Shown piece after piece: positions 1-64,000 of a DNA stretch of 64,000 nucleotides. The DNA lies in the NCBI GenBank assembly GCA_944380305.1, contig CALWHF010000002.1, positions 105,154 to 169,153 on the forward strand. Reading direction: 5' to 3'. The position numbers and the translations under genes are program-made. How positions within the stretch are numbered: position 1 is the stretch's first letter; every line of letters starts with the position of its first letter. The notes beneath the pieces were generated by a model. That model saw nothing but the letters and a program-made list of their open reading frames with translations, was not told the origin of the DNA and ran no database searches. This DNA comes from an uncultured Christensenellaceae bacterium (GTDB taxonomy: Bacteria; Bacillota; Clostridia; Christensenellales; UBA3700).

Positions 1-138
1 GCCGTCACGCAGAATACCCGTCGTCTTTTCGGACAGACCGAGATCTTCGAGCGGCGTAGCAAGAGCCTCTGGGCTTCCCTCGGGCTCGTACGAGTCAAAT
101 ATCTTCTTTTTATTGCGTCTTCTGTTGTCTCTTCCCAT
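1..138 (-). CDS. N-terminal fragment of a hypothetical protein; gene runs off the window start
   Basis: Own minus-strand translation from ATG at 138: MGRDNRRRNKKKIFDSYEPEGSPEALATPLEDLGLSEKTTGILRDG..., open to position 1. Too short for the supplied ORF track. Confidence 0.4.
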   Translation of the reverse strand, partial: MGRDNRRRNKKKIFDSYEPEGSPEALATPLEDLGLSEKTTGILRDG

Positions 139-270
139 ATAAATCGATATTACCACATTTTTGCCCGATAGGCAACATTTATTCTCCGAACGCCGCGCAA
201 ATTGTTTGCGAAAACGCGCGAAAAGTCGAATCTGCACGCGTTTTCGTACGCCCGCATTACTTCTTGGACG

Positions 271-3333
<3,063 letters not shown>

Positions 3334-3447
3334 TTATTATACGCCCGCTACGGCGCGTTGTCAATGCGGGCTTTACACGCATGCGCGAATTTTTGCGCGC
3401 AAAAAATAAGTTGTAATTTTTATATACTATATGATATAATAGTGTCT

Positions 3448-5253
3448 ATGAAAAAATCGGCAATAGTTTTAACGCTTACCATTCTTCTTCTGGCGGTCGC
3501 CATGACCATCGGTTTTGCAAACGACAACGTCGCCGCTGCCGAAGAGATAAAGATATACCCCGACTCCACGTCGTCGTACGCCGCGTACGGCAACGCGATA
3601 GCGTATACGACCGAGAAAAACGAACTTGTGCTCGCCGCCGAAGGCGCGTCGTTCACTCTGAAAGACGCATACGCGGGCAAGAGCCGCAGTATCGCGATGA
3701 ACGGAGATTACATATTCCTTCTCTCCGTCGTACATGGCGAAAGCAAGGAGACGGTGTCTTTTACCGCGTTCCCCTACACACTCGACCCCGTATCGGTGGC
3801 AAGCGGTACAAACGCGCTCGGGCTTTTCTCCAACGTGACGGGCGAAGAGATCGCCGACAACGAATTTTTCGTAAACGAAAAGACGTCCAACGGGCTTACG
3901 ATGGGCGGCTACGATTTTATATATATCGACTCGTCCGACAAGATATACTGCATGGCGCGCGCCGAACAGCCCTACTCGGGAGGAGTGCCCGCCGCCGACT
4001 GCGTATTCTTCGGCGATCTTACGACAATGCAGTGGAACAGGCAGGGAATTTCACTGAAGAACTTCTCCTCCTCCACCGACTTCTTCGTAGTCAAAGAGAC
4101 GATATATTTCAACGCGGGCGGCAAGCTCTATACGACAAGTACGAGTACCGGGGCGGAATCCAATCTCCAGCTCGGCGATCTGAACGTATCTTCTCTCGCC
4201 TATGCCGACGGCATCGTCTACGCGCTCGCCGACGACGGGATATATGCCGTCAATCCAGCGGGATTTACATACAAGAAACTTCTCGACGAGAAATTCGACG
4301 GCAAGCTGCGGATCATGGAAGTCGACGACACGACTTACCTGCTTGCGCAGAGCGTGGAAAACAAAAACATCAAACAATATATCTGCAAGGGTACGTTCGA
4401 CGACGCAACGCTCGAGTACTTCAACGTGTTCGACGGCATAATCTATCAGGATCCGACAGAGTTTTCTCTGCTCAGGGTCGGCAAGGCGAACGCAGAAATC
4501 AACGCGTACTTCTCGCCCAAGAATCTAAAGATCGAATACTCTCTCGAGCAAGGCGACTACGTTCTCGCGCTCGCTAAGCAGGACGGTTTCTATTACGTCA
4601 GAAACGAAGAAGGCAATGTCGCATACGTCAAAGAAAGCGAACTCACTTTGCTGAACGCTTCCGAGACCACCGACATCGGCAAGTACGCTCAGGCTCTGCA
4701 CGACGGCACATCTGTCTACGTCTACCCGTACGTCTCTGACGACGTTGCCGCCACCGTCACGCTCGACGACATACTCGTCATCGTGGACAACGTGGCGGTT
4801 GACGGCGATACGCAGGTGTGGGGCTGGTATCACGTCTGCATTATAGGCGAGGACGGCACGTTGACTTACGGCTATCTTCAAAAAGAATACGCGAGCAAGT
4901 ATACCAATTTCAATCTCCCGTCCTTCTCCAAAGACGCTACCGTTTCCGCGGAATCTCTCGGCGGCATAATCAACGTATACCTGCTGCCCGACGAAGAAAG
5001 CGAAGTGCTGGGCACGCTGACCGACGGGGACAAGATCACGCTCGCACAGGATAAACTCGACACGGATACCGAATGGACCAAGATAGTTTACAAAGACATG
5101 GTCGGCTACGTCAGAACGGCGAACCTGATCACCGAGGGGATAACCCCGCTGCAGGTGACCCTGATCGTCGTGTTCGCAGTGGTCATAGTCGCTACGGCGA
5201 TCGTCGTCGTGCTCGTGGTCAAAAAACGCAGAGCTCAGAGATTCGATTACTGA
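3448..5253 (+). CDS. Membrane-anchored surface protein with SH3b-like repeats
   Basis: In-frame ATG at 3448 gives an N-terminal signal/anchor, MKKSAIVLTLTILLLAVAMTIGFA. SH3b-like segments are present (GFYYVRNEEGNVAYVKESEL, WTKIVYKDMVGYVRTANL). There is a C-terminal TM followed by KKRR. The track ORF part 2704-3447 is antisense to lacZ. Confidence 0.72.
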   Translation: MKKSAIVLTLTILLLAVAMTIGFANDNVAAAEEIKIYPDSTSSYAAYGNAIAYTTEKNELVLAAEGASFTLKDAYAGKSRSIAMNGDYIFLLSVVHGESKETVSFTAFPYTLDPVSVASGTNALGLFSNVTGEEIADNEFFVNEKTSNGLTMGGYDFIYIDSSDKIYCMARAEQPYSGGVPAADCVFFGDLTTMQWNRQGISLKNFSSSTDFFVVKETIYFNAGGKLYTTSTSTGAESNLQLGDLNVSSLAYADGIVYALADDGIYAVNPAGFTYKKLLDEKFDGKLRIMEVDDTTYLLAQSVENKNIKQYICKGTFDDATLEYFNVFDGIIYQDPTEFSLLRVGKANAEINAYFSPKNLKIEYSLEQGDYVLALAKQDGFYYVRNEEGNVAYVKESELTLLNASETTDIGKYAQALHDGTSVYVYPYVSDDVAATVTLDDILVIVDNVAVDGDTQVWGWYHVCIIGEDGTLTYGYLQKEYASKYTNFNLPSFSKDATVSAESLGGIINVYLLPDEESEVLGTLTDGDKITLAQDKLDTDTEWTKIVYKDMVGYVRTANLITEGITPLQVTLIVVFAVVIVATAIVVVLVVKKRRAQRFDY

Positions 5254-5323
5254 GGCTTTGCCCGCGCCGCAAAGCCGACGCGTCTTTTCAACAAGGAATA
5301 AACTCAAAACGAGGAAGTTTTAT

Positions 5324-6601
5324 ATGAAAGCTACAATGACTCAACAGATCCTGGCTAAAAAGCTCGGGATACAAGCCACGGATCCAGCTCTCAAGGCGGG
5401 CAATCTCGTGCTCATAGAAGCGGATACCGCCCTTTCCAACGACGTCACCGCGCCCGTCGCGATAGACGTGTTCAACAAGAGCGGCTGCGCACTGTGCGAC
5501 GCGAAAAAAGTTACGTTCGTGCTCGACCACTTCACCCCCAACCGCGACATCCAGTCTGCGAAACAATGCAAGATCGTACGCGATTTTGCACGCGAAAAAG
5601 GCGTCGACAATTTCTTCGACGTCGGCACGATGGGCATCGAACACGCACTTCTCCCGGAGAAAGGCATCGCCAAACCCTGGGACGTCATCATCGGCGCGGA
5701 CAGCCATACCTGCACTTACGGCGCACTGGGCGCGTTCTCCACAGGCGTAGGCAGCACTGACATCGCGGGCATAATGATGAGCGGTAAGATCTGGCTCAAG
5801 GTGCCTTCGGCGATCAGATTCAATCTCACGGGCAAGCCATCGCCTAGCATAAGCGGCAAAGACGTGATCCTGTATATCATAGGAAAAATAGGCGTTGACG
5901 GCGCGCTGTACAAGTCGATAGAATTTGCGGGCGAAGGCGTGAAATACATGACCGCAGACGATCGCTTCACGATATGTAATATGGCTATCGAATGCGGCGC
6001 GAAAAACGGCGTTTTCCCGATCGACGAAATCACTGACGCGTATACGAAAGAATCCTGCGGCAAAACTTTCGCGAGATTTGAAACTCCCGATGCCGACGCA
6101 TACGAGCAGACGATCGACATAGAGCTCTCCTCTATCCGCCCCGTAATCGCGAAACCGCATCTTCCTTCGAACACGCAGTTCGCGGACGAGCTGAAAGAGG
6201 ATATAAAGATAGATCAGGTCGTCATCGGCAGCTGTACCAACGGCAGGATAAGCGACCTCGAACAGGCGGCAAAAGTACTCGAAGGCAGACACGTCGACAA
6301 AAACGTGCGCACCATAATCATTCCCGCGACCAACAAGATATATCTCGAGGCTCTCGAAAAAGGCTATATATCGACCTTTATCAAAGGCGGCGCGATAGTC
6401 TCCACCCCCACATGCGGTCCCTGTCTCGGCGGGCACATGGGCATCCTTGCGAGCGGCGAGGTAGCCGTCACGACGACCAACCGCAACTTCATAGGCAGAA
6501 TGGGAGCCAAAGACAGCTATATCTACCTCGCGTCTCCCGCAACTGCAATGGCAAGCGCGATCGCGGGCAAAATAACCTGCGCAGACAAACTGGAGGACTG
6601 A
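5324..6601 (+). CDS. leuC: 3-isopropylmalate dehydratase large subunit (aconitase-family, short type)
   Basis: Motifs GADSHTCTYGALGAF, GSCTNGRISDL and CGPCLGGHMG. ATG at 5324 (MKATMTQQ). Followed directly by leuD and leuB. Confidence 0.9.
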   Translation: MKATMTQQILAKKLGIQATDPALKAGNLVLIEADTALSNDVTAPVAIDVFNKSGCALCDAKKVTFVLDHFTPNRDIQSAKQCKIVRDFAREKGVDNFFDVGTMGIEHALLPEKGIAKPWDVIIGADSHTCTYGALGAFSTGVGSTDIAGIMMSGKIWLKVPSAIRFNLTGKPSPSISGKDVILYIIGKIGVDGALYKSIEFAGEGVKYMTADDRFTICNMAIECGAKNGVFPIDEITDAYTKESCGKTFARFETPDADAYEQTIDIELSSIRPVIAKPHLPSNTQFADELKEDIKIDQVVIGSCTNGRISDLEQAAKVLEGRHVDKNVRTIIIPATNKIYLEALEKGYISTFIKGGAIVSTPTCGPCLGGHMGILASGEVAVTTTNRNFIGRMGAKDSYIYLASPATAMASAIAGKITCADKLED

Positions 6602-6604
6602 TTT

Positions 6605-7096
6605 ATGATAAAAGGCAAAGTTTTCAAATTCGGTGACGACATAGACACCGATATAATCGTACCCGCGACCTACCTGTCGACTTTCGACCCGAAGGAGCTC
6701 GCGAAACATTGCATGGAATACACTAATCCCGAATTCTACGGCGAGGTCAAGCAGGGCGACGTAATAGTCGCGGGCAAGAACTTCGGCTGCGGTTCTTCGA
6801 GAGAACACGCTCCGATAGCGATAAAAGGCTGCGGCGTCTCGATAGTCATCGCCAAATCATTCGCACGCATTTTCTACCGTAACGCGCTCAATATAGGCCT
6901 TTATATCCTCGAGTGCCCCGACGCTGTCGACGGAATAAACGCGGGCGATACGGTCGAAGTCAACGTGGATACGGGCGTCATAACAAACGTCACGACGGGC
7001 AAGAGCTGGCAGGCGGCTCCGTTCCCCAAATTCATACAGAACATTATTGAATGCGGCGGTCTCATCAACGCGATCAAAGAGAATAAATTCAACTGA
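6605..7096 (+). CDS. leuD: 3-isopropylmalate dehydratase small subunit
   Basis: 163 aa with [14 protein letters not shown] and [12 protein letters not shown] motifs. Lies 3 nt after the leuC stop. Confidence 0.9.
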
Positions 7097-7104
7097 GGTA
7101 GTCA

Positions 7105-8166
7105 ATGGAATACAATATCACGGTCATCCCCGGCGACGGTATAGGTCCGGAGGTCACCTCGGCGGCTGTCGAGGTACTTAAAGAAATCGGCAACAAATTC
7201 GGTCATTCTTTCAATTTCGAATACAGCATCTGCGGCGGTGCGGCTTACGACAAATACGGCGAGCCCCTTCCCGCGGAGAGCCTTGAAAAATGTCTGAAAA
7301 GCGACAGTGTCCTGCTGGGTGCGGTAGGCGGTCCGCAGTATGACTCGCTGCCCTACGAAAAACGTCCCGAGCGCGCGTTGCTCGGCGTCAGAAAAGCTAT
7401 GGGGCTTTACGCGAATCTGCGCCCCGCAAAACTGTTCGACGCGCTCGCTAACGTCTGCCCGCTCAAGAACCCCAAGAATATCGACATGCTCGTCGTCAGA
7501 GAGCTGATCGGCGGCATCTACTTCGGCGAAAAGGGAATACGCGAAGGCAAGTACGGCCGCGAAGGTTACGACGTTATGGCGTACGGAGAACTCGAAGTCG
7601 AGCGCATATGCCGCCTCGCTTTCGAACTCGCTCAGAAACGCCGCGGCAAAGTCTCCAGCGTTGACAAGGCAAACGTGCTCAAGACCTCGGGCGTATGGCG
7701 CAAAGTCGTGCACGACATCCACGAGGACTACCCCGACGTGCAGCTCGAAGACGTGCTCGTAGACAATATGGCAATGCAGCTCGTGCGCGATCCGTCGCAG
7801 TTCGACGTCATCGTGACGGGCAACCTGTTCGGCGACATCCTCTCCGACCTCGCGTCCCAGTGCGTAGGCAGCATAGGCATTCTGCCGTCCGCAAGCCTCA
7901 ACGAGACGACGCGCGGTCTTTACGAGCCTATCCACGGCTCTGCCCCGACAATCGCGGGCAAGAACATCGCCAACCCGATAGCGACAATACTCTCCGCATC
8001 CATGATGCTGAGATACGCTTTCGATCTGAAGAAAGAGGCTGACGCGCTCGACACGGCGGTCGAAAAGACTCTGAACGAAGGTGCGCGCACCGCGGATCTC
8101 GCCGAAGAAGGCAAACCCGTACTCGGCACGCGCGAGATGACCGAGGCGATCCTCAAAAATCTCTGA
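7105..8166 (+). CDS. leuB: 3-isopropylmalate dehydrogenase
   Basis: 353 aa with [20 protein letters not shown] and [15 protein letters not shown] motifs. Confidence 0.93.
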
Positions 8167-8188
8167 TAAAGCAAACTGACAAAATAGA

Positions 8189-8216
8189 AACGACCGCGTC
8201 TTGCGGTCGTTTTTTC
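8189..8216 (+). terminator. Rho-independent terminator after leuB
   Basis: AACGACCGC-gtctt-GCGGTCGTT hairpin followed by TTTTT. Confidence 0.6.
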
Positions 8217-8386
8217 ATTCATGCATATTTTTATTTATAAAGCGGTTAAACGGAACGTACATCGCTTGCCGCGGCTTATCCGACTGCCGCTCACTGACAA
8301 TCGACAACAAAGTCTGTGCGCCCGCATAACAGCGCGGACGGAAAACACGCTTGTGAAAAACCGCGCTTTAAGCGCGGCATATATCT

Positions 8387-8764
8387 TTATATCAACGAAG
8401 ACGTGATGACGTAATTCGCGGTAGCAGTATTGGTAGCTATCGGAATATCGTATACGACCGCGATGCGGAGCAAGGCTTTGACGTCCGGATCGTGAGGCTG
8501 AGCGTTGAGCGGATCCCAGAAGAACACGACCGCATCTATCTCTCCTTCGGCTATCTTCGCACCTATCTGCTGGTCGCCGCCGAGAGGTCCCGAAAGGTAT
8601 CTCTTGACCTCGAGTCCCGTAGCGTCTCCGACGAGTTTCGCCGTGGTGCCCGTCCCGCAAAGATTGAATCTCGCGAGCGAATCCTTGTTCTTCATCGCCC
8701 AGCTTACCATCTCGGCTTTTTTCTGATCGTGCGCTATAAGCGCGAGCGTTCTTATCTTCTTCAT
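8387..8764 (-). CDS. mgsA: Methylglyoxal synthase
   Basis: [16 protein letters not shown]...GTGTTAKL...[11 protein letters not shown]...FFWDPL...[13 protein letters not shown] 8764 is preceded by AAGGAGA. Confidence 0.9.
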
Positions 8765-8907
8765 TTCTTTCTCCTTGATGTTTCTATTGTCGTCACGCTT
8801 ATTATATCCCAAACTCGTGATAAAGGTAAAGCGTTTTTACTCACAATGACAAGCGAATGCATCCGCTTTGGATCACAAATAAAAATTTCCGTGCCCGTGT
8901 TTGTAAA

Positions 8908-10374
8908 TCAATCTACAGTTATCTTGAAACAGTACGGCAACGGGACGTTCGGTATCTCGCCCAGGCAAATCGTCAGGGCTTTTTCGTCCTGCGAAAACAT
9001 AACTTTCACGTCGCTGCCGAGCAGTTTCACGCTCTTTATGTCGTATCTGATCCCGTGCTCGCCCGAAAAAGCGAGTTTCTTTATCCGAAACTTCTTTCTG
9101 CTTTTCGCCTGCACAGGAAAGACGTATATCGCTCCCGTCCTGAACGTAAAACGGTAATCCTTCGCACCGAATTTCATTCGCTCGAAAAACGAGCCCTGTC
9201 TGCGCTTTTTCCCTTCCCCGAAACCTACTTCGCACGGCTCGCAATCATATATCGCTTCGCCGTTTGCTTTCATCCACGTTCCGATGTATGAAAGTATTTC
9301 TTTTTCCTTATCGCATATCGTTCCGTCCGCCTTAGGTCCTACGTTAAGCATGAAACAACCGTTTTTAGAGACGACCTCGATCATGTTACATAATATTTCG
9401 ACAGGAGATTTGTATACGTTCACGGAAGTATGACACCAGCTGTTTCTCGCCGTCGAAGTATCGTTTTGCCAAACATCGGAACGGATCCCGTCAACCTGCC
9501 CTCTTTCCACATCGAAAGTCGCGGCTCCTTTCATCACCGCTCCCACCTTGTAGAATACGGTCACCTGCTTGCCCCACTCCTTTCCTCTGTTGTAGTAGTA
9601 CGCAAGAAATTTCTTGAGATAGGGCTTGAATTCTCTTTTCTGTATCCACCAGTCGAAGTACACGGCTGACGGTTGCAGCCTGTCTATCATTTCACACGAG
9701 GACGCAAGCCAGTCTTCGAGCCAGTCTCTGTCGGCAGTTATCTCCTTATCCGTCTTTCCGGCGTTACCGCTCGGCGGCAGGTAAGCGGGACTGTACAGAT
9801 CACGGTATTCCTCTGTCGCCGCGACTTCGCTTTCGGGGAAATTTCGCCTCGCGAAATTCATGAACCAGTAGTGTTCGGCTCTGTGATTTGAAGCAAGAAA
9901 CTCCAATCCTCTTTTTTGCAACGCCTCTTTCAGCTCCGTTATATAATCCCTGCCCTTGAGGTCGTACATATTCCAGCGGTTGAGCGAACTTGCATACATC
10001 TTTATACCGTCGTGGTGTTCGCATACAGGCATAACGAATTTTGCGCCCGCGTCTGCAAATATCCTCGCCCACTCGTCCGCATCGTATTCAGCGGGATCGA
10101 ACATATCGATAAAACGACGATAATCGAAGTCGCTGCCGTATTTCGCTTTGTGATACAAACATACGGGATCGAACTTGTCGTACATTCTGCGCGGATACCA
10201 CTCGTTGCCGAATGCGGGCACGCTGTACACTCCCCAATGGATGAATATGCCGAATCTGCCTTTCCTGTACCAGTCGGGCGTTCTGTGTGCTGACAAACTC
10301 TGCCAGTCGTCTTTGAATTCCCCGTTTTTTATTACCTCGTCTATCTTTGCGAGATATTCCGCTATGCCGTTCAT
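8908..10374 (-). CDS. Alpha-L-fucosidase, glycoside hydrolase family 29
   Basis: FGIFIHWGVYSVPAFGNEWYPRRMY and downstream GH29-like sequence. ATG 10374 is preceded by GGAGGGGGAA. Confidence 0.87.
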   Translation of the reverse strand: MNGIAEYLAKIDEVIKNGEFKDDWQSLSAHRTPDWYRKGRFGIFIHWGVYSVPAFGNEWYPRRMYDKFDPVCLYHKAKYGSDFDYRRFIDMFDPAEYDADEWARIFADAGAKFVMPVCEHHDGIKMYASSLNRWNMYDLKGRDYITELKEALQKRGLEFLASNHRAEHYWFMNFARRNFPESEVAATEEYRDLYSPAYLPPSGNAGKTDKEITADRDWLEDWLASSCEMIDRLQPSAVYFDWWIQKREFKPYLKKFLAYYYNRGKEWGKQVTVFYKVGAVMKGAATFDVERGQVDGIRSDVWQNDTSTARNSWCHTSVNVYKSPVEILCNMIEVVSKNGCFMLNVGPKADGTICDKEKEILSYIGTWMKANGEAIYDCEPCEVGFGEGKKRRQGSFFERMKFGAKDYRFTFRTGAIYVFPVQAKSRKKFRIKKLAFSGEHGIRYDIKSVKLLGSDVKVMFSQDEKALTICLGEIPNVPLPYCFKITVD

Positions 10375-10388
10375 TTCCCCCTCCGCTT

Positions 10389-10898
10389 TCATATAATGCC
10401 GTTATTATAAAGCCATCCGCGTACATCGTCGTCGCACTCGTTTGCGTTGCCGCCCTTTACGGATAAGCCTTCGGCGACTTCGGCTTTCGGGCACAGTTTC
10501 TTTATGTCGGACACGCTTTTCGCAAGTCCGCTGCCCTCGTTGGTGCAAAGAGGCAATATCTTTTTACCCGCAAAGTCCGTACTTTCGAGAAAAGAAAACA
10601 CGGGCATCGGCATCGTGCCGCACCAGTTTGGATATGCGACGATAACGGTATCGTAGCCGGATACGTCTTTGTATTCTCTGAGCTTGGGTCTCGTGCCAGA
10701 CGCCATCTCGTCTCTCGACTCCTTGACGCAATCTCTGTACCCGAACGGATAGTCAACCTCTCTCTTTATTTCGAAGAGATCGCAACCCGTCATCGCAGCT
10801 ATCTTATCCGCGACGATCGCGGTATTGCCCTTTTCGACCGCGATTATCTTACCCGAAAAATAGTTTTCTCCGCTATGCGAAAAATACGCCGTCAACAA
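10389..10898 (-). CDS. Flavodoxin-like protein
   Basis: 169 aa. N-terminal MLTAYFSHSGENY... and VIVAYPNWCGTMP resemble the flavodoxin fold family. Confidence 0.7.
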   Translation of the reverse strand: MLTAYFSHSGENYFSGKIIAVEKGNTAIVADKIAAMTGCDLFEIKREVDYPFGYRDCVKESRDEMASGTRPKLREYKDVSGYDTVIVAYPNWCGTMPMPVFSFLESTDFAGKKILPLCTNEGSGLAKSVSDIKKLCPKAEVAEGLSVKGGNANECDDDVRGWLYNNGII

Positions 10899-10996
10899 TT
10901 TTATCTTAGCCTCCTTTTAACTGTGTTCCCAGCCGATCCCGCCCTCGCTTTAATATTGACGGGGCGGATGCGGAACGATCGTTTTTTATAATAAAA

Positions 10997-11013
10997 GCCG
11001 CTTGACAAGCGGC
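10997..11013 (-). terminator. Terminator hairpin downstream of the sigma factor gene
   Basis: On the minus strand, GCCGCT-tgtca-AGCGGC is followed by TTTTATTAT. Confidence 0.45.
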
Positions 11014-11014
11014 A

Positions 11015-11617
11015 TCATCTGTTCTTTTCCTTAACTGCGGCGCGTATCCTGCGCTTGATCTTCTGAAGAGCGTTGTCCACGGATTTTTCACTCTTTCCCG
11101 TCTCGAGCGCGATGTCTCTGTAAGATCTGCCGTCGAGATACAGCCTGAGAACGAGTCTTTCTTCCTGAGAAAGATTTTCAGCTATGTTTTTCTTGACCTG
11201 TATTGAGTTTTCACGCATTATTGCCGCATCTTCCGCCGATGTCGAACTCATCGTGTAATCGACGTCGTATATGGAAACGTAGTTGTTGAGTGCCTTGTGT
11301 TTATCGCGATTTGCCGCCTTTACCACGTCTATTATCCTGTTCTTTACGCAGCTGTATGCAAACGCCGAAAACGGCACTTTCGATTCTTCGTCGTAGGCGT
11401 CTATTGCCCTGTACAGAGCGATCATGCCTTCCTGTATCAGATCTTCGTCTCCCGCTCCCACGAGAAAATACTGACGCGCGACCGAGATCACGAGACTCTT
11501 GTAGCGGGTAAGCAGTTCTTCGGTAGACTGCATCTGTCCCGCACGACTCTCTTCTATCAGCAAAACGTCGTCTTTTACTATCACCTGAAATACCTCTGTC
11601 TGACCACTTCGTAGCAT
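11015..11617 (-). CDS. sigH: Sigma-70 family sigma factor, SigH (Spo0H)-like
   Basis: Region 2 (DLIQEGMIALYRAIDAYD..PFSAFAYSCVKNRIID) and region 4 (RLVLRLYLDGRSYRDIALETGKSEKSVDNALQKIKRR) are present. It sits in the conserved position after mrnC-rlmB. The start is uncertain: ATG 11617, or GTG 11584 overlapping the rlmB stop. Confidence 0.8.
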   Translation of the reverse strand: MLRSGQTEVFQVIVKDDVLLIEESRAGQMQSTEELLTRYKSLVISVARQYFLVGAGDEDLIQEGMIALYRAIDAYDEESKVPFSAFAYSCVKNRIIDVVKAANRDKHKALNNYVSIYDVDYTMSSTSAEDAAIMRENSIQVKKNIAENLSQEERLVLRLYLDGRSYRDIALETGKSEKSVDNALQKIKRRIRAAVKEKNR

Positions 11618-12303
11618 ATTATCCCGCAAGCTACCGATGCGTTGAGCGAATTGACCTTGCCTCTCTGTGGCAGGGAAACCGCCTTGTCGCACAGTTTAGC
11701 GGTCAGTTCTTTGACCCCGAAACCTTCGCTTCCAATGACTATTGCGACGTCGCCGTCGAGCCTCGTTTCATATATGCTCTCGCCGCCCATATCGGCGCAG
11801 TAGACGTTTACGAATTCGTCCTTCAGCATTCTTATCGCGTCGTTTATGTTGCCTACCTTCGCAACGGGAATATGATTCGCCGCGCCCGCTGAGATCCTGA
11901 CGACCGTCTCGTTGACGCTCGCGCTTCTTCTCGAAGGAATGATTACTCCGTGCGCTCCCGCGCATTCTGCGGCTCTGAGTATACTGCCGAGATTGTGAGG
12001 ATCTTCCACTCCGTCCAAGAGCAGAACGAATACTTTTTCTCCTCTTTCCCTGGCTTTTGCGAGTAGATCGTCCACCGTGCAGTATTTGAAATCCTCGCTC
12101 TCAGCGATGACTCCCTGATGTCTGAGTTCGCCCGCAAGTTTGTCGAGTACGCGTTTGTCGACGAATTCCACTCTCGCGCCCTTGCCTCGCGCGCTCTCTA
12201 CGATCCTGTCGAGATCGTGCGCGCCTTTGAGCAGATAGAGTTTATTGATTTTTTTATCGCTGTCTAAAAGTTCTCTGACCGCGTTTTTGCCAATAGATAA
12301 CAT
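11581..12303 (-). CDS. rlmB: 23S rRNA 2'-O-ribose methyltransferase, SpoU/TrmH family (RlmB-like)
   Basis: 240 aa with DGVEDPHNLGSILR, IVIGSEGFG and LNASVACGI motifs. Confidence 0.87.
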   Translation of the reverse strand: MLSIGKNAVRELLDSDKKINKLYLLKGAHDLDRIVESARGKGARVEFVDKRVLDKLAGELRHQGVIAESEDFKYCTVDDLLAKARERGEKVFVLLLDGVEDPHNLGSILRAAECAGAHGVIIPSRRSASVNETVVRISAGAANHIPVAKVGNINDAIRMLKDEFVNVYCADMGGESIYETRLDGDVAIVIGSEGFGVKELTAKLCDKAVSLPQRGKVNSLNASVACGIICYEVVRQRYFR

Positions 12304-13034
12304 CAGTTGAGATTCTTCCTCTTTTCTCTGACTTCAACCATTTTGCCGCAGCTCATTTTACCCTCTGCACACGCGCCTTTTACGCAGGACGGTCCGCAAT
12401 CGGCAAACAGCGTCGGCGAAACCTTGCTGACGAGCGCAAGCATCTGCCACGCGACGTCTCTTATCTCCCACTGTGCTCTGTTGCAGCAACGGAGGCTGAA
12501 GAAATGCATGAGCTCTCTCGCATTCATGGTCACTACCATCTTAGTCTCTGCGGCATTGGGAAGTACGAAACGCGCGTCCTCGTTGGATTTTTCGCAATCT
12601 CCTCCCAGCACTTTCTGCCATTCGTCGTACCATACCTGCATCGTGTCCATCTGTTTTTTGAACTTCTCGACGTATTCCTCTCCGAGAGCCTCTATGGATT
12701 CGGGTATAACGTAATTGAACGAGCCTTTTTTGTTAGCCGCGACGTATCTCTGCGACTTGACGCTGAAACTCGCTATGCGATGACGCGTTATCTGCGCGAG
12801 CAGACTTCTCGACACACCCTCGATGCCGAATGTGAACGACGCGTGCTCTATCGGCGAGAGATGTCCCATGGATACCAGTCTCGCTATGAATTTGGAAACG
12901 TCGCTTTCGTCTACGCCGCCTTTAAGATCCATTATATCTGCATCGCTGTAACACAGCTTTGCGGCAAGCGCGACGACCTGCTCCGGATTTGGCGTATGAT
13001 TGAGCAAAACTACTTTTGGTCTGACCTGTGGCAT
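12303..13034 (-). CDS. thyX: FAD-dependent thymidylate synthase
   Basis: Carries the ThyX signature ITRHRIASFSVKSQRYV. Confidence 0.92.
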   Translation of the reverse strand: MPQVRPKVVLLNHTPNPEQVVALAAKLCYSDADIMDLKGGVDESDVSKFIARLVSMGHLSPIEHASFTFGIEGVSRSLLAQITRHRIASFSVKSQRYVAANKKGSFNYVIPESIEALGEEYVEKFKKQMDTMQVWYDEWQKVLGGDCEKSNEDARFVLPNAAETKMVVTMNARELMHFFSLRCCNRAQWEIRDVAWQMLALVSKVSPTLFADCGPSCVKGACAEGKMSCGKMVEVREKRKNLN

Positions 13035-13101
13035 TATATTTCTCCTTACTCAGGGAAAACTCCTTCCCTTTCATCATGTCGGGCGTCTGATCCGCCCCCG
13101 T

Positions 13102-13524
13102 TCATTCTTCTTTGTATGCAACGTCTGCGAGTTCTTTGAGTCTTTCTCTCTGACCGCTCAGATAGAGATATCCTATCAGAGCTTCGAAACCGCTCGCCTT
13201 TCTGTAATCTGTCGACGTCGCGTTTTTTGCTATATTGTTTGTATGGCTGTTCTTCGCACGCCTGTAAACGCCCTCTTCGTCTGCCGTCAGCAACGGCAGT
13301 ATCCTCTCTGCCGCGACCGCCTGCGAATGAGCCTTTACTTCCTGTGAAACCGCCTTGTGAAGTACGCCCGCCTTACAACCCGTCTCGAGTGCGGTGCGGG
13401 TGCGGACGTACAGCATCTGCACGCTGTCGCCTATATAGGCAAGCACTAGAGGGTTTAGCTCCCGTGCCTGCTTTTCGGTCACAGTCTTTCCCGCAACGGG
13501 AAGGCAATCCGTCTTATTTTCCAT
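13102..13524 (-). CDS. mrnC: Mini-ribonuclease 3
   Basis: 140 aa with LAYIGDSVQMLYVRT and EALIGYLYL motifs. Confidence 0.83.
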   Translation of the reverse strand: MENKTDCLPVAGKTVTEKQARELNPLVLAYIGDSVQMLYVRTRTALETGCKAGVLHKAVSQEVKAHSQAVAAERILPLLTADEEGVYRRAKNSHTNNIAKNATSTDYRKASGFEALIGYLYLSGQRERLKELADVAYKEE

Positions 13525-14170
13525 ACTTGCTGACGAAGTAGTCGAACAGCAGTTCGTCGCTGTACTCGAGCTGTCCCGTCATCTTGAGAGTGCACTGCCT
13601 GATATATTCGCGGCAGCTCTTCTCCATAACGCGAATTATCTCGAACGCTTCGTCCATATCCTTGCCGGCACAAAAGACGCCGTGATTTGCCATAAAGCAT
13701 GCGTTTCTGCCCTTCATCGCGGCAACGGTGCCCTCTTTGATCTTCTTCGTTCCCGGCAATCCGTACGCGCCCACTCTCGCAGGACCTCCTACGAGTTTCT
13801 GCATTTCGTCGCTCATAACGGGCAGTTCGATACGCGCCGACGCAAGCACGGAGCACCATACGGGGTGAGAATGTATCGTCGCGTTTATCTCCGGTCTGTC
13901 AGCCATGATAGCCGCGTGTATCTTCCTTTCGCTGGTCGGTTTCTTACCGTCGCTCCATACCGAAGTATCGCTGATCTGCACTACGGGCATGTCCTCGGGC
14001 TGAAGAGCCACATAGTCTAGTCCCGTCGGAGTGACGAGCATATGGTCTTCGTCGAGCCTGACCGCGGTATTGCCCCAGGTACCCTGCACGAGGTTTTCCT
14101 TGAGCAGATTGACACCGCTGTCTTTGATGACTTTGCGCAGTCTTATTTCTTCATCTTTGGTCCACGCCAT
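13514..14170 (-). CDS. Class II aldolase/adducin-family protein
   Basis: 218 aa. TPTGLDY and ATIHSHPVWCSV fit the zinc-ligand region typical of the FucA/AraD fold. Confidence 0.8.
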   Translation of the reverse strand: MAWTKDEEIRLRKVIKDSGVNLLKENLVQGTWGNTAVRLDEDHMLVTPTGLDYVALQPEDMPVVQISDTSVWSDGKKPTSERKIHAAIMADRPEINATIHSHPVWCSVLASARIELPVMSDEMQKLVGGPARVGAYGLPGTKKIKEGTVAAMKGRNACFMANHGVFCAGKDMDEAFEIIRVMEKSCREYIRQCTLKMTGQLEYSDELLFDYFVSKYGK

Positions 14171-14171
14171 A

Positions 14172-14801
14172 TTATTCGCCCTCCCTCTTTGAAATATTTT
14201 CCTGATTGACTTTGCTGTATTTCTTTTGATATATGATGTTCATCAGCTTGGCTTCGACGCAGTTGATCGTCTTGTTCCCGCCGATAACACTGCCGCACAC
14301 ATAAGCGTGACTCGCCTTGTCGAGCACCAATGCGCATGTATAAGCCTCATCCATCGTTCTGCCCGTGGTCAGCGCGCCGCCTCCCGGAACGAGGACCGAA
14401 TTTCTCTTTTTAAGCTCTCCCACAAGTGCGTCGGTAGTCGCGCTTTTACTCGTTCTGCAATTAAGTCCGACGATCTGAGTCATATCGTCAAGCACCGCCG
14501 GTATCGTCGCTTTTGCTCTCGCGACCGCACATACGAAAGGCGCGTGAGTATACAGAACTGCGTGCACTTCGGGTCTTTTAGCGAGTATTCGTGCTATAAC
14601 TATATAATCCTTATCTTCGGTATCGAGAGGCATCTCGATCAGGTTTTCCTCCTTGAGCACGTCGAGAGCGACTTTTGCGTCGTTTACGCAGAAACCGTTT
14701 TTTGTACGCATAGCGATACGGTCTCCTTTGCCGTTCATACCCTCTGCGACGATCTTAGCCGCATAGTCGAGTACGGTGTCTTTAATCTTTTTTTCAATCA
14801 T
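14172..14801 (-). CDS. Class II aldolase/adducin-family protein (second paralog)
   Basis: 209 aa with HAVLYTHAPFVCAV. Lies 1 nt upstream of the previous aldolase gene. Confidence 0.8.
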   Translation of the reverse strand: MIEKKIKDTVLDYAAKIVAEGMNGKGDRIAMRTKNGFCVNDAKVALDVLKEENLIEMPLDTEDKDYIVIARILAKRPEVHAVLYTHAPFVCAVARAKATIPAVLDDMTQIVGLNCRTSKSATTDALVGELKKRNSVLVPGGGALTTGRTMDEAYTCALVLDKASHAYVCGSVIGGNKTINCVEAKLMNIIYQKKYSKVNQENISKREGE

Positions 14802-16335
14802 TATCGTTTCCTCCGAATCTTAATGCGTTTGCCTTATAATAAGTTCTCTTGAGGCTCTTGAAGAGTCTCTTGTAAGTCGCAAACATCTCTTCGTAAATAT
14901 GAGCGTTCACGGGATTGGGACGGTATGTCTTGTTCTCCTTTACGAATTGCTTAGCCGCTTCGAAATTCTCGAGTTCGCCGAGGCCTATCAACGCGATGAT
15001 TGCCGCACCGAGCGCACCCGCGTTGCGAGGATTGTCCACGATCGCGAATTCCGCACCCGTTATATCCGCTATTATCTGCATCCATGCGTTATCCAGCGCG
15101 CCTCCGCCGATTATGCGGAATTGTCTGCAATGAAAACCGTAGTCCTTTTCGAAATTTTCGAGTATCCATCTCAGATTGTAACCTATCCCCTCGTATACGG
15201 CTCTCATAAGATGCTCTCTCGTATGCTCGGGACCTATGTTGAACAGCGTCGCACGGGTCGTGGTTGTGCTTACGGGGCATCTCTCTCCGAGCATCCACGG
15301 AGTGCAGATCAGATGATTGCTGCCCGCAGGTATGCTCTCGATAACCTTATCCATATACGCATATATGCCTTCGCCCAGTTCTTTCTGTTCCGTGCGGAAG
15401 AACTGGTCGATAAGCCATTGGATATTGCTGCCCGCAGCCTCGGTTATGCCGACGACGAGATTCATATTGACGTCCGCACTCTGGATTGCAGCCGCACCGT
15501 GTTTGAATGCTGTCTGGTTCTTGCTTGCCGCTCCTACCCACGCCGACGTGCCCAGATAAATATGTATATCTCCGTCTCCGTTCATACCGGAACCGACGCA
15601 CGCGCTCTGGGTATCGTCGCAACCTCCGAATACCGCGGTACCTTCTTCGAGTCCCATTCTCTCTGCGGCTTCCTTCGTCAGCCCTGCGCCTATCTTGTCT
15701 GTGCTCTTGACGAGCGGCGGAAGTTTGCTCATATCGAGCCCGGTCAGCGAAAGCACAGAAAGCCATGTCTTCTTCTTAAGGTCAAGCCCGTAACTGGACG
15801 CGCCGCTGTATTCCGCAACCATTTCGCCGGTACATTTGTATTTCAAAAATCCGTTTACGTCGAGGAAATACTTTGTATTGTTATAGACGTCGGGACGTTC
15901 TTCTTTGAGCCATATAAGTTTTGCTATGACGTCCTTGCCCATGATCGGCGTGCCTGCGACCAGTTTGAAGAGCCTTTTGCCTCCGAGCTTTCTCATTATC
16001 GAACGCGCCTGTTTTTCAGCCCTGCCGTCAACCCATGTGATATTGTTGTGAAGCACGTTTCCCCACTGGTCGATCGGTATAATGCCCATCGCCTGCGTCG
16101 AAAAGACTATGCCTTTGACATCTTCGGGAGCTATGTTTTTCTCTTCGACGAGTTTTTTAGTTGCCGTGCAAACGGCATTCCAGTATTCTTTGGGATCCTG
16201 CTCTACAAAACCGGGACTCGGATAATATGTAGGATACGGTTCGGTTTTCGTTCCCACGATATGTCCGTCGAAATCAACGAGTACGGCTTTGTCCGAACTG
16301 GTGCCCATATCGTGCGCGATGATATATCTTGCCAT
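14794..16335 (-). CDS. FGGY-family carbohydrate kinase
   Basis: MARYIIAHDMGTSSDKAVLVD...; the C-terminal region IIGGGALDNAWMQIIADI is FGGY-like. ATG 16335 follows GAGGAGAG. Confidence 0.85.
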   Translation of the reverse strand: MARYIIAHDMGTSSDKAVLVDFDGHIVGTKTEPYPTYYPSPGFVEQDPKEYWNAVCTATKKLVEEKNIAPEDVKGIVFSTQAMGIIPIDQWGNVLHNNITWVDGRAEKQARSIMRKLGGKRLFKLVAGTPIMGKDVIAKLIWLKEERPDVYNNTKYFLDVNGFLKYKCTGEMVAEYSGASSYGLDLKKKTWLSVLSLTGLDMSKLPPLVKSTDKIGAGLTKEAAERMGLEEGTAVFGGCDDTQSACVGSGMNGDGDIHIYLGTSAWVGAASKNQTAFKHGAAAIQSADVNMNLVVGITEAAGSNIQWLIDQFFRTEQKELGEGIYAYMDKVIESIPAGSNHLICTPWMLGERCPVSTTTTRATLFNIGPEHTREHLMRAVYEGIGYNLRWILENFEKDYGFHCRQFRIIGGGALDNAWMQIIADITGAEFAIVDNPRNAGALGAAIIALIGLGELENFEAAKQFVKENKTYRPNPVNAHIYEEMFATYKRLFKSLKRTYYKANALRFGGNDND

Positions 16336-16436
16336 CTTTTTCTCTCCTCGCTTATTGAATGTATATAAACGCAAAAAGGGTTGCGCACCTTTTCGGTGTG
16401 CAACCCGTCCACTCGGGATATTCTATCCTCTTCAGC

Positions 16437-18020
16437 TTATTTCTTTGCCGCCGCCTTAGAAGCTTCTTTCTTAGCGCGGTATTCCGCAACCTGCTGCTCC
16501 ATCGGGACAGTACGTTCCTTGACAAGCTTGAACACGTCTTCAAAACGGTTGAGTGCATCGTCTATGATCTCGTCGGTATCCGCCATCGAAGTATACAGGC
16601 GGCTACCCGCGAGAGTCACAATGCCGTGAGACATATATGCCGCACCCATGTGCTCCATCGCCTCTTTTCTGACCATGATCATGTCCTTCTTCTTGAGGAC
16701 CTTGAGCAGGTTGAGGATGTTCATCGACGAGAAGTCGTAGCTCATTGCGCCCGTGCACTCGAGGTGGACGATAGAACCTTGGTTGTACGCGACGTACGGG
16801 AGCTTGTACGCTTCGATAAGTCTTACGAGACCGTCGGTCAGTCTGTTGCCTGCAAGACCTGCCTTGACGCAAGCATTGTTCTTAGCAATCTCTTTGATCG
16901 CAACGTATCCTGCCATCGCGGAGAGCGGGTTTGCCGCGAGCGTACCGCCGACGTATGCTTTCTTTGCGCCGCCGGCAACACCAGCCGCCATAAGGTTGAC
17001 GAACTCTCTCTTGCCGCCTACGCCGCCTGCCGCGGGATAACCGCCCGCAACTATCTTACCGAATACGGTGAGGTCGGGCTTTACGTTGAACAGACCCTGC
17101 GCGCCACCGAGACCTACGCGGAAACCGGTAACGACTTCGTCGAAGATGAACAGACAGCCGTATTTGTCGCACAAAGCTCTGACTTTTGCATTGTAATCCC
17201 AATCTACGGGTCTGGTGCCGGATTCGGGTCCGACAGGCTCAACGATAACCGCCGCCGTGCCTCCTCTCATCTTGTTGAGTTTGAGATAAGTCTCGAGCAT
17301 TTCGCAATCGTTAGGTCTTACTTCGTCGACGACGGAGAAGATGTTGTTGGGGATACCGTGCGACTCGAGGAACTGTCTCGTGCCGGGCACCTTGAGTCCG
17401 TAAACCATCTGATCCGACCAGCCGTGGTATGCACCGCCGATCTTGATGATCCTCTTGTTCTTGGTTGCGCATCTCGCGATACGGATAGCCGCCATGACGG
17501 ATTCGGTACCGCTGCCGAGCATACGGAATTTCTCAACGTTAGGCATGTGCTTGTTGATCTCTTTCGCAATCAGAAGTTCAGCCTCGTGGAAAAGACCGGT
17601 AACGGGACCGCATTCCTTGATCAGCTTTATCGCCTCGTCCCTTACCGCGGGGAAGTTGCTTCCCAGTATCGTGGGACCGCCCGCCTGAAGGAAATCGATA
17701 TACTCGTTACCGTCAATGTCGGTCAGGTAAGCACCCTCTGCTTTGACCATACACATCGGGAAAGGCTTGTTGAATGCAAGGTTGTGCTGAACTCCGCCGG
17801 GGATATATTCTTTCGCCTCGGCAGTGATCGCTTTGGATTTGGCGCACTTTTTGTCGAAGTACTCAGATACTATCTTGTTGTACTCGTCCTTGGGAACGCT
17901 GTAGATGTTTGCATCGGTAAGCTGCTTGAGACTTTCGTTGATCTCTTTGGCGTTAGCCCATCTGGTGACGCCGTAACCTGCTTCCTGTTTGCCCTTGAGT
18001 TCGGTATATGTAACCTTCAT
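16437..18020 (-). CDS. Class III (PLP) aminotransferase, glutamate-1-semialdehyde aminomutase-like
   Basis: 527 aa with GSGTESVMAAIRIAR, IFDEVVTGFR and TVFGKIVAGGYP, the last holding the Lys for PLP. Confidence 0.85.
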   Translation of the reverse strand: MKVTYTELKGKQEAGYGVTRWANAKEINESLKQLTDANIYSVPKDEYNKIVSEYFDKKCAKSKAITAEAKEYIPGGVQHNLAFNKPFPMCMVKAEGAYLTDIDGNEYIDFLQAGGPTILGSNFPAVRDEAIKLIKECGPVTGLFHEAELLIAKEINKHMPNVEKFRMLGSGTESVMAAIRIARCATKNKRIIKIGGAYHGWSDQMVYGLKVPGTRQFLESHGIPNNIFSVVDEVRPNDCEMLETYLKLNKMRGGTAAVIVEPVGPESGTRPVDWDYNAKVRALCDKYGCLFIFDEVVTGFRVGLGGAQGLFNVKPDLTVFGKIVAGGYPAAGGVGGKREFVNLMAAGVAGGAKKAYVGGTLAANPLSAMAGYVAIKEIAKNNACVKAGLAGNRLTDGLVRLIEAYKLPYVAYNQGSIVHLECTGAMSYDFSSMNILNLLKVLKKKDMIMVRKEAMEHMGAAYMSHGIVTLAGSRLYTSMADTDEIIDDALNRFEDVFKLVKERTVPMEQQVAEYRAKKEASKAAAKK

Positions 18021-18278
18021 TGTAAGACCTCCTGTTATCTATACAAAGTCATTATGTATAGTTTAACACTTTTCGCGCGCGTAGTCAATGGTTAATTTTG
18101 CAGGCCGATAACCAATTTTCATGCCTTTTGCCATTTATTTATCACTATGCTTCCATTTGAGTATTATAATACGATTTTTTTTGTTATGTACGAAAATCGC
18201 AAAATTAGTTTCGGCTTTTTATTGTTCGCCGAGTTATACCTATGCTATAATTAGTATATCAAATCGCGGGGAGAAATT

Positions 18279-19553
18279 ATGGAAAAAGTCAAACGTGAAA
18301 ACGCAAAATTCGTAATTGAATTTACAAAAGAAGTCATAGACCGCACGGGTCCGCGTCTTCCTACGTCGCCTGAGGAAAAACTGGGCGCGGAAATGATCGC
18401 CGAAAAAATGGAACAGACTTGCGGAAAACCGAGCGTGACCGAAAAGTTCGTATGCGCGCCGCGCGCTTCGATCGCCGCTATCCCGATACTCGGATTCATC
18501 GGCATAATCGCATTCGGTCTGTACTACATATCGCCGATAGCGAGTCTGCTTGCAACGGTGTTCGATTTCGTACTTGCAGCCCTTCAGGTATTCACATATT
18601 CGGGCAAGCTCGACTGCCTTTTCAAAAAAGGCGAGTCTCAGAACGTCTACAACTCGATCGAGCCCGCCGGCGGCAAAACCGAACGCACGATCGTGCTCGC
18701 AGGTCATATGGACAGCAGCTGGAACTGGAATTTGTCTCTGACCAATCCTAAAACGGCAATTCCCAAAACCGTCATAGGCGTAGTCAGCATTTTCGCACTG
18801 ATGATTACCTCTCTCGTCGCAGCGTGCGTCGGCAATCTCAGTTTCATGTCGATAAAAGAGCTGGCAACGGCCGAAAGCTACACGGGCATGCAAATTTTCA
18901 GAATAATTCTATATTTCCTTCCTCTGCTTTATCTTCCCGGTTGCTACTGGCTGAGCATCTATCTTTCGTGGGACAAAAACAAAGCTTCTCCCGGCGCAAT
19001 GGACAACCTTACAGGCTGCGCTCTCGCAATAGCGGTTACGGGTTATTTCAAGAAAAACCCCGATAAAGCACCGGAAAACTGCCGCATAATCTGCATGGGA
19101 TTCGGCAGTGAAGAGGCAGGACTCAAAGGCTCTATGGCTTTCTGCGAAAAGCACGGAAAAGACGGCTTTTTCGACGACCGCACATACGTCCTCAATCTCG
19201 ATTCCTTCAGAGACGCAGATTACTTCAACGTGGTCAAAGGAGACGCATGGCTCGGCTCAACGTTTGACAAAGGACTGACCGAGGTCTGTTTCAAAACAAT
19301 GGAAAATATGGGGCTCGATCCCGACGTCATCAAAAATCCCGCGGGCGGTTGCGATTCTACTCCGCTGACGCGGATCGGCGTCAAGACCGTCACCCTCAAC
19401 GCACAGAACCCGACGACCACCGACTACTACCACACCATCAAAGATACCGTGGAAAATCTCGACGAGGACGTGCTCGCGACTTCTTTCGAACTGCTTGTAA
19501 AAACAGTTGAAGACGTAGCGAAATACGACGACAGCCTGCACGACAAAAACTGA
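18279..19553 (+). CDS. Membrane-associated M28-family metallopeptidase
   Basis: 424 aa. Internal hydrophobic segments interrupt a peptidase fold (VLAGHMDSSW, GFGSEEAGLKGS). Confidence 0.72.
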   Translation: MEKVKRENAKFVIEFTKEVIDRTGPRLPTSPEEKLGAEMIAEKMEQTCGKPSVTEKFVCAPRASIAAIPILGFIGIIAFGLYYISPIASLLATVFDFVLAALQVFTYSGKLDCLFKKGESQNVYNSIEPAGGKTERTIVLAGHMDSSWNWNLSLTNPKTAIPKTVIGVVSIFALMITSLVAACVGNLSFMSIKELATAESYTGMQIFRIILYFLPLLYLPGCYWLSIYLSWDKNKASPGAMDNLTGCALAIAVTGYFKKNPDKAPENCRIICMGFGSEEAGLKGSMAFCEKHGKDGFFDDRTYVLNLDSFRDADYFNVVKGDAWLGSTFDKGLTEVCFKTMENMGLDPDVIKNPAGGCDSTPLTRIGVKTVTLNAQNPTTTDYYHTIKDTVENLDEDVLATSFELLVKTVEDVAKYDDSLHDKN

Positions 19554-19573
19554 AAACGTCGGATATTCAGCGA

Positions 19574-19602
19574 AAAAGACGGGGACTTCCCCGTCTTTTC
19601 TT
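19574..19602. terminator. Bidirectional terminator between convergent genes
   Basis: GACGGGG-actt-CCCCGTC hairpin flanked by an A-run and a T-run. Confidence 0.55.
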
Positions 19603-19617
19603 GTTTATGCTTTTAAT

Positions 19618-20079
19618 TTATTCCGCATCCTCGGCATAGGCAAGAATATCGTCGTAACAAGCCGAAATCTGCGTAGTGACGACCTCGAGCATCGCCTTCG
19701 CCTGCTCTTCCTGCTCGCAATCGTCGCCTACCAGCACCTGACAGTAGCGATGATATATTTGTCTGTAAGGCTCGTATACCTGAAACGTACCTATCACGAC
19801 GTGTCTGAGATTATAGTCGTTGAGTTCGCGTCCGCACGGTCCCAGATTATCCTTTGAAAGATTGAGAGCGACCGTCGTGAAAACCTGCAACGCAGGCACG
19901 CCAAGCTCTTCGAAGTCTATGAAATTCACTTCGGCAATCGCGCTCCCTTCTTTTGTATCCCCGAGTCCCGTCAACGTGACTTTGAGCACGGGCACTCCTC
20001 TGACCTCTGTCAGCAAAGTATCCAGCCTCGCCTTTTTCAGATAATCCTGCAGTTTTTCGAGTAGTTCAGTCTGTGTCAT
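19618..20079 (-). CDS. Hypothetical cytoplasmic protein (possibly YbjN-like)
   Basis: ATG 20079 (MTQTELLEKLQDYLKK...) follows GGAGAAAGAC. 153 aa. The family call is weak. Confidence 0.55.
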   Translation of the reverse strand: MTQTELLEKLQDYLKKARLDTLLTEVRGVPVLKVTLTGLGDTKEGSAIAEVNFIDFEELGVPALQVFTTVALNLSKDNLGPCGRELNDYNLRHVVIGTFQVYEPYRQIYHRYCQVLVGDDCEQEEQAKAMLEVVTTQISACYDDILAYAEDAE

Positions 20080-20126
20080 GTCTTTCTCCGTATATCCTGA
20101 TTCCGGATCGCTCCGCTCCGTACTGA

Positions 20127-20432
20127 TTATTTCTCCGACGCTTCGATGTAAAAACTTACCGGTCTGAAACCGTCGTTGCACGAGATCATCGCCGAACAGG
20201 GATCTTTCATCCAGCCGTCGTAAAAATTGCCGCCGCCTTTCGACAGCTCCTCAACGAAATACCTCATACTCTCCCACGCGCTTTCGCATAATCCGTCGGG
20301 TCTTCTGCCGTCGACGGATACAAACGTATCGCCTTCGGAAAGGTCGCACGCGTGCTTTATCGGGTTTTCATATCCGGCGATCAGGTCGTCGTAACGTGCC
20401 TTTCTCAGAACCGTTATCCTGACTTGTTTCAT
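20127..20432 (-). CDS. Small Cys-containing conserved protein (TIGR04076-like)
   Basis: 101 aa: MKQVRITVLRKARYDDL...CDLSEGDTF...GLCESAWESM. Family recalled from memory. Confidence 0.6.
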   Translation of the reverse strand: MKQVRITVLRKARYDDLIAGYENPIKHACDLSEGDTFVSVDGRRPDGLCESAWESMRYFVEELSKGGGNFYDGWMKDPCSAMISCNDGFRPVSFYIEASEK

Positions 20433-20492
20433 AATCCGATTATAACATACGTTTTACTGTACCGCAACGGCAAAACGTCTGCCCGAGCTTTT

Positions 20493-21068
20493 CTAAATAA
20501 AATATATCATTCCCGCGGCAGCCGAAACGAGTATTGTGGCAATCGGCGGCATGCTCTTCTTTTTGACGAACCTGTATATTATCATCGTCGCGCCGACTAT
20601 CGCAAAGATTATCAAAGCGTGCCAGTTGAACTCTCCCCTGACGTCGAAGTCGTTATAATTCGCATACAGGCATTTGACGACCAGCAGAAGACCCGTAGAG
20701 ATTATCAGTCCCCATATCACGGGAGTTATCCCTTCGAACGCCGCCTTGACGTATTTGTTCTTCGCGAAATTTTTGAATACGGTAGCTATTATAAGGATGA
20801 TGCAGAACGCAGGCAGAACGATGCTGATCGTCGCGACGAGACTGCCGAGGAATCCTGCCTGGTTGCTTCCGATAAACGTTGCTATATTGACCGCGATAGG
20901 TCCCGGAGTCGATTCCGCTATCGCTATGTAGTTCCACAATGCGTCGGCGTCGAGCCAGCCGCGGGACGTGACCTCCTGCTGTATCAGCGCGATCATTCCG
21001 TAACCGCCGCCGAACGACACCGCACCTATCTTGAGGAATACGAGGAAGAGTTCGAGGTAGATGTTCAT
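20493..21068 (-). CDS. chrA: Chromate transporter family protein (second half-size subunit)
   Basis: 191 aa, polytopic, with FLKIGAVSFGGGYGMIALIQ and ESTPGPIAVN motifs. Confidence 0.85.
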   Translation of the reverse strand: MNIYLELFLVFLKIGAVSFGGGYGMIALIQQEVTSRGWLDADALWNYIAIAESTPGPIAVNIATFIGSNQAGFLGSLVATISIVLPAFCIILIIATVFKNFAKNKYVKAAFEGITPVIWGLIISTGLLLVVKCLYANYNDFDVRGEFNWHALIIFAIVGATMIIYRFVKKKSMPPIATILVSAAAGMIYFI

Positions 21069-21976
21069 GCTTCGTCGCCCTCCTTGCCGTTTCCGTCCGT
21101 CACGACCTCGGAATCATATTCCGAAGAGCGATCGCCTTCTGATGGTTTCCCTTCGGTATTTTGGATTTTTTCCGTATCCGTGTGCGTTTTATCCGCATTT
21201 TCGTCTTTTGCGTTCTGACCGCCTGAAACTGCGCGCCCGAGTTCTTCGCCTATTCCGTACGAGTAATTTCCGTCACGACAGACTATCTTCGACGCAAGTC
21301 CCGTCTCCGCGTCGCGCGACCCGACGCTTGCGTCGCCTCCGTTATCGACGCTTTCCGTATCGGCTTTCTCCGACCCGCCGTCTCCGCCTTTTTTCTTAGC
21401 CGCAACGTCTCTGATTATCTGCAACGCAATGCCGAGAGCCGCGCCGATGAGTATCAGATATATCGTCGAAAAATCCAGCGAAAATATGTCTATGCAGGTC
21501 GCCGCGCCGAACGTGACGAGGAACACTCCTATGCCGAAAGCGTTTTTCTTCCCTTTGCGTATCATGTTCACTCCGGCGACGGTGATCATTATCGATATGC
21601 CGACCTTTATCCCCTCGAACGCATACGCGACGGCTGTCAACGCCATGAAAGCGTCGTAAAATACCGAGATCAGATATATTATCGCAAACGACGGAATACA
21701 GACCGCGAGGGTCGCGAGAAAAGATCCGACAATCCCCATTATCTTGTACCCGACGAATGTCGCGCAGTTTATCGCGATCGGACCGGGAGTGGATTCCGCT
21801 ATCGCTATTATTTCGTAGAGTTCCACTTCGTTTATCCATTTTTTGCGCACGACGAATTCGCGCTCTATCAGCGCGATCATCGCATATCCGCCTCCGAATG
21901 TGAACAGCCCTATCTTGAAATAACTCAAAAACAGGGTCAAAGCCAGTTTGACCCTGTCAGCGGCGATCTTTTTCAT
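21065..21976 (-). CDS. chrA: Chromate transporter family protein (first half-size subunit) with acidic low-complexity C-terminal tail
   Basis: FKIGLFTFGGGYAMIALIE and ESTPGPIAIN motifs. The last 110 aa or so are D/E/G/S/T-rich. Overlaps the next gene by 4 nt. Confidence 0.85.
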   Translation of the reverse strand: MKKIAADRVKLALTLFLSYFKIGLFTFGGGYAMIALIEREFVVRKKWINEVELYEIIAIAESTPGPIAINCATFVGYKIMGIVGSFLATLAVCIPSFAIIYLISVFYDAFMALTAVAYAFEGIKVGISIMITVAGVNMIRKGKKNAFGIGVFLVTFGAATCIDIFSLDFSTIYLILIGAALGIALQIIRDVAAKKKGGDGGSEKADTESVDNGGDASVGSRDAETGLASKIVCRDGNYSYGIGEELGRAVSGGQNAKDENADKTHTDTEKIQNTEGKPSEGDRSSEYDSEVVTDGNGKEGDEA

Positions 21977-23319
21977 CTGTCTCCCAGTGATTTATAATCT
22001 CTGATCTCCACAATATCTTTATACGCGGGACGTATTATCTTATCCGCATTGATCAGTTCTTCGAGTCTGTGCGCAGACCAGCCGACTATACGCGCTATCG
22101 CGAACATCGGAGTGTACAGTTCTTTCGGCACTCCCAGCATACTGTAAGCGAAGCCGCTGTAAAAATCCACGTTTGCGGAAACGCCTTTGTATATCCTGCG
22201 CTCGTTTGCTATCGCCTTCGCCGAGAGCCTCTCTACCGTTTCGTAGAAGGAATACAGCTTGCTCTTCCCTTTTGACTTCGACAGATCTCCCACGAAACGC
22301 TTGAACACCTGCGCCCTCGGGTCTGAAAGCGAATAGACCGCGTGTCCCATGCCGTATATAAGTCCCTTTTGGTCAAAGACTTCTTTGCGCAGTATCCTGA
22401 TCAGATACGCGTAGATCTCGTCCTCGTCCTCGAGATCGCGGACATGCTCTCTGATATGTTTCATCATCTGCACGACCTTGAGGTTCGCCCCGCCGTGCTT
22501 AGGTCCTTTGAGCGATGCGAGAGCCGCAGAAATAGCTGAATATGTATCCGTGCCCGAAGACGTAACGACCCTCGTCGTAAAAGTCGAGTTGTTGCCGCCG
22601 CCGTGCTCCATATGAAGTATCAGCGCGAGGTCGAGCACTTTGGCTTCGAGCTCCGAAAACTTCGTATCGGGTCTCAGCATTCTCAGAAAGTTCTGCGCCG
22701 TGCTGAGTTTTGGATCGGGATGGTGTATGTAGAGACTTTCGTCACAAAGATAATGATTGTATGCCTGATAACCGTATACGCTGAGCATAGGAAACACGCT
22801 TATCAGCATAAGGCACTGCCGTATCACGTTGTGCACGCTGATGTCGTCCGCCTTTTTATCGTACGATCCCAGAGTCAGTACGCTCCGAGACAAACTCATC
22901 ATCATATCCTTGCTGGGTGCTTTCAGAATGACGTCCTTCGTGAAATTGCGCGGAAGCTTGCGGAAATCCGTAAGCGTATGCGTAAATTCTTCGAGCTGCT
23001 CCTTGTCTGGCAGGTCACCCATAAGGAGAAGATACGCTATCTCTTCGAAACCGTATCTGTCGTCTTTTATCAACCCGTCTACCAGCCCGTCTATACTGTA
23101 TCCGCGGTAATAGAGTTCGCCCTCGCACGGTACAAGCTGCCCGTCGACTTCTTTCGAGGAAACAATTTTGGAAATGTTTGTAATACCCGCGACCACGCCC
23201 TGTCCCGATTTATCGCGCAGACCGCGCTTGACGTGAAAGTGGTCGTAAAGAGAAGTATCGAGAGGGTAACTTTCAAGGCATTGCTTTTCGTATTTGTCCA
23301 ATATCGCCTTATCTGTCAT
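21973..23319 (-). CDS. Citrate synthase family protein
   Basis: HMEHGGGNNSTF, LKGPKHGGAN and GMGHAVY motifs. ATG 23319 follows AGGAGGTAACC. Confidence 0.9.
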   Translation of the reverse strand: MTDKAILDKYEKQCLESYPLDTSLYDHFHVKRGLRDKSGQGVVAGITNISKIVSSKEVDGQLVPCEGELYYRGYSIDGLVDGLIKDDRYGFEEIAYLLLMGDLPDKEQLEEFTHTLTDFRKLPRNFTKDVILKAPSKDMMMSLSRSVLTLGSYDKKADDISVHNVIRQCLMLISVFPMLSVYGYQAYNHYLCDESLYIHHPDPKLSTAQNFLRMLRPDTKFSELEAKVLDLALILHMEHGGGNNSTFTTRVVTSSGTDTYSAISAALASLKGPKHGGANLKVVQMMKHIREHVRDLEDEDEIYAYLIRILRKEVFDQKGLIYGMGHAVYSLSDPRAQVFKRFVGDLSKSKGKSKLYSFYETVERLSAKAIANERRIYKGVSANVDFYSGFAYSMLGVPKELYTPMFAIARIVGWSAHRLEELINADKIIRPAYKDIVEIRDYKSLGDR

Positions 23320-23380
23320 GGTTACCTCCTTTGCCTCTCGGCAAAAATATTTTTTCGGCTGAGCCGTTTTTATCTCAAAA

Positions 23381-24328
23381 TCAATCCTGCCCGCTATCGT
23401 CCTCGTCGCAACAATGCGTTTCGTAAACGACGCAACCGTCCACAGCCGCAAGAACCGCTTTCTCTACCGCTTTGACCGCGGCTATCTCTATAAGTACAGG
23501 ATTGAGCACGGGTCTCTTCCCCGTAGCCATCACGAACAGACTGTCTCCGTCGAAATCGGTATGCACGGGGTATATCGTGCGGGCGAGACCGTTATGAGCA
23601 ACGCTCGCCACTTTGTTTGCCGCCGTCTTGTCGAGTTTCGCATCCGTGATTATGCAACCTATCGTAGTGTTTCCCGTAAGCAGTTTCAGATATTCGCCGT
23701 TCAGGATACGCTGTTCCGCACCGATGAAATCACCGTTCTTCCCCTTGCATCCCGCTACGATTTTTCTTGTCTCCGTGTCTATTACGTCACCCAACGCGTT
23801 TACCGCGACTATCGCCGTGACGGTCACGCCCGCGACCTTTACGGTTGCCGCGCCGACGCCGCTTTTTGTCGCATACTTCATCCCTCTGAACTTGCCGACG
23901 GTAGCTCCTTTGCCTACGCCCACCTGCCCGAATCCGACGTTCTCCGAGCACGCGTTTTCGCATGCCTTCCTGCCCGCCGCCTTGTCAGGCCAATGGTAGT
24001 CGTCGTATATCAGATCGAATATAACCGCACCGCATACTATCGGCACTCTTTTGCCTCCGACCTTTGCCCCGACGCCTTTATCCTTGAGATATTCCATAAC
24101 CCCGCAGGTGCTCTCGAGCCCGTACGCGGAACCGCCCGTAAGCACAACGGCATGCACTTCCTGAGCCGCCTTTTCGCTTCTCAGAAGATCGGTCTCTCTC
24201 GTGCCGGGCGCACCGCCGCGCACGTCCGCGCCACAGATACAGCCCTTTTCGCACAAAACCACGGTAACGCCCGTGTAGTCGTCGTTGTAATGGCCTATCT
24301 TTATGCCTTTGGGAACAGTGATTTTCAT
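23381..24328 (-). CDS. P1/DmpA-family aminopeptidase (Ntn hydrolase)
   Basis: MKITVPKGIKIGHYNDDYTGVTVVL...GGAPGTRETDLL...GNTTIGCIITDAKL... Confidence 0.83.
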   Translation of the reverse strand: MKITVPKGIKIGHYNDDYTGVTVVLCEKGCICGADVRGGAPGTRETDLLRSEKAAQEVHAVVLTGGSAYGLESTCGVMEYLKDKGVGAKVGGKRVPIVCGAVIFDLIYDDYHWPDKAAGRKACENACSENVGFGQVGVGKGATVGKFRGMKYATKSGVGAATVKVAGVTVTAIVAVNALGDVIDTETRKIVAGCKGKNGDFIGAEQRILNGEYLKLLTGNTTIGCIITDAKLDKTAANKVASVAHNGLARTIYPVHTDFDGDSLFVMATGKRPVLNPVLIEIAAVKAVEKAVLAAVDGCVVYETHCCDEDDSGQD

Positions 24329-24747
24329 ATCCTCTTGAATACGTCGCCGACGAGTTTCATGTCGCACTTGCCGACGTAGTTCGTCTTAAAATGTTTCATT
24401 ACCGAACCGATGCTCTTGTCGGGCAGCGAAAGGATTATTTCTCTGATCTCGTCTTCTCCCATCATCGCGGGAATGAACGCCTTGACCGCGGCTATCTGCT
24501 CGTCGAGCTCTGAGACCTTTTCGGGTCTGCCTGCCTTGACGAAACTCTCCTTTTCGTCATAGAGCTCTTTCTCCGTCTTCTGTAATATCGAGATAACGTC
24601 CGCGTCCGTCAATTCCTGTCCTTTTTCGCGTTTGTCGATCTTTGCGAGCATAATTTTGTTCATAACAACGCTGAGCACGTCCGACGCACTTCTGTTGCGG
24701 TCTTTCATCGCCTGTATTCTGGCTTTCTTTATTTCTTCGTCCAACAT
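24325..24747 (-). CDS. GatB/YqeY domain-containing protein
   Basis: 140 aa from ATG 24747 (MLDEEIKKARIQAMKDRN...), with the typical C-terminal KHFKTNYVGKCDMKLV. Confidence 0.83.
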   Translation of the reverse strand: MLDEEIKKARIQAMKDRNRSASDVLSVVMNKIMLAKIDKREKGQELTDADVISILQKTEKELYDEKESFVKAGRPEKVSELDEQIAAVKAFIPAMMGEDEIREIILSLPDKSIGSVMKHFKTNYVGKCDMKLVGDVFKRI

Positions 24748-24939
24748 AATTCCGTTACCTTCCTGAAATACTTTAGTGAATATTTTACCATTTTTCACGC
24801 GTTTTGTCAACCCGCGCCGTATTCGGCTTGTCAAGCGGCGTTGTCCGCGCTTTTTTCTTGCTTTATTTCCTCGAAAAAATACGAAAAAACGCACGCTGCA
24901 TCGAGGCATCGCGCGCAAACGTACTGCCGTCATTCTGCG

Positions 24940-26334
24940 TCAGGCGCGGTAGATAACGTTTCTGCCGTTCTCAAAAGGTACGTCGTTGAAAAGCCTGACG
25001 GTATCGTTTTCGTCTCTCGCGTTTACGAACTCCACGGCTATATCTCCGCCCTCGTAATCGAATTCGTACGTTTTCTGCCCGAACTGCGTCAGTTCTCTGA
25101 AATCGTAACCTCCGTCGGGCACGACCTCCTTGCCGTCTACGTATATCTTCATTTCGTAATTGTACGGGCACGCAAACCCGTAATTCGTGATCAGGAACGA
25201 CGCCTTGTCAGAGCTTATCTTCAGATTGCTCGCAACCAGCTGATAGCCGAGATGATACCTGAGATAATCGTATATGCTTATCCTGCCGTCTTCCAGAAGC
25301 GCGGGATTGCACGGAAAACCGTGTTCTTTCATGTCGCTCTCGGTCAGATATACGCTCTTGCACTCTTCGAGACAATATACGTTGCCGTCTTCTTTGTAGT
25401 TGTGCTCTATCGACATACTCGTCAGCCCGTATCCTACGCATTGGGAGACCAGCCCCGTCTTGTCTATGCGTTCGCCCGCTCTGCCCCACGGCATCTCCCC
25501 GTCGGTCACGGTATACTTGCATTTGTTCAGTAATTTAGCATAATTTTCGTCTTCCCACGACATCATTCCCCACTCGTGATCGTATCCCACGAGGTAATCG
25601 TCGTGCACGCCGAATCTCCACTCGATCTCTTCGGGAACTTTGCTGAGAAATTCGGGGGTCCGTACCATCATAGGAATATCGTTCGGGACGGCGTCGGCAA
25701 GAGCTTCGATAACTTTCTTTACGTCGATATTGTGTATACTTCCGTGACCTTCTCCCCAAAGACCTATCATGCCCAGCTGGACCGCATATACCGTCGTATC
25801 GAACAGCTCTTCGTTATCGGCGATAAACGTCTTTATCGCGGCGCAATGCCTCTCTATGTCTGCGGTTTTCGGTCCGTCTTCCGAAGATTCGGTCTCGTAA
25901 GCGAACCTGAGCAAAATCTTGAGCCCCTTGCTTCTGACCGTCTCGAAATACTCCTTAAGCTGCTCGAACGCGCTTTGCGGAATATCCGTCCTGCTGTATT
26001 TGCCCATGTATACATAGACCTGCATCAGCCTTATGCCGTCGGCGGAATACGCTTCGAGCTGGCTGTCCAGCCTGTCGTAATAATTTTCTCCGCTCAGCGG
26101 GTAAGCCTCGTTCGTCCCCAGGTTGATATACGTTTCGCCTCTGAATCCTCTGCTCTGATTGGATATTTCTCCGTATAAGCCCGTATAAAGAGGGATGCTA
26201 TCGTCGGTCTCTATCGCATAAGCGACAGGCACCGCAGGATAATCTTTGATCACTATCTTGTCGCACGCAGTCAATCCGAACGACAGCGATACCGCCATAC
26301 AAAACAAAATCAAAACCGAAACAATCTTTTTCAT
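24940..26334 (-). CDS. Lipoprotein, putative glycoside hydrolase (DUF4832/DUF4874-like)
   Basis: Lipobox LSFGLTAC. TIM-barrel-like GMIGLWGEGHGS motif. Confidence 0.65.
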   Translation of the reverse strand: MKKIVSVLILFCMAVSLSFGLTACDKIVIKDYPAVPVAYAIETDDSIPLYTGLYGEISNQSRGFRGETYINLGTNEAYPLSGENYYDRLDSQLEAYSADGIRLMQVYVYMGKYSRTDIPQSAFEQLKEYFETVRSKGLKILLRFAYETESSEDGPKTADIERHCAAIKTFIADNEELFDTTVYAVQLGMIGLWGEGHGSIHNIDVKKVIEALADAVPNDIPMMVRTPEFLSKVPEEIEWRFGVHDDYLVGYDHEWGMMSWEDENYAKLLNKCKYTVTDGEMPWGRAGERIDKTGLVSQCVGYGLTSMSIEHNYKEDGNVYCLEECKSVYLTESDMKEHGFPCNPALLEDGRISIYDYLRYHLGYQLVASNLKISSDKASFLITNYGFACPYNYEMKIYVDGKEVVPDGGYDFRELTQFGQKTYEFDYEGGDIAVEFVNARDENDTVRLFNDVPFENGRNVIYRA

Positions 26335-26611
26335 TCAGCAATCCCTCCTTAGCTCGTGACGCCCCCGTCAATCGCAGCGCGTCTCTCGCCGCATTGCATT
26401 AAAATTTTAACATCCGCGACGTTGCTTTGTCAATGCAGACCCGACCCGCGCGTCCCCGACAACAGCCTTTTTCTCCGCTTTATTCCCGACGAATCCCGAC
26501 CGGTAAAAGTTTTGCCTTCCATTCTATTGCTTTTCGCAAGAAAATATTGTATAATCAATGAGCAAAATTAATTACCGTGCAGTAATTAATCCGACAAAAA
26601 ATCAACAATCT

Positions 26612-26652
26612 GTTTCCATAGCTCAGTAGGATAGAGCGTTCGCCTCCTAAGC
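26612..26652 (+). pseudogene. Truncated 5' half of a tRNA-Arg(CCT)
   Basis: GTTTCCA-TA-GCTCAGTAGGATAGAGC-G-TTCGC-CTCCTAA-GC folds as acceptor 5' arm, D arm and anticodon loop (CCT). tRNA-like sequence then stops, with no closing stem, T arm or acceptor 3' arm. The sequence turns AT-rich from here. Confidence 0.6.
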
Positions 26653-26800
26653 TGTTGCCCTATCCACCCAAAACCACAATATGTTGTGATTTTGATGACA
26701 AGCGACCACTATATATTGTGGTTAAACGAAAAACTGGTATAAATTCTGGTATAAAATATGAAAGAAAATCACTTTCATATTGACAAATAAAATAGCTAAT

Positions 26801-26875
26801 GTGCTCATAGTTAAACGGATATAACGAAGCCCTCCTAAGGCTTAATTTGGGGTTCGATTCCCTATGGGCACGCCA
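26801..26875 (+). tRNA. tRNA-Arg (anticodon CCT), CCA encoded
   Basis: Hand-folded cloverleaf. Acceptor GTGCTCA/TGGGCAC, D stem GTTA/TAAC, anticodon stem AAGCC/GGCTT with loop CTCCTAA, T arm TGGGG-TTCGATT-CCCTA, discriminator G, then CCA. Confidence 0.85.
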
Positions 26876-26880
26876 ACAAA

Positions 26881-26912
26881 AAAAGCAAGGCATGATTTAA
26901 TGCCTTGCTTTT
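26881..26912. terminator. Terminator hairpin after the tRNA
   Basis: AAAAGCAAGGCAT-gattta-ATGCCTTGCTTTT, a perfect 13-bp stem with flanking A and T runs. Confidence 0.6.
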
Positions 26913-27002
26913 TAATATTTGCAATACTTTGTAAAAATCGTATTATACTACCTTAAATTCAAATCTGAAGATAATGAATTAATTTTCATATGGATGCGTT
27001 AT

Positions 27003-28982
27003 TTATTTTGCTATTCCACTAAGATCAGAAATTTCATTTGTCATTCTATCGGCAAGTTCTCTACTCGGATTATACATCATTGCTAACTCATTTGCTTTTT
27101 TTTGGAGTTTTCCATATAAATGTCTATGCCTAATATCAAACATAGTAAAAATATCAGACCAAGTATATGCATATATTTCATAATTACTTTGACAATTTAC
27201 CAACCCCTTTTTACCTCTTTCGTTGTATGAATTGCGTCTATCGATAACTTCCGGGCTAAGCTCACAGCAAACACAAATAAATTTCCAACTATAATAAATA
27301 CTGTTAAACTCAGGTTCTTTTTTTATTGCCATCATATAATCTTCAATTTGCCTATATATGTCAAAAGTTAACTTAACATATGGCGCTTTTAATTCCACTA
27401 TTATGTTTTGTTGAATTTCACCATTCGGCGAAGCAACATCTCTCATTCCAGAAATAAAAATATCTGGACGCTTAGATTTGTAGCAAGGATTATCATAGTT
27501 TATTCCATTGATATTACGATCTAAATATTTAAGATATTTAGTCAACACTTTATCTAATCTTTCATCTGCTGCTACTAAATTATACTCTTCTCCAAACAAC
27601 CAATAGTTTTGTTCGATAATTTTTTGAATATGATTTCTTTCATTAGTGAATTGTTCATTATTAAAAATCAACGTTTTAATTTTTTCTATAATCTCATAAC
27701 GCGCACTGATAGTGTTTAATAATTTTACTACACTACTTGGTTCATATTTCTTTAAAGTATTTGCTAATTGTTCTCGTTCTTCTTTGGAAAGTTTCTGAAT
27801 ACTATCTAAAATCGTAATAATATTCTCACGCTCATCAGTCTTAAGTATAAGATTTAGACATCCAATGATGGCCTTCTTACTATCCTTTTTTGTTCTAAAA
27901 AACAGATTAGGTTGAACACAATACACTGAAGACACTACAGACTTTAAATCCTCTTTCTGAGCATTAGCAATTGGGTCATCTGCAAAATCAGGAAACAATC
28001 CGTCATCAATATAAGATTGTACTATCCTTGGGACTTCTGTTTGGATATATTCTTTCAATCTATTTTTCACGTAATCAAATATAAAAGTCTGCAATTCCTT
28101 AAAAACTTTGTCTGTTTGTGTTTTTTCATATTCAAATCCATTTTCAATTCCTACACTTGAAAAATCATCAAAATACGTCGATTCAATGAATACACTATGA
28201 TAAAATTTCACCGCATTGTTATTACATTTCGTATGCTCTTTAAATTTTTCTACATAACTTTGATCTACATAATATGCAAAAGATTTTTGGTTACTACCCT
28301 CTATCCACTTGATAAAATCAATTTTGAAAACAAAATTATCTATTGTTTTTGTAAATGAAGAGCTTAAAGAATCATCGATTACTAAAGAATATGGAATTTC
28401 TATTCCATTTAAAAAAATATGCTTATCTTTATGTAAATACAAATATTTTGCAAAAAATGCAGCAATTTGTTGTTTAAAGTCCTCCCCTTCTAAATTTTCG
28501 ATTTTCAATTTCCCCAATCCAAAAAATTCGACTTTCGTTCCAGTAGTTTCATCTGTCTCTACAGGTTCTGTATAATTGCAATAATCTCTTTCACAGTTTC
28601 TTATTGTTATTGTATATTTATAATTCTTATCTCCTTTTTTATATACAGTTGTCCATTTAGCTTCACCGCAAATATTGCTAAAAGTATACCTACCTTTGCC
28701 TTTATTAACTCGATCAAAAAATACATTATTCTGTTTTTGAGAAATTAGAAAAGAGCCGAATGTTTCCTCTCTTGTTTCATAATTTATGCCGCTACCATTA
28801 TCTATTATCTCCAACGACTTTAAACCATTAAATGTATCTGAAAAAGCTTGAGCAGAAATTGAAACTTCAGTTGCATGTGCCTCAAATCCATTCAATATAT
28901 ATTCTATAATTGTTTCTATGTAATCCTTTTTTAAACCTGCGCCGTCAAAACTTTTATCTTTAATATTAACTTTTTCTTTCAT
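27003..28982 (-). CDS. GHKL-type ATPase fused to a Shedu-like (DUF4263-type) PD-(D/E)xK nuclease domain
   Basis: N-terminal Bergerat-fold motifs are present (ILNGFEAHATEV, IIDNGSGI). The C-terminus has NYWLFGEEY...KRPDIFISG...IIVELKAPYVKL, matching the D...ExK layout of Shedu nucleases. Confidence 0.6.
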   Translation of the reverse strand: MKEKVNIKDKSFDGAGLKKDYIETIIEYILNGFEAHATEVSISAQAFSDTFNGLKSLEIIDNGSGINYETREETFGSFLISQKQNNVFFDRVNKGKGRYTFSNICGEAKWTTVYKKGDKNYKYTITIRNCERDYCNYTEPVETDETTGTKVEFFGLGKLKIENLEGEDFKQQIAAFFAKYLYLHKDKHIFLNGIEIPYSLVIDDSLSSSFTKTIDNFVFKIDFIKWIEGSNQKSFAYYVDQSYVEKFKEHTKCNNNAVKFYHSVFIESTYFDDFSSVGIENGFEYEKTQTDKVFKELQTFIFDYVKNRLKEYIQTEVPRIVQSYIDDGLFPDFADDPIANAQKEDLKSVVSSVYCVQPNLFFRTKKDSKKAIIGCLNLILKTDERENIITILDSIQKLSKEEREQLANTLKKYEPSSVVKLLNTISARYEIIEKIKTLIFNNEQFTNERNHIQKIIEQNYWLFGEEYNLVAADERLDKVLTKYLKYLDRNINGINYDNPCYKSKRPDIFISGMRDVASPNGEIQQNIIVELKAPYVKLTFDIYRQIEDYMMAIKKEPEFNSIYYSWKFICVCCELSPEVIDRRNSYNERGKKGLVNCQSNYEIYAYTWSDIFTMFDIRHRHLYGKLQKKANELAMMYNPSRELADRMTNEISDLSGIAK

Positions 28983-29136
28983 TTTTAAAATACCCCCTTA
29001 ATTATAAAACAAGCAAAAATATAGCTAATATTTAAATATATTTTATATATAATATCATTTTAAGTCAAGATTTCCTTTATCAATTAGATAAATAAAACTA
29101 ACATTACAATTTAATTACTCATAAACTTTAATATAA

Positions 29137-30042
29137 TTAATTAAAAAATCCACTATCACATATCATTTTAAGAGTATCTATTGCCTGATCGTAAGATACC
29201 TTTTCAAACAACAATTTCTCTGTTATGTTGATGAAATCAGATTTGAAAAACTCTTTTGAGATTATTTCATTCAATAATTGCGTAATAGTTTTATCTGATT
29301 TTGCAGACTCGCAGAAACGACTTTTTGCCCTTCCATTTTTTGTATCAATAAAAAGTCTTTTCAGCTCATCATTATGATTAATCTTCGGATAAATTTTGTA
29401 TATATCATAGATATGTCTGGAATGCTCGCTTATTTTTTCGGTTAAATAATAATCGCAAATTGCAAAAATTTTATCCAAGTAAGTTCTTTCAAGGCTTTGC
29501 ACATTGACGTTAAATTCTCCGATTCCATATTGCGACGCTATATCCTCAAATCCGTTCTTTAACAAATATTCGCCGATTATGCTGATTGTAGGTTTTTGCT
29601 CATACGGAAACGATTTAATAGAAAACACGGTATCTATCTGAATGCCCGACTTTAATCCTTGCTGTTCAAATATTGGCATATACGCTATTTTATAATTGTT
29701 GTATTGCATTTTGCTCATGATTTGTTCTTCGTTCAAAATTGTCAAATCATACTTTGCGCAAACACCTTTTATTGCCCTGTTAACTTTTTTTCTTTCCCCC
29801 TCTGTAATCGTTTCAGGTATCATAGTCAAATCTATGTCTTCAGAAAATCTGTCTATTATCTTATAACACTTAGACAAAGAGGTGCCGCCTTTAAAAATTA
29901 AATTCGGCACCATATCAAACAGGTCTTGTAGTATCAGCGAAACATAATAATCCTTTTCGATTATTCCGGATTCGATCCCTTTTTCGGAGTTGATTTTCAG
30001 AATTATCTGTTCAAAATTTTCCTTATCTTGATGCAAGTACAT
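29137..30042 (-). CDS. abiEii: AbiEii/AbiGii-family nucleotidyltransferase toxin
   Basis: IIEKDYYVSLILQDLF...LIFKGGTSLSKCYKIIDRFSEDIDL. Confidence 0.85.
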   Translation of the reverse strand: MYLHQDKENFEQIILKINSEKGIESGIIEKDYYVSLILQDLFDMVPNLIFKGGTSLSKCYKIIDRFSEDIDLTMIPETITEGERKKVNRAIKGVCAKYDLTILNEEQIMSKMQYNNYKIAYMPIFEQQGLKSGIQIDTVFSIKSFPYEQKPTISIIGEYLLKNGFEDIASQYGIGEFNVNVQSLERTYLDKIFAICDYYLTEKISEHSRHIYDIYKIYPKINHNDELKRLFIDTKNGRAKSRFCESAKSDKTITQLLNEIISKEFFKSDFINITEKLLFEKVSYDQAIDTLKMICDSGFFN

Positions 30043-30655
30043 TGTTTACCTCACTAACGATAAAATTCTTTGCGGCTTTTGCGGGCATATCTTTTGAGTA
30101 CTGCAAAATTTTATCTGATGTAAGATTTTTCTCCCTCGCAAATTCGATAACCCTACTAAAGTCTTTTGAATCGATTTCAGACGCTGTTATTAAGTTAAAT
30201 ATTTCAAGTATCATCATCGCTGCACAATTGTCGTTATTCAATTCCGCTCTTGATTTTTTTATGATTACTTGTTGCTTACCGATACATACCGTTCTTTTGT
30301 TTGTCGATTCATTATTGGTTCGAATTTCAACGATATTTGCAGATTGAGTAGATATGCCAAAGGCATTCAACAAAGCAATGCCGGTATAATATCCGTAATT
30401 ATTCTCCCCGTCTGTGATATATTTTTTATTAATTATTTTTCTCGGATCCAAGACTGAATCACCGAATATCGTTTTCTTAGGAATATAATAAATACCTTGA
30501 TCAAACCTTTTAATCTGTCCTCTCTCTTCAAGTTCATTAATAATCTGATATATCCTGCCTCTCGTATATTCGGGCAAAGCTACGCGTATATCCTGAATGG
30601 ATATCGGCTCATTTTCAGAGTATTTATTTTTTAATATTTCAATTACATTTTTCAT
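30023..30655 (-). CDS. abiEi: AbiEi-family antitoxin / transcriptional regulator
   Basis: 210 aa. N-terminal winged-helix-like ISIQDIRVALPEYTRGRIYQIINELEERGQIKRFDQGIYYIP. Overlaps abiEii by 20 nt. Confidence 0.8.
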   Translation of the reverse strand: MKNVIEILKNKYSENEPISIQDIRVALPEYTRGRIYQIINELEERGQIKRFDQGIYYIPKKTIFGDSVLDPRKIINKKYITDGENNYGYYTGIALLNAFGISTQSANIVEIRTNNESTNKRTVCIGKQQVIIKKSRAELNNDNCAAMMILEIFNLITASEIDSKDFSRVIEFAREKNLTSDKILQYSKDMPAKAAKNFIVSEVNNVLASR

Positions 30656-30933
30656 GATCTTATTATTCTTATTAAATATTATATTCCTTTACTTAAGAAA
30701 ATTATACATTTTTATACTTTTTTTGTCAACATTTTTCTACAATTGTCAATTAGATTTTTACTTTAATATAGTGTATCTCTATTATTTTCATTTCACATGC
30801 AAATTGACATATTTTATATCAAACATTGTCAGTATGTTGATAATCTTTTACATTATAAATTTCAAAATCTACGTTAAAATGCAAGTTAATACTTTTTGAC
30901 TTGTTAAAAGCTACATATTGTTTTATTACACGG

Positions 30934-31329
30934 CTAAGCTTGTTTGAGTCGTATAAGCTTTCTCAACTCAATCTCAAGCTCATCGTAATTTACTATTGCT
31001 CTGCCCCGGTAACTGTAATAAAACACGTTGCCGCGTTTAAGACAAGCCTTTACGTCGTCCATTGTTGCTTTTTGCTTATGAGAAGCGTTGTATTCTTTCA
31101 ATGCGTTTTCTATTCTCCGCACTTTTGGGACGTCTTCCTGAACCGGATATTTTTTTGGTGCGATCGCTTTCATAAATGCGTCGAAATCGATGAGCCATGC
31201 TTTCTTGTGTTGTTCGCAAGGCACTTTGTATTGCAATACAAAGCGCCTTATGTTGGGACGTCTTAATATGGTTTCTTTGTCTTGTTCTGCAAACAGTCTT
31301 TGAAGATATCCGCTTGTTACAAATCTCAT
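30934..31329 (-). CDS. Hypothetical protein with excisionase-like DNA-binding N-terminus
   Basis: 131 aa. KKAWLIDFDAFMKAI resembles the C-terminal end of the two neighbouring excisionase-like proteins. Has a 4-nt ATGA overlap with the upstream gene. Confidence 0.5.
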   Translation of the reverse strand: MRFVTSGYLQRLFAEQDKETILRRPNIRRFVLQYKVPCEQHKKAWLIDFDAFMKAIAPKKYPVQEDVPKVRRIENALKEYNASHKQKATMDDVKACLKRGNVFYYSYRGRAIVNYDELEIELRKLIRLKQA

Positions 31330-31523
31330 TTTTTACCTCCTGCCCTGAAATATCCGTAAAACTCGTCAAGATTGATCAGCCATGAATTGCCGAATTTCAT
31401 AGCTGTCAATCTTTTGTCTTTTATAAGGCGTTTAACGAGTTTCCAAGTCAAGTCGGTTTCAGGGTCTTGTTTTTTGATTTCAGTCAAGACGTCGTTGATC
31501 CTTCTTATCCTCGGTATGTACAT
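31326..31523 (-). CDS. Excisionase-like helix-turn-helix protein
   Basis: 65 aa. INDVLTEIKKQDPETDLTWKLVKRLIKDKRLTAMKFGNSWLINLDEF is a paralog of the ORF at 32976-33155. Confidence 0.6.
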   Translation of the reverse strand: MYIPRIRRINDVLTEIKKQDPETDLTWKLVKRLIKDKRLTAMKFGNSWLINLDEFYGYFRAGGKK

Positions 31524-31549
31524 GTTTCACCTGCCATATTTTGCAATAT

Positions 31550-32965
31550 CTATATTATGTTGTTTAAGGCGTTGACGACCTTTTCTTTGGTGTCGGGGAT
31601 AAAATGCGCGTAAACCTGGAGCGTTACGGTCGAATCGCTGTGCCCCATGTATTTGGTGACAGTCTGAATCGGCACGTTCTGCGAAAGGAGCAGGCTGCAA
31701 TATGTATGTCTGAGTCCATGACAGGTAACGTGTTTCAATCCCCATTGCTCTTCGAACTTTTTGAGCCACTTCCCGATCACGCCGGATGCAAGAGGTTCTC
31801 TGTAAATATTTACGGCGAGATAGAAATCGTCGAGTTGCTTTTCAAAGTCGTCGAAAGCTATCTCAAACCATTTGTAGTACTTTTTCAGATCTTCTACCAG
31901 CGCGTCGGTCAGCGGAATCTCTCTGTTGGAAGTTCTTGTCTTCGGCTCTTTTTCGTAACTTCCGATATTCCTGGAATACAGTCTGTTTCGTCTGATGTGT
32001 ATGACTTTCCTTTCAAAATCGACGTCAGACCATCTCAGCCCGTGCATCTCTGCCGTTCTCACGCCTGTCAGCAGCATCAACTTTAAGACGACTTTCTTAT
32101 ATATAAACTCATCGTCCAAAGCATCGAGCTGTTTTACAAACTCCTTTGCCTCTGCAAACGAGAACACCTCCTTTTCAGGTACCGCACGGAGCGAAACGTT
32201 GTTGCTCCCTATTCCGATTTTTGTCGAACAGACGGGATTCTTTTCTATCCATTCGTAACGAACTGCTTCGTTGAACAGAGTACGCAATACTCTGCGATAG
32301 CCCTTTACCGTTTCGGGAGAATACCTTTTCACGTTGTCGACCATTTCAAAATATTTGTCTCTGTTCAATTTGCAGTATTCGCAAATACTCTCGACCATCT
32401 TGATCCCGATATGCGCGCCCTTTCTTCTGAGATTGTAAGAGGTGCTTCTGGGGATGATCTTTTTCTCTGCCAATTCGCGCAGGCTGACCGACGGCGGAAA
32501 GTCTTTTTTCAGGCGGAACTGTATTCCGTTATGCTGATAAAGCGAAAACGAATTGAGAAACAGCTGCACGTCGCGCACTCTGATTTCGGATATCGGCTTA
32601 TCTATAAGATAATGATCTTTAAGAAAAGCCGTAAACCGCTTTTCGACCTCGCATACATGCTCGTAATAATTCACGGAGTGGTTTAATCTCACGGTTTCCT
32701 TCCACTCTTTCATAAGCTCCGAAAACGTCAGAACGCCCGTATGCAATTCTGATTCTGCGTTTTGATAAGCTAAGTTCAGGTCGCGTTCAAGCTCTAACGC
32801 AAGCAACTCGACATGCTTTCTGAATTTGGGTTCGCTGAGATTTTCAGTATTGTAATATCTCTTGACGTACAGCTTGGATTTGCCGTTGTCAGGGTTTTTA
32901 CAGCTGACCTGAACTTTTGCTACAAGTTCACCTTTGGCATTTCTGGATATCTGAAAATATGCCAT
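31550..32965 (-). CDS. int: Tyrosine recombinase / integrase (Tn916-type N-terminal DNA-binding domain)
   Basis: 471 aa with LLTGVRTAEMHGLRW (Arg), HGLRHTYCSLL (H-x-x-R) and GHSDSTVTLQVYAH (Tyr). Confidence 0.9.
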   Translation of the reverse strand: MAYFQISRNAKGELVAKVQVSCKNPDNGKSKLYVKRYYNTENLSEPKFRKHVELLALELERDLNLAYQNAESELHTGVLTFSELMKEWKETVRLNHSVNYYEHVCEVEKRFTAFLKDHYLIDKPISEIRVRDVQLFLNSFSLYQHNGIQFRLKKDFPPSVSLRELAEKKIIPRSTSYNLRRKGAHIGIKMVESICEYCKLNRDKYFEMVDNVKRYSPETVKGYRRVLRTLFNEAVRYEWIEKNPVCSTKIGIGSNNVSLRAVPEKEVFSFAEAKEFVKQLDALDDEFIYKKVVLKLMLLTGVRTAEMHGLRWSDVDFERKVIHIRRNRLYSRNIGSYEKEPKTRTSNREIPLTDALVEDLKKYYKWFEIAFDDFEKQLDDFYLAVNIYREPLASGVIGKWLKKFEEQWGLKHVTCHGLRHTYCSLLLSQNVPIQTVTKYMGHSDSTVTLQVYAHFIPDTKEKVVNALNNII

Positions 32966-32975
32966 TGCCTGCCTC

Positions 32976-33155
32976 CTACTTGATGTCGGAGATGTAGTCC
33001 ATAAGACTCTGAACGTCCACGAGCAGTTTCGTGCCTGCGTTAAGGCATTTTATCTTGCCGTTTTTACACCACATACGGATGGTATGAACGGTAACTGCCG
33101 TTTCGGGATCTTCCTTGCGGATCATTTCTTGTGCTTTCTTGATACTTCTTAACAT
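32976..33155 (-). CDS. xis: Excisionase-like helix-turn-helix protein
   Basis: Own translation; 59 aa, below the track cutoff. MLRSIKKAQEMIRKEDPETAVTVHTIRMWCKNGKIKCLNAGTKLLVDVQSLMDYISDIK. RBS GTGAGGTAAAAGAAA precedes the ATG. The stop lies 10 nt before the int ATG. Confidence 0.65.
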   Translation of the reverse strand: MLRSIKKAQEMIRKEDPETAVTVHTIRMWCKNGKIKCLNAGTKLLVDVQSLMDYISDIK

Positions 33156-33377
33156 TTTCTTTTACCTCACTTTGTTTTTTTAGTAAACAGCATTTATTGT
33201 CAAAACCGATGACAAGTTCTGTGCTGTTTCCGATGCCGATTATACCCAAGTATCTTTCGTTTTGGGAGTACCCGGCAAAAGCCTGTCAAGCAACCTATGC
33301 GTACATAAACAGCAACTTTTCACAACTACGGAGGAACTGAATAACAACCAAACCGTCGGATGATTTTCATAGCCGTT

Positions 33378-33528
33378 TTCTCCTTGTATTATTTTGTCTT
33401 TCGACAGCAGGAGAAAATCGAAAAAATGCTCCGCAGTCAAGGACAAAGGAGAAAATATTGATTAAAAATAAATAATAAATATAGTATCAATATCAATAAT
33501 TTCTCCCCTTTACGGCGGAGAATTTTTT
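33378..33528. repeat. Imperfect long palindrome with four copies of a GGAGAAA(A/T) motif
   Basis: Outer arms AAAAAATGCTCCGC (33421-33434) and GCGGAGAATTTTTT (33515-33528). Inner arms GGAGAAAATATTGAT (33448-33462) and ATCAATAATTTCTCC (33492-33506). Further GGAGAAAA copies occur near 33378-33386 (inverted) and 33410-33418. Confidence 0.7.
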
Positions 33529-33575
33529 CGATAACCGCAGAAAAAAGAAAGACAAATAAAACTTTGATTAATCCA

Positions 33576-33604
33576 TTGACACGAACATATGTTCGTATTA
33601 TAAT
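33576..33604 (+). promoter_or_regulatory. Consensus sigma-A promoter with an embedded perfect LexA (Cheo/SOS) box
   Basis: TTGACA (33576-33581), a 17-nt spacer, then TATAAT (33599-33604). The spacer begins with CGAACATATGTTCG (33582-33595), which matches the Gram-positive LexA consensus CGAAC-N4-GTTCG. Confidence 0.65.
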
Positions 33605-33767
33605 TAAACTATGTTAAGAAAAAGCAATGTTTTTTTGACGAAAACTGCGATTTTTTTATTCCGTAAACGGACTCGTAAGATTTCTGTGGTACAGGACTCT
33701 CTCCCCTTGCCGATACAGTACTTAAATACGCCGAGATCCGTTTCATTGAGAGAAAGGAGGTGTGTTT

Positions 33768-33941
33768 ATGGGACTGAACATAAACCCCGTACAGCTTTAC
33801 TGCCCCAACTGCGGTTGTAAGCTGACCGGATTCAGGCGGGACGACGGCGCGCTGAAAATTCAATGCACCAGGTGCAAAGCAAATATTTTCAGCAAGCAGA
33901 AGTCCAAAAGAGAAATCAACCTGAAAATATCTTCAAACTGA
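33768..33941 (+). CDS. Small zinc-ribbon protein
   Basis: Own translation, 57 aa: MGLNINPVQLYCPNCGCKLTGFRRDDGALKIQCTRCKANIFSKQKSKREINLKISSN, with two CxxC pairs. Strong RBS AAAGGAGGTG. Confidence 0.6.
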   Translation: MGLNINPVQLYCPNCGCKLTGFRRDDGALKIQCTRCKANIFSKQKSKREINLKISSN

Positions 33942-34124
33942 CAATTCAATATCTGCGTTTGCCTGCCCTTGTGCGGGTCGGTGCTGAAAAAGTGCATCAG
34001 GGTAAATCCCGCAAAGAAGCAAGCGTAAATGTTCGTAAAGCATAACCTGCCAAAGCGAGAATCACAACTCGGCGAACAGTAAAACCGTTAAAGGTTTACT
34101 GCTCGTCTTTTTTATACCTTGCAG

Positions 34125-34160
34125 CCCGATAACGGTTAAAACCGCTGTCGGGTTTTCTTT
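34125..34160 (+). terminator. Putative terminator/attenuator upstream of the sigma-like gene
   Basis: CCCGATAACGG-ttaaaa-CCGCTGTCGGG (one mismatch, one wobble) followed by TTTTCTTT. A weaker hairpin with a T-run precedes it at about 34077-34113. Confidence 0.45.
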
Positions 34161-34240
34161 CGTTTGCAACAAATACATTTCCCGACGGCTTATCCGATAA
34201 GTCGCCCGCCCCCAATGGGCTCAAGGGGAAAGGAAAAGCA

Positions 34241-34666
34241 ATGGCAACGATAAAGTATCCGATCAACGGCAAAGACATCGACGTCGAAGTAACGCAGGAA
34301 TTCGCTCAAGCGTTTGAGCAACTTAAAGAGGAAGAAAAGAATAACGAAAGAAGAGAAACAAGACGTCATCTTTCTCTTGAAGCTCTGACAGAAGAAGGTT
34401 TTCAGGTCGAAGATCCGAAAGCAGATATTGAAGATCAATTATTTAAAAAACTTGAAAACGATATTCTTTTCACAGCAATACAAAGTTTGAACCCCAATCA
34501 AAGATGGTTGATCGAACAAGTGTTTTTTCACAACCGTTCTCAGCAGGATATTGCAGAAGAGCTTGGCGTCAACAGACAGATTATTCATAACAAAATCAGC
34601 AGGATTTTGAAAAAGTTGAAAATTTTTTTGCAAAAAAACGTTTACATTTGCGTTTTTCGTGGCTAA
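34241..34666 (+). CDS. Sigma-70 region-4-like helix-turn-helix regulator
   Basis: 141 aa. LNPNQRWLIEQVFFHNRSQQDIAEELGVNRQIIHNKISRILKKL. Confidence 0.7.
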   Translation: MATIKYPINGKDIDVEVTQEFAQAFEQLKEEEKNNERRETRRHLSLEALTEEGFQVEDPKADIEDQLFKKLENDILFTAIQSLNPNQRWLIEQVFFHNRSQQDIAEELGVNRQIIHNKISRILKKLKIFLQKNVYICVFRG

Positions 34667-34684
34667 TAAGTGAGGGGGTTAAAC

Positions 34685-35008
34685 ATGGCAGACAAAAAGA
34701 TAACATCAGAAGCTGTAAGAAACGACCTTAAAGACATCAGATATTATTACGCAAGAAAAGAAGTTTTCGAGTATGCGCTCAAGTTCAATATCGAAAACAA
34801 AGTCTTGAGAAAAATAAATATCTACAACAAAGCAATCAAAGAGGCTGACCCGATGCTGTTCGATTTCTACGTATCGGTATACGTCAAAGGCTATACCCTT
34901 GCGTCGTATTCGGAGATATGCAACTACTCTTACGAATACGTCAGAAGAGTTAACGGCAAAGTGATCGACTTCTTGAGAAATAAATTACAGGAGGCAAAAT
35001 ATGAATAA
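34685..35008 (+). CDS. Hypothetical protein
   Basis: ATG 34685 follows GAGGGGG. 107 aa; MADKKITSEAVRNDLKDIRYYY... Confidence 0.55.
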   Translation: MADKKITSEAVRNDLKDIRYYYARKEVFEYALKFNIENKVLRKINIYNKAIKEADPMLFDFYVSVYVKGYTLASYSEICNYSYEYVRRVNGKVIDFLRNKLQEAKYE

Positions 35009-35249
35009 CGCAAATCCCGATTTCATGCAAAGCGCAACCAATGTGTACAGGACGAAAAACTTTATCGTCAAACAGACTATCGGCATTCAGTATGGAGTTA
35101 AAAGCGACAATCTTATGTTCAGCGACGACACCTATTATGCGAGAACGCCTGAAAGAGACGCTCAGTATATGTCCTTGTTCGCAGGTAAGCACAACCCTAA
35201 CGGAAGACGCATCGCAACCGCGATGAATTCAAGAAAGTACATCGATTAA
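35001..35249 (+). CDS. Hypothetical protein
   Basis: 82 aa. RBS CAGGAGG. Overlaps the previous gene by 8 nt. Confidence 0.55.
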   Translation: MNNANPDFMQSATNVYRTKNFIVKQTIGIQYGVKSDNLMFSDDTYYARTPERDAQYMSLFAGKHNPNGRRIATAMNSRKYID

Positions 35250-35532
35250 CCGTATGGACTCAAAAAGGATGTACAGACCGAAGGCATACGAAGAGATAAA
35301 AAAGTTCGGTACTCTCCTTCAAAGTTCATACCCTTAATAAATCGCAGCCCGTCTGCGGATAAACACGGCTCTAAGGCTGATAAAGAGGCGTAAGCTGTGT
35401 CTTGCAAGATAAGAGCGGCCGCTCACACTAAGACACGCAAGAAAAAAACAAAGCCTGATAAAGTCGTGCCCACAACTTAATATGCGCTTTATTACAAACA
35501 CGGGCGCAAAAAAAATACAGGAGGTTAAACAA

Positions 35533-35757
35533 ATGGCAGGAAGTTTTATTCGCCGTTGGATGGTCCCTCACAAGAGGGCAAAACGTTACGCCGAAGAGCG
35601 TAAAGCAAAGGTACATCAGCGCGGACCTAAAGAAGGAAAAGAGCTGACGGACTACGAAGCCGGTATCCGTTCGGGATATCTGCAGTGTCAGACCGACCAC
35701 GCCGGCATTTACAAATACAAAAAGGCTAAGGAAGCCGAAAAATCAAATAAGAAATAA
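35533..35757 (+). CDS. Small basic hypothetical protein
   Basis: ATG 35533 follows CAGGAGG. MAGSFIRRWMVPHKRAKRYAEERKAK... Confidence 0.55.
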   Translation: MAGSFIRRWMVPHKRAKRYAEERKAKVHQRGPKEGKELTDYEAGIRSGYLQCQTDHAGIYKYKKAKEAEKSNKK

Positions 35758-35771
35758 CGGAGGAACACACA

Positions 35772-36116
35772 ATGAGCAATATCAAAGTAAAAGTCGAACG
35801 CGCGGCTTATGAAAGGAACGACAAATCCTATTTCGCGTATTTTATCAGAGGCAACATCAGAGGCAGAGACATAAGAGTGCTGATCGTACCGCCCGACAAC
35901 GGCGGATACAGAGTCCTCGACATCGTTTTCGACGAAGACATGGAAGCGGATTTTGTCGTCAGACCTTTTGAAATCAAAGACGAGGCGACAGGCAGGATCA
36001 TACGCGGCAACAGTTACGCCGTACAAAGTACGGACGAAGACGGCAAAGTTTACGAATGCGCCGTAAAGCCTTACCGCAAATCCGACAAAGCTCTGCTCGA
36101 CATGCTGCTCGGGTAA
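35772..36116 (+). CDS. Hypothetical beta-rich protein (ssDNA-binding candidate; speculative)
   Basis: 114 aa with RBS ACGGAGGA. The size and the position ahead of the membrane-protein genes fit a gene-V-like role. No motif proof. Confidence 0.55.
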   Translation: MSNIKVKVERAAYERNDKSYFAYFIRGNIRGRDIRVLIVPPDNGGYRVLDIVFDEDMEADFVVRPFEIKDEATGRIIRGNSYAVQSTDEDGKVYECAVKPYRKSDKALLDMLLG

Positions 36117-36189
36117 ACTGCGCAAAATCTGCATCGGGCGGCTTGCATATTAAAGGTGCTTGCCGCCTTTTTTCAAAGGAGGTATAAAC

Positions 36190-37314
36190 ATGAAAAACGA
36201 ACTTCAGAAACACAAGACGGCAGATACTGTGAAATGGATCGCGGTATTCATTGCCATTATAGTGCTGACGGCGGGAATGCTCGCCGCTCTCACCAACGGG
36301 TTCACCGACTTCAACCAGTACGGCTGGCTTGACGAAAGCGAAGAAAGCAAGCAGGAGCCCACAGACGTTACGGACGACGACGGGGATAAACTCGTCAGCG
36401 GCAAAGTATACGATATGCCGTCCGCGATGATATTCAGAAACGCCACTTCTCTTTCTATGTCCGCAAGCGGCGGCATAACGGTTACGGCAACCGTAAAGCC
36501 TGATTCTGCTGTAAATAAAAACGTAGATTGGACTGTTTCCTGGCAGAATCCCGAAAGCGAATTCGCCACGGGCAAAACCGCAACCGATTACGTTACGGCA
36601 CAGCCTTCTTCGGACGGAAGCACGACCGCAGTAATATCCTGTCTTGCACCTTTCGGAGAGCAGATAAAGGTTTCCGTAATATCCAGAGCTAATCCCGGTG
36701 CATATGCGGTGATGACTGTCGACTACGAAAAGAAAGTCAGCGGAGTTTCAGCTATTGCTACAAACGAAGACTACTCTTTCAGCGGTACTACGCTTAAGCT
36801 TGACGATTCCTCAGGCTGGAGCAACAGCGACAAGAACTATTCCGACTACTGGGATCTTACTTATACCTACTCCGAAGGCACTCTCGATCCTGCAAGCGTT
36901 ACAAAGGTCGAGTACTACGTCAAATCTTCGGACGAACTTTCTCAGGCAGTTAGTTCTGCAAAAACCGAGTACGTCCAAATGACCGACAACAGAAGCGATA
37001 TGCTTGAAAAGGCACTCGGTATTGCGTTGTTCACTGAAAAAGTCGACAAGACTAAAGACCCCGTATATCAGGTTGGCGAAGGCGGCATCAAAATACCTGT
37101 ATGGCCGAAGATTACGACGTTCAACTCCGCTACATGGAACAACGTGGTTAGCGCGCTTAACGGGCTTACGGGATATGCTTTCGATCTGAAAATCGTGACG
37201 ACTAACAGTAAGGGCGAAACCGAGGAAACCGTCTTGCAGATATCCGTAGACAAAAGCACTATCGGAGCGCAGGCAAACAGCATCGAGCTCGACAACGAAA
37301 GTCTGATATTCTGA
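36190..37314 (+). CDS. N-terminally anchored protein with Ig-like (Big_2-like) domain
   Basis: TM WIAVFIAIIVLTAGMLAALT. ITVTATVKPDSAVNKNVDWTVSWQNPES. RBS AAAGGAGG. Confidence 0.65.
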   Translation: MKNELQKHKTADTVKWIAVFIAIIVLTAGMLAALTNGFTDFNQYGWLDESEESKQEPTDVTDDDGDKLVSGKVYDMPSAMIFRNATSLSMSASGGITVTATVKPDSAVNKNVDWTVSWQNPESEFATGKTATDYVTAQPSSDGSTTAVISCLAPFGEQIKVSVISRANPGAYAVMTVDYEKKVSGVSAIATNEDYSFSGTTLKLDDSSGWSNSDKNYSDYWDLTYTYSEGTLDPASVTKVEYYVKSSDELSQAVSSAKTEYVQMTDNRSDMLEKALGIALFTEKVDKTKDPVYQVGEGGIKIPVWPKITTFNSATWNNVVSALNGLTGYAFDLKIVTTNSKGETEETVLQISVDKSTIGAQANSIELDNESLIF

Positions 37315-37324
37315 GAGGCTGCCT

Positions 37325-38230
37325 ATGAACGCAAAGAGAAATATGGCATCGACCGTTGGTAAAGTTATAACCTATATTCTCCTGATACTCGCTATTGCGG
37401 GTATCGTGGGGTTCTTTGCGTTCTTTACTAACGGTTTCACAGAGGAATTCAAATCCTTCTATATAGAGCAGGACGGCAAGCCCGTACTGAATACAAACAC
37501 GTCTACCAACATGGACTTCGGCAAGACTTACAGCTTTAACATAAAGTACGTTTTCGACGGTATGACAGACAGCGAAAGCAAAGGCTACTTTGTAAAAATA
37601 GTGCCCAATACAAACACGGATACAGATTTTTTGTTTACGGCAGGCGGAGAAGAAATCTCATTTTCCTCAATAAAGGAGCTGACATCTGCTTTTACGATCA
37701 ACAGACAGACCGACAGCTTCACCGTAACCATCCCTGACAAATTCTCAATGGCAGACGTTCTCGGAAAGATCTATAAGGACTGCGAAATTATTCTGCCCGA
37801 AGACTTCGACGAATCCGCGTATTGGTACAGGCTGGAGGTATCTTCCTACAACGGAGAAATTACGTACAATATCAGATTCCGACTGGGTGCTGACGTGCAG
37901 AGCGTTGAGCTGGACTATTCGCAGATCATCTTCCCGTCCGGCACGACAGTTGACGCTCCGAACGAAGAAGTCGTTTTAAGCGATGAAGCCGTACAGTTCA
38001 GACAGTATGTTGAAGGCGCTTGCAAAGCGGATTACAACGGAGCCGTTACTCTTCTCTCAAGAGCCGACGCCGAATATGAAAAACTGTCTGAGAAAGAAAA
38101 AGACTTGCTGTATGTGGCGAGCGCGTACAAGGCAAAAGAATACCTTGGAAACTGTCTGAAAAGCGGTCAGATAACCGCAGAAGCGCGTGAACAGGCACTT
38201 GCTTATCTTAGCGAATACAAGGAGGAATGA
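37325..38230 (+). CDS. N-terminally anchored hypothetical protein
   Basis: TM VITYILLILAIAGIVGFFAFF. 301 aa. Confidence 0.6.
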   Translation: MNAKRNMASTVGKVITYILLILAIAGIVGFFAFFTNGFTEEFKSFYIEQDGKPVLNTNTSTNMDFGKTYSFNIKYVFDGMTDSESKGYFVKIVPNTNTDTDFLFTAGGEEISFSSIKELTSAFTINRQTDSFTVTIPDKFSMADVLGKIYKDCEIILPEDFDESAYWYRLEVSSYNGEITYNIRFRLGADVQSVELDYSQIIFPSGTTVDAPNEEVVLSDEAVQFRQYVEGACKADYNGAVTLLSRADAEYEKLSEKEKDLLYVASAYKAKEYLGNCLKSGQITAEAREQALAYLSEYKEE

Positions 38231-38232
38231 CT

Positions 38233-39615
38233 ATGACCGTTATACATAAGAACTGTGCGATAGGCGTTATCTTAACGCTTGTTTGCCTTGTGCTGGCATT
38301 TCTCCTGCTTCCTTGTCCAGTATATGCCGAAAGCGTAAACGGCGGATACAGCAGCGTACTCGATGACCTGAAAAGCGACCCGAACTTTGACGAAAACCTT
38401 TATCCTGTCAACGAAACGGATTACAGTCTTCAAGTTGTACAGATAGCAGAAAGTAAAGACGGAGAACTTCTCGTCTACGTCTATCAGCCGAGTAACGGCA
38501 CAAAGGACTTTACGGCATCGTCCGTCAACATCTCTACCGCGATCAACGACAGCCTGTTCTATAAAAATTACAAGCTGGAACTTCAAAGCAGAGAGGGAGC
38601 GTTCTGCAAATACCTTGTCAAAGAGTTTGAGCTGAAGTCCGACGCAATGAGGTATTACGACATATCCGCGATATTCCGTCCGTATGACGAAACGACGGAT
38701 AAAGGCTTGCCTATCGACAACGAAAACGACTTGAACGAAGTATCCTTCAAAGTCGCAAAGCTGTTTACCGCAGTTACCGTTGACGGCAAAGTGTCTTACT
38801 CGTGCATCGAAACCAAAGTGATAGAGGTCACGGACAAGTACGTCGGTCATCTCAGATACTCCAACGGCTTCTCTCTGTGTCCGTCATCGTGTCTTGCGTA
38901 TTTTGTCGCGTTCGATACAAACTTGCCTATTGACAATCTGTACGAGGCAGACATCTACTTCGTAACGCAGGATTACAGGTATTACCACCGCACTCCGAAT
39001 TGGGCGCAGTTTGATCCCGGAGAGGACACTATGACGTACGAAGATGCGGTCGAGCGCGAATTAACGCTTACTTACGATACAGTTGTCGAACACGAAGGCG
39101 GCGGACTGTTTGCGAAAAAGTACACATGGAAACGCATTGAAAGCGTTGACGAGTTTATCAAAAACGAAAAGCTTACGGACGAAGGACTAAAAGACCTTGA
39201 AAATAAGAGTTGGGTTCTGCGCTTTTACGAAGCCGATTACTCATTTGTACAAGGCTCTAACTCCTTTACGGAACAGTCTACCAAAGTAAACGACGTTACC
39301 ATTCTTCGCCTGAAATTCGAGACGGACGGAGTCGTGTACAACCTCGGAGTCGTAGACAACAAACAGTCTCCGACTCAGGGACAGCAACCTGACAACGAAA
39401 ACACAAACGAGTGGGAGTTTCCGTCTTTCGGCGATAAGGATTGGGAAAAGATTCTCGGAACAATCCTTCTAATGATAGGCATTATCCTGATCGTCATTAT
39501 GCTCGCGCCCCTTCTTCCCGTTCTTATAAGACTCGTTGTATGGCTCATCGCTCTGCCTTTCAGACTTATAGGAGCAATGGTAAAATCGCTGAAAAACATA
39601 AGGAGGAACAAATGA
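38233..39615 (+). CDS. Secreted protein with C-terminal double-TM anchor (adsorption/structural candidate)
   Basis: Signal peptide ...LLLPCPVYAES. C-terminal ILGTILLMIGIILIVIMLAPLLPVLIRLVVWLIALPF. ATG 38233 is better spaced from AAGGAGGA than track ATG 38227. Confidence 0.62.
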   Translation: MTVIHKNCAIGVILTLVCLVLAFLLLPCPVYAESVNGGYSSVLDDLKSDPNFDENLYPVNETDYSLQVVQIAESKDGELLVYVYQPSNGTKDFTASSVNISTAINDSLFYKNYKLELQSREGAFCKYLVKEFELKSDAMRYYDISAIFRPYDETTDKGLPIDNENDLNEVSFKVAKLFTAVTVDGKVSYSCIETKVIEVTDKYVGHLRYSNGFSLCPSSCLAYFVAFDTNLPIDNLYEADIYFVTQDYRYYHRTPNWAQFDPGEDTMTYEDAVERELTLTYDTVVEHEGGGLFAKKYTWKRIESVDEFIKNEKLTDEGLKDLENKSWVLRFYEADYSFVQGSNSFTEQSTKVNDVTILRLKFETDGVVYNLGVVDNKQSPTQGQQPDNENTNEWEFPSFGDKDWEKILGTILLMIGIILIVIMLAPLLPVLIRLVVWLIALPFRLIGAMVKSLKNIRRNK

Positions 39616-39758
39616 AAACGGTAAAAAGAATTGTTGCGATTGTTCTTGTTATCGTTACGGCAGTAGCGGTCGGCTACCTCGTCTTTACGGGTAACCGACT
39701 GACTGTCGGTTCGGAACATACAACCGCTTATCTTTCAGAGAGGTGTTTATATGGATAA
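39612..39758 (+). CDS. Small single-pass membrane protein (48 aa)
   Basis: MKTVKRIVAIVLVIVTAVAVGYLVF... RBS AGGAGGAACAA. ATGA overlap with the upstream stop. Confidence 0.5.
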   Translation: MKTVKRIVAIVLVIVTAVAVGYLVFTGNRLTVGSEHTTAYLSERCLYG

Positions 39759-41859
39759 AAGAAGAATTTTTCATATATGCGCGACCGCAGCGCTGACCTT
39801 GGTTTTTGCGTTTGCAGGCTTGTATTTTTTCAAGTCATCGTATCTGAGACTTGCAGAAAGCTTTTGCGACGCTGCGGATTCGTTCAAGTACTTTTTTCAA
39901 AAGCTGACAAAACAAGACACAACCGCCGAACTGTCCGTCCTGAATTACTCAGAGCATCTGAAATGGAATATTATTCTTCCGTCAGACTTTAAGACGTTCG
40001 GGGAAAGATTTATAGAGTATTTTTCTCTGCTATCCAGCCATTCCAACATAGCTATGTACGGCAAAGAAGTAGCTGTTACAGCAGGCAAAATATCTAAAGT
40101 TACGGCAATCGTAGCACCCTGTCTTATGATCATTGTGCTGATACTCTCGCGTTTGTATATGCGCGGAAACACTAAGCACAACAAAGATACTTTGCCTCTT
40201 AAAGTGTTCAGAACGGTATCGGGATATACATATCAGCCGATCAAACGCACTGTCCTTTTATACAAAAGCTGGCTTGACGACAACAGTGCAATATATGTGC
40301 TTTGGGCTATCATATGGCTTGTAAATCTGAACATCGCTACGGTGTTAACGGAATTCTTTGCATACTACTTTTTCTTTATATCTTCGTTCGATCTTTCGAC
40401 GCTATATCCGCAGGTATGCAAACTGTTTATCGACTTGCAGGTGATATTCGAGGCTTTCCCGTGGTGGTCTCTCGTTCTTATCGCCTACGTCCTGTTTGAC
40501 AGATTCCGTAAAAGGATAGCGGACGATACCCTGCATCATTTCGAAGCGAGAAACTGCGGATTTATCAATACTCTGCCGATAGTCAGCATGACCTGCGGAA
40601 GTATGGGCAAAAAGAAAACGACTATGGTAACGGATATGGCTCTGTCACAAGAGGTGATGTTCCGCCAGAAAGCGCTCGAGATATTGCAAAACAACGATAT
40701 GAAATTTCCTCACTTTCCTTGGCTCGCATTCGAACTCGAACTGAAAAAATGTATGGAACACCATACCGTCTACAATCTGGCAACCGTCGCAAATTTCGTC
40801 CGCAAAAAGCAGGAACGTTACGAAAGGCATACCGATGCCGACCTTCAGCTGTTCGGTTACGATGTCAAAAGATACGGGATATTTTACAGCGACGCGCTCA
40901 AAACACAAACTCTTTTCGAGGTTATCGAAACGTATGCAAAAGCGTATTTCATCTACGTTATCGAAAGCAGCCTGATTGTGTCAAATTATTCTATCCGTGT
41001 AGATAATACGCTGTTTAACGAAGGCAACTTTCCGCTTTGGGATACAGAGTTTTTCGCTTACGGAAGACGTTGTTCGAGACATTCGCACATACTCGATTTC
41101 GATACCCTAAGGCTCGGCAGAAAGGTTATCGAAAACAATCCTTTGGCGGGCAGTTTCGAGTTCGGCGTAGTAGTCATTACAGAGGTTGGCAAAGAACGCG
41201 GAAACAACCTCGAATTAAAAGAGGTCAAAAAAGGCAACGACGAAACCAATCAGAAAAACGACCTCTTCAACTCGTGGCTTAAGATGTGCCGGCACAGTGC
41301 AACCGTGGACAGCTTCCCTTTCATAAAAGTCTTTACGGACGAACAGCGTCCCGAAAGCTGGGGAGCAGACGCAAGGGACCTTTGCGACATAATAACCATA
41401 CAAAGTACGGACGGGAACAAACTCGCCCTGCCTTTCTATACGCTCGAAGATATGGCAAGCGAAATACTGTTCAACAGTTTCCTTTCCTTCTACACAAAAC
41501 TGAGGTTTAAGCGCGGCGACAATACTCTGCTCTGTCATATTCTGAAAAGCGCAACCGCATGGCTGTGGCGCAGGAACATACGCATTTACAACCGCTACGG
41601 TTACAGCGTCCTGAAAGTAGCAAAAGAGCGCGGAACAATGGACGGCAAGCAAGAACGTCAGCGTTATTACCTTATGAATAAGAAGATATACAGCAGACGT
41701 TTTTCAACCGACTGTTTCTCCGACTACTTCAACGATATGGCAAAGAATTGCGACATAGGCTTGAGAGATTACCTCGAATACGTCAGCGAAAAAGCGACCG
41801 TTGATGAACTCAGAATGCAGAACAGCTACTTTGTCAGAAGTCTTTACAAAGACAGCTAA
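39751..41859 (+). CDS. Polytopic membrane protein with C-terminal P-loop NTPase domain
   Basis: About 5 N-terminal hydrophobic segments. Walker A MTCGSMGKKKTT. Walker-B-like FGVVVITEVGKERG. Confidence 0.68.
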   Translation: MDKRRIFHICATAALTLVFAFAGLYFFKSSYLRLAESFCDAADSFKYFFQKLTKQDTTAELSVLNYSEHLKWNIILPSDFKTFGERFIEYFSLLSSHSNIAMYGKEVAVTAGKISKVTAIVAPCLMIIVLILSRLYMRGNTKHNKDTLPLKVFRTVSGYTYQPIKRTVLLYKSWLDDNSAIYVLWAIIWLVNLNIATVLTEFFAYYFFFISSFDLSTLYPQVCKLFIDLQVIFEAFPWWSLVLIAYVLFDRFRKRIADDTLHHFEARNCGFINTLPIVSMTCGSMGKKKTTMVTDMALSQEVMFRQKALEILQNNDMKFPHFPWLAFELELKKCMEHHTVYNLATVANFVRKKQERYERHTDADLQLFGYDVKRYGIFYSDALKTQTLFEVIETYAKAYFIYVIESSLIVSNYSIRVDNTLFNEGNFPLWDTEFFAYGRRCSRHSHILDFDTLRLGRKVIENNPLAGSFEFGVVVITEVGKERGNNLELKEVKKGNDETNQKNDLFNSWLKMCRHSATVDSFPFIKVFTDEQRPESWGADARDLCDIITIQSTDGNKLALPFYTLEDMASEILFNSFLSFYTKLRFKRGDNTLLCHILKSATAWLWRRNIRIYNRYGYSVLKVAKERGTMDGKQERQRYYLMNKKIYSRRFSTDCFSDYFNDMAKNCDIGLRDYLEYVSEKATVDELRMQNSYFVRSLYKDS

Positions 41860-41874
41860 TACGGAGGTGATAAT

Positions 41875-42921
41875 ATGCCTTATCCTGAAACCAAAGTCTA
41901 CTTTGACGGCAGTCATTATATTGCCATACCGCACACGACAAGACCAGGTCTGAAACGTTCGTATCAGCCGGAAGAAGAAATAGAATTATCGGAAGAGCCG
42001 TCTTCTTCTCTCTCCGATGCCGAGCCGATCGAGTGCGACGTTCTGCCGTTTGAAGATAACAGCGCCGACGTCAGCAATATCGGTATCGAAAATAGCACTG
42101 AAAACCATTGCGGAGTTACTGAAACATCGAATCAAACCAATAAAAAGAGAACGACAAGAAAAGAATTGTTTGAAAACTTGTATGACGAAACCAGAAACTT
42201 AAAGCGTGCCGAACGAAAGAAATTCATACTAAAAAATATGGCACAGTATTTTAAGAATATGAAATCCGCAAAGGAGTACGTCGACCGTCAGTTCGAAAGA
42301 AAACTCAGAAACCTTATCTGCAGAAGAATAAGGCTGACGCGCAAAGTAAACCTGCAGGAGTTCAACTATTTCTGCACTTTTACCTACGACGGATCCAAGC
42401 ATACCGAAGCAGAGTTCAAAAGCAAACTGCGAAGCTGTTTTAAGATGATGTGCCATCGTAAAAAATGGAAATACGTCGGAGTCTGGGAGAGATCTCCCGA
42501 AAAGCAAAGGCTGCATTTTCACGGTTTATTCTATATCCCTGACGGGTCGATGCCTGGTGAACTGATGAAGGTGAACGACTACTCTCCCGTAAAAAAGAAG
42601 GTGCAGTATACTTTGCAGAACACCTACTTTAACGAACGCTTCGGCAGATCTGATTTCAAGCCCGTCTGCGACCGCTCGGAGTTAGGCAATGCCATAGCCT
42701 ACCTGACTAAATACATGGAAAAAACGGGCGAAAAGGTCGTCTACTCAAAAGGTCTTCCGCAGTTTTTCATAACTGACATAGAAGACGACGATGTAGTCTG
42801 CACAATCGGCGCAGACGATTCGAAACTACTGCTCTTTGACAACTTCATATGCTGGGACGAAGGCGAATATATCGGTCCCGTAAGCAAAGACACGATAAGC
42901 AAACTGAGAAAAAGCAACTAA
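41875..42921 (+). CDS. rep: HUH-superfamily rolling-circle replication initiator
   Basis: LHFHGLFYIP (HUH) and AIAYLTKYMEKTGE (YxxK catalytic-Tyr motif). RBS GGAGGTG. Confidence 0.7.
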   Translation: MPYPETKVYFDGSHYIAIPHTTRPGLKRSYQPEEEIELSEEPSSSLSDAEPIECDVLPFEDNSADVSNIGIENSTENHCGVTETSNQTNKKRTTRKELFENLYDETRNLKRAERKKFILKNMAQYFKNMKSAKEYVDRQFERKLRNLICRRIRLTRKVNLQEFNYFCTFTYDGSKHTEAEFKSKLRSCFKMMCHRKKWKYVGVWERSPEKQRLHFHGLFYIPDGSMPGELMKVNDYSPVKKKVQYTLQNTYFNERFGRSDFKPVCDRSELGNAIAYLTKYMEKTGEKVVYSKGLPQFFITDIEDDDVVCTIGADDSKLLLFDNFICWDEGEYIGPVSKDTISKLRKSN

Positions 42922-43054
42922 ACAGCAGCTAAAGATTACGGTCAAAACCGAAAACCGCGCAACGGCTAAAGCGGAAGACCGCCCAAAGCGGTTCAGCGGG
43001 CGGCTCCGCTTCCGTTTGCGTTTCGTTTTACGTATCTTCCCTTTTCTGCCTTTT

Positions 43055-43116
43055 GGCGTGTGCTTGTCGCGACGGCGCGCAGCGCCGGCGCTCTCGTATC
43101 AAGACAAGCACACGCC
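43055..43116. repeat. Perfect 14-bp inverted repeat with GC-rich loop at the Rep-module / AT-rich-island junction
   Basis: GGCGTGTGCTTGTC (43055-43068) and GACAAGCACACGCC (43103-43116). The 34-nt spacer is itself GC-rich and partly palindromic. Confidence 0.75.
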
Positions 43117-43157
43117 GCGGTTGCAAATTAAATTCCAATCACAGATAATATTTTCGT

Positions 43158-44618
43158 TTAATATTTTTTTGCTATCAGTGAAATAAATTTCTCTGCATCT
43201 TCTTTATTGTATTCTTGAGATATTATATCAAATACTCTTTCAAGTATTGTCTTTTGCTGTATGGTCAATTTATCATTGATGTTTAACGCACTATATTTTG
43301 TTAAAGTTTTTTGCATATGTAACAATTTTGCAATTGTTCCAAAAAAACTTTCATCTGCAACTGATGACGACTCATCTATATCCATAAGAACCGATTCACT
43401 CATTTCTTCCATCATTTCCAGTGTTTCTGTATTTAGTCCATTTATATCTTCATTATCTAAAATGCTAAGTTTATCCTTTGATAAGCTTCTTTCAGAAGAT
43501 TTTTTACGGATATCTTTAGTTATATTGCTTGCCCATTCCTCTATTAAATCTACAAAGCTATAATACGCATTATTTTTTTCAAAGTCATCTCTTCTAGAAT
43601 TAATTATTAGTTCAGGATCAATTATATAAATTTCACCAATAAGCCACCCGTTAAATCGTTCTTCTTTAAAAAAATGATTACAGGTCGATTTCCCACCGAC
43701 TAAAATATTGCCTTGACGAATTCGAATGCCTTTTATTTGATTATCCATAATGGTGCCCATATAATTTGTATTTGCATACCATAAAATAGCAGCCATTTTT
43801 TCGTCTTTACATAATGGAACAATTTCTACATCTTGTATTGTATCAAATATCTTTTTCACTCTATCAGCTACAAATGTGTTTTGATATGGTTTATATAGAT
43901 CTTGTTTTTCCCCATCCACATTTAAAATAACTCTATAGCAATCTATGTGGTATCCTATATTCTTAATTTTCTCATTGATTAATGAGCCCCAATTAAAATC
44001 ATTATTGAAAGGCAACGGACAATGTTGAACCAAATAATCTTTTACTTGTTCGCAATCTATAAGCTTATCTGCCATATCAACACCCTCAAGTATTACTTCG
44101 AAATAATGACTTGAAATTTTCTCAGGTGAAAATTCAATCGTAACGATTTCGTTGATTACAGATTTAATGCTCATTTCAGTTTCGTTACCCATAAGCAATA
44201 ATCGTTTTAGCTTTTTTGCATCAAATTTGATTTTTACTTTATTATTTTCATTTAATGCAGATGTAATAAAGGTTAAAGTATCACAATAACCCAAACCTGA
44301 CAATCTGCCAATTCCTCTAAACCCACGAGAAACTTGCCTGTGCTTTTGAGAGTTCCCAATATCCAATAAAGTTCTTACAGCTTTTTCGCTCCTAATTCCA
44401 ATGCCGTTATCTTTGATTGATATAGCTTTTTTATTTGTGTCAAGACAAACCTCAATCTTTAAATCATTTTGACCGCATAAACCTTCTTTAATTGTTTCAT
44501 CGAAAGAATCAACTGCATTTTGTATATACTCTCTATATAAGTCAAAAGGAGAAGCATACATTCCATTAGTCAAAGACTCCAACGTATACTTTCCAACCAT
44601 AAAATCCAATTCCATCAT
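43158..44618 (-). CDS. GHKL (Hsp90/MORC-like) ATPase, paralog 2
   Basis: YIQNAVDSFDE (N box), IKDNGIGI (G1) and GFRGIGRLSGLGY (G2). Clear paralog of 56955-58475, sharing VGKYTLESLT.GMY...YREYIQN.VD. Has a 4-nt ATGA overlap with the radical SAM gene. Confidence 0.8.
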   Translation of the reverse strand: MMELDFMVGKYTLESLTNGMYASPFDLYREYIQNAVDSFDETIKEGLCGQNDLKIEVCLDTNKKAISIKDNGIGIRSEKAVRTLLDIGNSQKHRQVSRGFRGIGRLSGLGYCDTLTFITSALNENNKVKIKFDAKKLKRLLLMGNETEMSIKSVINEIVTIEFSPEKISSHYFEVILEGVDMADKLIDCEQVKDYLVQHCPLPFNNDFNWGSLINEKIKNIGYHIDCYRVILNVDGEKQDLYKPYQNTFVADRVKKIFDTIQDVEIVPLCKDEKMAAILWYANTNYMGTIMDNQIKGIRIRQGNILVGGKSTCNHFFKEERFNGWLIGEIYIIDPELIINSRRDDFEKNNAYYSFVDLIEEWASNITKDIRKKSSERSLSKDKLSILDNEDINGLNTETLEMMEEMSESVLMDIDESSSVADESFFGTIAKLLHMQKTLTKYSALNINDKLTIQQKTILERVFDIISQEYNKEDAEKFISLIAKKY

Positions 44619-46648
44619 TCATCCTCATCAAAAAGTGTAATCTGATTGTACATTTGAGTTAGTGAGAGCTTTATTTGTTCAATCAAATACTCAACGCCAA
44701 CATTTTCATCTTTAGCTTGCTTTATCAGTGATGTTTTGAATTCTTCCATTTTGTCCAATAGTAATTCTTTTGCATTGGAAGAATCCAACTTTTTGATTGA
44801 ATCTATTAAAATCTTTTTCTCTTTCGATTTTAAAATACCTGCATTTATAAACAAATACGCACTTTTGACTATATCGTAATTAAACGTTTTAATATGGGTT
44901 TTAGCCTGTATTTTTGCCAAACTTCCTATAATAAATGGCGGTTCTGAGCCTTCAAAAGATAACTCGGCAAAAATATCATTTACCAATTTTTTTCTAAATA
45001 TTTTATACGCTCCTTCAATATAAGATAGTGGAATCCTTCCTGATGCTATATATCTAACCATTCTTATATAGATTAAAGGAAATTCATTACATATATAATT
45101 TACAATAAACGTAGCTTCATTTCCTTCCAACGTATTTAAAGATTTAAGCAACATTGGCAATGTAAAATAATGAATGAACAACTTTTTATGCAAATCATCT
45201 TTTAACGTAATATATTTTTCTATAGTATAGTTATTATCTCCAATTTCACGAATAAACGCTTCCTTATTATCTCCCAATTGATTAAACAATCTCGTCCATT
45301 CTGCTATATATTTTTGATTTTCGTTCCAAATTTTTAGTCTGCTTTCCAACTCAATTGGAGTTTCATTCTTATGTTCTACAAAATATCCTCTCCAACCAAG
45401 ATGTTCTTCTGGCATAGCTAAAAATTCAAGAAATTGTCTCACATCTTTTCCAAAATCTGCCTCAAAAAAAGAACGTGACGATACTCCTTTCCCTTGTGTC
45501 GGTATCATCATTCTTTGTAACGCTCTAAGATATTTCATATTCCATTTTTTACCAACATATCCTCTTTTTAAATCGGAAAGCGGTATATATCTCATTGGAA
45601 ATGAAAACAAAGTTATTTTATATCCTAATTCAGCACTTAATTCCTCACATAAATCTAACGATATTTTCATCCTGCAATACAAATCCTCAGGTGTATCGGC
45701 ATGATAATTATGACCTTTTCCTTTAAAATCATCTCCATTATAAAGCATATAATTTGACATGTGCGTAATACCATTTTCCGCACATAATCTTATCGCTTTT
45801 TTATATGCCTCAGCATCTTCAATATGGTCAAAAGCAATTCTAGCTGGACGAATTGCAAGTTCACCTAATCTTTTTGCTTTATGAGGAGTTAGAAGAAAAG
45901 CATCTAATCCTTGATTAAAATCAACATATCTTTTAACCTTTTTACCTGTTTTAGGATTTGTGTATGTAGCACCTTTGGCAAATCCCAACTCTTTAATCTC
46001 GTCAACAATTTTGTCAAAATCTGGCGATCTAAGAACATTATTATCCATTAAAAGCAAATCTTTTTTGGGACCAAATTTTTTTTCTATAAATCTTATGCTA
46101 TCTTTAATTGACAAATATGGAATATATTCTGGCTCAAGTGTTTGCACTGCACAAAATTGACACTTCATTCCACACCCTCTGGTCATATATGTGAAATAAG
46201 CATCGTGTGCAGGATAAACGTATTGATCCGAAATATCGTCTAATATACTATAATCCAAAGGCATAGTATCTACACATTCTTCACCTTTTAACCCCAATGT
46301 CCCCGTGTGATTTAAAAGTCCAGTATTATTTTTTACCGTAGGAAAATTTTCTGCAATAAGTTCTGGCATAAGAGTCGCCAAAATTCCTCCGGTATAAACT
46401 TGTGTCGGATCCTTAACTATGGATAAAGCATATTCAAGTGCCTTTTTTGTGTTTTCCCATTCAAAAGTAAAAAGCGTTGTTACATATACCCTATCCCATT
46501 TCTTGTCTTTGAATGCATCAGGTAACTTCCCTTTAGCAAATCTAACATAATCCCCGATAATATATTTATGAAAATACGATATTTTCATAAGACCCATTGG
46601 AGGATATTTATTTGAATATCCTGGTTCCAATAAAAGTATATCTGCCAT
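44615..46648 (-). CDS. Radical SAM enzyme with N-terminal B12-binding-like (Rossmann) domain
   Basis: YMTRGCGMKCQFCAV carries the CxxxCxxC motif. The N-terminal ILLLEPGYSNKYPPMGLMKISYF...VYVTTLFTF...TGGILATLMPE resembles the cobalamin-binding-type domain of class B radical SAM proteins. 677 aa. Confidence 0.82.
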   Translation of the reverse strand: MADILLLEPGYSNKYPPMGLMKISYFHKYIIGDYVRFAKGKLPDAFKDKKWDRVYVTTLFTFEWENTKKALEYALSIVKDPTQVYTGGILATLMPELIAENFPTVKNNTGLLNHTGTLGLKGEECVDTMPLDYSILDDISDQYVYPAHDAYFTYMTRGCGMKCQFCAVQTLEPEYIPYLSIKDSIRFIEKKFGPKKDLLLMDNNVLRSPDFDKIVDEIKELGFAKGATYTNPKTGKKVKRYVDFNQGLDAFLLTPHKAKRLGELAIRPARIAFDHIEDAEAYKKAIRLCAENGITHMSNYMLYNGDDFKGKGHNYHADTPEDLYCRMKISLDLCEELSAELGYKITLFSFPMRYIPLSDLKRGYVGKKWNMKYLRALQRMMIPTQGKGVSSRSFFEADFGKDVRQFLEFLAMPEEHLGWRGYFVEHKNETPIELESRLKIWNENQKYIAEWTRLFNQLGDNKEAFIREIGDNNYTIEKYITLKDDLHKKLFIHYFTLPMLLKSLNTLEGNEATFIVNYICNEFPLIYIRMVRYIASGRIPLSYIEGAYKIFRKKLVNDIFAELSFEGSEPPFIIGSLAKIQAKTHIKTFNYDIVKSAYLFINAGILKSKEKKILIDSIKKLDSSNAKELLLDKMEEFKTSLIKQAKDENVGVEYLIEQIKLSLTQMYNQITLFDEDE

Positions 46649-46677
46649 ATTTCTTCTCCTAATTCTTCTCCTAAGTT

Positions 46678-48327
46678 TTACTTAATAGTACTCAATATAT
46701 ACAAATAATATCTAGCTCTTGTTATTGCAATGTACTCTCTACTTCTTATTAAAACATCTTTTGGAAGTTTTTCGTATTCATTTTTTATATATATAATAAT
46801 ATCAGCTTCTAAACCTTTAAATTCTTCTACAGTTTTAAAGCAAATCTCATTATCATTAATTTCAGATAATTGTTTAAACGATATGTCATATCCTCCAATT
46901 CTAGTATCATCTGCCAACACAGAATCCTTAAAAGATTCATTCGAAAGAATGACAATAGATTTTGTTTGAACATACTCTTTCTTCGTAAGCCTATTTACTA
47001 TATTCGTTAATGATTTTAATGTTTGTTTACCACTCCTATACGTCATTATTTCTGGCTGAACTCCTAACAATGTATTTGCTATAGTATCTGAGCCAAGATT
47101 AGTTCTGTCCACTGCGCACTTGTAAATACATCCAGTATTTCTAATGTTATATCTTAGTATAAATGGCGGGTACTCAATTGCAAAAGCATTTTCAAAATGT
47201 TTTGAAAAAATATTTTGATTCTCGTCATAAAATACATATAAATTCGATTTTTTTTCATCTTTTAAAAGTGCTCTTACAGATAATCCCATATCTATATCAA
47301 AATCTTGCGCTTCATCGACAATTATCGAATCGTAACGCGTTTTAATTTTATCGTTATTAAGATAATCAAAACAACAGCGACTTCCGTTTTCATTAGTTGG
47401 GATTTTATAATAATCCTCTCCTAGAATTTCAAGCATTACTTCCTCGTATGTACAGCATTTAAACAATTCATCACTATCAACCTTCGAATTTACAAAATTA
47501 GCCAATTCTTTATTACAGCATAGAAACAAAACCTTTCGATTTAATATAATATCTCTTTTGGCTTTTTTTATTGCAATGTATGTTTTACCCGTTCCTGCTC
47601 CTCCGATAATTTTTACTTGTGGATAGTGAAATAAAATATCCAAAACACTATCTTGAACAAAATCTATTTTCGCAAATTCTTTTTCTTTTATTGGTATCAA
47701 TGCACCCGCAGCCGCTGATAAAGATATTCTCTTATTTACGACATTAATAAAACGATTTCTTTGGTCAATAGAAAATGGCGTATTGATATTTCGATTATTT
47801 TTCCAATAATGAAATATTTCATTAATTTTTTTTGCAAGACTTTTCATGTCTTTTATATCTATGGTAAGATCATCAGGAGCATCTTGAGCTAAAGAATTAT
47901 CTATAGCATAATTTGGAAAAGCAACAGCATATCCATATACACCTTTAAAATTCAAATTAAACTCTTCCGAAAAATAATCGTAGAAATGCCTCATACTTTT
48001 TTCAGCTTGATAATAAGGACTGCATTTTAATTCTCTTCTAGTGTTTGTATCTCCGTCGTATGTTTCGTTAAGATACCATATACCATTATCGATTTCAATG
48101 CCTGTTCCACCTTTTACTTCAATTGTTAAAAAACCGAATTGCGGATCAAAAACAAGAAAATCACATTCGCTATCTACTCGTTTATTTTCACTGTCTTTTT
48201 CAAACCATCTAATTGAATAAAACACCTGCATTCTATCCGGAAGCTGATCTTGAAATGCATAATATATGTGTTTTTCGCTTAAAGTGCAATCGTAATTTGC
48301 CAAGTCAGACGGATGCATTATTGCCAT
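46678..48327 (-). CDS. NERD-type PD-(D/E)xK nuclease fused to SF1 (UvrD-like) helicase (Nhi-like architecture)
   Basis: ECDFLVFDPQFGFLTIEVKGG (NERD), IIGGAGTGKTYIA (Walker A), IIVDEAQDF and AITRARYYLYIL. ATG 48327 follows GGGAGG and lies 2 nt after the upstream stop. Confidence 0.83.
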   Translation of the reverse strand: MAIMHPSDLANYDCTLSEKHIYYAFQDQLPDRMQVFYSIRWFEKDSENKRVDSECDFLVFDPQFGFLTIEVKGGTGIEIDNGIWYLNETYDGDTNTRRELKCSPYYQAEKSMRHFYDYFSEEFNLNFKGVYGYAVAFPNYAIDNSLAQDAPDDLTIDIKDMKSLAKKINEIFHYWKNNRNINTPFSIDQRNRFINVVNKRISLSAAAGALIPIKEKEFAKIDFVQDSVLDILFHYPQVKIIGGAGTGKTYIAIKKAKRDIILNRKVLFLCCNKELANFVNSKVDSDELFKCCTYEEVMLEILGEDYYKIPTNENGSRCCFDYLNNDKIKTRYDSIIVDEAQDFDIDMGLSVRALLKDEKKSNLYVFYDENQNIFSKHFENAFAIEYPPFILRYNIRNTGCIYKCAVDRTNLGSDTIANTLLGVQPEIMTYRSGKQTLKSLTNIVNRLTKKEYVQTKSIVILSNESFKDSVLADDTRIGGYDISFKQLSEINDNEICFKTVEEFKGLEADIIIYIKNEYEKLPKDVLIRSREYIAITRARYYLYILSTIK

Positions 48328-48329
48328 TA

Positions 48330-50210
48330 TTATTCCTCCCAAAAACCTATCGTTTTCTTTTTTGTTTCCTTATCTACATGCCCGATAATATAAGAACGGT
48401 CAAGATCTTTATTAAAATGCACACATGAAACTTCATTTAAAAATAAACACCCCGTACAGGCTTTATATCTTTCTATGCAAATCGGATCAAAAACACATTT
48501 TTGTGCCAATGCAGCTGCTCTAAAAATCCATTTGTCAAAATATGCTTCAAATAAATTTCGAAGAGAACCCAAGCTAAAACCTTGAGAATTCTGACAATAA
48601 ATCAAAATAGCTGGCACGCCTGCAAATATATACTCAGACAATGAATCTTTCCCTAATCCCCCAATTTCAGCTGCTGCTTTAATTAATAAATGAGATATAG
48701 AATGAATCAACCTGTATACATGAAATGTTTCCGGTGTCTCTGTTTCTTCTATTGATGTAAATTTACGAACGCTATCGGGTTTTATATTGTTAATGAACCA
48801 TAATTTTAATTCATATTCCGACTCCAAATTTGGAGCAAATTCTTTTTCAACAAAATTGTTCTTTAACAACCATTCCATAATCATTCTTCTATCTAACTCC
48901 AACAAAATGCCTTCTGTGTTCGTTTTTATAGCATAAATATTCTTTTTGCCTCTTACCTCTTCTTTTAAGGCATGCAATTGCACTCCGGATTCATATTCAC
49001 TTTTTACGCGTGTAAAGCCATAAGAACAGGCAATAAAAGGGATTTTATCGCAAACTTGAGCCGATTTTATACCAAATTTATGCGCAATATCCCAAAAGCA
49101 TTCTGGATTAGCATTTGTATTTAACAATTTTGCTACTTTTATTGCATCATCTAATGTGGATACATCATGGAGATCTTTGACCATATTGTATTCTAAAATA
49201 GATTCTGACACTTTTGCTACATTTGCCATAGTATTAATTAATTGAACTTTAATTTCGTCAACTATTTTATTGTAAGAGTTTCCACACTTTTTTTCAGCAA
49301 TTATTAATGCAGCTATTTTAGCCTGCGTTTCGTCTTTTAACGCAGTTAATAACATTTTATAATGTTCATCAAATATTTTTTGAAACTCGTCATCATCCGT
49401 AGTTATACCTTCTTTAATTATTTTATTCAATTCTTCTTTTGTAATTTTCTCTAACCAATGCGCAAGAACAATAAATTTCCCATAATCTTTTACATTTATA
49501 AAATCTTCAAGCTTTTCGTCAATTAGATCAATCAAACTTAAACTATATGTAAAAAATTGTGAAGGATCTAGCGCATGTTTTGGTCCTAGTTTTCTTCCAC
49601 AAATAGGGCAAGTAACAGTCATATTTATTTTCCTATTACACCCCTGAGCAGTACATATAAAGTTATATTTTCCATCCCATTTTATATACTTACTACCGTG
49701 AGTAGGACACTCAACAGGATGCTTATCTGTAGCATAACCGCATTGGCAAAAATATATTTGTCTAAACTGTGTGAGTTCCACTCCACACGAATAACATTTA
49801 TGATGTCTTTTATAGTCTTCGGCACTTTTAAACTGATAAACTTTTTTACATTTAGGGCAATAAAAAGTTAAAGGGCTTATGCTTGCCACAATTCCTCTTT
49901 CCTCATCTGATGCCTTTGGAGTTAATACATCACAATTATTTTCGTTTAACTCTGTTCCAAAACCAATCGTTGGCGGAAGCAAGGGATTTCCGTATAAACC
50001 TTGTTTATTAAACGATTCTACTTCTTGATTAACCGTCCTGATTAATCTTTTACTATTAATTCCAACTAATTTTTCACTGTTCCATCTTTCAACTTTCGCA
50101 ATATATTGCTTACGTTCTTTTCCTCGTACTGAAAAATCTATCCATGATTCTGGTAAATATTTGTATAACGATTGGGTTTTTCCTCGTTTCATTTGTCTAT
50201 CTGTACTCAT
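48330..50210 (-). CDS. drmB: DUF1998-domain protein, DrmB-like
   Basis: Central Cys-rich zinc-ribbon cluster (CPKCKK...CYSCG...CPTHG...CPICG). C-terminal HSISHLLIKAAA...CVFDPICIERYKACTGCLFLNEVSCVHFNKDLDRS is the DUF1998-type motif. Lies 15 nt downstream of the helicase gene. Confidence 0.7.
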   Translation of the reverse strand: MSTDRQMKRGKTQSLYKYLPESWIDFSVRGKERKQYIAKVERWNSEKLVGINSKRLIRTVNQEVESFNKQGLYGNPLLPPTIGFGTELNENNCDVLTPKASDEERGIVASISPLTFYCPKCKKVYQFKSAEDYKRHHKCYSCGVELTQFRQIYFCQCGYATDKHPVECPTHGSKYIKWDGKYNFICTAQGCNRKINMTVTCPICGRKLGPKHALDPSQFFTYSLSLIDLIDEKLEDFINVKDYGKFIVLAHWLEKITKEELNKIIKEGITTDDDEFQKIFDEHYKMLLTALKDETQAKIAALIIAEKKCGNSYNKIVDEIKVQLINTMANVAKVSESILEYNMVKDLHDVSTLDDAIKVAKLLNTNANPECFWDIAHKFGIKSAQVCDKIPFIACSYGFTRVKSEYESGVQLHALKEEVRGKKNIYAIKTNTEGILLELDRRMIMEWLLKNNFVEKEFAPNLESEYELKLWFINNIKPDSVRKFTSIEETETPETFHVYRLIHSISHLLIKAAAEIGGLGKDSLSEYIFAGVPAILIYCQNSQGFSLGSLRNLFEAYFDKWIFRAAALAQKCVFDPICIERYKACTGCLFLNEVSCVHFNKDLDRSYIIGHVDKETKKKTIGFWEE

Positions 50211-50225
50211 AGTCGGCTCTCCATT

Positions 50226-53200
50226 TTATCCTAATTCTATTATCAATTGCTGATCGGTATCTCTTAAATTGTTCATTATTCTATACCCTAAAATATTAAA
50301 ACCTTCAAAGATGTTTTCGTTTAACCAGTTTCTATCAATAATCGAATCAAAAAAATTGTTAACGAAATCATCTATGCTTTCCTTATATTGATTTCCAACA
50401 TCAACAATTACCTCACCCGACATACATCCATACGCTGAATATAATTCATTTTTAACATTTTCTTTATTGATATTTCCTTCTTTAATAGCCTTTTTAATGT
50501 TTTTCATGTAAAACAGATTGCCAAAAACATATTGCAATTCTGGATCATATTTGTTTAAAAGTAAACCTGAAAAAATACCTGGCAACGTTTCATTAATTGC
50601 TTTTGTCGCCCATCTGTTTATAGGAACTGGTTCTACCATAATATCCTTGAACTCATGAAATTTTATAAAATTCCTCAAGTAACTCTGATCAGTTTCTCTT
50701 GTAGGTCTAATTATATCAATCACAATACTTGAATATTTTCGTCCTGTTCTTGAATATGCTTGAATATATTCTGCAGTATTCCCAGGTATTCCATAGAAAA
50801 ACATAATGTTAAACCTGTCTGCGTCCACACCATGAGAGATCATTGATGTCGCAGCAATAAGATTAACTCCTTTAAAAACATCTTTAGCGTTTTCAACTTG
50901 AGCAAGTACTTCTCTTACATCTTGAAATGTCTCATCTCCTGTCATTTTGCGAGTTATAAATGGAACGATGCCTTCCTTTTGAAGCTCAAAATTAATAGGC
51001 GTTTCCAATGCACCTTCCACATTATTGCTATCTCTTTTTACATTGTTATACTCAAGGAAAATCCAATAATCTTCCAATATTTTTTGTACATCTTGTATTG
51101 AATCTATCCCTATATTCGGAATATCCAATACAAGCTGTGGATTAGCCAAATATCTGTATACGACTTGCCTCATATATTTTAATGAATAAACCACGGAATT
51201 TATAATTGCTTTTCCGTAAGGCGCATATCCAAGAATTAATCGTTGATTGTCATTTTCATCAATGAATGAATAAAAATTCTTGTTTAAATATGGCGATTCA
51301 CAGGGAAACCTTAAAGGATCTTTTCCGTATAATTGAGTTATTTGCGCATCGTATGAAGATATCGTTGCCGTTGCTCCAATTATTTTTATTTTTCTTTTTG
51401 ATTTGGAAACATTTTGCACAAAATAATCAATAAATGATTCATAATGAGAAGCATATGTTCCCAATGATTCTCTAATCAGATGCAATTCGTCTTGAATAAA
51501 TAATGTTGGAGCGGGATCATACATATCAACTTCTTGATAATTCTGAACTTCTACATCACAAAATTCTTTACTTACTATACAACGACAAGATGAAGTGTAT
51601 CCGTGTTTAGGGCATCGCATAGTAGCTCCTGAGAGTATGTTCCGAAAATTCGGATTGTTTCCTAAAATTGCTAATTTATCTACCGTACTTATAATTGCTG
51701 AAGGCAAATACCTATATATCTCACTATCAACCATATAAATAGGCAGTATTTTACCTGAAGTGCATTCAGGATTGTCACAATAATGGATTAATCTGTAAGT
51801 ATTTTCATCAAAATCCAAATGAACCGTCTGTTTTCCACAAAACGGACATATATCAATGATCCGTTCTTCATCCTTCTCGTCCTGAGACATATTCCTATAG
51901 CTTTTTACTCTAGCCTCACCTATTTTATTTGGAGTATTGTTATCTCCGACAAAATACCCTAACGAAAACTCTTCTGTATCCTTAATCTCACTTATTGAAC
52001 GTCTTAATAATTCTGCTTGTGCTAAAGTATTTGCTAAACGTTGCACTTGCTGCACTGAAAGAAGACGTAGAGGATATCTTAAAATAGAAGTTACTCCACT
52101 ACTTTTACCTCTAAAGCGGTCAAAAAACAAATTAAATACTAATACTCCTAAAAATGCTTCTGTTTTTCCTCCTCCTGTTGGAAAATACAGTAAAGATACC
52201 CATCCCAAAGTTGTTCTTTCTTTCTCTTCATTAGTCATTAAATTTGGATCACAAGCAACTATGTCTGGTATAAGTGAAACGATGTAAACTATTTGAAATA
52301 GTCTCCATGTATCATATTTTTTCGCAGTGTTTAAAAAAGCTTTATTCATATAAATAAAACTTTTTATAACCATTGGATAATCTTTTATTACCTCTATACC
52401 AAATTTAAATCTATTAATTTCTTGTTCAAATTCTTTTATTTCACTTGAAAACTTTTCACGCCCTGCCTCTGTCAATGAATTCTTCTTTCCCTCGAAATCG
52501 GATTTCCATTGTTTTAGTTCAGAAATCATTTTATTTTTAATTTCTTGTAAAATATCAATAGGTTTGTCTATCAAATCTTGAAATTTGACTGCTAATTTAT
52601 CATTTGTCAATAATCTCTTTTGAATATACGTAGGTAAATGCTCAGTCATTATAGCATTTCTATCTTTATCAAAAGTTATTGAACAATTTGCTCCTATCGC
52701 TTTCTGTTCTTTATTGTATTTGTAATCATCCCTAAAATAATCCAAAACTATAGGGGCGTAATTTGCACCACTTAAAATTACTTCTAACCCGGAATTGAAT
52801 AATGTTTCAATAGAAGTTTTATCTTTATCCTTATTATTAGATTGGTGTGTTTGTAAATTAGATTGTACAGCTGACGTATTAACTAAATTTACACTTATTA
52901 AATATCTGTTTTTAATCTTTTTAACCTTAACGTCAATATATACACTCCAATTTTGGTTAATAATAGGCTCTTTTTTTGCTTTCGTATTTAAAAATTTTGC
53001 ATATGTTTCATCGGATAACAGATCTTCAATAGATGTTTGTTCATACACAACATATTTATATCTAAGCGCGTCTGCATCTAGCCCATCTTTTATCGTTTCC
53101 AAATAACTTTGCAATTGCTGATTATGATAATGATTTTCATCCATTATTCCATAATTCAATAGTTCATCATAAATTTCTAACAATAAAAAGTCAATATTAA

Positions 53201-53666
53201 ACTTATCCTTATGTATTTGAATTTTTTTGTAAACAGGAACTAATTTTATTTTTACTTTCTTTATATCAACAGGATTTTTCTTGTATTCATCTACCAATGT
53301 TTCGAAATCAAAAAAATGCTTTTCAAATCTTGAATTAATTTCATCAAGAAAAGCTTGCCTTTGCTGATCTAATGTCGGATATACACGATAATAAAAATCC
53401 CCTTTAGGATATATACAAAGTTTTGCATTATTAAATTCATGTTCTTCGACATAAAAATCCATACCAACAGATTCGATAAACACGTCTGAGTTGTATCCAC
53501 TTTTATTACTATTGCTCTTGTTCGAGAGTAATTTCCCCACAAAAAATACATTTTCAGGATTTTCATCGACAACAAAATCTGAGTTATCCCCTGTTATTTT
53601 CCCTTTAAAATCCTTTAATATTTGTGAAGCTAATTTCTGTCTAGCTTTAGACAATTCTTTTCCCAT
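50226..53666 (-). CDS. drmA: Large SF2 DEAD/DEAH-type helicase, DrmA-like
   Basis: FPTGGGKTEAF (motif I), FIQDELHLI (II), IIGATATI (III) and AATSMISHGVDADRF...QAYSRTGRKY (V/VI). Zn-ribbon inserts are present (CPFCGK...CDNPEC). The N-terminal region of about 470 aa is unassigned. Confidence 0.72.
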   Translation of the reverse strand: MGKELSKARQKLASQILKDFKGKITGDNSDFVVDENPENVFFVGKLLSNKSNSNKSGYNSDVFIESVGMDFYVEEHEFNNAKLCIYPKGDFYYRVYPTLDQQRQAFLDEINSRFEKHFFDFETLVDEYKKNPVDIKKVKIKLVPVYKKIQIHKDKFNIDFLLLEIYDELLNYGIMDENHYHNQQLQSYLETIKDGLDADALRYKYVVYEQTSIEDLLSDETYAKFLNTKAKKEPIINQNWSVYIDVKVKKIKNRYLISVNLVNTSAVQSNLQTHQSNNKDKDKTSIETLFNSGLEVILSGANYAPIVLDYFRDDYKYNKEQKAIGANCSITFDKDRNAIMTEHLPTYIQKRLLTNDKLAVKFQDLIDKPIDILQEIKNKMISELKQWKSDFEGKKNSLTEAGREKFSSEIKEFEQEINRFKFGIEVIKDYPMVIKSFIYMNKAFLNTAKKYDTWRLFQIVYIVSLIPDIVACDPNLMTNEEKERTTLGWVSLLYFPTGGGKTEAFLGVLVFNLFFDRFRGKSSGVTSILRYPLRLLSVQQVQRLANTLAQAELLRRSISEIKDTEEFSLGYFVGDNNTPNKIGEARVKSYRNMSQDEKDEERIIDICPFCGKQTVHLDFDENTYRLIHYCDNPECTSGKILPIYMVDSEIYRYLPSAIISTVDKLAILGNNPNFRNILSGATMRCPKHGYTSSCRCIVSKEFCDVEVQNYQEVDMYDPAPTLFIQDELHLIRESLGTYASHYESFIDYFVQNVSKSKRKIKIIGATATISSYDAQITQLYGKDPLRFPCESPYLNKNFYSFIDENDNQRLILGYAPYGKAIINSVVYSLKYMRQVVYRYLANPQLVLDIPNIGIDSIQDVQKILEDYWIFLEYNNVKRDSNNVEGALETPINFELQKEGIVPFITRKMTGDETFQDVREVLAQVENAKDVFKGVNLIAATSMISHGVDADRFNIMFFYGIPGNTAEYIQAYSRTGRKYSSIVIDIIRPTRETDQSYLRNFIKFHEFKDIMVEPVPINRWATKAINETLPGIFSGLLLNKYDPELQYVFGNLFYMKNIKKAIKEGNINKENVKNELYSAYGCMSGEVIVDVGNQYKESIDDFVNNFFDSIIDRNWLNENIFEGFNILGYRIMNNLRDTDQQLIIELG

Positions 53667-53687
53667 AATACACTCCTTTATAACATA

Positions 53688-54980
53688 TCATTTGTTTATA
53701 ATAAAAGATTTTACAGTATTATATTTAATCCCTACTGATTGAAATATTTTATCGTAGGCTTTATCCTGATCAATATTAATTTCGTCTCCATATTTGCTTA
53801 CTATATTTAACGAGAGAATCAATTCTTCTATAGAATTAACAAAAAAAGGCAAATCTTCTGCCAAAACTACAGCATCCTCATAAGGCTGCTTAAATATATG
53901 TTCTACTGATTCATAGTTTATTATTTCTTTAGGAAGAATTTTCTTTGCGCAGAACAAAATTAAATAATCTCTCAAATTATCTATTTCGTTACTATATGAG
54001 ATATTTATAACTTGTTTAAAGATATAATGCCAGTCATTTAAGCAAGCAATATTTATTTCTTCTAACTTTTTAGTGAAATTTAATATATCATCTTCTCCAT
54101 TTTCTCCGCAAGAAATAATTTTGTTAGATATTGCTTCTTTAAGAGTTTCAATTATCTCCTCACAAGAAAGCTGTTTAAAACTTTGTTTGTTATCTCTACG
54201 TTCTTCGCCATAAACTGTATCCAAATCTAAATCGTAAATTTTTCCTTTTATTTCTCCATTAAAGTCAAAATAATCAACTGCTACGGCACTTTTAGATGAA
54301 AATTTTCCAGTTCCTACGATGCCTTCTCCCGCAAACACAACGTCTTCAACTTCAGTGTCGTTTATGTCCATTGACTTTTTTGCTATTAATTTTCCTCCGC
54401 AATATAAATTTTTACATTTTTTTATAGATTCTACTATTAAATCGTTGCCAACTTCAATATGTTCTGCAATTATATTTCCTTCACATAGCAAATTATTGTT
54501 GCAATTTATTTTTTCAGCCTTTATATCTCCTAAAACGGTTAAATTTCCTTTAACTTCTATTTCTTTAGCATTTACATTTCCAATAATAGTAAGATTGTAA
54601 CATGCTCGAATATACTCTGATTTCATATCATCGCCTATAATGGTATACGACTCGTTAAACATTAAAGGAACATTTGAAGAAAAAGCCTGAATCAAGTTTT
54701 TCCCGCCGATTTGAATCTCGGAAGAATCGTATTGTTTTACGCTTGCAGTTGTATTGATATCGTTATTATCTTCCTCTTTTGAAGCTAAAACTTCTTTGAC
54801 CTTGTCATCTTCAATTACTGAAATCAAACCTTTATCAAATGCTTCCATTGCAATGATCTTTTCTCCATTTGCAAATTGGATAATAATTGCGTTTGATGCA
54901 TCATGATGCTTTTTATATGTACCAACTCCAAAAGTTCTATGTTTTAATTTTGTTATATTTTCTATTAAATGCATTTTCAT
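53688..54980 (-). CDS. Protein with N-terminal UvrD/PcrA-CTD (Tudor)-like motif, central bactofilin-like beta-helix repeats and helical C-terminus
   Basis: LKHRTFGVGTYKKHHDASNAIIIQFANGEKIIAMEAF fits the V-x-H-x-x-FG-x-GT...F..GEK pattern. The repeats are NLTIIGNVNAKEIEVKGNLTVLGDIKAEKINCNNNLLCEGNIIAEHIEVGNDLIV. Confidence 0.5.
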   Translation of the reverse strand: MKMHLIENITKLKHRTFGVGTYKKHHDASNAIIIQFANGEKIIAMEAFDKGLISVIEDDKVKEVLASKEEDNNDINTTASVKQYDSSEIQIGGKNLIQAFSSNVPLMFNESYTIIGDDMKSEYIRACYNLTIIGNVNAKEIEVKGNLTVLGDIKAEKINCNNNLLCEGNIIAEHIEVGNDLIVESIKKCKNLYCGGKLIAKKSMDINDTEVEDVVFAGEGIVGTGKFSSKSAVAVDYFDFNGEIKGKIYDLDLDTVYGEERRDNKQSFKQLSCEEIIETLKEAISNKIISCGENGEDDILNFTKKLEEINIACLNDWHYIFKQVINISYSNEIDNLRDYLILFCAKKILPKEIINYESVEHIFKQPYEDAVVLAEDLPFFVNSIEELILSLNIVSKYGDEINIDQDKAYDKIFQSVGIKYNTVKSFIINK

Positions 54981-54984
54981 CCCC

Positions 54985-56949
54985 TCACGTTATAGATTCT
55001 TCTAATAATCTGACATATTCAGATTCGGTTTTGTTTTCAGGTAAAATAATATGTAAAACTTCTTTTGCTCTCGTACAAGCGACATATAAGTTTCGTATAT
55101 CAGAATGTATTTGATCTAGGGTTTCAACAATTTTTTCATCATCGACATTTTGCAAATTTGGCTTTTTCGTTTGTGCATAAAGCCCCAATGGTTTTATTCC
55201 ACAAATAATAGCTGCTCGAAAATCCAAACCTAAGACAGAAGCGAATTTAATTAATTTTACCCCGTCGCTATGCCCGTACCTGACAGCCCATTCATTATCC
55301 GTAGAAAACATCTTGCTATATGGAATTCCGTTTTGCTCTAACTTTGACTCCAATGGCGATTCTAAATCATATTTATTATCCAGCCAGCCATCAATTTTAG
55401 GCCTATAATGAGAATTATACATAATAACCGCAATTTCATCGTATGGTATTTTGTAGAAATCATGGATCTTTTTAATTGACTCTACTACCATTTTCGCTTC
55501 TTCCGAATTGCACGGTGTCTTAAGTTTTTTTATTTCAACACCTTGTCCGTGTGACACAGATTGTCCTCTTAAAAACATATCAGGATCTAAAGCATAGTTA
55601 TCTTGAAAAGATAATAAATACTTTTTTGCATTGCTAACAAATCGATTAATGTATTCGTTTATCTCTACGCAATTCCTGTAATTCTTTTCAATTCTAATGT
55701 TTTTATTTCCACCTCTATAATTGGGATAACCCTCACCCACATTCCATGGTGCTTTTCCGTGTTTCTGCTGATTCTTTAACTTTTGTGTTTTATCTCCACA
55801 TATTACAAAAAGGTGATCATTGCTTTCTTTATTTTCTAATAAATTAAAACATAATTTATACCATTCAGGGTTAAACTCTTGCACTTCGTCAATGAATATG
55901 CCATAAAATCTATCTTTTATTTGACCTTTATTAAATCTTACTATAGCCGTATCTACCCATCCGTCAAAATCGCCATGAGCAACATTAAATCCGTTATTTA
56001 CAAGTAATGTCTTACACAAAACATGAAAAGTCATACATTGAACATTTTTAGCTCTCAATCCTGCTTTATCAATAAACCACTCGTATAACGAACGGAGATT
56101 ATCATTATAACAAGTAATAAGAAACTGTTTTTCAGGATTCATTGCCGCTGCCTTAAAACACTTTGATATCAGCAACACACTTTTTCCCGATCCTGCACAA
56201 GCAAGAATGAGCTGTTCGCCTTTGTTGATTTTATTTACAATATTTATTTGATTTTCATCCAACCTAAATGCCTTAACAACCGAATCATCTTGTGTTACTA
56301 CTAGCATTTCGTCATCCACTCCTGCACTTGACTGTACCGACTTATTAGACACCACTCTAATAGTAACATATTCAGGAGCAATTCTTTGAAGAATTGAGTT
56401 TATATTAGCGTCACTTATTTTGATTCTTTCATTTGACACTTGAGTTATGGGGTATTTTAAATATTTATATACTGCATTTTCAAAAAATGACTCCCTTGAT
56501 TGTGCCAAATTCTCAGAAAACATGCATTTTTCTTGTATGATTTTTTTTAGTTCTTCATCTTTTATACTTGCTACGATATCTTTATAGCTCAGTTTTGGAA
56601 AAACCAATACAATATTAATTGCAATTTTTAATTTTGAGTCACTCCCTACCAACAGTTTATTCCCCGACAATCTGTCTTGGATAGTTTTTGCAACATTCGG
56701 ATATACCATATTTGCATAAACAGTCATTGTTTGTTGGAACATACTAACGTCTTCAAATAAATCGAAAAATTTATACATTACTATTCCTTCTGTCGTTAGT
56801 AAAACATGCATATAATCGTTTTGTTGCATAGCTGGATTAACTCGCAACAAAAAATAGCCATAATCCTCGCTAGACATTGCATGACGAAGAAAGACTTTTT
56901 CAAAACGTGATAATTCTATTTGCTGATAATCAGACGGCAATATCTCCAT
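54985..56949 (-). CDS. SF1 (UvrD-like) helicase with degenerate NERD-like N-terminus
   Basis: ILACAGSGKSVLL (Walker A), IFIDEVQEF, CGDKTQKL and VACTRAKEVLHIIL. The N-terminal DYMHVLLTTEGIVMYKF has the NERD layout but Y-K replaces E-x-K. Confidence 0.8.
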   Translation of the reverse strand: MEILPSDYQQIELSRFEKVFLRHAMSSEDYGYFLLRVNPAMQQNDYMHVLLTTEGIVMYKFFDLFEDVSMFQQTMTVYANMVYPNVAKTIQDRLSGNKLLVGSDSKLKIAINIVLVFPKLSYKDIVASIKDEELKKIIQEKCMFSENLAQSRESFFENAVYKYLKYPITQVSNERIKISDANINSILQRIAPEYVTIRVVSNKSVQSSAGVDDEMLVVTQDDSVVKAFRLDENQINIVNKINKGEQLILACAGSGKSVLLISKCFKAAAMNPEKQFLITCYNDNLRSLYEWFIDKAGLRAKNVQCMTFHVLCKTLLVNNGFNVAHGDFDGWVDTAIVRFNKGQIKDRFYGIFIDEVQEFNPEWYKLCFNLLENKESNDHLFVICGDKTQKLKNQQKHGKAPWNVGEGYPNYRGGNKNIRIEKNYRNCVEINEYINRFVSNAKKYLLSFQDNYALDPDMFLRGQSVSHGQGVEIKKLKTPCNSEEAKMVVESIKKIHDFYKIPYDEIAVIMYNSHYRPKIDGWLDNKYDLESPLESKLEQNGIPYSKMFSTDNEWAVRYGHSDGVKLIKFASVLGLDFRAAIICGIKPLGLYAQTKKPNLQNVDDEKIVETLDQIHSDIRNLYVACTRAKEVLHIILPENKTESEYVRLLEESIT

Positions 56950-56954
56950 AAAGT

Positions 56955-58475
56955 CTATTTCCTGTTTAGTATTTTTATTATCTCATCAATAATCTCATCC
57001 ACTAATTGTTTTGACAATTTTTGCGATAAAATATCACTCACTATTGCAAGAATTTTTTTCGATTTTTTATCTATTCCTGAATTGATTTTATTTATTTTAT
57101 AATTACTACTCTCGCTAACTTCTAAAATGGTTTCATCTATTTGTTTTTGTAAAACATCTTTTTGAGGTTGTAACTCTGGTCTAACTTTTGTTTTTTGTAA
57201 CGCTTCCCCTGCTTCTTTGAGCCTATCTAATAGTCTTGTTTTATCAACAGTCGAATTAAAGCCCTCTTCCATAGCAACTCCTGCATCTCCCACTTGGCGA
57301 GACACATCGTTTAAAACTTTCGTAGAGATATCATTTCTTAAAGATGAGGCTTCTCGTATTTTTTTAGTGATTTCAGAACCTATACTATCTTGCAACTTCT
57401 CAATAAACTTAAAGTATTCAGATGTTTGTTCAAAATCATCCCTTCTTGCATTTGGAATTAGCTTATCTGTTACAACAAATATTTCGCCTTGCGTCCAGCC
57501 ATTAAATCTTGCTTCTTTGAAAATTGAATTTAACGTTCTGTTATCGCCAATTAAAATATTTCCTTTTCTAACTCTTATACCGGAAATTTCATGTTCTGAG
57601 ACAGAGCCATACCAATTACAATCACCATACCACCCCAAAGCGTATAATTCGTCTTCAACTATAACTTTAAAATAGTTCATTTTTAATATCTCATCGTTTT
57701 TCATTCTGTTGCGATCAGAATGATATCGATGCCTGTTTGGCTTGTAGATTGGTTCTAAATCCTCTGGATTTTCTCCAATAAAAATTGGAAACTCTTCCAC
57801 TTTATACCCATTATCTTGAAGAAAAGCATGTAGACTTGAGCTGTAATAGAACTGTCTTGTTTTGTATGGCAAAGGAGCTACTTGAGAAACATAGCTACGC
57901 ACAACATCGATATTTAACAAATCTGAAAATGAGCTTACATTAATCATTTCAACGGTGAAATAATGCTTTTCAGATTTTTCATATTCTTGCTTAACCGTGG
58001 TAACAACATTGAGAACTGCGGATAAATCTAAATCCTCATTTGCTCCAGGAACTAGTAAGTGTCGCAACTTTTTACAGTCGTATGACACAACAGTTTTTAA
58101 ATCTTCCCCATCTGCTGAAGTTGTAAAAACAAGCATATCGCAATAACTCATTCCCCCCAAACGGCCTATGCCCCTGAAGCCTCTATTGTTTGAATGTCGT
58201 TTTTGAGAACTACCGATATTCATTAAAGTTGAAATCGCTTTTTCTGACGATATTCCTGTTCCGTTGTCTTTTATAGAAATTTTAGAATTTTCCTCGTCAA
58301 CAATAATATCTATACGCATACTCTGAGGCTCTATCAAATTCTGAGAGACTGCGTTTTCAAGTGCATCTACACTATTTTGAATATACTCTCTATAAACAAT
58401 TTTCGGATCTGAATACATTCCTGTTGTTAAAGATTCTAAAGTGTATTTGCCTACTTGTATATCAGTATTTAACAT
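56955..58475 (-). CDS. GHKL (Hsp90/MORC-like) ATPase, paralog 1
   Basis: YIQNSVDALE, IKDNGTGI and GFRGIGRLGGMSY motifs. ATG 58475 follows AAAGGAGAAAAGC. The stop lies 5 nt before the helicase start. Confidence 0.8.
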   Translation of the reverse strand: MLNTDIQVGKYTLESLTTGMYSDPKIVYREYIQNSVDALENAVSQNLIEPQSMRIDIIVDEENSKISIKDNGTGISSEKAISTLMNIGSSQKRHSNNRGFRGIGRLGGMSYCDMLVFTTSADGEDLKTVVSYDCKKLRHLLVPGANEDLDLSAVLNVVTTVKQEYEKSEKHYFTVEMINVSSFSDLLNIDVVRSYVSQVAPLPYKTRQFYYSSSLHAFLQDNGYKVEEFPIFIGENPEDLEPIYKPNRHRYHSDRNRMKNDEILKMNYFKVIVEDELYALGWYGDCNWYGSVSEHEISGIRVRKGNILIGDNRTLNSIFKEARFNGWTQGEIFVVTDKLIPNARRDDFEQTSEYFKFIEKLQDSIGSEITKKIREASSLRNDISTKVLNDVSRQVGDAGVAMEEGFNSTVDKTRLLDRLKEAGEALQKTKVRPELQPQKDVLQKQIDETILEVSESSNYKINKINSGIDKKSKKILAIVSDILSQKLSKQLVDEIIDEIIKILNRK

Positions 58476-58650
58476 GCTTTTCTCCTTTCGTTCATATAAT
58501 ATTACTTTTTTACTTCTAGTTTTGGTTGACAACAAAATCCTATATAGGTGCTATAATAAACAATAATTGTGCTTTAATTAAACTTGAAAACTCAATGACC
58601 GATTTTTAACAGCCCCCTTTTCTTCCAATATTTAAATTATAGCAATTTAG

Positions 58651-59160
58651 TTATATTTTTTCAATATGTTTCATATAATAATTATAATTATAATGTGAAA
58701 ACAAATTTATTATTGACTTTTGCTTTGATACAGCATAATGATATGCGATTTTTGTTCCGCTTCTCGCATTCATAGTTTGCACATAATTTTCATCATAATA
58801 AAAAATACAAATATCTGAAATATCTATCATATAAAAATTGCGTTTTACATAAGACGCCTTTCCTGCAAGTTTTACAGAATCAGGCATATATGTTTCATCG
58901 TATATTGTTAGAAGATAATTTTTGTAATCTTCATTTATGTATTGATATTCAGCTCTAACATAAACACTTTTTATATGTGGCCTTATTTCTTTTAACTCCG
59001 TTACCGCTTTTAAGCATATTGTATCGAACTGACTTTTACTCCCGAATAAAAATGTGTTTACTTCATTGGAATCAATTAAATATAACAAATATTCTTTTAA
59101 CCACTGATAGAAACTTTTATCTATCTCGATATCCCGATGTCCAATAAAAGTAGCGATCAT
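58651..59160 (-). CDS. SLOG-superfamily (DUF1273/YpsA-like) protein
   Basis: MIATFIGHRDIEI...FLFGSKSQFDTICLKAV... is a typical DUF1273 N-terminus. RBS GAGGTG. Confidence 0.6.
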   Translation of the reverse strand: MIATFIGHRDIEIDKSFYQWLKEYLLYLIDSNEVNTFLFGSKSQFDTICLKAVTELKEIRPHIKSVYVRAEYQYINEDYKNYLLTIYDETYMPDSVKLAGKASYVKRNFYMIDISDICIFYYDENYVQTMNARSGTKIAYHYAVSKQKSIINLFSHYNYNYYMKHIEKI

Positions 59161-59299
59161 ACCAACACCTCAAATATTACGACGCTATAACGTCACATAT
59201 TATACACCATTATGTGAAACATCTCAATCAAATACGACGGTATAAATCCGTATTTTTAACGCCTTATGTTGATACACTAATAAAAAAGAGGTGTGAATT

Positions 59300-59542
59300 T
59301 TGACCATTTGCCAAGCTGTAGCTAAACGCACAAATCAACTTTTAATAGAAAGAAAAATGAGTCAATATCGATTAGAACAAAATTCTGGCATTCAGCACGG
59401 AACCATGAACAGCATCATGAGTGCTAAAAATAAAGGCATTGAGCTCAATACAGTTATGATGATCGCCAGAGGTTTCAATATGACCATAATTGAATTTTTA
59501 GACAATCCTATATTTTCATCTGAATCTTTGGAAATAGAATAA
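59300..59542 (+). CDS. XRE-family helix-turn-helix regulator
   Basis: TTG start after AAGAGGTG. LLIERKMSQYRLEQNSGIQHGTMNSIMSAKNKGIELNTVMMIARGFNMTIIEFL. Confidence 0.72.
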   Translation: MTICQAVAKRTNQLLIERKMSQYRLEQNSGIQHGTMNSIMSAKNKGIELNTVMMIARGFNMTIIEFLDNPIFSSESLEIE

Positions 59543-59550
59543 AGAATTTT

Positions 59551-59580
59551 AAGCCGCCCTGCTTTCGCAAGACGGCTTTT
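59551..59580. terminator. Bidirectional terminator between convergent genes
   Basis: AAGCCG...CGGCTT hairpin with a T-run (plus strand) and an A-run (minus strand). Confidence 0.5.
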
Positions 59581-59584
59581 AATA

Positions 59585-59869
59585 TTATTTGATATAATAC
59601 TCTTTGTCGCCAACTGTAATTTTGTTACCGATTACAATTGGGCTTTCATTTGCATATGCCTGAATGGTGATTTTGTCCGTATCGGGTGTGATTTTAGGTA
59701 TATTGCCTTCTTCAAAGCTGTCTTCTTTGCTTACGGCTATTACTTTGAAGCCTTTGGATACCATATATGCCGAAAACTCCCAGAGTTTTTCGAACTTGCC
59801 GTTGCTATCCGCGATAACGGATAAATCTTCTGCGGGGTGATATGCTGTGATTCTGTAATAATTTGCCAT
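59585..59869 (-). CDS. Hypothetical protein
   Basis: 94-aa ORF with coding-like composition, in a co-oriented gene string. Confidence 0.5.
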   Translation of the reverse strand: MANYYRITAYHPAEDLSVIADSNGKFEKLWEFSAYMVSKGFKVIAVSKEDSFEEGNIPKITPDTDKITIQAYANESPIVIGNKITVGDKEYYIK

Positions 59870-59884
59870 TTTGGTTTCCTCCTG

Positions 59885-60175
59885 TCAACGGTATCTTTTG
59901 AATAAATATTTTGTAACAAGTCCCTGTATCGGATAGACTCTGTCTTTATCAAAAGGGACTATTGTTTCTGCTAATTCGTAATGGTAAGCAGTTTTTGCAA
60001 CGAAAGCTACGCATTTATAGCCTTCTACTTCTATTATCACATAATTGTCCAGATCGTCAGATTGAACAAAATATGCAAGAACGTTTCTTGCCTTTTCTGC
60101 TTGCTCTGCCAAGGCGGGGTGATCATTCTTAAACTGTGAAACGGTATAAATGTTATCCAGATAGTTTTTCATCAT
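59885..60175 (-). CDS. Hypothetical protein
   Basis: 96-aa ORF, tightly packed with its neighbours. Confidence 0.5.
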   Translation of the reverse strand: MMKNYLDNIYTVSQFKNDHPALAEQAEKARNVLAYFVQSDDLDNYVIIEVEGYKCVAFVAKTAYHYELAETIVPFDKDRVYPIQGLVTKYLFKRYR

Positions 60176-60183
60176 AATTCTCC

Positions 60184-61500
60184 TTATGCTATGTTTTTAA
60201 TACTTCTTTTTGCATGCGGCAGCCATATCTTGTTGACATAGCGCAATATGTCGTCGCTCGGTTTGCTGTCATGATCCCCGTAGCATTGAAGGACCTTGCG
60301 TTCTTTCACGGAATATTCAATCGTGACCAACGGCGTATCCGGTTCCTGCCTGTTTCGGATAAAAAATATCAGCGATTCTTCTCTGACAAACCGCTGATCG
60401 TAATTCATTCTGCCTACGCAATGATGCAAAACCTCTCCTTCTCGGATAAGATCCGTCGGGCTTTTAGCTATAATGCAGACAAACGCGCTTTTCTTTGAGT
60501 GTTCGAGAGGGGTATACTTTTGCGCGATCTCTGCAAATTTCTCATAGAGTTCTTTACGTTTTTCTTCGTCTTCAAGTGTCTTTTGAGTAGCGTATTCGTC
60601 TGTCCGTATATCGTGCCAACGCTTAAAGTCGTGCGGCAACAAATTCTTTTCCTTCGTCAGATCCAAGCTGAGATATTTACAAGCCTTTATGTAGTCGCAA
60701 TAACTGCTTATATTAGTCTTCTGTTTTGCAATATAGTCAAAGAATCTTTCAAGATCTTTACCCTTGAAAAGTTCCTTTATTTCATCTTTGTGGCTATCCG
60801 TACGGAGCGCTAATTTTGCCTGCCTGTATGCTTGCAGACTTGCGATATCCTTACCTGTCCGATACGCTCTTATGATGACGTCGATATAGCAATGCGAATC
60901 GAGTATTTGTTGTTTATTGCGTATCAACCATTTGCAGAAGGCTTTGTCTTTCGCGGTCAGCTTTAATATCATTTTGCTTTGAGCGATACGCGCAAAACCG
61001 AGTTTGATAAGAAGTTCGATTTGCGGATATTGTCTGTAAAGACGAAGATAATGCAGTACATCGCAGCCTTGATATACGTCATATGCGCTGAATCTGAATT
61101 CCGGCATCTTCGTCACGAACTCTCCGTTTACTATGTATGCCCACGGGTCGTACGCTTTATCTGCAGCCGTGTACCAATTCGAGTCCTCAAACCATTTCTG
61201 CCTGGGCTGAATACCCATATCGTGCCAGCCTATGCTGTAACCCGTTGCAAGATAACTGTTGTATTCCATATCCTTTACAACGCATTTTTCGGAGTCTATG
61301 CCGTGAACGGCAACCTGTTTGCAGTACCACTTCTTTTTGTGGTTTTTAACCGCAACGGTTACTTTGACAAGCTCTTTGCTCCATATTGCAAGATAGGCGT
61401 AAAATCTGACGTGTCCGTCTTGTGCCTCGTACTTTTTCAAGTCCGTTTTGCGTATCTTTTCAATCATATATTTCGGAATGCTCTTAACGTATTTAATCAT
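60184..61500 (-). CDS. PcfJ-like protein (conjugative-element accessory)
   Basis: 438 aa. C-terminal EGEVLHHCVGRMNYDQRF... resembles the PcfJ family recalled from pCF10-type elements. Confidence 0.6.
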   Translation of the reverse strand: MIKYVKSIPKYMIEKIRKTDLKKYEAQDGHVRFYAYLAIWSKELVKVTVAVKNHKKKWYCKQVAVHGIDSEKCVVKDMEYNSYLATGYSIGWHDMGIQPRQKWFEDSNWYTAADKAYDPWAYIVNGEFVTKMPEFRFSAYDVYQGCDVLHYLRLYRQYPQIELLIKLGFARIAQSKMILKLTAKDKAFCKWLIRNKQQILDSHCYIDVIIRAYRTGKDIASLQAYRQAKLALRTDSHKDEIKELFKGKDLERFFDYIAKQKTNISSYCDYIKACKYLSLDLTKEKNLLPHDFKRWHDIRTDEYATQKTLEDEEKRKELYEKFAEIAQKYTPLEHSKKSAFVCIIAKSPTDLIREGEVLHHCVGRMNYDQRFVREESLIFFIRNRQEPDTPLVTIEYSVKERKVLQCYGDHDSKPSDDILRYVNKIWLPHAKRSIKNIA

Positions 61501-61503
61501 GTT

Positions 61504-62424
61504 TCACCTCACTATAAAACAGTCGCCGAGTATCTTTCTCAGCTTGCTTATAATTTCGTCTTGCGGTTCAGAGATTACTTCTCCCGTCTCTGCATTTATA
61601 ACATCAGTTTCGTTAGGATAAGTATGTATACTGCTGTCTGATTCGATTACCGCAAGTTTATGCGTTTCAAGTATCTTTTTGAAATACATGTCCGCAGAAT
61701 GGTACGGAACTCCCGTCATAGGAACACGGTTTTCAAGCCCGCAGTCGCGTCCTGTCAAAGTCAGGTCGCAAAGCACCGACGTAACCTTTGCGCTGTTGTC
61801 GAAAAACTCGTAAAAGTCTCCGAGCCTGTACGCTACAATGCTGTCGGGGTATTGATTCTGAACCTTGGTATAAATTTTGTAAAACGACGGAACCTGACGG
61901 TCAGTTTGCTTACTCTCTTGCTTTTCGCCTTCGGCGAGTTCTGCAAGCATTTCGTTGATTTCATCCTGAGTGGGCGGTTCTTCTTTGTCTTCTTCGTTTT
62001 CGTTCTCTTTCTCTTCCTTTTCCTCAAAATCGAACATGGATATTTGTGAAGTGCTCTTCTTTTGCTTAACAGTCTTAATTACGGGCTTGTCCGTAACCTT
62101 AGGCGCAGGCTTATATTCGCTTCCGTCCTCGTTGTACAGATTGCCTTCTATCGCGTCTTCTTCGAAATAATGCACAGCCCAGCCGTACACTACTTTATCT
62201 TCTACGCAAGCCGAATTTGCGCCATTGGAGGCAAGTTTCCTCGCCTCGCTTGACGCATATTTCATAAATCCGTCCAACGTCTTTTTGTTTATCAGCGTTT
62301 TGCCGTCTTTTTCGATACGGACTCCGCTATTGATTTTCTCTGCCAGGACTTCGCTTGCGTTCTCTTCGAGATATGCCTTTACGAGTTCCTGTTCCTTTGT
62401 TTTAGCTTCAAGATTAAGTTTCAT
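61504..62424 (-). CDS. PcfK-like N-terminal domain fused to a MutS domain-I (mismatch-binding) homolog
   Basis: The C-terminal PSFYKIYTKVQNQYPDSIVAYRLGDFYEFFDNSAKVTSVLCDLTLTGRD...VPMTGVPYHSADMYFKKILETHKLAVIE aligns by eye with the MutS N-terminus (TPMMQQY..K...P..ILFFRMGDFYELF..DA......L.I.LT.R......PMAGVPYHA...Y...L). An acidic linker lies in the middle. Confidence 0.7.
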   Translation of the reverse strand: MKLNLEAKTKEQELVKAYLEENASEVLAEKINSGVRIEKDGKTLINKKTLDGFMKYASSEARKLASNGANSACVEDKVVYGWAVHYFEEDAIEGNLYNEDGSEYKPAPKVTDKPVIKTVKQKKSTSQISMFDFEEKEEKENENEEDKEEPPTQDEINEMLAELAEGEKQESKQTDRQVPSFYKIYTKVQNQYPDSIVAYRLGDFYEFFDNSAKVTSVLCDLTLTGRDCGLENRVPMTGVPYHSADMYFKKILETHKLAVIESDSSIHTYPNETDVINAETGEVISEPQDEIISKLRKILGDCFIVR

Positions 62425-62434
62425 TTTTGCCTCC

Positions 62435-62809
62435 TTAAAACGGTAAATCTTTCAGCAGTCTCGCCACGGTATTATCCAGCTTTTCAAGCGTGGTATAGTT
62501 GTTGAAACCGCCTCTGTAATCCACTTCGTTTTTTGCCGTGCGGACGAGTATGTGGCTGTACCACTCGTTGGAAAAATATCTTACGTCGCTGATTGACAGG
62601 TAAACACACTTATTTTCCGAACTCTTGATGAATGCCGAAAAGCAGTAATGGCTTTTGCTTACGTTAACAAGCTCCCAATGGTTTTCTTTGCACATCGTTT
62701 TCAGATAATTTATGTACTTTGTCTGAAAGGATTTGTAATCTTCGCCCGTATAGCATCCGGACGAAAATTCGTAATCTATGTACTTCTTAAGGTCGTTGAG
62801 TTTTGCCAT
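62435..62809 (-). CDS. Hypothetical protein
   Basis: 124-aa ORF in the co-oriented string. Confidence 0.5.
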   Translation of the reverse strand: MAKLNDLKKYIDYEFSSGCYTGEDYKSFQTKYINYLKTMCKENHWELVNVSKSHYCFSAFIKSSENKCVYLSISDVRYFSNEWYSHILVRTAKNEVDYRGGFNNYTTLEKLDNTVARLLKDLPF

Positions 62810-62829
62810 ATTTCAGTTCTCCTTTGCTT

Positions 62830-63438
62830 TCAATCCCAGCCCTTTTCTTTGAATATAGGCTTTATCTCTTCATACTTGACGGGATAATAATCCTCTATGC
62901 TTATAACGTCATAAGCCCATGTGCCTACAAGGCTGTAAGTAGTGTCGTCTGTCGGGGCGCTGAAATCTCCTCCGCCCAATCCGTTTCCTAAACAGGTCAT
63001 GATCGGCAAAGGGTGTATGCACCAATCGCCGTGAAAGACGTTCCTCTTGTAGTATTGAGAGCAGTCGATATATTGCAGTTTTGTGTGATTTACGATAAAC
63101 TTGCCCGTGAGATTGAGCATTGACATTTCTATTTCGTTGTTTTTCAAGCCTTTGCGCCATGTCTTTTTGTAGAGTTTCGCAAGCAATTTTTCCGAATATC
63201 CGTTGATACCGCCAGGGTATCTTTTTATGTAATCGTTTGCGTAATCGCCCATCCAGACGACTCTTCTTCTCTTCTTATACAGTGTTCTGCAGAACGAATC
63301 CACAAAAGCGTTGCCCCACCACGAATGTTCCATGAGTTTAGCCATCGTATATTCTGCTTTGCCGTTGATTATGATACTGCGGTCGTAGACCTTGCTTCTC
63401 TTTCCCGTCGTGGTTAATACCTTATAATACTGTCCCAT
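62830..63438 (-). CDS. Hypothetical protein
   Basis: 202-aa ORF in the co-oriented string. Confidence 0.5.
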   Translation of the reverse strand: MGQYYKVLTTTGKRSKVYDRSIIINGKAEYTMAKLMEHSWWGNAFVDSFCRTLYKKRRRVVWMGDYANDYIKRYPGGINGYSEKLLAKLYKKTWRKGLKNNEIEMSMLNLTGKFIVNHTKLQYIDCSQYYKRNVFHGDWCIHPLPIMTCLGNGLGGGDFSAPTDDTTYSLVGTWAYDVISIEDYYPVKYEEIKPIFKEKGWD

Positions 63439-63451
63439 TGCGTTTTCCTCC

Positions 63452-63868
63452 TTATGCGATCCTTCTTATTCCGCCGCCGAAGCTTTGTACCGTTATGTTT
63501 CCGAACTCGCTGCACCAATCGTCGTCTTTATTCCATACATAAGCGAAAACCGTGTGTTTGTTCATGCTCGTATAAATAAGCGAATCCCACTCGTCGGGAT
63601 AGTTCGTTACGATAAGAAAGTCGTAAAGCTCGCCCATGTCTGTTATCTCGTGCGTAACCGCATATACGGTACAACTGTACTTCTTTTCGAGTTCCTGCAT
63701 TTTCGCATAAAGTTCAGGCTCCTGGTCAATCCAGAAGCCTGCGAAACCTTCGTAAAAACACACTTTGTCTTTGTCCTCAAAGCCCTTTATATAAGGCTTG
63801 TAAATATCCATCTTTTTCAATATCTCGATTGCAACATCTTTTTTCGTTCTGTTTTCCGTATTATTCAT
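63452..63868 (-). CDS. Hypothetical protein
   Basis: 138-aa ORF in the co-oriented string. Confidence 0.5.
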   Translation of the reverse strand: MNNTENRTKKDVAIEILKKMDIYKPYIKGFEDKDKVCFYEGFAGFWIDQEPELYAKMQELEKKYSCTVYAVTHEITDMGELYDFLIVTNYPDEWDSLIYTSMNKHTVFAYVWNKDDDWCSEFGNITVQSFGGGIRRIA

Positions 63869-63880
63869 TTTCTTTTCTCC

Positions 63881-64000
63881 TTAATCGATAATTTCAATAA
63901 TTCCTCCGTCGTATTCTTCAGCCATATCGCCGTAAAAATGCCTTGCGTAAGCTTCAAAGTCTATGAAATCGCTTAACCTTTCCGGCACGTTTTCTTCTGT
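63881..64000 (-). CDS. C-terminal fragment of an ArdA-like antirestriction protein (gene starts beyond the window)
   Basis: Own translation: ...TEENVPERLSDFIDFEAYARHFYGDMAEEYDGGIIEIID*. The F/Y-ID-F/Y-EAY-xR-D/H pattern resembles ArdA C-termini. This is a weak call on 39 aa. Confidence 0.4.
   Translation of the reverse strand, partial: TEENVPERLSDFIDFEAYARHFYGDMAEEYDGGIIEIID

Follow-up and report, generated by a model that had tools for sequence, protein, structure and literature searches.

Eight minus-strand genes of the window, the 64,000-nucleotide stretch of DNA analysed here, appear to encode one mobile anti-invader system that derives from DISARM and in which two canonical modules have been exchanged. 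Judged by position, a NERD nuclease-SF1 helicase fusion (NERD-SF1) occupies the slot of the PLD nuclease DrmC, and a radical SAM enzyme (rSAM) with a GHKL ATPase partner (GHKL2) occupies that of the DNA methyltransferase. Sequence comparison further indicates that the eight genes are one conserved, mobile unit. It is roughly an even call that the rSAM is a DNA modifier and provides the self-marking module of this putative restriction system. We know of no radical SAM enzyme that writes an epigenetic mark directly on DNA, and the presence of an rSAM and a GHKL ATPase at the position of a DNA methyltransferase hints at an undescribed, radical-based marking of self DNA.

The initial annotation had described an almost gap-free, AT-rich operon between positions 43158 and 58475. 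All eight ORFs are intact at the coordinates given there (Table 1), and the junctions recomputed from them are the same (5, 4, 21, 15, 2, 29 and -4 nt), the last being a 4-nt overlap of the rSAM and GHKL2 genes. The GC content is 0.28-0.33 (about 30%) in the island and 0.42-0.54 in the flanks. Two genes have longer alternatives with a TTG start, GHKL1 at 58535 and NERD-SF1 at 48342; the alignment of orthologs favours the ATG start of both. Consensus matches resembling a promoter and a terminator bracket the cassette. The best promoter match, TTGAAA-17-TATAAT with an extended -10 TG, agrees at 11/12 positions, in a region whose total of promoter-like sites is at chance level. Domain searches found no methyltransferase or PLD domain in any of the eight proteins, as had been noted, and none was found among the ORFs of the island that were examined from 27 kb to 64 kb of the window.

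Table 1. Features of the eight-gene cassette and its borders in the window.
Feature	Position	Strand	Evidence
GHKL1, GHKL (Bergerat-fold) ATPase, effector side	56955..58475	-	PF13589 5.6e-14
SF1a, UvrD-like SF1 helicase with a 205-aa N-terminal domain without family	54985..56949	-	UvrD-helicase and UvrD_C Pfam
X, Tudor and beta-solenoid protein	53688..54980	-	AF2 pLDDT 87, Foldseek
DrmA-like SF2 helicase (DISARM core)	50226..53666	-	PADLOC DrmA 1.5e-169
DrmB-like DUF1998 protein, N-terminal zinc ribbons	48330..50210	-	PADLOC DrmB 5e-62
NERD-SF1, NERD nuclease-SF1 helicase fusion	46678..48327	-	PF08378 NERD 30.3 bits, cutoff 22.1
rSAM, radical SAM enzyme, proposed DNA-modification (self-marking) catalyst	44615..46648	-	PF04055 32.9 bits, cutoff 29.5
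GHKL2, GHKL ATPase partner of rSAM	43158..44618	-	PF13589 2.2e-10
Best sigma-70-like promoter match, upstream of first gene (GHKL1)	58636..58664	-	Consensus match only
Terminator-like hairpin and T-tract, downstream of last gene (GHKL2)	42953..42967	-	Consensus match only

The earlier reading holds: the DrmA/DrmB core is DISARM-like, and its partners are non-canonical. Besides the PADLOC matches of both proteins, DrmA matches the solved DrmA structure (PDB: 7s9v; 3.8e-50). The scores with the NCBIfam DISARM families, 375 bits for DrmA with DISARM_DrmAS (equivalog cutoff 950) and 2e-23 for DrmB with DrmB_fam, are under the cutoffs. DrmA contains the invariant motifs GGGKT and DELH, and DrmB contains CxxC pairs together with a C-terminal CTGC...C. 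The DrmB gene is always separate from that of DrmA and immediately after it, a split which is characteristic of DISARM, and the next gene encodes a nuclease, also as in DISARM; defence and mobile-element surroundings are a further likeness. DISARM, reportedly described by Ofir et al. in 2018, is said to combine DrmA, DrmB and DrmC with DrmMI or DrmMII and with DrmD or DrmE. In contrast, the cassette lacks DrmD and DrmE as well as the two exchanged modules, and adds a UvrD-like helicase, a Tudor/beta-solenoid protein and a second GHKL. A YprA/DrmA-type helicase and a DUF1998 domain are also central to ARMADA, BRIGADE, TALON and Druantia, in which PLD and PD-(D/E)xK nucleases replace one another, with NERD in TALON (10.1101/2025.09.15.676423). 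In these YprA-family systems, however, the helicase and DUF1998 are fused, the nuclease is usually fused C-terminally, the partners are BrxHII/PglX, deazaguanine genes or TPR/TBP proteins, and neither the text nor the supplements of the cited study contain an rSAM or a GHKL (10.1101/2025.09.15.676423).

The missing methyltransferase and PLD parts of the cassette are explained by a gradient of DrmA similarity, along which 80 metagenome loci ranked by DrmA identity to the window fall into three tiers. At identities of up to 34%, the loci have the canonical DISARM order DrmE-DrmA-DrmB-DrmC(PLD), with or without an N6 methyltransferase. The second tier (35–38%) is a sister clade of 15 metagenome contigs (L048-L053, L055-L057, L061-L064, L068 and L082), for which no published name was found. 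It shares the four-gene core SF1a-DrmA-DrmB-NERD-SF1 with the cassette, in the same order, and differs in having a conventional D12 (Dam-like) N6-adenine methyltransferase. This was present in 12/12 loci with enough sequence, 10 times directly after NERD-SF1 and twice upstream, and six loci also encode a DndB-domain protein of 790 aa; none of the sister-clade loci has the rSAM, either GHKL or X. In the third tier (45–68%), rSAM-GHKL2 follows NERD-SF1 and a methyltransferase is absent throughout. The pair and the Dam-like methylase are thus mutually exclusive between the two clades. The arrival of rSAM-GHKL2 coincides with that of GHKL1 and X, so that the three could instead form a different add-on.

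The cassette recurs well beyond the window. Twenty other contigs carry all eight genes, with DrmA 45–68% identical to that of the window (a range that leaves out L022 and L023, for which no value was reported). The gene order is the same in 18/20 (L005-9, L012, L022, L023, L028-30, L034, L038, L041, L045, L047, L065 and L069), and in the other two, L037 and L044, the rSAM-GHKL pair has been relocated as a block. A further 16 cassettes, incomplete because the contig or the fetched stretch ends within them, agree with the eight-gene layout. Recurrence of the full set in about 20 independent contigs shows that the arrangement is not due to chance. The initial annotation had asked whether the locus is one system or several stacked ones, and the recurrence indicates one functional unit assembled from modules. 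It is improbable that two or three independent systems (GHKL1-SF1a-X, DrmA-DrmB-NERD-SF1 and rSAM-GHKL2) are stacked here and happen to travel together. Such a stack would account for the occurrence of the rSAM-GHKL pair without DrmAB, for its variable placement, at one end of the cassette or the other or on the opposite strand (L037, L044), and for an rSAM-GHKL phylogeny which is incongruent with the other cassette genes; stacking is also common in defence islands. Yet all eight genes were found in 20/22 cassettes of this DrmA clade whose sequence extends to the relevant slot, the exceptions being the transposon-interrupted L040 and the unexplained L036, although the flanks are unrelated from locus to locus. 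GHKL1, found in every cassette whose sequence extends far enough, was not found outside the cassette in the sampled loci, nor was X, and all X-anchored loci are full cassettes. SF1a and NERD-SF1 remain with DrmAB in the sister clade, and both therefore belong to the core. Moreover, separate regulation has no room between genes that are 2-29 nt apart or, in one case, overlap by 4 nt, and a stack would leave DrmAB without the modification partner that the sister clade has in all 12 loci with enough sequence.

Nor does the set decompose into named systems. PADLOC gave no match for rSAM or GHKL2, and only marginal, partial matches for GHKL1 (a Type II restriction-enzyme model; E value 2.4e-5) and X (E value 6.7e-3). 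The two SF1 proteins match only generic or candidate helicase models, SF1a with C3a187 (3e-26, helicase part only) and NERD-SF1 with RTasNERD-Hel (4.9e-69), and none of the eight proteins matches the Nhi, Gabija or viperin models. We found no paper or curated model which describes the eight-gene set. A methylase located just outside the island can also be set aside, as none is present in the window or in 22/23 related cassettes; the one in L022 belongs to a separate Type IV/Type I R-M pair. Among 71 flanking ORFs of 23 cassettes, no methyltransferase or PLD protein was recurrent.

The rSAM consists of a Rossmann-like N-terminal domain, the rSAM barrel and a variable helical C-terminal domain. 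The CxxxCxxC motif (CGMKCQFC, residues 159-166) contains the sole conserved Cys residues among 90 divergent relatives, and the family has neither auxiliary-cluster cysteines nor an RlmN/Cfr-type cysteine pair. The 'B12-type' label first given to the N-terminal domain is tentative: it draws on a weak match to PF02310 (E = 0.041) and on the top Foldseek match, MgmA; no clear B12 motif is present, and cobalamin binding is marginally indicated at best. In Foldseek searches with a model of moderate quality (pLDDT 72), the top matches were MgmA (E = 2.8e-4) and MiaB, both weak.

The rSAM-GHKL adjacency is conserved where DrmAB is absent, and from its neighbourhoods the pair is, elsewhere, an independent and exchangeable module. 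On alphaproteobacterial plasmids (Novosphingobium pNL1, SARO_RS17510-17535; R. leguminosarum pR132505, RLEG_RS34110-34140; Roseomonas p2-AD3), it is part of an overlapping DndB/DGQHR-rSAM-GHKL triad, annotated merely as 'radical SAM protein' and 'ATP-binding protein'. The catalytic core of the rSAM is 38% identical to that of the cassette, the adjacent or overlapping GHKL is of the same family, and in pNL1 and pR132505 a second GHKL paralog adjoins an effector-type protein. The triads differ in having no DrmAB, in the DndB/DGQHR protein before the rSAM, in a shorter rSAM C-terminal domain and in their neighbours, which are a PIN-like protein and second GHKL, or a ParB-N protein and DEAD helicase. 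One rSAM with two GHKL paralogs, one of them beside an effector, was seen in three unrelated settings. In L017/18, the rSAM adjoins a DpdB/DndB-like protein and a 352-aa gene whose product matches PADLOC candidate families and not the GHKL1/2 queries. In L019-21, GHKL-rSAM pairs stand alone among housekeeping genes with no recognisable restriction partner, and a homolog of the rSAM core adjoins HerA and an exonuclease in Marinitoga camini virus 1.

Both of these last settings would also suit a second effector, as would the lack of a methylase-type cysteine pair and of a clear B12 motif. Prokaryotic viperins, which make antiviral nucleotide analogues, are a precedent for radical SAM enzymes as defence effectors, and rSAM-GHKL2 might in the same way produce a viperin-like analogue or attack invader DNA by radical chemistry. 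DISARM can discriminate partly by DNA structure, reading 5'-overhang ssDNA, and also restricts phages without methylation sites (PMC9142583), so that the system may work without a self-mark and the rSAM could serve another purpose; an effector would need no such mark because DrmAB senses DNA structure. We nevertheless consider this role unlikely. The pair excludes the sister-clade Dam-like methyltransferase and takes its slot, not that of the nuclease; its recurrent DndB/DGQHR/ParB-type partners are proteins which accompany DNA-modification systems; the rSAM does not match the PADLOC viperin models; and a separate nuclease is usually already present (NERD here, PIN-like elsewhere).

GHKL1 and GHKL2 are full-length paralogs (35% identity, E = 2e-103), and to this extent the quasi-symmetry proposed for the locus is real; between the two SF1 helicases it is superficial (24%, in the helicase core only). 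The identity of GHKL2 tracks that of rSAM and not that of DrmA, and the GHKL1 and GHKL2 trees do not agree. Thus, rSAM and GHKL2 co-vary and are exchanged between cassettes in the manner of specificity or modification modules. By similarity, HtpG/TRAP1/Hsp90 come nearest to the GHKL ATPase domain, a likeness compatible with a protein-directed role. On such a reading the rSAM would act on protein or RNA, for example in maturing a cassette component, and the Hsp90-like GHKLs would be chaperones or assembly factors. In its favour, MgmA and MiaB, to which the rSAM is structurally nearest, are a protein methylase and a tRNA methylthiotransferase, respectively, and peptides are the substrates of many rSAM enzymes that have a Rossmann-like domain at the N-terminus. 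Still, this is very unlikely. As in the comparison with the prokaryotic MORC/paraMORC GHKLs of restriction-modification contexts, which share an intact Bergerat fold and are likewise found with helicases and nucleases, similarity is limited to the N-terminal ~120 residues, and NCBIfam scores are far under the cutoffs. The middle and C-terminal regions contain family-specific motifs (GIRxRxGNIxIGD, RFNGW and PNARRDxFE) for which no match was found. The cassette encodes neither a precursor peptide nor a glycyl-radical partner, the partners of the pair vary with context (DrmAB, PIN-like, NsnB/C-like ATPase or none) with DNA as the sole shared theme, and the pair stands in for a DNA methyltransferase.

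In the proposed mechanism of self-marking, the translationally coupled rSAM-GHKL2 would put a radical-SAM-dependent mark on host DNA, as suggested by the slot replacement and by the neighbourhoods elsewhere, and GHKL2 would be an ATP-driven DNA clamp or loader serving the rSAM. By homology, DrmA and DrmB form the ssDNA-sensing helicase core; in DISARM, 5'-overhang ssDNA switches DrmAB on, cognate methylation represses it, and DrmC is not essential (PMC9142583). Unmarked incoming DNA with exposed ssDNA would thus activate DrmAB, and NERD-SF1, the putative DNA-degrading effector, would unwind and cut it, with SF1a as a probable second motor. Both latter assignments draw on position and on intact catalytic motifs. 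The D...D...ExK signature and Walker A/B of NERD-SF1, the Walker A (AGSGKS) and Walker B (DEVQ) of SF1a, the Bergerat motifs (E30/N34, DNGxG and GFRGIGR in GHKL1) and the CxxxCxxC motif of the rSAM are all invariant. On the restriction side, we speculate that GHKL1 is a matching reader or clamp that couples the modification status to SF1a, X and DrmAB.

The N-terminal domain of SF1a had been described as degenerate NERD-like; this label finds no support, as family searches gave no match and the nuclease residues are absent. For X, in contrast, the AlphaFold model and Foldseek confirm the Tudor and beta-helix label. It comprises a PcrA/UvrD-type Tudor domain (residues 11-56), a linker, a beta-solenoid (82-257) and a helical domain (273-429). 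The Tudor domain matches those of UvrD1, PcrA and UvrD (9dqs, 5dma and 7egs; target TM 0.56-0.72) and might dock the machinery on RNA polymerase or a repair factor. This domain is missing from some orthologs, and X itself may be optional in the system. X is the fastest-evolving gene of the cassette, with 33–41% identity where DrmA has 66–68%, which might point to an interface under selection. Weak matches to Bactofilin and FapA were also found.

The eight minus-strand open reading frames that the initial annotation had grouped into one cassette are all present, with exactly the coordinates listed in the table, and the junctions between them were reproduced at 5, 4, 21, 15, 2, 29 and -4 nt. The cassette has a GC content of 28-33%, compared with 42-54% for its surroundings, and is embedded in a larger AT-rich or mobile region of the window that begins beside a tRNA-Arg gene and carries an integrase, an AbiE toxin-antitoxin pair, a Rep-like gene and PcfJ/PcfK-type conjugation genes. 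Based on consensus matching, the best promoter-like sequence on the coding strand lies immediately upstream of GHKL1, there is a terminator-like hairpin downstream of GHKL2, and promoter-like matches inside the cassette occur at chance level. This pattern would be compatible with a single cassette transcript, short of proof. The 3' end of a 169-aa ORF with no family hit (58651-59160, minus strand) overlaps the best promoter-like site. In other cassettes a regulator of about 70 aa of the XRE/HTH_26 type is often located directly upstream of GHKL1 (e.g., 4513-4776 in L005 and 6263-6466 in L023, where L-numbers denote related loci sampled for comparison); no XRE-type HTH gene is found at this position in the window, where the unrelated 169-aa ORF takes its place.

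Genes of the cassette, listed from GHKL1 to GHKL2
Gene	Product	Coordinates	Strand
GHKL1	Bergerat-fold ATPase	56955-58475	-
SF1a	UvrD-like helicase	54985-56949	-
X	Tudor/beta-solenoid protein	53688-54980	-
DrmA	DrmA-type helicase	50226-53666	-
DrmB	DUF1998 protein	48330-50210	-
NERD-SF1	NERD-domain SF1 helicase	46678-48327	-
rSAM	radical SAM enzyme	44615-46648	-
GHKL2	Bergerat-fold ATPase	43158-44618	-

Related loci were sampled using three anchors, namely rSAM, DrmA in genomes, and X, and their six-frame ORFs were scored with the window proteins. Every contig of the three samples that was long enough contains all eight genes in an identical order, the hosts including Faecousia, Acutalibacteraceae, Gemmiger sp. 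An50 and Dysosmobacter. Flanking sequences are unrelated among loci and consist mostly of mobile-element genes. Both co-occurrence and gene order, which the initial annotation had proposed to survey, are therefore conserved across genomes, the cassette recurring as a whole between unrelated neighbours, and it is very probably one conserved DISARM-derived system. Among the flanks of L005-L069, regulators with a WYL domain (five loci) or a WCX domain (three loci) recur beside the cassettes; regulators of these types often neighbour defence systems.

A metagenome scan with a DrmA alignment yielded 80 loci, ranging from 68% down to 27% identity, which were classified with family HMMs and Pfam. Loci with a DrmA of 45-68% identity have the eight-gene cassette. 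When the metagenome set is taken together with the other samples, complete cassettes in canonical order are present at 18 loci, and another 16, truncated where the contig or the fetched stretch ends, have a gene content consistent with the cassette. The rSAM-GHKL pair has been relocated as one unit to the opposite end or strand in L037 and L044, while the cassette of L040 is interrupted after DrmB by a Mu-transposase/TniB-type transposon (16602-19549). L036 is an unexplained exception to the eight-gene pattern. In L065 every cassette gene is split into several ORFs, which reflects either pseudogenisation or an error-prone assembly. A stack of independent systems is a very unlikely reading of the locus. 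The initial annotation had allowed for a decomposition into named systems such as a canonical Nhi, and neither Nhi nor Gabija, both helicase-nuclease systems, emerged from PADLOC: no Nhi model is among the hits for the cassette, GajA of Gabija is absent, and the GajB models match only short helicase-motif stretches (E value 1e-11 or weaker).

At 35-38% DrmA identity, a sister clade has the arrangement SF1a-DrmA-DrmB-NERD-SF1 together with a D12-class (Dam-like) N6-adenine DNA methyltransferase. This methyltransferase is present in 12/12 loci with enough sequence, directly after NERD-SF1 in ten and upstream in two, and a DndB-domain protein (790 aa) is also found in six of the sister loci; none of them contains rSAM, GHKL or X. 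The DndB position is occupied by an unannotated protein of about 640 aa in L057 and L061 and by a 917-aa protein in L062. The sister system (L048-L064, L082; for example L056, 7999-20047) differs from canonical DISARM in having neither PLD nor DrmD/DrmE, and looks like a DISARM variant not described so far. Loci with 34% identity or less have the order DrmE-DrmA-DrmB-PLD, with or without an N6 methylase, and thus correspond to canonical DISARM. The comparison of the three tiers indicates that NERD-SF1 occupies the slot of DrmC and that rSAM-GHKL2 occupies that of the methyltransferase, the rSAM and methyltransferase solutions being mutually exclusive. The Dam-type and rSAM-type clades would provide a natural A/B comparison for how DrmAB reads modification.

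The window DrmA is a DrmA-type SF2 helicase (PADLOC DrmA, E value 1.5e-169; solved DISARM DrmA, PDB: 7s9v, E value 3.8e-50), and DrmB (PADLOC DrmB, E value 5e-62) is encoded by a separate gene immediately after it, as in DISARM; the Pfam DUF1998 model is not among the DrmB hits at E values up to 0.01. Both proteins fall far under the NCBIfam DISARM equivalog cutoffs, with 375 bits against 950 for DISARM_DrmAS and 83 against 240 for DrmB_fam, and therefore represent a divergent subfamily. The initial annotation's statement that neither a methyltransferase nor a PLD nuclease is recognisable was confirmed for the eight proteins and the examined island ORFs. A PLD domain, as carried by DrmC, was found by Pfam and PADLOC in none of the eight proteins nor in their island neighbours, and a PLD reference built from the canonical loci gave zero matches across the cassettes of the window's DrmA clade. 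No methyltransferase domain of the DrmMI (N6A) or DrmMII (C5) type was detected in the cassette or the examined island ORFs, PADLOC gave no hits to DrmD (SNF2) or DrmE in the cassette, and the DrmE reference (Pfam DrmE_C) matches only the distant canonical loci. A methylase located just beyond the cassette was considered and rejected after inspection of the window island and of the flanks of related cassettes, where, among 71 flanking ORFs of 23 cassettes, methyltransferases occur in L022 only; there, the upstream methyltransferase and PLD-helicase form a separate Type IV/Type I pair. L022 is part of a defence island that contains a Type IV methyl-directed restriction enzyme and a Type I-like MTase-S fusion.

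The nuclease domain of NERD-SF1 is well supported (PF08378, 30.3 bits against a cutoff of 22.1). The motif DSE[CS]DF...[ILV]E[VC]KGG is invariant in 10 orthologs, as are the D...D...ExK residues and the Walker A and B motifs. SF1a retains intact Walker motifs. Its N-terminal domain of 205 residues lacks both a family match, NERD included, and nuclease catalytic residues, so the degenerate NERD-like N-terminus assigned to it by the initial annotation is unproven. The two helicases were also considered as recent paralogs mirroring the GHKL pair, an idea that was discarded, as they share 24% identity in the helicase core only. X is the fastest-evolving gene of the cassette, with 33-41% identity where DrmA has 66-68%. 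Its AlphaFold model (pLDDT 87) shows a small barrel followed by a beta-solenoid and a helical domain. Residues 11-56 are modelled as a five-stranded Tudor barrel of the PcrA/UvrD type (AF2 pLDDT about 90), matched in Foldseek by 9dqs, 5dma, 7egt, 7egs and 6yi2 with probabilities of 0.99-1.0 and target TM-scores of 0.51-0.72, and have no Pfam sequence hit. Pfam searches with separated sub-domains, i.e., the N-termini of SF1a and DrmA and the C-termini of rSAM, the GHKLs and X, gave nothing significant.

The rSAM protein (PF04055, 32.9 bits against a cutoff of 29.5) includes the cluster motif CxxxCxxC as CGMKCQFC at residues 159-166, whose cysteines are kept in 99-100% of the aligned members of a set of 90 divergent relatives. 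These three are the only cysteines that the set conserves, and an assignment to RlmN/Cfr-like or MiaB-like enzymes, which would have extra cysteines, was discarded on this ground. The set also conserves the polar motifs DNN, DFNQGxD, RxAxD and SFPM. The N-terminal domain is Rossmann-like, with a marginal match to the B12-binding PF02310 (E value 0.041; 14 bits against a cutoff of 32). A sequence-profile search against the PDB gave no match. Foldseek ranks the B12-dependent methylase MgmA first (PDB: 9ccb; E value 2.8e-4), with a low TM-score and a model pLDDT of 72; MgmA and MiaB are the best structural neighbours, both weak, and the Foldseek matches, weak and generic rSAM/TIM-barrel ones throughout, point to no particular substrate. 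It is unlikely that rSAM is a viperin-like or DNA-damaging effector; as regards prokaryotic viperins (pVip), it matches no PADLOC family at E values up to 0.01 and no NCBIfam family. The family comprises more than 7,500 relatives (1441 representatives at E values up to 1e-3, and 260 clusters at 50% identity at up to 1e-30), which share a conserved core of 425 residues and have variable C-terminal domains. Being common on conjugative elements of gut Clostridia, the family probably shapes the flow of phages and plasmids in human and animal microbiomes.

GHKL1 and GHKL2 are full-length paralogs (35% identity; E value 2e-103), both above the PF13589 cutoff. Among the Bergerat-fold motifs (ExxxN, DxGxG and GxxGxG), residues E30, N34, D70, N71, G74, G102 and G104 do not vary across 13 diverse members. 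Their likeness to known proteins, of which HtpG/TRAP1 are the nearest, is confined to the ATP-binding domain. Only residues of about 10-133 align, a full-length match to Hsp90/HtpG that includes the middle and C-terminal domains being absent, and the scores with the NCBIfam Hsp90/HtpG models are 50 bits (cutoff 455) and 39 bits (cutoff 371). It is very unlikely that rSAM acts on protein or RNA with the involvement of Hsp90-like chaperones.

Distant rSAM members retain an adjacent or overlapping GHKL gene of the same family without any DrmAB. The pair stands alone amid housekeeping genes in L019-21, and is accompanied by NsnB/NsnC-like genes and a second GHKL in L016. pNL1 and two further plasmids, one of Rhizobium and one of Roseomonas, carry a DndB/DGQHR-rSAM-GHKL triad, with either PIN-like and second GHKL genes or ParB-N and DEAD helicase genes as its neighbours. 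These alphaproteobacterial plasmids (L024, pNL1 114946-125348; L026; L027) also encode a second large DGQHR protein. Their gene set looks like an unnamed modification/restriction-like system and, being found in cultured, sequenced strains, would be convenient for experiments. In L017/18, rSAM adjoins a DpdB/DndB-like protein and a 352-aa gene that matches PADLOC candidate families and has no match to GHKL1/2 queries. Within the cassettes, the identities of rSAM and GHKL2 co-vary independently of DrmA, and the GHKL2 tree is incongruent with that of GHKL1; the pair thus behaves as an exchangeable module, in the manner of modification or specificity modules. The temperate phage Marinitoga camini virus 1 (L025, 37383-38465) encodes a core-only rSAM homolog with 31% identity over residues 1-397, which has no GHKL partner, adjoins HerA and a Rad50/Mre11-associated exonuclease, and could be a counter-defence or phage-modification gene.

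In canonical DISARM, DrmAB is activated by ssDNA with a 5' overhang and repressed by cognate methylation (PMC9142583). By homology, DrmAB of the cassette would sense invading DNA, and the position and intact motifs of NERD-SF1 suggest that, with SF1a, it would unwind and cut that DNA. The self-mark, which is the methyltransferase's part in related systems, may be supplied by rSAM-GHKL2, as suggested by the slot replacement and by the DNA-modification-type neighbourhoods of the pair. More speculatively, GHKL1 may link the mark to the restriction side, and through the modelled Tudor barrel of X the system may be anchored to RNA polymerase or to a repair factor. This full mechanism, a single DISARM-derived restriction-type system with rSAM-GHKL2 as self-marker, is better supported than the other readings, and we consider the chances even that it is correct.

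Known self-marks of R-M-like systems are those of SAM methyltransferases, phosphorothioation (Dnd/Ssp) and deazaguanine insertion (Dpd). We tentatively propose, at somewhat less than even chances, that rSAM-GHKL is the writer of a hitherto unknown radical-SAM DNA mark, made without classical methyltransferases, which serves as the self-mark of an undescribed R-M-like class. In the same joint proposal, the GHKL paralog clamps would be the partners of writer and reader, and the effectors would vary, with DrmAB/NERD helicase-nucleases here, PIN-like nucleases and DndB on the alphaproteobacterial plasmids, and ABC-type ATPases elsewhere. An rSAM enzyme where a DISARM-type machine otherwise has its methyltransferase would indicate a new chemical class of epigenetic DNA mark and a new enzyme activity; if rSAM does write a DNA mark, the rSAM-GHKL module would be categorically new. 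The wider rSAM-GHKL(-DndB) module is unannotated where it occurs, in Proteobacteria, Bacteroidota-like contigs and phages, and might be a source of tools, for instance new DNA-modifying enzymes. The cassette itself is of a known kind, DISARM-like, and new in composition. The curated models of PADLOC 2023, Pfam 2025 and NCBIfam June 2026 include none that names rSAM, the GHKLs or X. Full-text literature searches returned nothing on radical SAM together with DrmAB/DISARM/DUF1998, DndB/DGQHR or GHKL/MORC/HATPase_c_3, nor on DrmAB together with GHKL. Neither a survey of the YprA family (10.1101/2025.09.15.676423), which notes only "many uncharacterized DISARM-like classes", nor a reappraisal of Dnd mentions the rSAM cassette system.

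The left edge of the AT-rich region is marked by the tRNA-Arg (CCT) gene (26801-26875, plus strand), with a drop in GC at about 26.4 kb. Together with the tyrosine integrase (31550-32965, minus strand), this suggests a tRNA-targeted integrative element, which may run beyond the right end of the window. A third GHKL ATPase (27003-28982, minus strand; 659 aa; PF13589, E value 3.2e-8) stands alone beside the AbiE pair; it has no PADLOC hit and a long C-terminal region with the stretch IIVELKAP, and was rejected as a member of the GHKL1/2 family at 18% identity. The AbiE genes (29137-30655, minus strand) encode an AbiEii nucleotidyltransferase toxin (PF08843, E value 6.9e-27) and its DUF6088 (AbiEi-like) partner, a Type IV toxin-antitoxin/abortive-infection pair in its own patch of 29% GC. 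In the stretch 36160-42921 (plus strand), four consecutive ORFs of 384, 301, 462 and 702 aa have zero Pfam or PADLOC hits, and the gene after them encodes a Rep ORF2/G2P-like replication protein (41875-42921); together they may form the element's replication or mobilisation module. At 60184-62424 (minus strand), a PcfJ-like protein is encoded beside a protein in which a PcfK-like region is joined to a MutS domain I (PF01624, E value 1.2e-18), an unusual fusion that lies on the cassette's conjugative-element side.

Follow-up and report, generated by a model that had tools for sequence, protein, structure and literature searches.

Organization of the locus

The window analyzed here, a stretch of 64,000 nucleotides, contains a low-GC operon of nine co-oriented genes, all on the minus strand and separated by intergenic gaps of -13 to 115 nt. 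The low-GC block is headed by a 169-aa open reading frame (ORF) (58651..59160), whose membership in the operon is uncertain and which found no match in Pfam, PADLOC, NCBIfam, or PDB. A homolog of this ORF sits close to the corresponding radical SAM (rSAM)-GHKL gene pair in a related locus (L027). It is followed by GHKL-1 (56955..58535; Pfam HATPase_c_3, 5.8e-14), a UvrD-like SF1 helicase of 654 aa (54985..56949; Pfam UvrD-helicase and UvrD_C, ~7e-10; PADLOC NERD+UvrD, 3e-26), and a 430-aa protein without assigned function (53688..54980), which carries a weak bactofilin-like repeat (Pfam Bactofilin, 2.8e-4, under the cutoff) and whose place is conserved across DrmAB-type loci. Next come DrmA, an SF2 helicase (50226..53666; PADLOC DrmA, 1.5e-169; Pfam DEAD and Helicase_C), and DrmB, of the DUF1998 type (48330..50210; PADLOC DrmB, 5e-62). 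The following gene combines a NERD nuclease domain with an SF1 helicase (46678..48342; Pfam NERD and AAA_19/UvrD; PADLOC RTasNERD-Hel, 5e-69), and its ORF as listed has a TTG start and a 13-nt overlap with drmB.

The last two genes encode the rSAM enzyme, the constant part of the family described here (44615..46648; ATG start, 677 aa), and GHKL-2, an ATPase of 486 aa (43158..44618; Pfam HATPase_c_3, 2e-10). A 29-nt spacer with an AGGAG ribosome-binding site separates the NERD-SF1 helicase gene from the rSAM gene, the distance given in the first-pass annotation of this DNA. Both ORFs of the final pair are present, and reading their junction confirmed that the rSAM stop and the GHKL-2 start share an ATGA (...gaggatgaATGAtggaa...), which couples the two genes translationally. 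Directly 3' of GHKL-2, a GC-rich hairpin on the same strand (43055..43116; RNA fold -45.4 kcal/mol, z = -4.3) likely marks the operon end or an island junction.

Domains and fold of the rSAM enzyme

The 677-aa protein matches Pfam Radical_SAM (PF04055) over residues 154-306, at 32.9 bits against a gathering score of 29.5. Its CxxxCxxC [4Fe-4S]/SAM motif (46151..46174), seen in the translation as RGCGMKCQFC and in alignments A1 and A2, is formed by C159, C163, and C166; C163 and C166 do not vary among 27 diverse homologs, and at least 90% of these keep C159. This motif is preceded by the Rossmann-like, B12-binding-like domain that had been proposed from the sequence (residues 1-140; 46229..46648). 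The AlphaFold (AF2) model, with a pLDDT of 84, shows alternating strands and helices over residues 1-110, and the alignments show invariant EPxY..KYPPxGLMK and TTLFTF/GGI motifs in the domain. Weak matches to the B12-binding family PF02310 occur in 14 of the 27 homologs (best E 1.4e-4), and the window protein itself did not reach a Pfam match to it.

The radical SAM barrel core (residues 150-360; 45569..46201), delimited by alignments A1, A2, and A3 and by structural matches, carries the invariants LLMDNN, VDFNQGxD, RPxRIAFD, SNYxLYN, DxPxDLYxR, and SFPMRY. A family-specific extension follows (residues 361-430; 45359..45568), with invariant A1 columns at W369, G386, G400, P413, and R420, and it is kept in every length class. 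The remainder (residues 431-677; 44618..45358) is a variable, all-helical domain, absent from forms of ~460 aa and doubled in forms of ~810 aa. The first-pass annotation had described it as about 300 aa without a recognizable motif; this poorly conserved region measures about 250 aa, is all-alpha, and is confidently modelled with high-pLDDT helices. Protein length follows the presence of a downstream GHKL gene (547 versus 466 aa, p = 2.5e-16), and residues 431-677 are predicted to dock the GHKL partner or to act as an adaptor for it. No DNA-binding domain is recognizable in the enzyme. Its sequence had no match in PADLOC, NCBIfam, or PDB, the last also when searched with the family profile, and we found no published paper on the family.

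In Foldseek comparisons, the model matched the cobalamin-dependent methylase TsrM best (8e-7) and then MgmA/QCMT (1.4e-6), a methylase of the same kind, with AprD4, the third-ranked distinct protein, matching nearly as well. Probabilities of 0.98-1.00 were obtained to TsrM, MgmA, AprD4, LAM, MoaA, and LIAS, over the partial TIM-barrel fold. The modelled structure thus supports the class-B-like classification suggested earlier, that is, an N-terminal Rossmann domain joined to a radical SAM barrel. Not every class B enzyme methylates; OxsB and BchE, for example, do not. Furthermore, AprD4 and ArsL-like enzymes have the same architecture and bind no cobalamin (PMC12931638), and since the B12-free AprD4 matches almost as well as the best hit, B12 use and methylation by this family are both putative.

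The GHKL ATPases

GHKL-2 is an Hsp90-like ATPase. Its AF2 model (pLDDT 79) matched Hsp90/TRAP1/HtpG at 9e-16 over ~480 columns, with the N-terminal and middle domains superposed, and the ATP motifs of the Bergerat fold are invariant (E30, N34, D70, G74, and GxxGxG at 99-104). PADLOC and NCBIfam gave it no significant family assignment. GHKL-1 is its paralog, at 40% identity over 380 aa (BLASTP 4e-103). Of 122 assessable loci across the family, 72 have a GHKL gene immediately after the rSAM gene and 50 do not.

A DISARM-like core without a methyltransferase

Classes 1 and 2 of the antiviral DISARM system of bacteria consist of DrmA, DrmB, and DrmC plus either DrmD/DrmMI or DrmE/DrmMII, where DrmMI is an N6A methyltransferase, DrmMII a C5 methyltransferase, DrmC a PLD-family nuclease, and DrmD an SNF2 protein. 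The window holds the DrmA-DrmB pair, but the PLD domain of DrmC is missing from all nine operon proteins (Pfam, PADLOC), and DrmD and DrmE have no match in the window with the same tools. The NERD-SF1 helicase probably replaces the missing DrmC. As noted at first, no conventional methyltransferase was detected in the operon or the flanking island genes by Pfam or PADLOC, and scanning for methyltransferase motifs was likewise negative for all ORFs of 80 aa or more across the 64-kb window.

Related loci follow the same trend. N6_Mtase appears in 1 of 70 downstream neighbors (~19 DrmAB-type loci), and a survey of ~10 kb per side, partly motif-based, identified motif-level candidates for a methyltransferase in only 10 of 159 loci. 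In an archaeal locus from the Thermoplasmata (L045), the order is DrmA-DrmB-DrmC-DrmE-rSAM, a class-2-like DISARM (DrmA 2e-104, DrmB 6e-26, DrmC 2e-14, DrmE_C 1e-14) with the rSAM gene at the drmMII place and no methyltransferase within 10 kb downstream of it. This exact arrangement was found in that locus only, as were DrmC and DrmE_C. By comparison of gene order, these observations support the initial proposal that the rSAM gene occupies the place expected for a DISARM methyltransferase.

Distribution and partner cassettes

The rSAM enzyme has more than 7,000 homologs. The family is large: it occurs in at least 569 species genomes, accounts for thousands of metagenomic proteins, and is also carried by conjugative plasmids and ICEs of gut Firmicutes. 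Despite the oxygen sensitivity of rSAM enzymes, the family is present in aerobes (Pseudomonadales, Variovorax, Methylobacter).

Genomes and metagenomes together gave 160 non-redundant loci, and in 143 of them the rSAM gene lies beside DrmAB, SNF2/ParB-like/PD-ExK, PbeA/PbeC, DGQHR, and/or GHKL genes. The two neighbors singled out in the first-pass annotation both recur (GHKL in 82 loci, DrmAB in 25), together with SNF2/ParB-like/PD-ExK (54), DndB/DpdB-like DGQHR (43), and PbeA/PbeC (33). Three helicase-nuclease cassette types can be distinguished (DrmAB, SNF2/ParB-like, and PbeA/PbeC), and each already bears a nuclease domain (NERD, PD-ExK, HKD, or PLD). Besides GHKL, the commonest immediate neighbor is the DGQHR protein, which has a DNA-binding ParB fold; RefSeq independently annotates 'DGQHR protein - radical SAM protein - ATP-binding protein' on plasmids pNL1 and pR132505, and DGQHR-rSAM(-GHKL) genes stand without any helicase cassette in 26 loci.

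The order UvrD-p430-DrmA-DrmB-NERDhel-rSAM-GHKL, in which junctions are short or overlap, persists while rSAM identity falls from 99% to ~42%, in Lachnospiraceae, Oscillospiraceae, Peptococcaceae, and others, and the NERD-SF1 helicase is syntenic throughout DrmAB-type loci, the archaeal locus excepted. Additionally, two loci (L007 and L008) carry rSAM-GHKL pairs 61-65% identical to that of the window but joined to an SNF2 cassette instead of DrmAB, and the Drm context has at least three separate origins in a neighbor-joining ordering. The module has been exchanged repeatedly among three restriction architectures, with conserved synteny, and conventional methyltransferases are absent from the window.

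A possible self-marking module

The reading that we favor, with a confidence a little short of even, is that two genes, encoding the rSAM enzyme and the Hsp90-like GHKL ATPase coupled to it, make up a portable module that provides helicase-nuclease restriction systems with their modification ("self-marking") function. Three elements of this reading are inferences: that the enzyme acts on DNA, that it serves for modification, and what the ATPase does. In the window, the partner would be the DISARM-like core of DrmA, DrmB, and the NERD-SF1 helicase. A GHKL dimer would dock on the helical C-terminal domain of the rSAM enzyme and, with ATP, clamp or present DNA; the [4Fe-4S] cluster would then cleave SAM reductively, possibly with cobalamin in the Rossmann domain, and the enzyme would place a covalent mark on resident DNA. 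The most plausible mark would be an alkyl group, C-methyl or other, on an unactivated base or sugar carbon. DrmAB and the nuclease-helicases would engage incoming DNA lacking this mark. A bolder extension, which we hold more tentatively, is that the family as a whole writes a new kind of covalent DNA modification by radical chemistry, possibly a cobalamin-dependent C-alkylation of base or sugar. Three or more unrelated restriction architectures (DISARM-like DrmAB, SNF2/ParB-like, and Pbe/CxC-ABC) would then use this "self" mark interchangeably.

All three partner systems are of types that normally include a DNA-modifying enzyme, as DISARM does with its methylases and Dpd with 7-deazaguanine. 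In Dnd/Pbe systems, the modification is phosphorothioation or is made by C5/N4 methylases (PMC10853773). The rSAM gene comes after genes for DndB/DpdB-like proteins and after the PbeC/small-protein pair, which are usual positions of modification genes, and the DGQHR-rSAM(-GHKL) loci without a helicase cassette resemble modification-only dnd or dpd loci. Against DNA marking stand the absence of a recognizable DNA-binding domain and the closest structural relatives of the model, which act on tryptophan (TsrM), protein (QCMT/MgmA), and an aminoglycoside (AprD4) rather than on DNA. Moreover, rSAM enzymes are slow and oxygen-sensitive, awkward properties for genome-wide marking.

A less probable explanation is that the enzyme is an effector, whose 5'-deoxyadenosyl radical damages or blocks invader nucleic acid or nucleotides after sensing by the helicases or GHKL, for instance by strand scission through sugar H-abstraction or by producing a chain terminator as viperins do. 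Prokaryotic viperins (pVips) are proven rSAM antiviral effectors, and the module moves among sensor/helicase cassettes as effector modules often do. Proteobacterial variants carry additional PIN-like and HEPN domains, partners that would suit abortive infection, with the enzyme possibly acting as effector or producing a signal; this weighs against the marking role. The Ophion system likewise contains an rSAM enzyme and is proven antiviral (bioRxiv 10.1101/2025.09.30.679545). However, every partner cassette has its own nuclease, which makes an rSAM effector unnecessary; the enzyme occupies modification-gene positions in the archaeal DISARM and in the Pbe- and DGQHR-type loci, and the DGQHR-rSAM-GHKL trios are found alone. 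The alternative of a viperin-like small molecule, raised in the first-pass annotation, found no support: PADLOC gave zero pVip matches (E cutoff 0.01 for the window rSAM and 1 for five relatives), no viperin was among the best 50 PDB matches in Foldseek, and the partners are helicases and nucleases. That interpretation thus held for the enzyme classification and, by comparison, for the genomic position, but not for this alternative.

It is improbable that the enzyme is instead a protein maturase or regulator, which would activate or license the system through post-translational modification of a partner protein such as a helicase or a client of the Hsp90-like ATPase. The class-B enzymes QCMT and Mmp10 provide models for this, MgmA/QCMT, a protein glutamine C-methylase, is the second-best structural match, the coupled partner is Hsp90-like in fold and such folds are known above all for their protein clients, and the C-terminal extension co-varies with that partner. 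Yet with three unrelated cassettes, and no GHKL directly downstream in 50 of the 122 assessable loci, no single protein substrate is conserved, and the most frequent immediate neighbor after GHKL is a DNA-binding protein. Least probable of all is that the pair is a separate unit, merely a functionally uncoupled defense-island neighbor of the DISARM-like genes: defense genes do group together in islands, several related loci adjoin BREX BrxC/D genes and other systems, and seven GHKL-only loci have no recognized cassette, but the seven-gene order with tight junctions is kept in several families over the identity range given above and 89% of loci have a same-strand partner cassette.

Known bacterial DNA self-marks are SAM-dependent methylation, phosphorothioation (Dnd/Ssp), and 7-deazaguanine insertion (Dpd). 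If the self-marking reading is true, the module would represent a third non-methyltransferase chemistry beside the last two, and replacement of the methylase in DISARM-, Dnd/Pbe-, and Dpd-like contexts would indicate a further DNA-marking chemistry. It would also account for the escape from autoimmunity of DrmAB clusters that lack a methylase, and it would give class-B-like rSAM enzymes a possible nucleic-acid substrate and Hsp90-like ATPases a role in defense. Since neither PADLOC 2.0 nor NCBIfam includes the family, whose members are annotated just as 'radical SAM protein', it constitutes a blind spot of defense-system annotation.

Comparison with known systems

The window enzyme shares the order of a Rossmann domain followed by a CxxxCxxC TIM barrel with class I cobalamin-dependent rSAM enzymes (TsrM, QCMT/MgmA, TokK, OxsB) and AprD4, its best Foldseek matches (8e-7 to 1.8e-5), although at only 11-15% identity. 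Unlike these enzymes, its family has its own invariants (VDFNQGxD, RPxRIAFD, SNYxLYN), the conserved 70-aa extension, and the variable helical C-terminal domain. GHKL-2 has Bergerat motifs in common with Hsp90/HtpG and with the MORC/paraMORC GHKL proteins of restriction-modification contexts; it is much shorter than Hsp90, with its own helical C-terminus, and the presence of two paralogs per operon sets the window apart from both groups. With viperins and the Ophion enzyme OpnA, the common point is an rSAM enzyme in an anti-phage context, but these belong to a different rSAM clade and architecture, and the partners in Ophion are PHP and PRTase proteins whereas those of the window family are helicase-nuclease modules.

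Like DISARM, the window locus forms an operon of several genes, helicases among them, on a mobile element, and it differs in having the NERD-SF1 and UvrD-like helicases, the 430-aa protein, the two GHKL genes, and the rSAM gene. No Dnd, Pbe, or Dpd protein, including DndC/DndA and DpdA, was detected in the window (Pfam, PADLOC, NCBIfam, and flanking genes), and DGQHR, PbeA, and PbeC are the only components of these systems common to related loci: DGQHR proteins lie directly upstream of the rSAM gene in the 43 loci counted above, PbeA and PbeC, of the Pbe (CxC-ABC-DndE) type, flank it in 33, and SNF2 helicases of related loci resemble DpdE. The DndA/DndC sulfur machinery and the DpdA transglycosylase were not seen among annotated neighbors, scanned with Pfam mainly in DrmAB-type loci, and the rSAM gene holds their place. 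Its pairing with an ATPase predicted to handle DNA recalls the pairs of DndC with DndD and of DpdA with DpdB.

Operon Organization and Genomic Surroundings

The radical SAM gene (rSAM) lies in a low-GC block extending from approximately 59.2 kb to approximately 43.1 kb of the window, with about 31% G+C compared with about 50% in the window's first 26 kb. The block carries nine co-oriented genes on the minus strand, joined by short or overlapping junctions. From upstream to downstream, these are a 169-aa ORF (58651-59160), the ATPase gene GHKL-1 (56955-58535; Pfam HATPase_c_3), a UvrD-like SF1 helicase (54985-56949), a 430-aa protein (53688-54980), DrmA (50226-53666; PADLOC, 1.5e-169), DrmB (48330-50210; PADLOC, 5e-62), a NERD and SF1 helicase protein (46678-48342; PADLOC, 5e-69), the radical SAM protein (44615-46648; Pfam Radical_SAM, 32.9 bits against a cutoff of 29.5), and the second ATPase, GHKL-2 (43158-44618; Pfam HATPase_c_3). 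The ATGA overlap of rSAM with GHKL-2 and the 29-nt gap 5' of rSAM, both described in the first-pass annotation, are present in the sequence, and the gap contains a ribosome-binding site. No DNA methyltransferase was found by Pfam in the operon and flanking island genes, or by a motif scan of the window ORFs, which upholds the earlier statement that the island shows no visible conventional methyltransferase. Given this gene content, the overlap, the gap, and the lack of a detectable methyltransferase, the first-pass observation as a whole is confirmed.

The block is part of a larger integrated region that adjoins a tRNA-Arg gene (26801-26875) and contains a tyrosine integrase, an AbiEii/AbiEi pair, a third GHKL gene, a Rep ORF2/G2P gene, and a PcfJ-like gene. 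The third GHKL gene (HATPase_c_3; 659 aa; 27003-28982, minus strand) directly follows the tRNA, and after it come the AbiEii/AbiEi (DUF6088) pair (29137-30655, minus strand) and the integrase (31550-32965, minus strand). Here the G+C content falls from about 50% to about 30%, and the arrangement resembles either the integrated element's attachment end or a defence islet in its own right. The integrase is separated from the defence operon by a plus-strand block (34241-42921; 42-48% G+C) that has ORFs of 384, 301, 462, and 702 aa without Pfam matches and closes with the Rep ORF2/G2P replication protein (41875-42921, plus strand); this block is possibly a small rolling-circle or ssDNA element that has integrated there. 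A GC-rich hairpin lacking a T-run (43055-43116; 14-bp stem, -45.4 kcal/mol, z = -4.3) lies 3' of GHKL-2, inside the AT-rich spacer that separates that gene from the Rep gene, and is a candidate terminator, junction or recombination site, or replication origin of the adjoining Rep element. A megablast comparison of the 17-kb island with plasmids gave zero matches. Overall, promoter-like sites in the island were no more numerous than expected by chance; near-consensus sites lie 5' of the 169-aa ORF (59199-59227) and 5' of GHKL-1 (58636-58664). The 169-aa ORF had no database match, and neither its product nor the 430-aa protein gave anything usable when compared with PDB sequences. A homolog of the 169-aa ORF (2e-09) occurs near another rSAM-GHKL pair, at locus L027 (5519-5998, minus strand; L-numbers denote related loci carrying rSAM genes of the family).

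Fold of the Radical SAM Enzyme and of Its ATPase Partner

An alignment of 27 diverse homologs places the conserved core of rSAM at residues 1 to approximately 430, including the cluster cysteines C159/C163/C166 and the family-specific invariant motifs LLMDNN, VDFNQGxD, RPxRIAFD, SNYxLYN, DxPxDLYxR, and SFPMRY. In the AlphaFold model (36 sequences, mean pLDDT 84, pTM 0.75), strands and helices alternate in an N-terminal domain, a radical SAM barrel comes next, and the C-terminal domain is all-helical and confidently predicted. The PDB structures that match it best are two cobalamin-dependent methylases, TsrM (8e-7) and MgmA/QCMT (1.4e-6), with AprD4 (1.8e-5) after them, and weak Pfam B12-binding matches were found in 14 of the 27 homologs. 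The same two-domain layout defines the class I B12-rSAM enzymes in a 2026 review, which also describes AprD4 and ArsL-like enzymes with this layout and no cobalamin binding (PMC12931638). Therefore, the earlier description of the enzyme as "B12-domain-type" is correct as a statement of fold only. The enzyme belongs to the radical SAM superfamily and its architecture is class-B-like; cobalamin use and methyl transfer are only candidate traits.

Searches of the protein and family profiles against PADLOC, NCBIfam, and PDB sequences yielded no assignment, public annotations read solely "radical SAM protein" or "hypothetical protein," and a BFVD fold search returned just generic phage rSAM proteins. 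By sequence, the family is remote from all curated families.

GHKL-2 keeps every residue of the Bergerat ATP site and is 40% identical to GHKL-1 across 380 residues. In structural comparison, the model of GHKL-2 (pLDDT 79) aligns with Hsp90, TRAP1, and HtpG over their N-terminal and middle domains (9e-16, TM ~0.5), which makes the protein Hsp90-like. A MORC- or MutL-type identity was also considered and was dropped in favour of these structural matches.

The C-terminal region of rSAM, in which the first reading recognized no motif, is poorly conserved (residues 431-677), being missing from forms of ~460 aa and duplicated in forms of ~810 aa. Among the related loci, rSAM proteins are longer where a GHKL gene lies directly downstream than where it does not (median 547 versus 466 aa; Mann-Whitney p = 2.5e-16), and we therefore infer that this variable helical region is the predicted docking region for the ATPase.

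Distribution and Gene Contexts of the Family

Each of two word-indexed searches returned more than 7,000 family proteins, and an exhaustive search of representatives, clustered at 50% identity, gave 1,236 clusters, of which 220 scored below 1e-30. Of 185,579 species genomes, at least 569 carry the family; they span many bacterial phyla and a few archaea. It is also encoded by conjugative plasmids from Novosphingobium, Rhizobium, Mesorhizobium, and others. Cultured carriers include Novosphingobium aromaticivorans DSM 12444 (pNL1), Rhizobium leguminosarum WSM1325, Clostridium mobile, and [Clostridium] ultunense. In integrative conjugative elements of gut Firmicutes, operons closely related to that of the window have identical gene order. 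A distant clade of ~300 aa (22-31% identity) occurs in bona fide phage genomes (IMG/VR loci L193-L243), including LoVEphage-like Bacteroides/Phocaeicola phages, Clostridium phage phiCT453B, and Marinitoga camini virus 1 (records PQ571302.1 [L247, 4974-5891], MW660583.1, NC_029004.1, and KP836355.1 [L246]); in PV4-TP1, its gene lies among PAPS-reductase, DNA adenine methylase fragment, ASCH, and RtcB genes.

The ORFs of 164 loci from genome and metagenome collections, 160 of them non-redundant, were clustered, and partners were identified from Pfam, PADLOC, weak PDB profile matches, and independent RefSeq annotation. The rSAM gene adjoins at least one recurrent partner in 143 of the 160 non-redundant loci and is usually the last or next-to-last gene; the 17 partnerless loci are for the most part short contigs. 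The contexts comprise UvrD-p430-DrmA-DrmB-NERD helicase (25 loci), ParB-like/small PD-ExK-motif protein/SNF2 helicase/ParB-like (54 loci), RNAP-alpha-CTD-repeat protein/PbeA/PbeC/147-aa protein (33 loci), and a DGQHR (DndB/DpdB-like) protein immediately upstream (43 loci). GHKL genes are present in 82 loci. These contexts are restriction-like; the consistently biosynthetic settings that would have told against the first-pass annotation were not observed. Profile searches with the small c4 and c14 proteins of the related loci returned nothing usable.

In the SNF2-type cassette (e.g., L073, 6063-9987), two paralogous ParB-N-like proteins with ENPR and GNxR motifs and weak Noc/ParB PDB matches flank a protein of ~140 aa bearing a nuclease-like PD...E-A-K motif, together with a DpdE/ZorD-like SNF2 helicase; the cassette is not reported as a system by any PADLOC model. 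A fourth recurrent arrangement has, in order, two unannotated proteins (~360-400 and ~550-580 aa), GHKL, rSAM, and sometimes a second GHKL (L023, L052, and L060; IMG/VR L178, L179, L181, L183-L185, L191, L192, and L220). The two proteins have no Pfam or PADLOC match, and these loci showed no recognisable helicase cassette. A "PIN-like domain protein" and "ATP-binding protein" pair accompanies a DGQHR-rSAM-GHKL trio on pNL1 (L244, 4078-7631) and pR132505 (L245, 12203-15719), conjugative plasmids of alphaproteobacteria that are unrelated to each other; the pair may be the counterpart of GHKL-1 and the UvrD-like helicase of the window. Plasmid pNL1 also encodes a DGQHR protein of 769 aa, to which a DGQHR-HEPN_Swt1 fusion in L083 is homologous.

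A neighbor-joining ordering of the conserved core gave at least three separate origins for the DrmAB context. Furthermore, the rSAM-GHKL pairs of L007 and L008 are 61-65% identical to that of the window, yet they are joined to the SNF2 cassette and not to DrmAB. This comparison of sequences and gene orders indicates that the rSAM-GHKL module moves between cassettes.

Possible Replacement of the Methylase

Four lines of observation bear on whether the enzyme replaces a methylase. Among 70 downstream neighbours in approximately 19 DrmAB-type loci, Pfam detected one N6_Mtase and two generic Methyltransf_25 matches; consistent with the former, the motif scan of DrmAB-type loci gave exactly one N6/N4 candidate. 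Across loci, methyltransferase motif candidates were confined to 10 of 159, and most lay at distances above 5 kb. The substitution is exact in one archaeal locus, L045 (a Thermoplasmata MAG), which has the order DrmA (2e-104), DrmB (6e-26), DrmC (PLD, ~1e-14), DrmE (DrmE_C, 1e-14), rSAM, and a DpnI-like methyl-directed endonuclease, and no methyltransferase was found within 10 kb downstream. Judged by these genes, L045 appears to be a class 2 DISARM with the rSAM gene at the usual place of drmMII. The endonuclease directly after rSAM (11600-12364; Pfam DpnI, 1e-57; PADLOC mREase_II, 3e-80) fits a host that avoids adenine methylation. The Pbe and DGQHR contexts also fit replacement. PbeA/PbeC (CxC-ABC ATPase) systems are reported usually to include modification machinery, in the form of phosphorothioation genes or C5/N4 methylases (PMC10853773); the 33 loci of this type have the rSAM gene in that neighbourhood instead. 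In the 43 loci with a DGQHR protein, the partner directly upstream belongs to the DndB/DpdB family, whose members have a ParB fold, bind DNA, and occur with DNA-modifying enzymes in the Dnd and Dpd systems.

Proposed Role and Alternatives

We tentatively lean towards rSAM-GHKL as a portable self-marking module, with confidence slightly short of even. In such a mechanism, a dimer of the Hsp90-like ATPase would clamp or present DNA to the rSAM enzyme, which would install a covalent mark on resident DNA via its [4Fe-4S] cluster and SAM, possibly with cobalamin; unmarked DNA would then be acted on by DrmAB and the NERD/UvrD-type helicase-nucleases. What the analysis establishes is the anatomy of the cluster, the protein folds, the operon layout, the conserved synteny, the exchange of the module between cassettes, and the lack of methylases; the DNA substrate, the marking role, and the part played by the ATPase are predictions. 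Four points count against self-marking: no DNA-binding domain can be recognised in rSAM; the substrates of its structural relatives are an amino acid, a protein, and an aminoglycoside; the family is present in aerobes, despite radical SAM enzymes being slow and oxygen-sensitive; and proteobacterial variants have PIN-like and HEPN partners.

These last partners hint at abortive-infection logic, and rSAM could instead be an effector acting against the nucleic acid of invaders by damaging or blocking it, which we consider unlikely. A protein maturase working with the Hsp90-like partner is less probable still. That the rSAM-GHKL pair is a mere neighbour of the DISARM-like genes, with no functional coupling to them, is very improbable and is contradicted by synteny that persists down to ~42% identity.

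Comparison with Known Systems

Full-text searches of the open-access literature turned up no account of this rSAM family, nor of any DISARM, Dnd, or Dpd variant that carries an rSAM, although a description in a subscription journal is possible; the matches returned (DndC, which is not an rSAM, EVE-linked rSAMs, vWA-MoxR systems, ProPhylo, and Ophion) are unrelated to the family. The system is distinct from Ophion. The window rSAM is not viperin-like, an identity rejected because of the PADLOC and fold results, and the viperin-like alternative of the first-pass annotation finds no support. The interpretation given in that annotation is upheld in part. The window cluster shares DrmAB with DISARM and would work in the manner of a DISARM-type system; it lacks DrmC, the methyltransferase, and DrmD/E, so it is not filed as class 1 or class 2. 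We rate it as a modification-restriction system of the DISARM/Dnd/Dpd type with the rSAM-GHKL module as its predicted writer. A new radical-chemistry DNA self-mark common to three restriction architectures is a possibility that we regard as less likely than not; should the product prove to be a novel DNA modification, the novelty would extend to the chemistry.

Follow-up and report, generated by a model that had tools for sequence, protein, structure and literature searches.

A DrmA/DrmB helicase pair in a putative DISARM-derived eight-gene operon with a radical-SAM-GHKL module

DISARM, reportedly described by Ofir et al. in 2018, is said to consist of a DrmA, DrmB and DrmC core, a methyltransferase and either DrmD or DrmE. 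Within the YprA family, the form found in the defence branch is the split DrmA/DrmB, and zinc-binding modules have previously been described in DrmB and other defensive YprA-family canopies (bioRxiv 10.1101/2025.09.15.676423). Among the systems in that work are TALON, in which the helicase is paired with a NERD nuclease as in the operon reported here, and ARMADA, composed of a YprA helicase, a BrxHII-like helicase and a PglX-like methyltransferase (Bell et al. 2025, bioRxiv 10.1101/2025.09.15.676423); radical SAM, GHKL and bactofilin go unmentioned in it. No published description of an operon like the present one was found in the literature searched.

The DrmA/DrmB pair flagged in the first-pass annotation lies within an eight-gene operon (43158..58535, minus strand) of the 64-kb window, that is, the whole stretch of DNA analysed. 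The function of every operon gene was assigned from homology or gene neighbourhood. From g1 to g8, with a candidate promoter upstream, the order is as follows:
58636..58664, minus strand: candidate promoter, TTGAAA-17-TATAAT with extended TG (11/12 in a consensus scan; pattern match only)
56955..58535, minus strand: g1, Hsp90/MORC-like GHKL ATPase, listed ORF 526 aa (Pfam HATPase_c_3, 5.8e-14)
54985..56949, minus strand: g2, UvrD-like SF1 helicase, 654 aa (Pfam UvrD-helicase, UvrD_C)
53688..54980, minus strand: g3, weakly bactofilin-like β-helix protein, 430 aa (Pfam Bactofilin 2.8e-4, below threshold)
50226..53666, minus strand: g4, DrmA, SF2 helicase of the YprA family, 1146 aa (PADLOC, NCBIfam, PDB)
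48330..50210, minus strand: g5, DrmB, OB/connector/DUF1998 'canopy' subunit, 626 aa (PADLOC, 7s9v_B, Foldseek)
46678..48342, minus strand: g6, fusion of a NERD (PD-(D/E)xK) nuclease with an SF1 helicase, 554 aa (Pfam NERD 6.4e-7, AAA_19)
44615..46648, minus strand: g7, radical-SAM enzyme, 677 aa (Pfam Radical_SAM, PF04055)
43158..44618, minus strand: g8, GHKL ATPase, 486 aa (Pfam HATPase_c_3, 2.2e-10)

Successive intergenic distances are 5, 4, 21, 15, -13, 29 and -4 nt, the negative values being the 13-nt overlap of g5 with g6 and the 4-nt overlap of g7 with g8. The GC content is 0.31 (range 0.29-0.33 throughout), whereas the flanks have 0.42-0.54. Nearby genes encode PcfJ/PcfK, an integrase and AbiEii, and a conjugative-element backbone carries the operon beside AbiE and other defence-like genes. 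The best explanation is that the operon is low-GC cargo, horizontally acquired, on an integrative conjugative element of Bacteroidales type.

By homology, the ORF at 50226..53666 (minus strand) is a true DrmA helicase. PADLOC matched it to DrmA (PDLC02576, 1.5e-169), and a sequence search of the PDB gave 7s9v_A at 3.8e-50. NCBIfam DrmAS scored 375 bits (8.9e-112), under its curated equivalog cut-off of 950, and DrmAL 236 bits only. The SF2 motifs quoted and the Zn-ribbon inserts claimed by the first-pass annotation were both located:
52152..52181, minus strand: PTGGGKTEAF, g4 residues 496-505
51558..51848, minus strand: Zn inserts of g4, between the RecA lobes
51480..51491, minus strand: DELH, g4 residues 726-729
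50739..50762, minus strand: QAYSRTGR, g4 residues 969-976

The inserts form two Cys clusters (C607/C610/C630/C635 and C685/C696/C703) whose residues are 100% conserved in 26 homologues, haloarchaeal class-2 DrmA among them. The N-terminal ~470 residues, at first taken to be unassigned, turned out to be an ordinary DrmA region: the PADLOC and NCBIfam DrmA profiles begin at residue ~210, and the alignment with class-2 haloarchaeal DrmA at residue ~58.

The 626-aa ORF (48330..50210, minus strand) begins 15 nt downstream of DrmA, and both reading frames and the gap between them exist exactly as first described. Homology identifies its product as DrmB. It matched PADLOC DrmB at 5e-62 and NCBIfam DrmB_fam at 2e-23 (83 bits, under the curated cut-off of 240); the PDB sequence search gave 7s9v_B at 9.6e-5, in an alignment spanning the C-terminal Cys cluster. 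A Foldseek search with the g5 model ranked 7s9v_B first and MrfA (6znp_A) second; the AF2 models used in this work are of moderate quality (pLDDT 64 and 72). The Cys-rich elements are:
49599..49859, minus strand: triple zinc module of g5, residues 118-204
48423..48497, minus strand: DUF1998 Cys cluster of g5, residues 572-596

The dense run of Cys residues noticed earlier resolves into three four-ligand sites (C118/C121/C139/C142, C155/C157/C168/H171 and C186/C191/C201/C204), whose ligands do not vary among 35 subfamily members and reach 93-100% conservation across a broader set of 30 homologues. This Cys-rich N-terminal half had been thought unusual, yet the same pattern occurs in a canonical class-2 DISARM DrmB, that of a Halomicrobium plasmid. 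The C-terminal cluster C572/C578/C585/C588 (+C596) is likewise invariant. The proposed DUF1998-type C-terminus agrees with the DrmB profiles, the residue alignment with 7S9V_B and the fold search, but not with Pfam: PF09369 (DUF1998, now MZB) gave no match to g5 even at E<=10 and does not figure in the precomputed Pfam annotation of any of the 120 homologues listed. The first-pass annotation had named failure of this motif to score as DUF1998 as grounds for rejection; formally that applies to the Pfam model, but the first three lines of evidence override it. Profiles, PDB searches and fold search concur on a split helicase plus DUF1998 pair of DrmA/DrmB type, and the PADLOC and PDB matches lie far outside what chance would give. 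The pair itself is a known DISARM-type helicase pair; its context is the new part.

Three of the surrounding genes encode further helicase, nuclease and β-helix proteins. The g2 helicase matched the PADLOC models C3a187 'NERD+UvrD' (3e-26) and GajB; its Walker A, Walker B and motif VI are conserved, its N-terminal ~200 aa are conserved poorly, and no conserved nuclease motif (D...(D/E)xK) was found in it. Relatives of g3 vary from ~350 to 550 aa and keep their position at 27-40% identity; an orthologue (L004) matched DUF3553 at 0.002, and g3 possibly bears an N-terminal PcrA/UvrD Tudor-like domain. For g6, the NERD match scored 30.3 against a cut-off of 22.1 and PADLOC RTasNERD-Hel reached 5e-69; 33 homologues retain the D...ExK motif (DF...EVKGG) as well as the helicase motifs. 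Its nuclease domain is placed as follows:
about 47956..48279, minus strand: NERD domain of g6

The two GHKL ATPases, g1 and g8, are full-length paralogues (35% identical, E 4e-103) that share the conserved N-box, G1 and G2 motifs (REYIQN..D, DNG.G, GFRGIGRL); their PDB matches are N-terminal Hsp90/TRAP1 domains. The true g1 start is probably M21 at 58475, giving 506 aa, the length in public gene calls, and g1 stands upstream of g2 in six related loci (L001-L005 and L008). Given its 4-nt overlap with g7, g8 is probably translationally coupled to it. Judging from conserved catalytic motifs, the NERD nuclease, both SF1 helicases, both GHKL ATPases and the radical-SAM enzyme are likely to be active.

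The radical-SAM assignment of g7 derives from PF04055 (32.9 bits, cut-off 29.5) and from the cluster-binding motif:
46151..46174, minus strand: CxxxCxxC of g7

Its cysteines, C159/C163/C166, are invariant across Clostridia and Alphaproteobacteria. The protein is laid out as an N-terminal flavodoxin/B12-binding-like domain, the radical-SAM core and a C-terminal all-helical extension of ~230 aa. PF02310 (B12-binding) did not match the window's g7 itself and was sub-threshold (E~1e-4) in three relatives. Weak NCBIfam matches of g7-type proteins were to PhpK, HpnJ, MCR Gln C-methyltransferase and RimO. A sequence search of the PDB with g7 gave no match, and its AF2 model (pLDDT 72, core poor) found MiaB as the best fold match at a non-significant E of 0.04. 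The family alignment contains no conserved auxiliary-cluster Cys. At E<=1e-30, 210 clusters out of 1.84 billion belong to this small, distinct family, whose members are 540-820 aa long.

The radical-SAM and GHKL genes make up a portable module of two genes. Of 62 metagenome loci that extend far enough to show it, 56 have a GHKL gene immediately 3' of the radical-SAM gene, and one representative, P0381, is an in-frame fusion of the two. Apart from DrmAB, two partner sets recur. One comprises a ParB_N-like protein, a small protein, a DrmD/ZorD-like SNF2 helicase and a Noc/ParB-like protein; the other, on alphaproteobacterial plasmids, comprises DGQHR (DndB/DpdB-like) proteins (DGQHR 7e-45 and 3e-64; DpdB/DndB weak) with or without a PIN-like and GHKL pair. 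As annotated by homology, all of the partners track DNA and are of kinds typical of immunity based on DNA modification. Since no nuclease is recognisable in the ParB/SNF2 architecture, a simple modification-plus-restriction logic is not evident across the three architectures.

The same eight-gene order was found in all six long genome loci, all from gut Clostridia (Faecousia, Acutalibacteraceae, Gemmiger, Dysosmobacter and two Clostridia MAGs), where amino-acid identity is 33-68% and the flanks are unrelated, and in 20 of the 27 metagenome loci whose upstream flank is complete. The array is retained at 45-49% DrmA identity (L017, L032, L052, L060 and L061). One locus (L054) has the gene set split into two divergent transcription units, and two (L057 and L073) are decayed copies in which all genes degenerate together. 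En-bloc transfer of the island could partly account for conserved synteny among gut Clostridia.

The operon is very probably a defence system built on DrmAB, and its eight genes probably make up one functional unit; towards the whole model, a DrmAB core of an eight-gene DISARM-derived defence operon on a conjugative element, we lean slightly. By homology to Serratia DrmAB, the SF2 translocase DrmA and the Zn-rich canopy DrmB would assemble into a complex that senses DNA, loading onto single-stranded or incoming molecules and tracking along them by translocation. The NERD-SF1 helicase-nuclease could restrict that DNA, as an effector in place of the PLD nuclease DrmC of DISARM, with the UvrD-like helicase, the β-helix protein and the g1 GHKL ATPase as a putative accessory unit, either motor or clamp. 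The radical-SAM enzyme and its coupled GHKL ATPase would then act on DNA, a proposal on which we are almost evenly divided and lean marginally against. In the most speculative step, the module would lay down a non-canonical covalent mark that replaces the missing DISARM methyltransferase in self/non-self discrimination; that the radical-SAM enzyme supplies such a self-mark is doubtful. Tentatively, radical SAM plus GHKL might be the catalytic core of an unrecognised superfamily of DNA-modification immunity that places a new covalent self-mark on DNA, such as methylation or some other change at an unactivated carbon, read or delivered by swappable DrmAB, ParB/SNF2 or DndB/DpdB-like DGQHR modules. 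If this is true, the window operon would be a 'class 3' DISARM with radical chemistry in place of a SAM-dependent methyltransferase.

The radical-SAM-GHKL pair might instead be a second effector beside a modification-independent DrmAB/NERD-helicase defence core, either damaging invading DNA through radicals or making a modified nucleotide or small molecule in the manner of prokaryotic viperins. Viperins are established radical-SAM antiviral effectors. A core present in Rhizobium pTA1_2 lacks radical SAM, GHKL and methyltransferase, so the DrmAB/NERD core may work without a self-mark, in which case the radical-SAM module would be an add-on of another kind; and the lack of any recognisable nuclease in the ParB/SNF2 architecture would allow the radical-SAM enzyme to be the effector itself. 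Against this, the architecture of g7, with its B12-binding-like N-terminus and 540-820 aa, is unrelated to viperins, its weak matches are B12/radical-SAM methylases and methylthiotransferases, the constant partners DGQHR and ParB belong to modification modules in Dnd and Dpd, and a DNA-damaging radical enzyme without regulation would be toxic to the host. We consider a second effector unlikely.

A single functional unit would also be the wrong description if two or three independent systems merely travelled together, namely GHKL with UvrD and g3, DrmAB with the NERD-helicase, and radical SAM with GHKL. The last pair is indeed modular, occurring without DrmAB in 7 of the 27 long-type loci with full upstream flanks; DrmAB with a NERD-helicase exists without it in Rhizobium pTA1_2, PIN-like and GHKL pairs are a separable unit, and L054 has its set in two transcription units. 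However, order and orientation are constant in every DrmA-subfamily locus with enough flank, down to ~45% DrmA identity and amid unrelated flanks, the genes overlap or stand 4-29 nt apart, none of the loci examined has this DrmA subfamily but no radical SAM-GHKL, and the genes of L057 and L073 decayed jointly. Separate systems seem quite improbable to us, and one unit remains the preferred reading.

That the operon is ordinary class-1 or class-2 DISARM, its methyltransferase, PLD nuclease and DrmD or DrmE being encoded elsewhere or missed, is very improbable and largely refuted. DrmA and a separate adjacent DrmB are present and score strongly with DISARM models, and their nearest annotated relatives are canonical class-2 operons with PLD and C5 methyltransferase. 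Both fall under the NCBIfam equivalog cut-offs, however, and the missing genes are absent from the island, the 64-kb window and, in six related genome loci, the variable flanks. Pfam, PADLOC and NCBIfam gave no match among the island genes to a DrmC-type PLD nuclease, SNF2 (DrmD) or DrmE; tblastn of related loci gave none with haloarchaeal DrmC (80 loci) or DrmE. No conserved HxK(x)4D (PLD) motif was found, no DNA methyltransferase domain (DrmMI N6A or DrmMII C5) occurs in the island or flanks, and no [DNS]PP[YFWH] or PCQ methyltransferase motif occurs in ORFs of at least 150 aa in the whole window. Six other genes are conserved in place of the missing parts, and the earlier remark that the context resembles neither DISARM nor Druantia stands, Dru partners being absent as well. 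A housekeeping DNA-repair module of MrfA/MrfB (YprA) type, suggested by the YprA family being home to the repair helicase MrfA and by 6znp_A as second fold match, is scarcely tenable for a low-GC mobile island with different flanks in each genome, on a conjugative-element backbone adjoining AbiE and other defence-like genes, whose DrmA/DrmB is split in the defence-branch form and matches PADLOC defence models far better than anything else.

Compared with known systems, g7 resembles class B radical-SAM enzymes and MiaB/RimO in placing a flavodoxin-like domain N-terminal to a CxxxCxxC radical-SAM barrel, but its matches are far under thresholds, it lacks conserved auxiliary-cluster Cys and its ~230-aa helical extension is unique. 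Like Dpd and Dnd, relatives of the module adjoin DGQHR, ParB-like and SNF2 proteins, an arrangement known from immunity that relies on modification; unlike in Dpd and Dnd, there is no TGT (DpdA), 7-deazaguanine synthesis genes or DndACDE, the radical-SAM protein is the only candidate modifying enzyme, and in the window operon DrmAB stands in place of DGQHR. With Druantia DruE, ARMADA, BRIGADE and TALON the operon shares a YprA-family helicase with Zn modules at the centre of a multi-gene defence operon, whereas those systems have helicase and DUF1998 in one fused protein with a BrxA-like insert. Druantia was rejected (separate genes rather than one large DruE fusion with DruA-D or DruH partners; PADLOC DruE only 12.8 bits, E 0.0042), as was ARMADA, the Pfam, PADLOC and NCBIfam searches of the operon having found no BrxHII-like helicase or PglX-like methyltransferase genes. 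The four-gene cluster of Rhizobium ruizarguesonis pTA1_2 (L096) has the same-order core of UvrD-like SF1 helicase, DrmA-like protein, DrmB and NERD-SF1 helicase, also without methyltransferase and PLD; it differs in being only ~26% identical, in a DrmB that does score with Pfam MZB/DUF1998, and in lacking GHKL ATPases, β-helix protein and radical-SAM enzyme. Class 1 DISARM from Serratia (PDB 7S9V/7S9W) is similar in the helicase core (3.8e-50) and the DUF1998 Cys cluster (9.6e-5) and much less so beyond the helicase core, and the window lacks its DrmD (SNF2), DrmMI (N6-adenine methyltransferase) and DrmC. Class 2 (DrmE-DrmA-DrmB-DrmC plus DrmMII), exemplified by the DrmE-DrmA-DrmB-PLD operon on a Halomicrobium urmianum plasmid (L010), shares the split DrmA and DrmB (DUF1998), a DrmA 31% identical over 94-95% of its length, the same DrmA Zn inserts and an identical triple Cys module N-terminally in DrmB, in its first half; where it has DrmE, a PLD nuclease (DrmC) and a DNA methyltransferase, the window operon has none of these and adds two SF1 helicases, one of them NERD-fused, two GHKL ATPases, a β-helix protein and a radical-SAM enzyme.

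The DrmA/DrmB pair lies inside a 16-kb island with a GC content of 0.29-0.33, the surrounding sequence having 0.42-0.54. The eight long ORFs of the island are all on the minus strand, separated by gaps of 5, 4, 21, 15, -13, 29 and -4 nt, and form an operon (43158..58535) of the following genes in transcription order (g1-g8).

g1, minus strand, transcribed first: GHKL (Hsp90/MORC-like) ATPase
g2, minus strand: UvrD-like SF1 helicase
g3, 53688..54980, minus strand: β-helix protein, weakly bactofilin-like
g4, 50226..53666, minus strand: DrmA, 1146 aa
g5, 48330..50210, minus strand: DrmB, 626 aa, 15 nt from the DrmA ORF
g6, minus strand: NERD nuclease fused to an SF1 helicase
g7, minus strand: radical-SAM enzyme, 677 aa
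g8, minus strand, last gene: the operon's other GHKL ATPase, sharing 35% identity with g1

The first-pass annotation had proposed a split helicase and DUF1998 pair here. We confirmed the positions of both ORFs, their lengths and their 15-nt spacing, and found the quoted helicase motifs in the larger protein (PTGGGKTEAF at residues 496-505, DELH at 726-729 and QAYSRTGR at 969-976). This protein is a DrmA: it matched the PADLOC DrmA model PDLC02576 (1.5e-169, residues 211-1084), the NCBIfam model DISARM_DrmAS (8.9e-112) and, in a PDB sequence search, Serratia DrmA (7s9v_A, 3.8e-50). The smaller protein is a DrmB by PADLOC (5e-62) and NCBIfam DrmB_fam (2e-23), placing the pair within the DrmA/DrmB family. 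The DUF1998-type C-terminus claimed for DrmB is supported: its CVFDPIC...ACTGC...SC cluster aligns residue by residue to the DUF1998 zinc site of Serratia DrmB (7s9v_B). The Pfam DUF1998/MZB model gave no match even at E<=10, so membership was established from the alignment to the PDB entry and from the DrmB models of PADLOC and NCBIfam. A fold search of the PDB with the AF2 model of DrmB, which is of moderate quality (pLDDT 63.6) with the C-terminal zinc domain unmodelled, had 7s9v_B as its top hit, followed by MrfA, a DUF1998 helicase, both with weak scores. Both proteins also missed the NCBIfam curated cut-offs; given these scores and the silence of Pfam DUF1998, the pair represents a divergent branch of DrmA/DrmB and is no textbook example.

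Two features previously singled out as odd proved ordinary. The DrmA N-terminus, described as unassigned, is reached by DrmA profiles from about residue 210, and DrmA proteins of class-2 DISARM on haloarchaeal plasmids align at 28-31% identity with everything from about residue 58 onwards. The cysteine-richness of DrmB reflects a triple zinc module in its N-terminal half (C118/121/139/142; C155/157/168/H171; C186/191/201/204), 100% conserved within the subfamily. This module is also present in a canonical DrmE-DrmA-DrmB-PLD operon of Halomicrobium, together with both inserted cysteine clusters of DrmA (C607/610/630/635 and C685/696/703), which are 100% conserved. That the canopies of defensive helicases of the YprA family, DrmB among them, bear zinc-binding modules has been described before (bioRxiv 10.1101/2025.09.15.676423).

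Catalytic motifs are conserved in every enzyme of the operon. The island contains no methyltransferase, PLD nuclease, SNF2 or DrmE gene, and no N6A/N4C or C5 methyltransferase signature motif occurs in window ORFs of at least 150 aa. A PDB sequence search with the g6 NERD helicase gave no match. Truncation of g3 was considered and rejected, the natural length range of this protein being about 350 to 550 aa. The g3 N-terminus resembles the RNA-polymerase-binding Tudor domain of PcrA/UvrD, which hints at a connection to transcription complexes; its orthologue in the homologous locus L004 weakly matches DUF3553, and a 338-aa protein adjoining the array of locus L054 (L054:16741-17757) matches PcrA_UvrD_tudor. 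Just upstream of g1 are a low-GC ORF of 169 aa lacking a family match (58651..59160, minus strand) and a divergent 80-aa ORF of HTH_26/XRE type (59300..59542, plus strand). L004 likewise has an HTH_26 protein ahead of g1, and a possible operon regulator lies among these ORFs (58651..59542).

The island is flanked by PcfJ, a PcfK-MutS-I fusion, a tyrosine integrase and an AbiE pair, the mark of a Bacteroidales-type conjugative element, whereas the close relatives found in reference genomes are all from gut Clostridia. This makes the island cargo gained by horizontal transfer, the eight-gene system having moved out of Clostridia and onto a Bacteroidales-type element. The neighbouring features are as follows.

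27003..28982, minus strand: GHKL ATPase, 659 aa
29137..30042, minus strand: AbiEii toxin
30023..30655, minus strand: DUF6088 partner of AbiEii
31550..32965, minus strand: tyrosine integrase
36160..42921, plus strand: four successive ORFs (384, 301, 462 and 702 aa) with no Pfam match, then a replication protein
41875..42921, plus strand: that replication protein, REP_ORF2-G2P rolling-circle type, abutting the defence island
60184..61500, minus strand: PcfJ-like protein, beside the next
61504..62424, minus strand: 306-aa protein with a PcfK-like region and the mismatch-binding MutS domain I; the backbone is that of a conjugative transposon, and the fusion is unusual

The first four make up a second low-GC patch (27003..32965, minus strand; GC 0.29-0.36), probably either more cargo with a defence role or the end at which this mobile element integrates. 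Its GHKL gene was rejected as a member of the system, its relatedness being limited to the ATP-binding fold.

In each of the six genome loci whose length allows a judgement (Faecousia, Acutalibacteraceae, Gemmiger, Dysosmobacter and two Clostridia MAGs), the same eight genes stand in the same order at 33-68% identity. The flanks of these loci are unrelated, with genes for a Y-family polymerase, a serine recombinase, and WYL and HTH proteins. A metagenome scan with the radical-SAM alignment gave 27 loci carrying a g7-like (long-type) enzyme and a complete 10-kb upstream flank; in 20 of these g2-g3-DrmA-DrmB-g6 lies upstream, several having a DrmA only 45-49% identical. L054 retains the gene set split over two divergent transcription units, and in L057 and L073 the g2, DrmA, DrmB, g6, radical-SAM and GHKL genes are all fragmented, the whole system decaying together. 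The DrmA family is abundant, with more than 100 clusters (90% identity) in gut metagenomes that are 65-76% identical to the window DrmA. Among the top 120 matches listed, searches for homologues of DrmA, of DrmB and of the radical-SAM enzyme gave close relatives only (at least 63% identity); distant gene contexts were drawn from plasmid tblastn and the metagenome scan. The DrmA/DrmB lineage is large, widespread and locked to six other genes.

The radical-SAM enzyme belongs to a small, distinct family (210 clusters at 50% identity and E<=1e-30 among 1.84 billion) with a putative N-terminal B12-binding-like domain, matches of its relatives to PF02310 being sub-threshold. A methylthiotransferase-type auxiliary cluster in g7 was rejected: no N-terminal cysteine is conserved family-wide, and no auxiliary-cluster cysteines are conserved across the family. 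A PDB sequence search with g7 found nothing, and a fold search with its predicted structure, the core of which is poorly modelled, gave no significant match to a characterised enzyme (best MiaB, E 0.04). Neither g7 nor g8 is matched by any PADLOC 2.0 model. Immediately 3' of the radical-SAM gene there is a GHKL gene in 56 of the 62 loci with room for one. In one database protein (P0381) the radical-SAM core (residues 201-445) is in frame with a complete GHKL ATPase and has no helical C-terminal extension; another (P0380) resembles a chimera of the two genes formed by internal deletion. Both proteins may be genuine fusions or assembly or deletion artefacts.

The radical-SAM-GHKL pair, hereafter the module, is portable, recurring in at least two further architectures. 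One is a recurrent six-gene set (L024-L028, L050, L051, L053 and L075; for example L025:6041-13477) encoding, in order, a ParB_N-like protein, a protein of ~135 aa, a DrmD/ZorD-like SNF2 helicase, a Noc/ParB-like protein, the radical-SAM enzyme and the GHKL ATPase, with no recognisable nuclease or methyltransferase. The other, from alphaproteobacterial plasmids and metagenomes (L009, pNL1 58383-68740; L011, L012 and L076-L093), is a triad in which a DGQHR (DndB/DpdB-like) gene is followed by a short radical-SAM gene (38% identity over residues 3-454, as in pNL1) and a GHKL gene, often with a PIN-like and GHKL pair alongside and with another DGQHR protein of larger size. Roseomonas and Bradyrhizobium triad loci carry a ParB_N/helicase cluster on the opposite strand.

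A simpler relative is found on Rhizobium pTA1_2 (L096, 4641-13677), where UvrD-like, DrmA-like, DrmB and NERD-helicase genes stand in the order of the window core, the DrmB being Pfam MZB-positive, with no methyltransferase, PLD, GHKL or radical-SAM gene in the cluster. It follows that the SF1-DrmA-DrmB-NERD core predates the Clostridial eight-gene form and is more widely distributed; it may dispense with a self-mark. On a Burkholderia plasmid (L097), a NERD-helicase gene lies beside IS-disrupted DrmA/DrmB and a C5 methyltransferase.

In the best-supported model, DrmA-DrmB would, by homology to Serratia DISARM, serve as an ssDNA-loading translocase or sensor. The g6 NERD-SF1 protein would be a nuclease effector in the place of DrmC, g1-g2-g3 would be an accessory motor or clamp, and the module would act on DNA. 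Our leading hypothesis, tentative and at well below even odds, is that the module marks self, because its partners are always DNA-tracking proteins of modification-based immunity (DrmAB, ParB/SNF2 and DndB/DpdB-like partners) and its radical-SAM enzyme is the sole potential covalent-modification enzyme in a DISARM derivative whose methyltransferase has been lost. The main rival, that the module is a second effector, is only slightly less likely, and a third possibility, that the island comprises three independent systems, is less likely again. Should the radical-SAM enzyme act on DNA, this would mean a novel kind of epigenetic mark as well as a novel enzyme activity; otherwise, the operon would still be a compact model of SF1/SF2 helicases, a NERD nuclease and MORC/Hsp90-like clamps cooperating in defence.

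The YprA-family survey speaks only of 'many uncharacterized DISARM-like classes', and the survey and its supplements mention no radical-SAM, GHKL, DGQHR, ParB or SNF2 partners (bioRxiv 10.1101/2025.09.15.676423). Full-text searches of papers not behind a subscription turned up no account of the eight-gene operon or of a radical-SAM-GHKL defence module. There is a realistic, if minor, chance that the module is something categorically new. The window system falls outside the definitions of both Druantia and ARMADA. DISARM is understood to be restriction-modification-like, its methyltransferase marking self DNA, whereas three of its five defining features (PLD nuclease, methyltransferase and DrmD/DrmE) are missing here; a DrmA/DrmB lineage having neither methyltransferase nor PLD nuclease raises the question of how DrmAB escapes autoimmunity without methylation.
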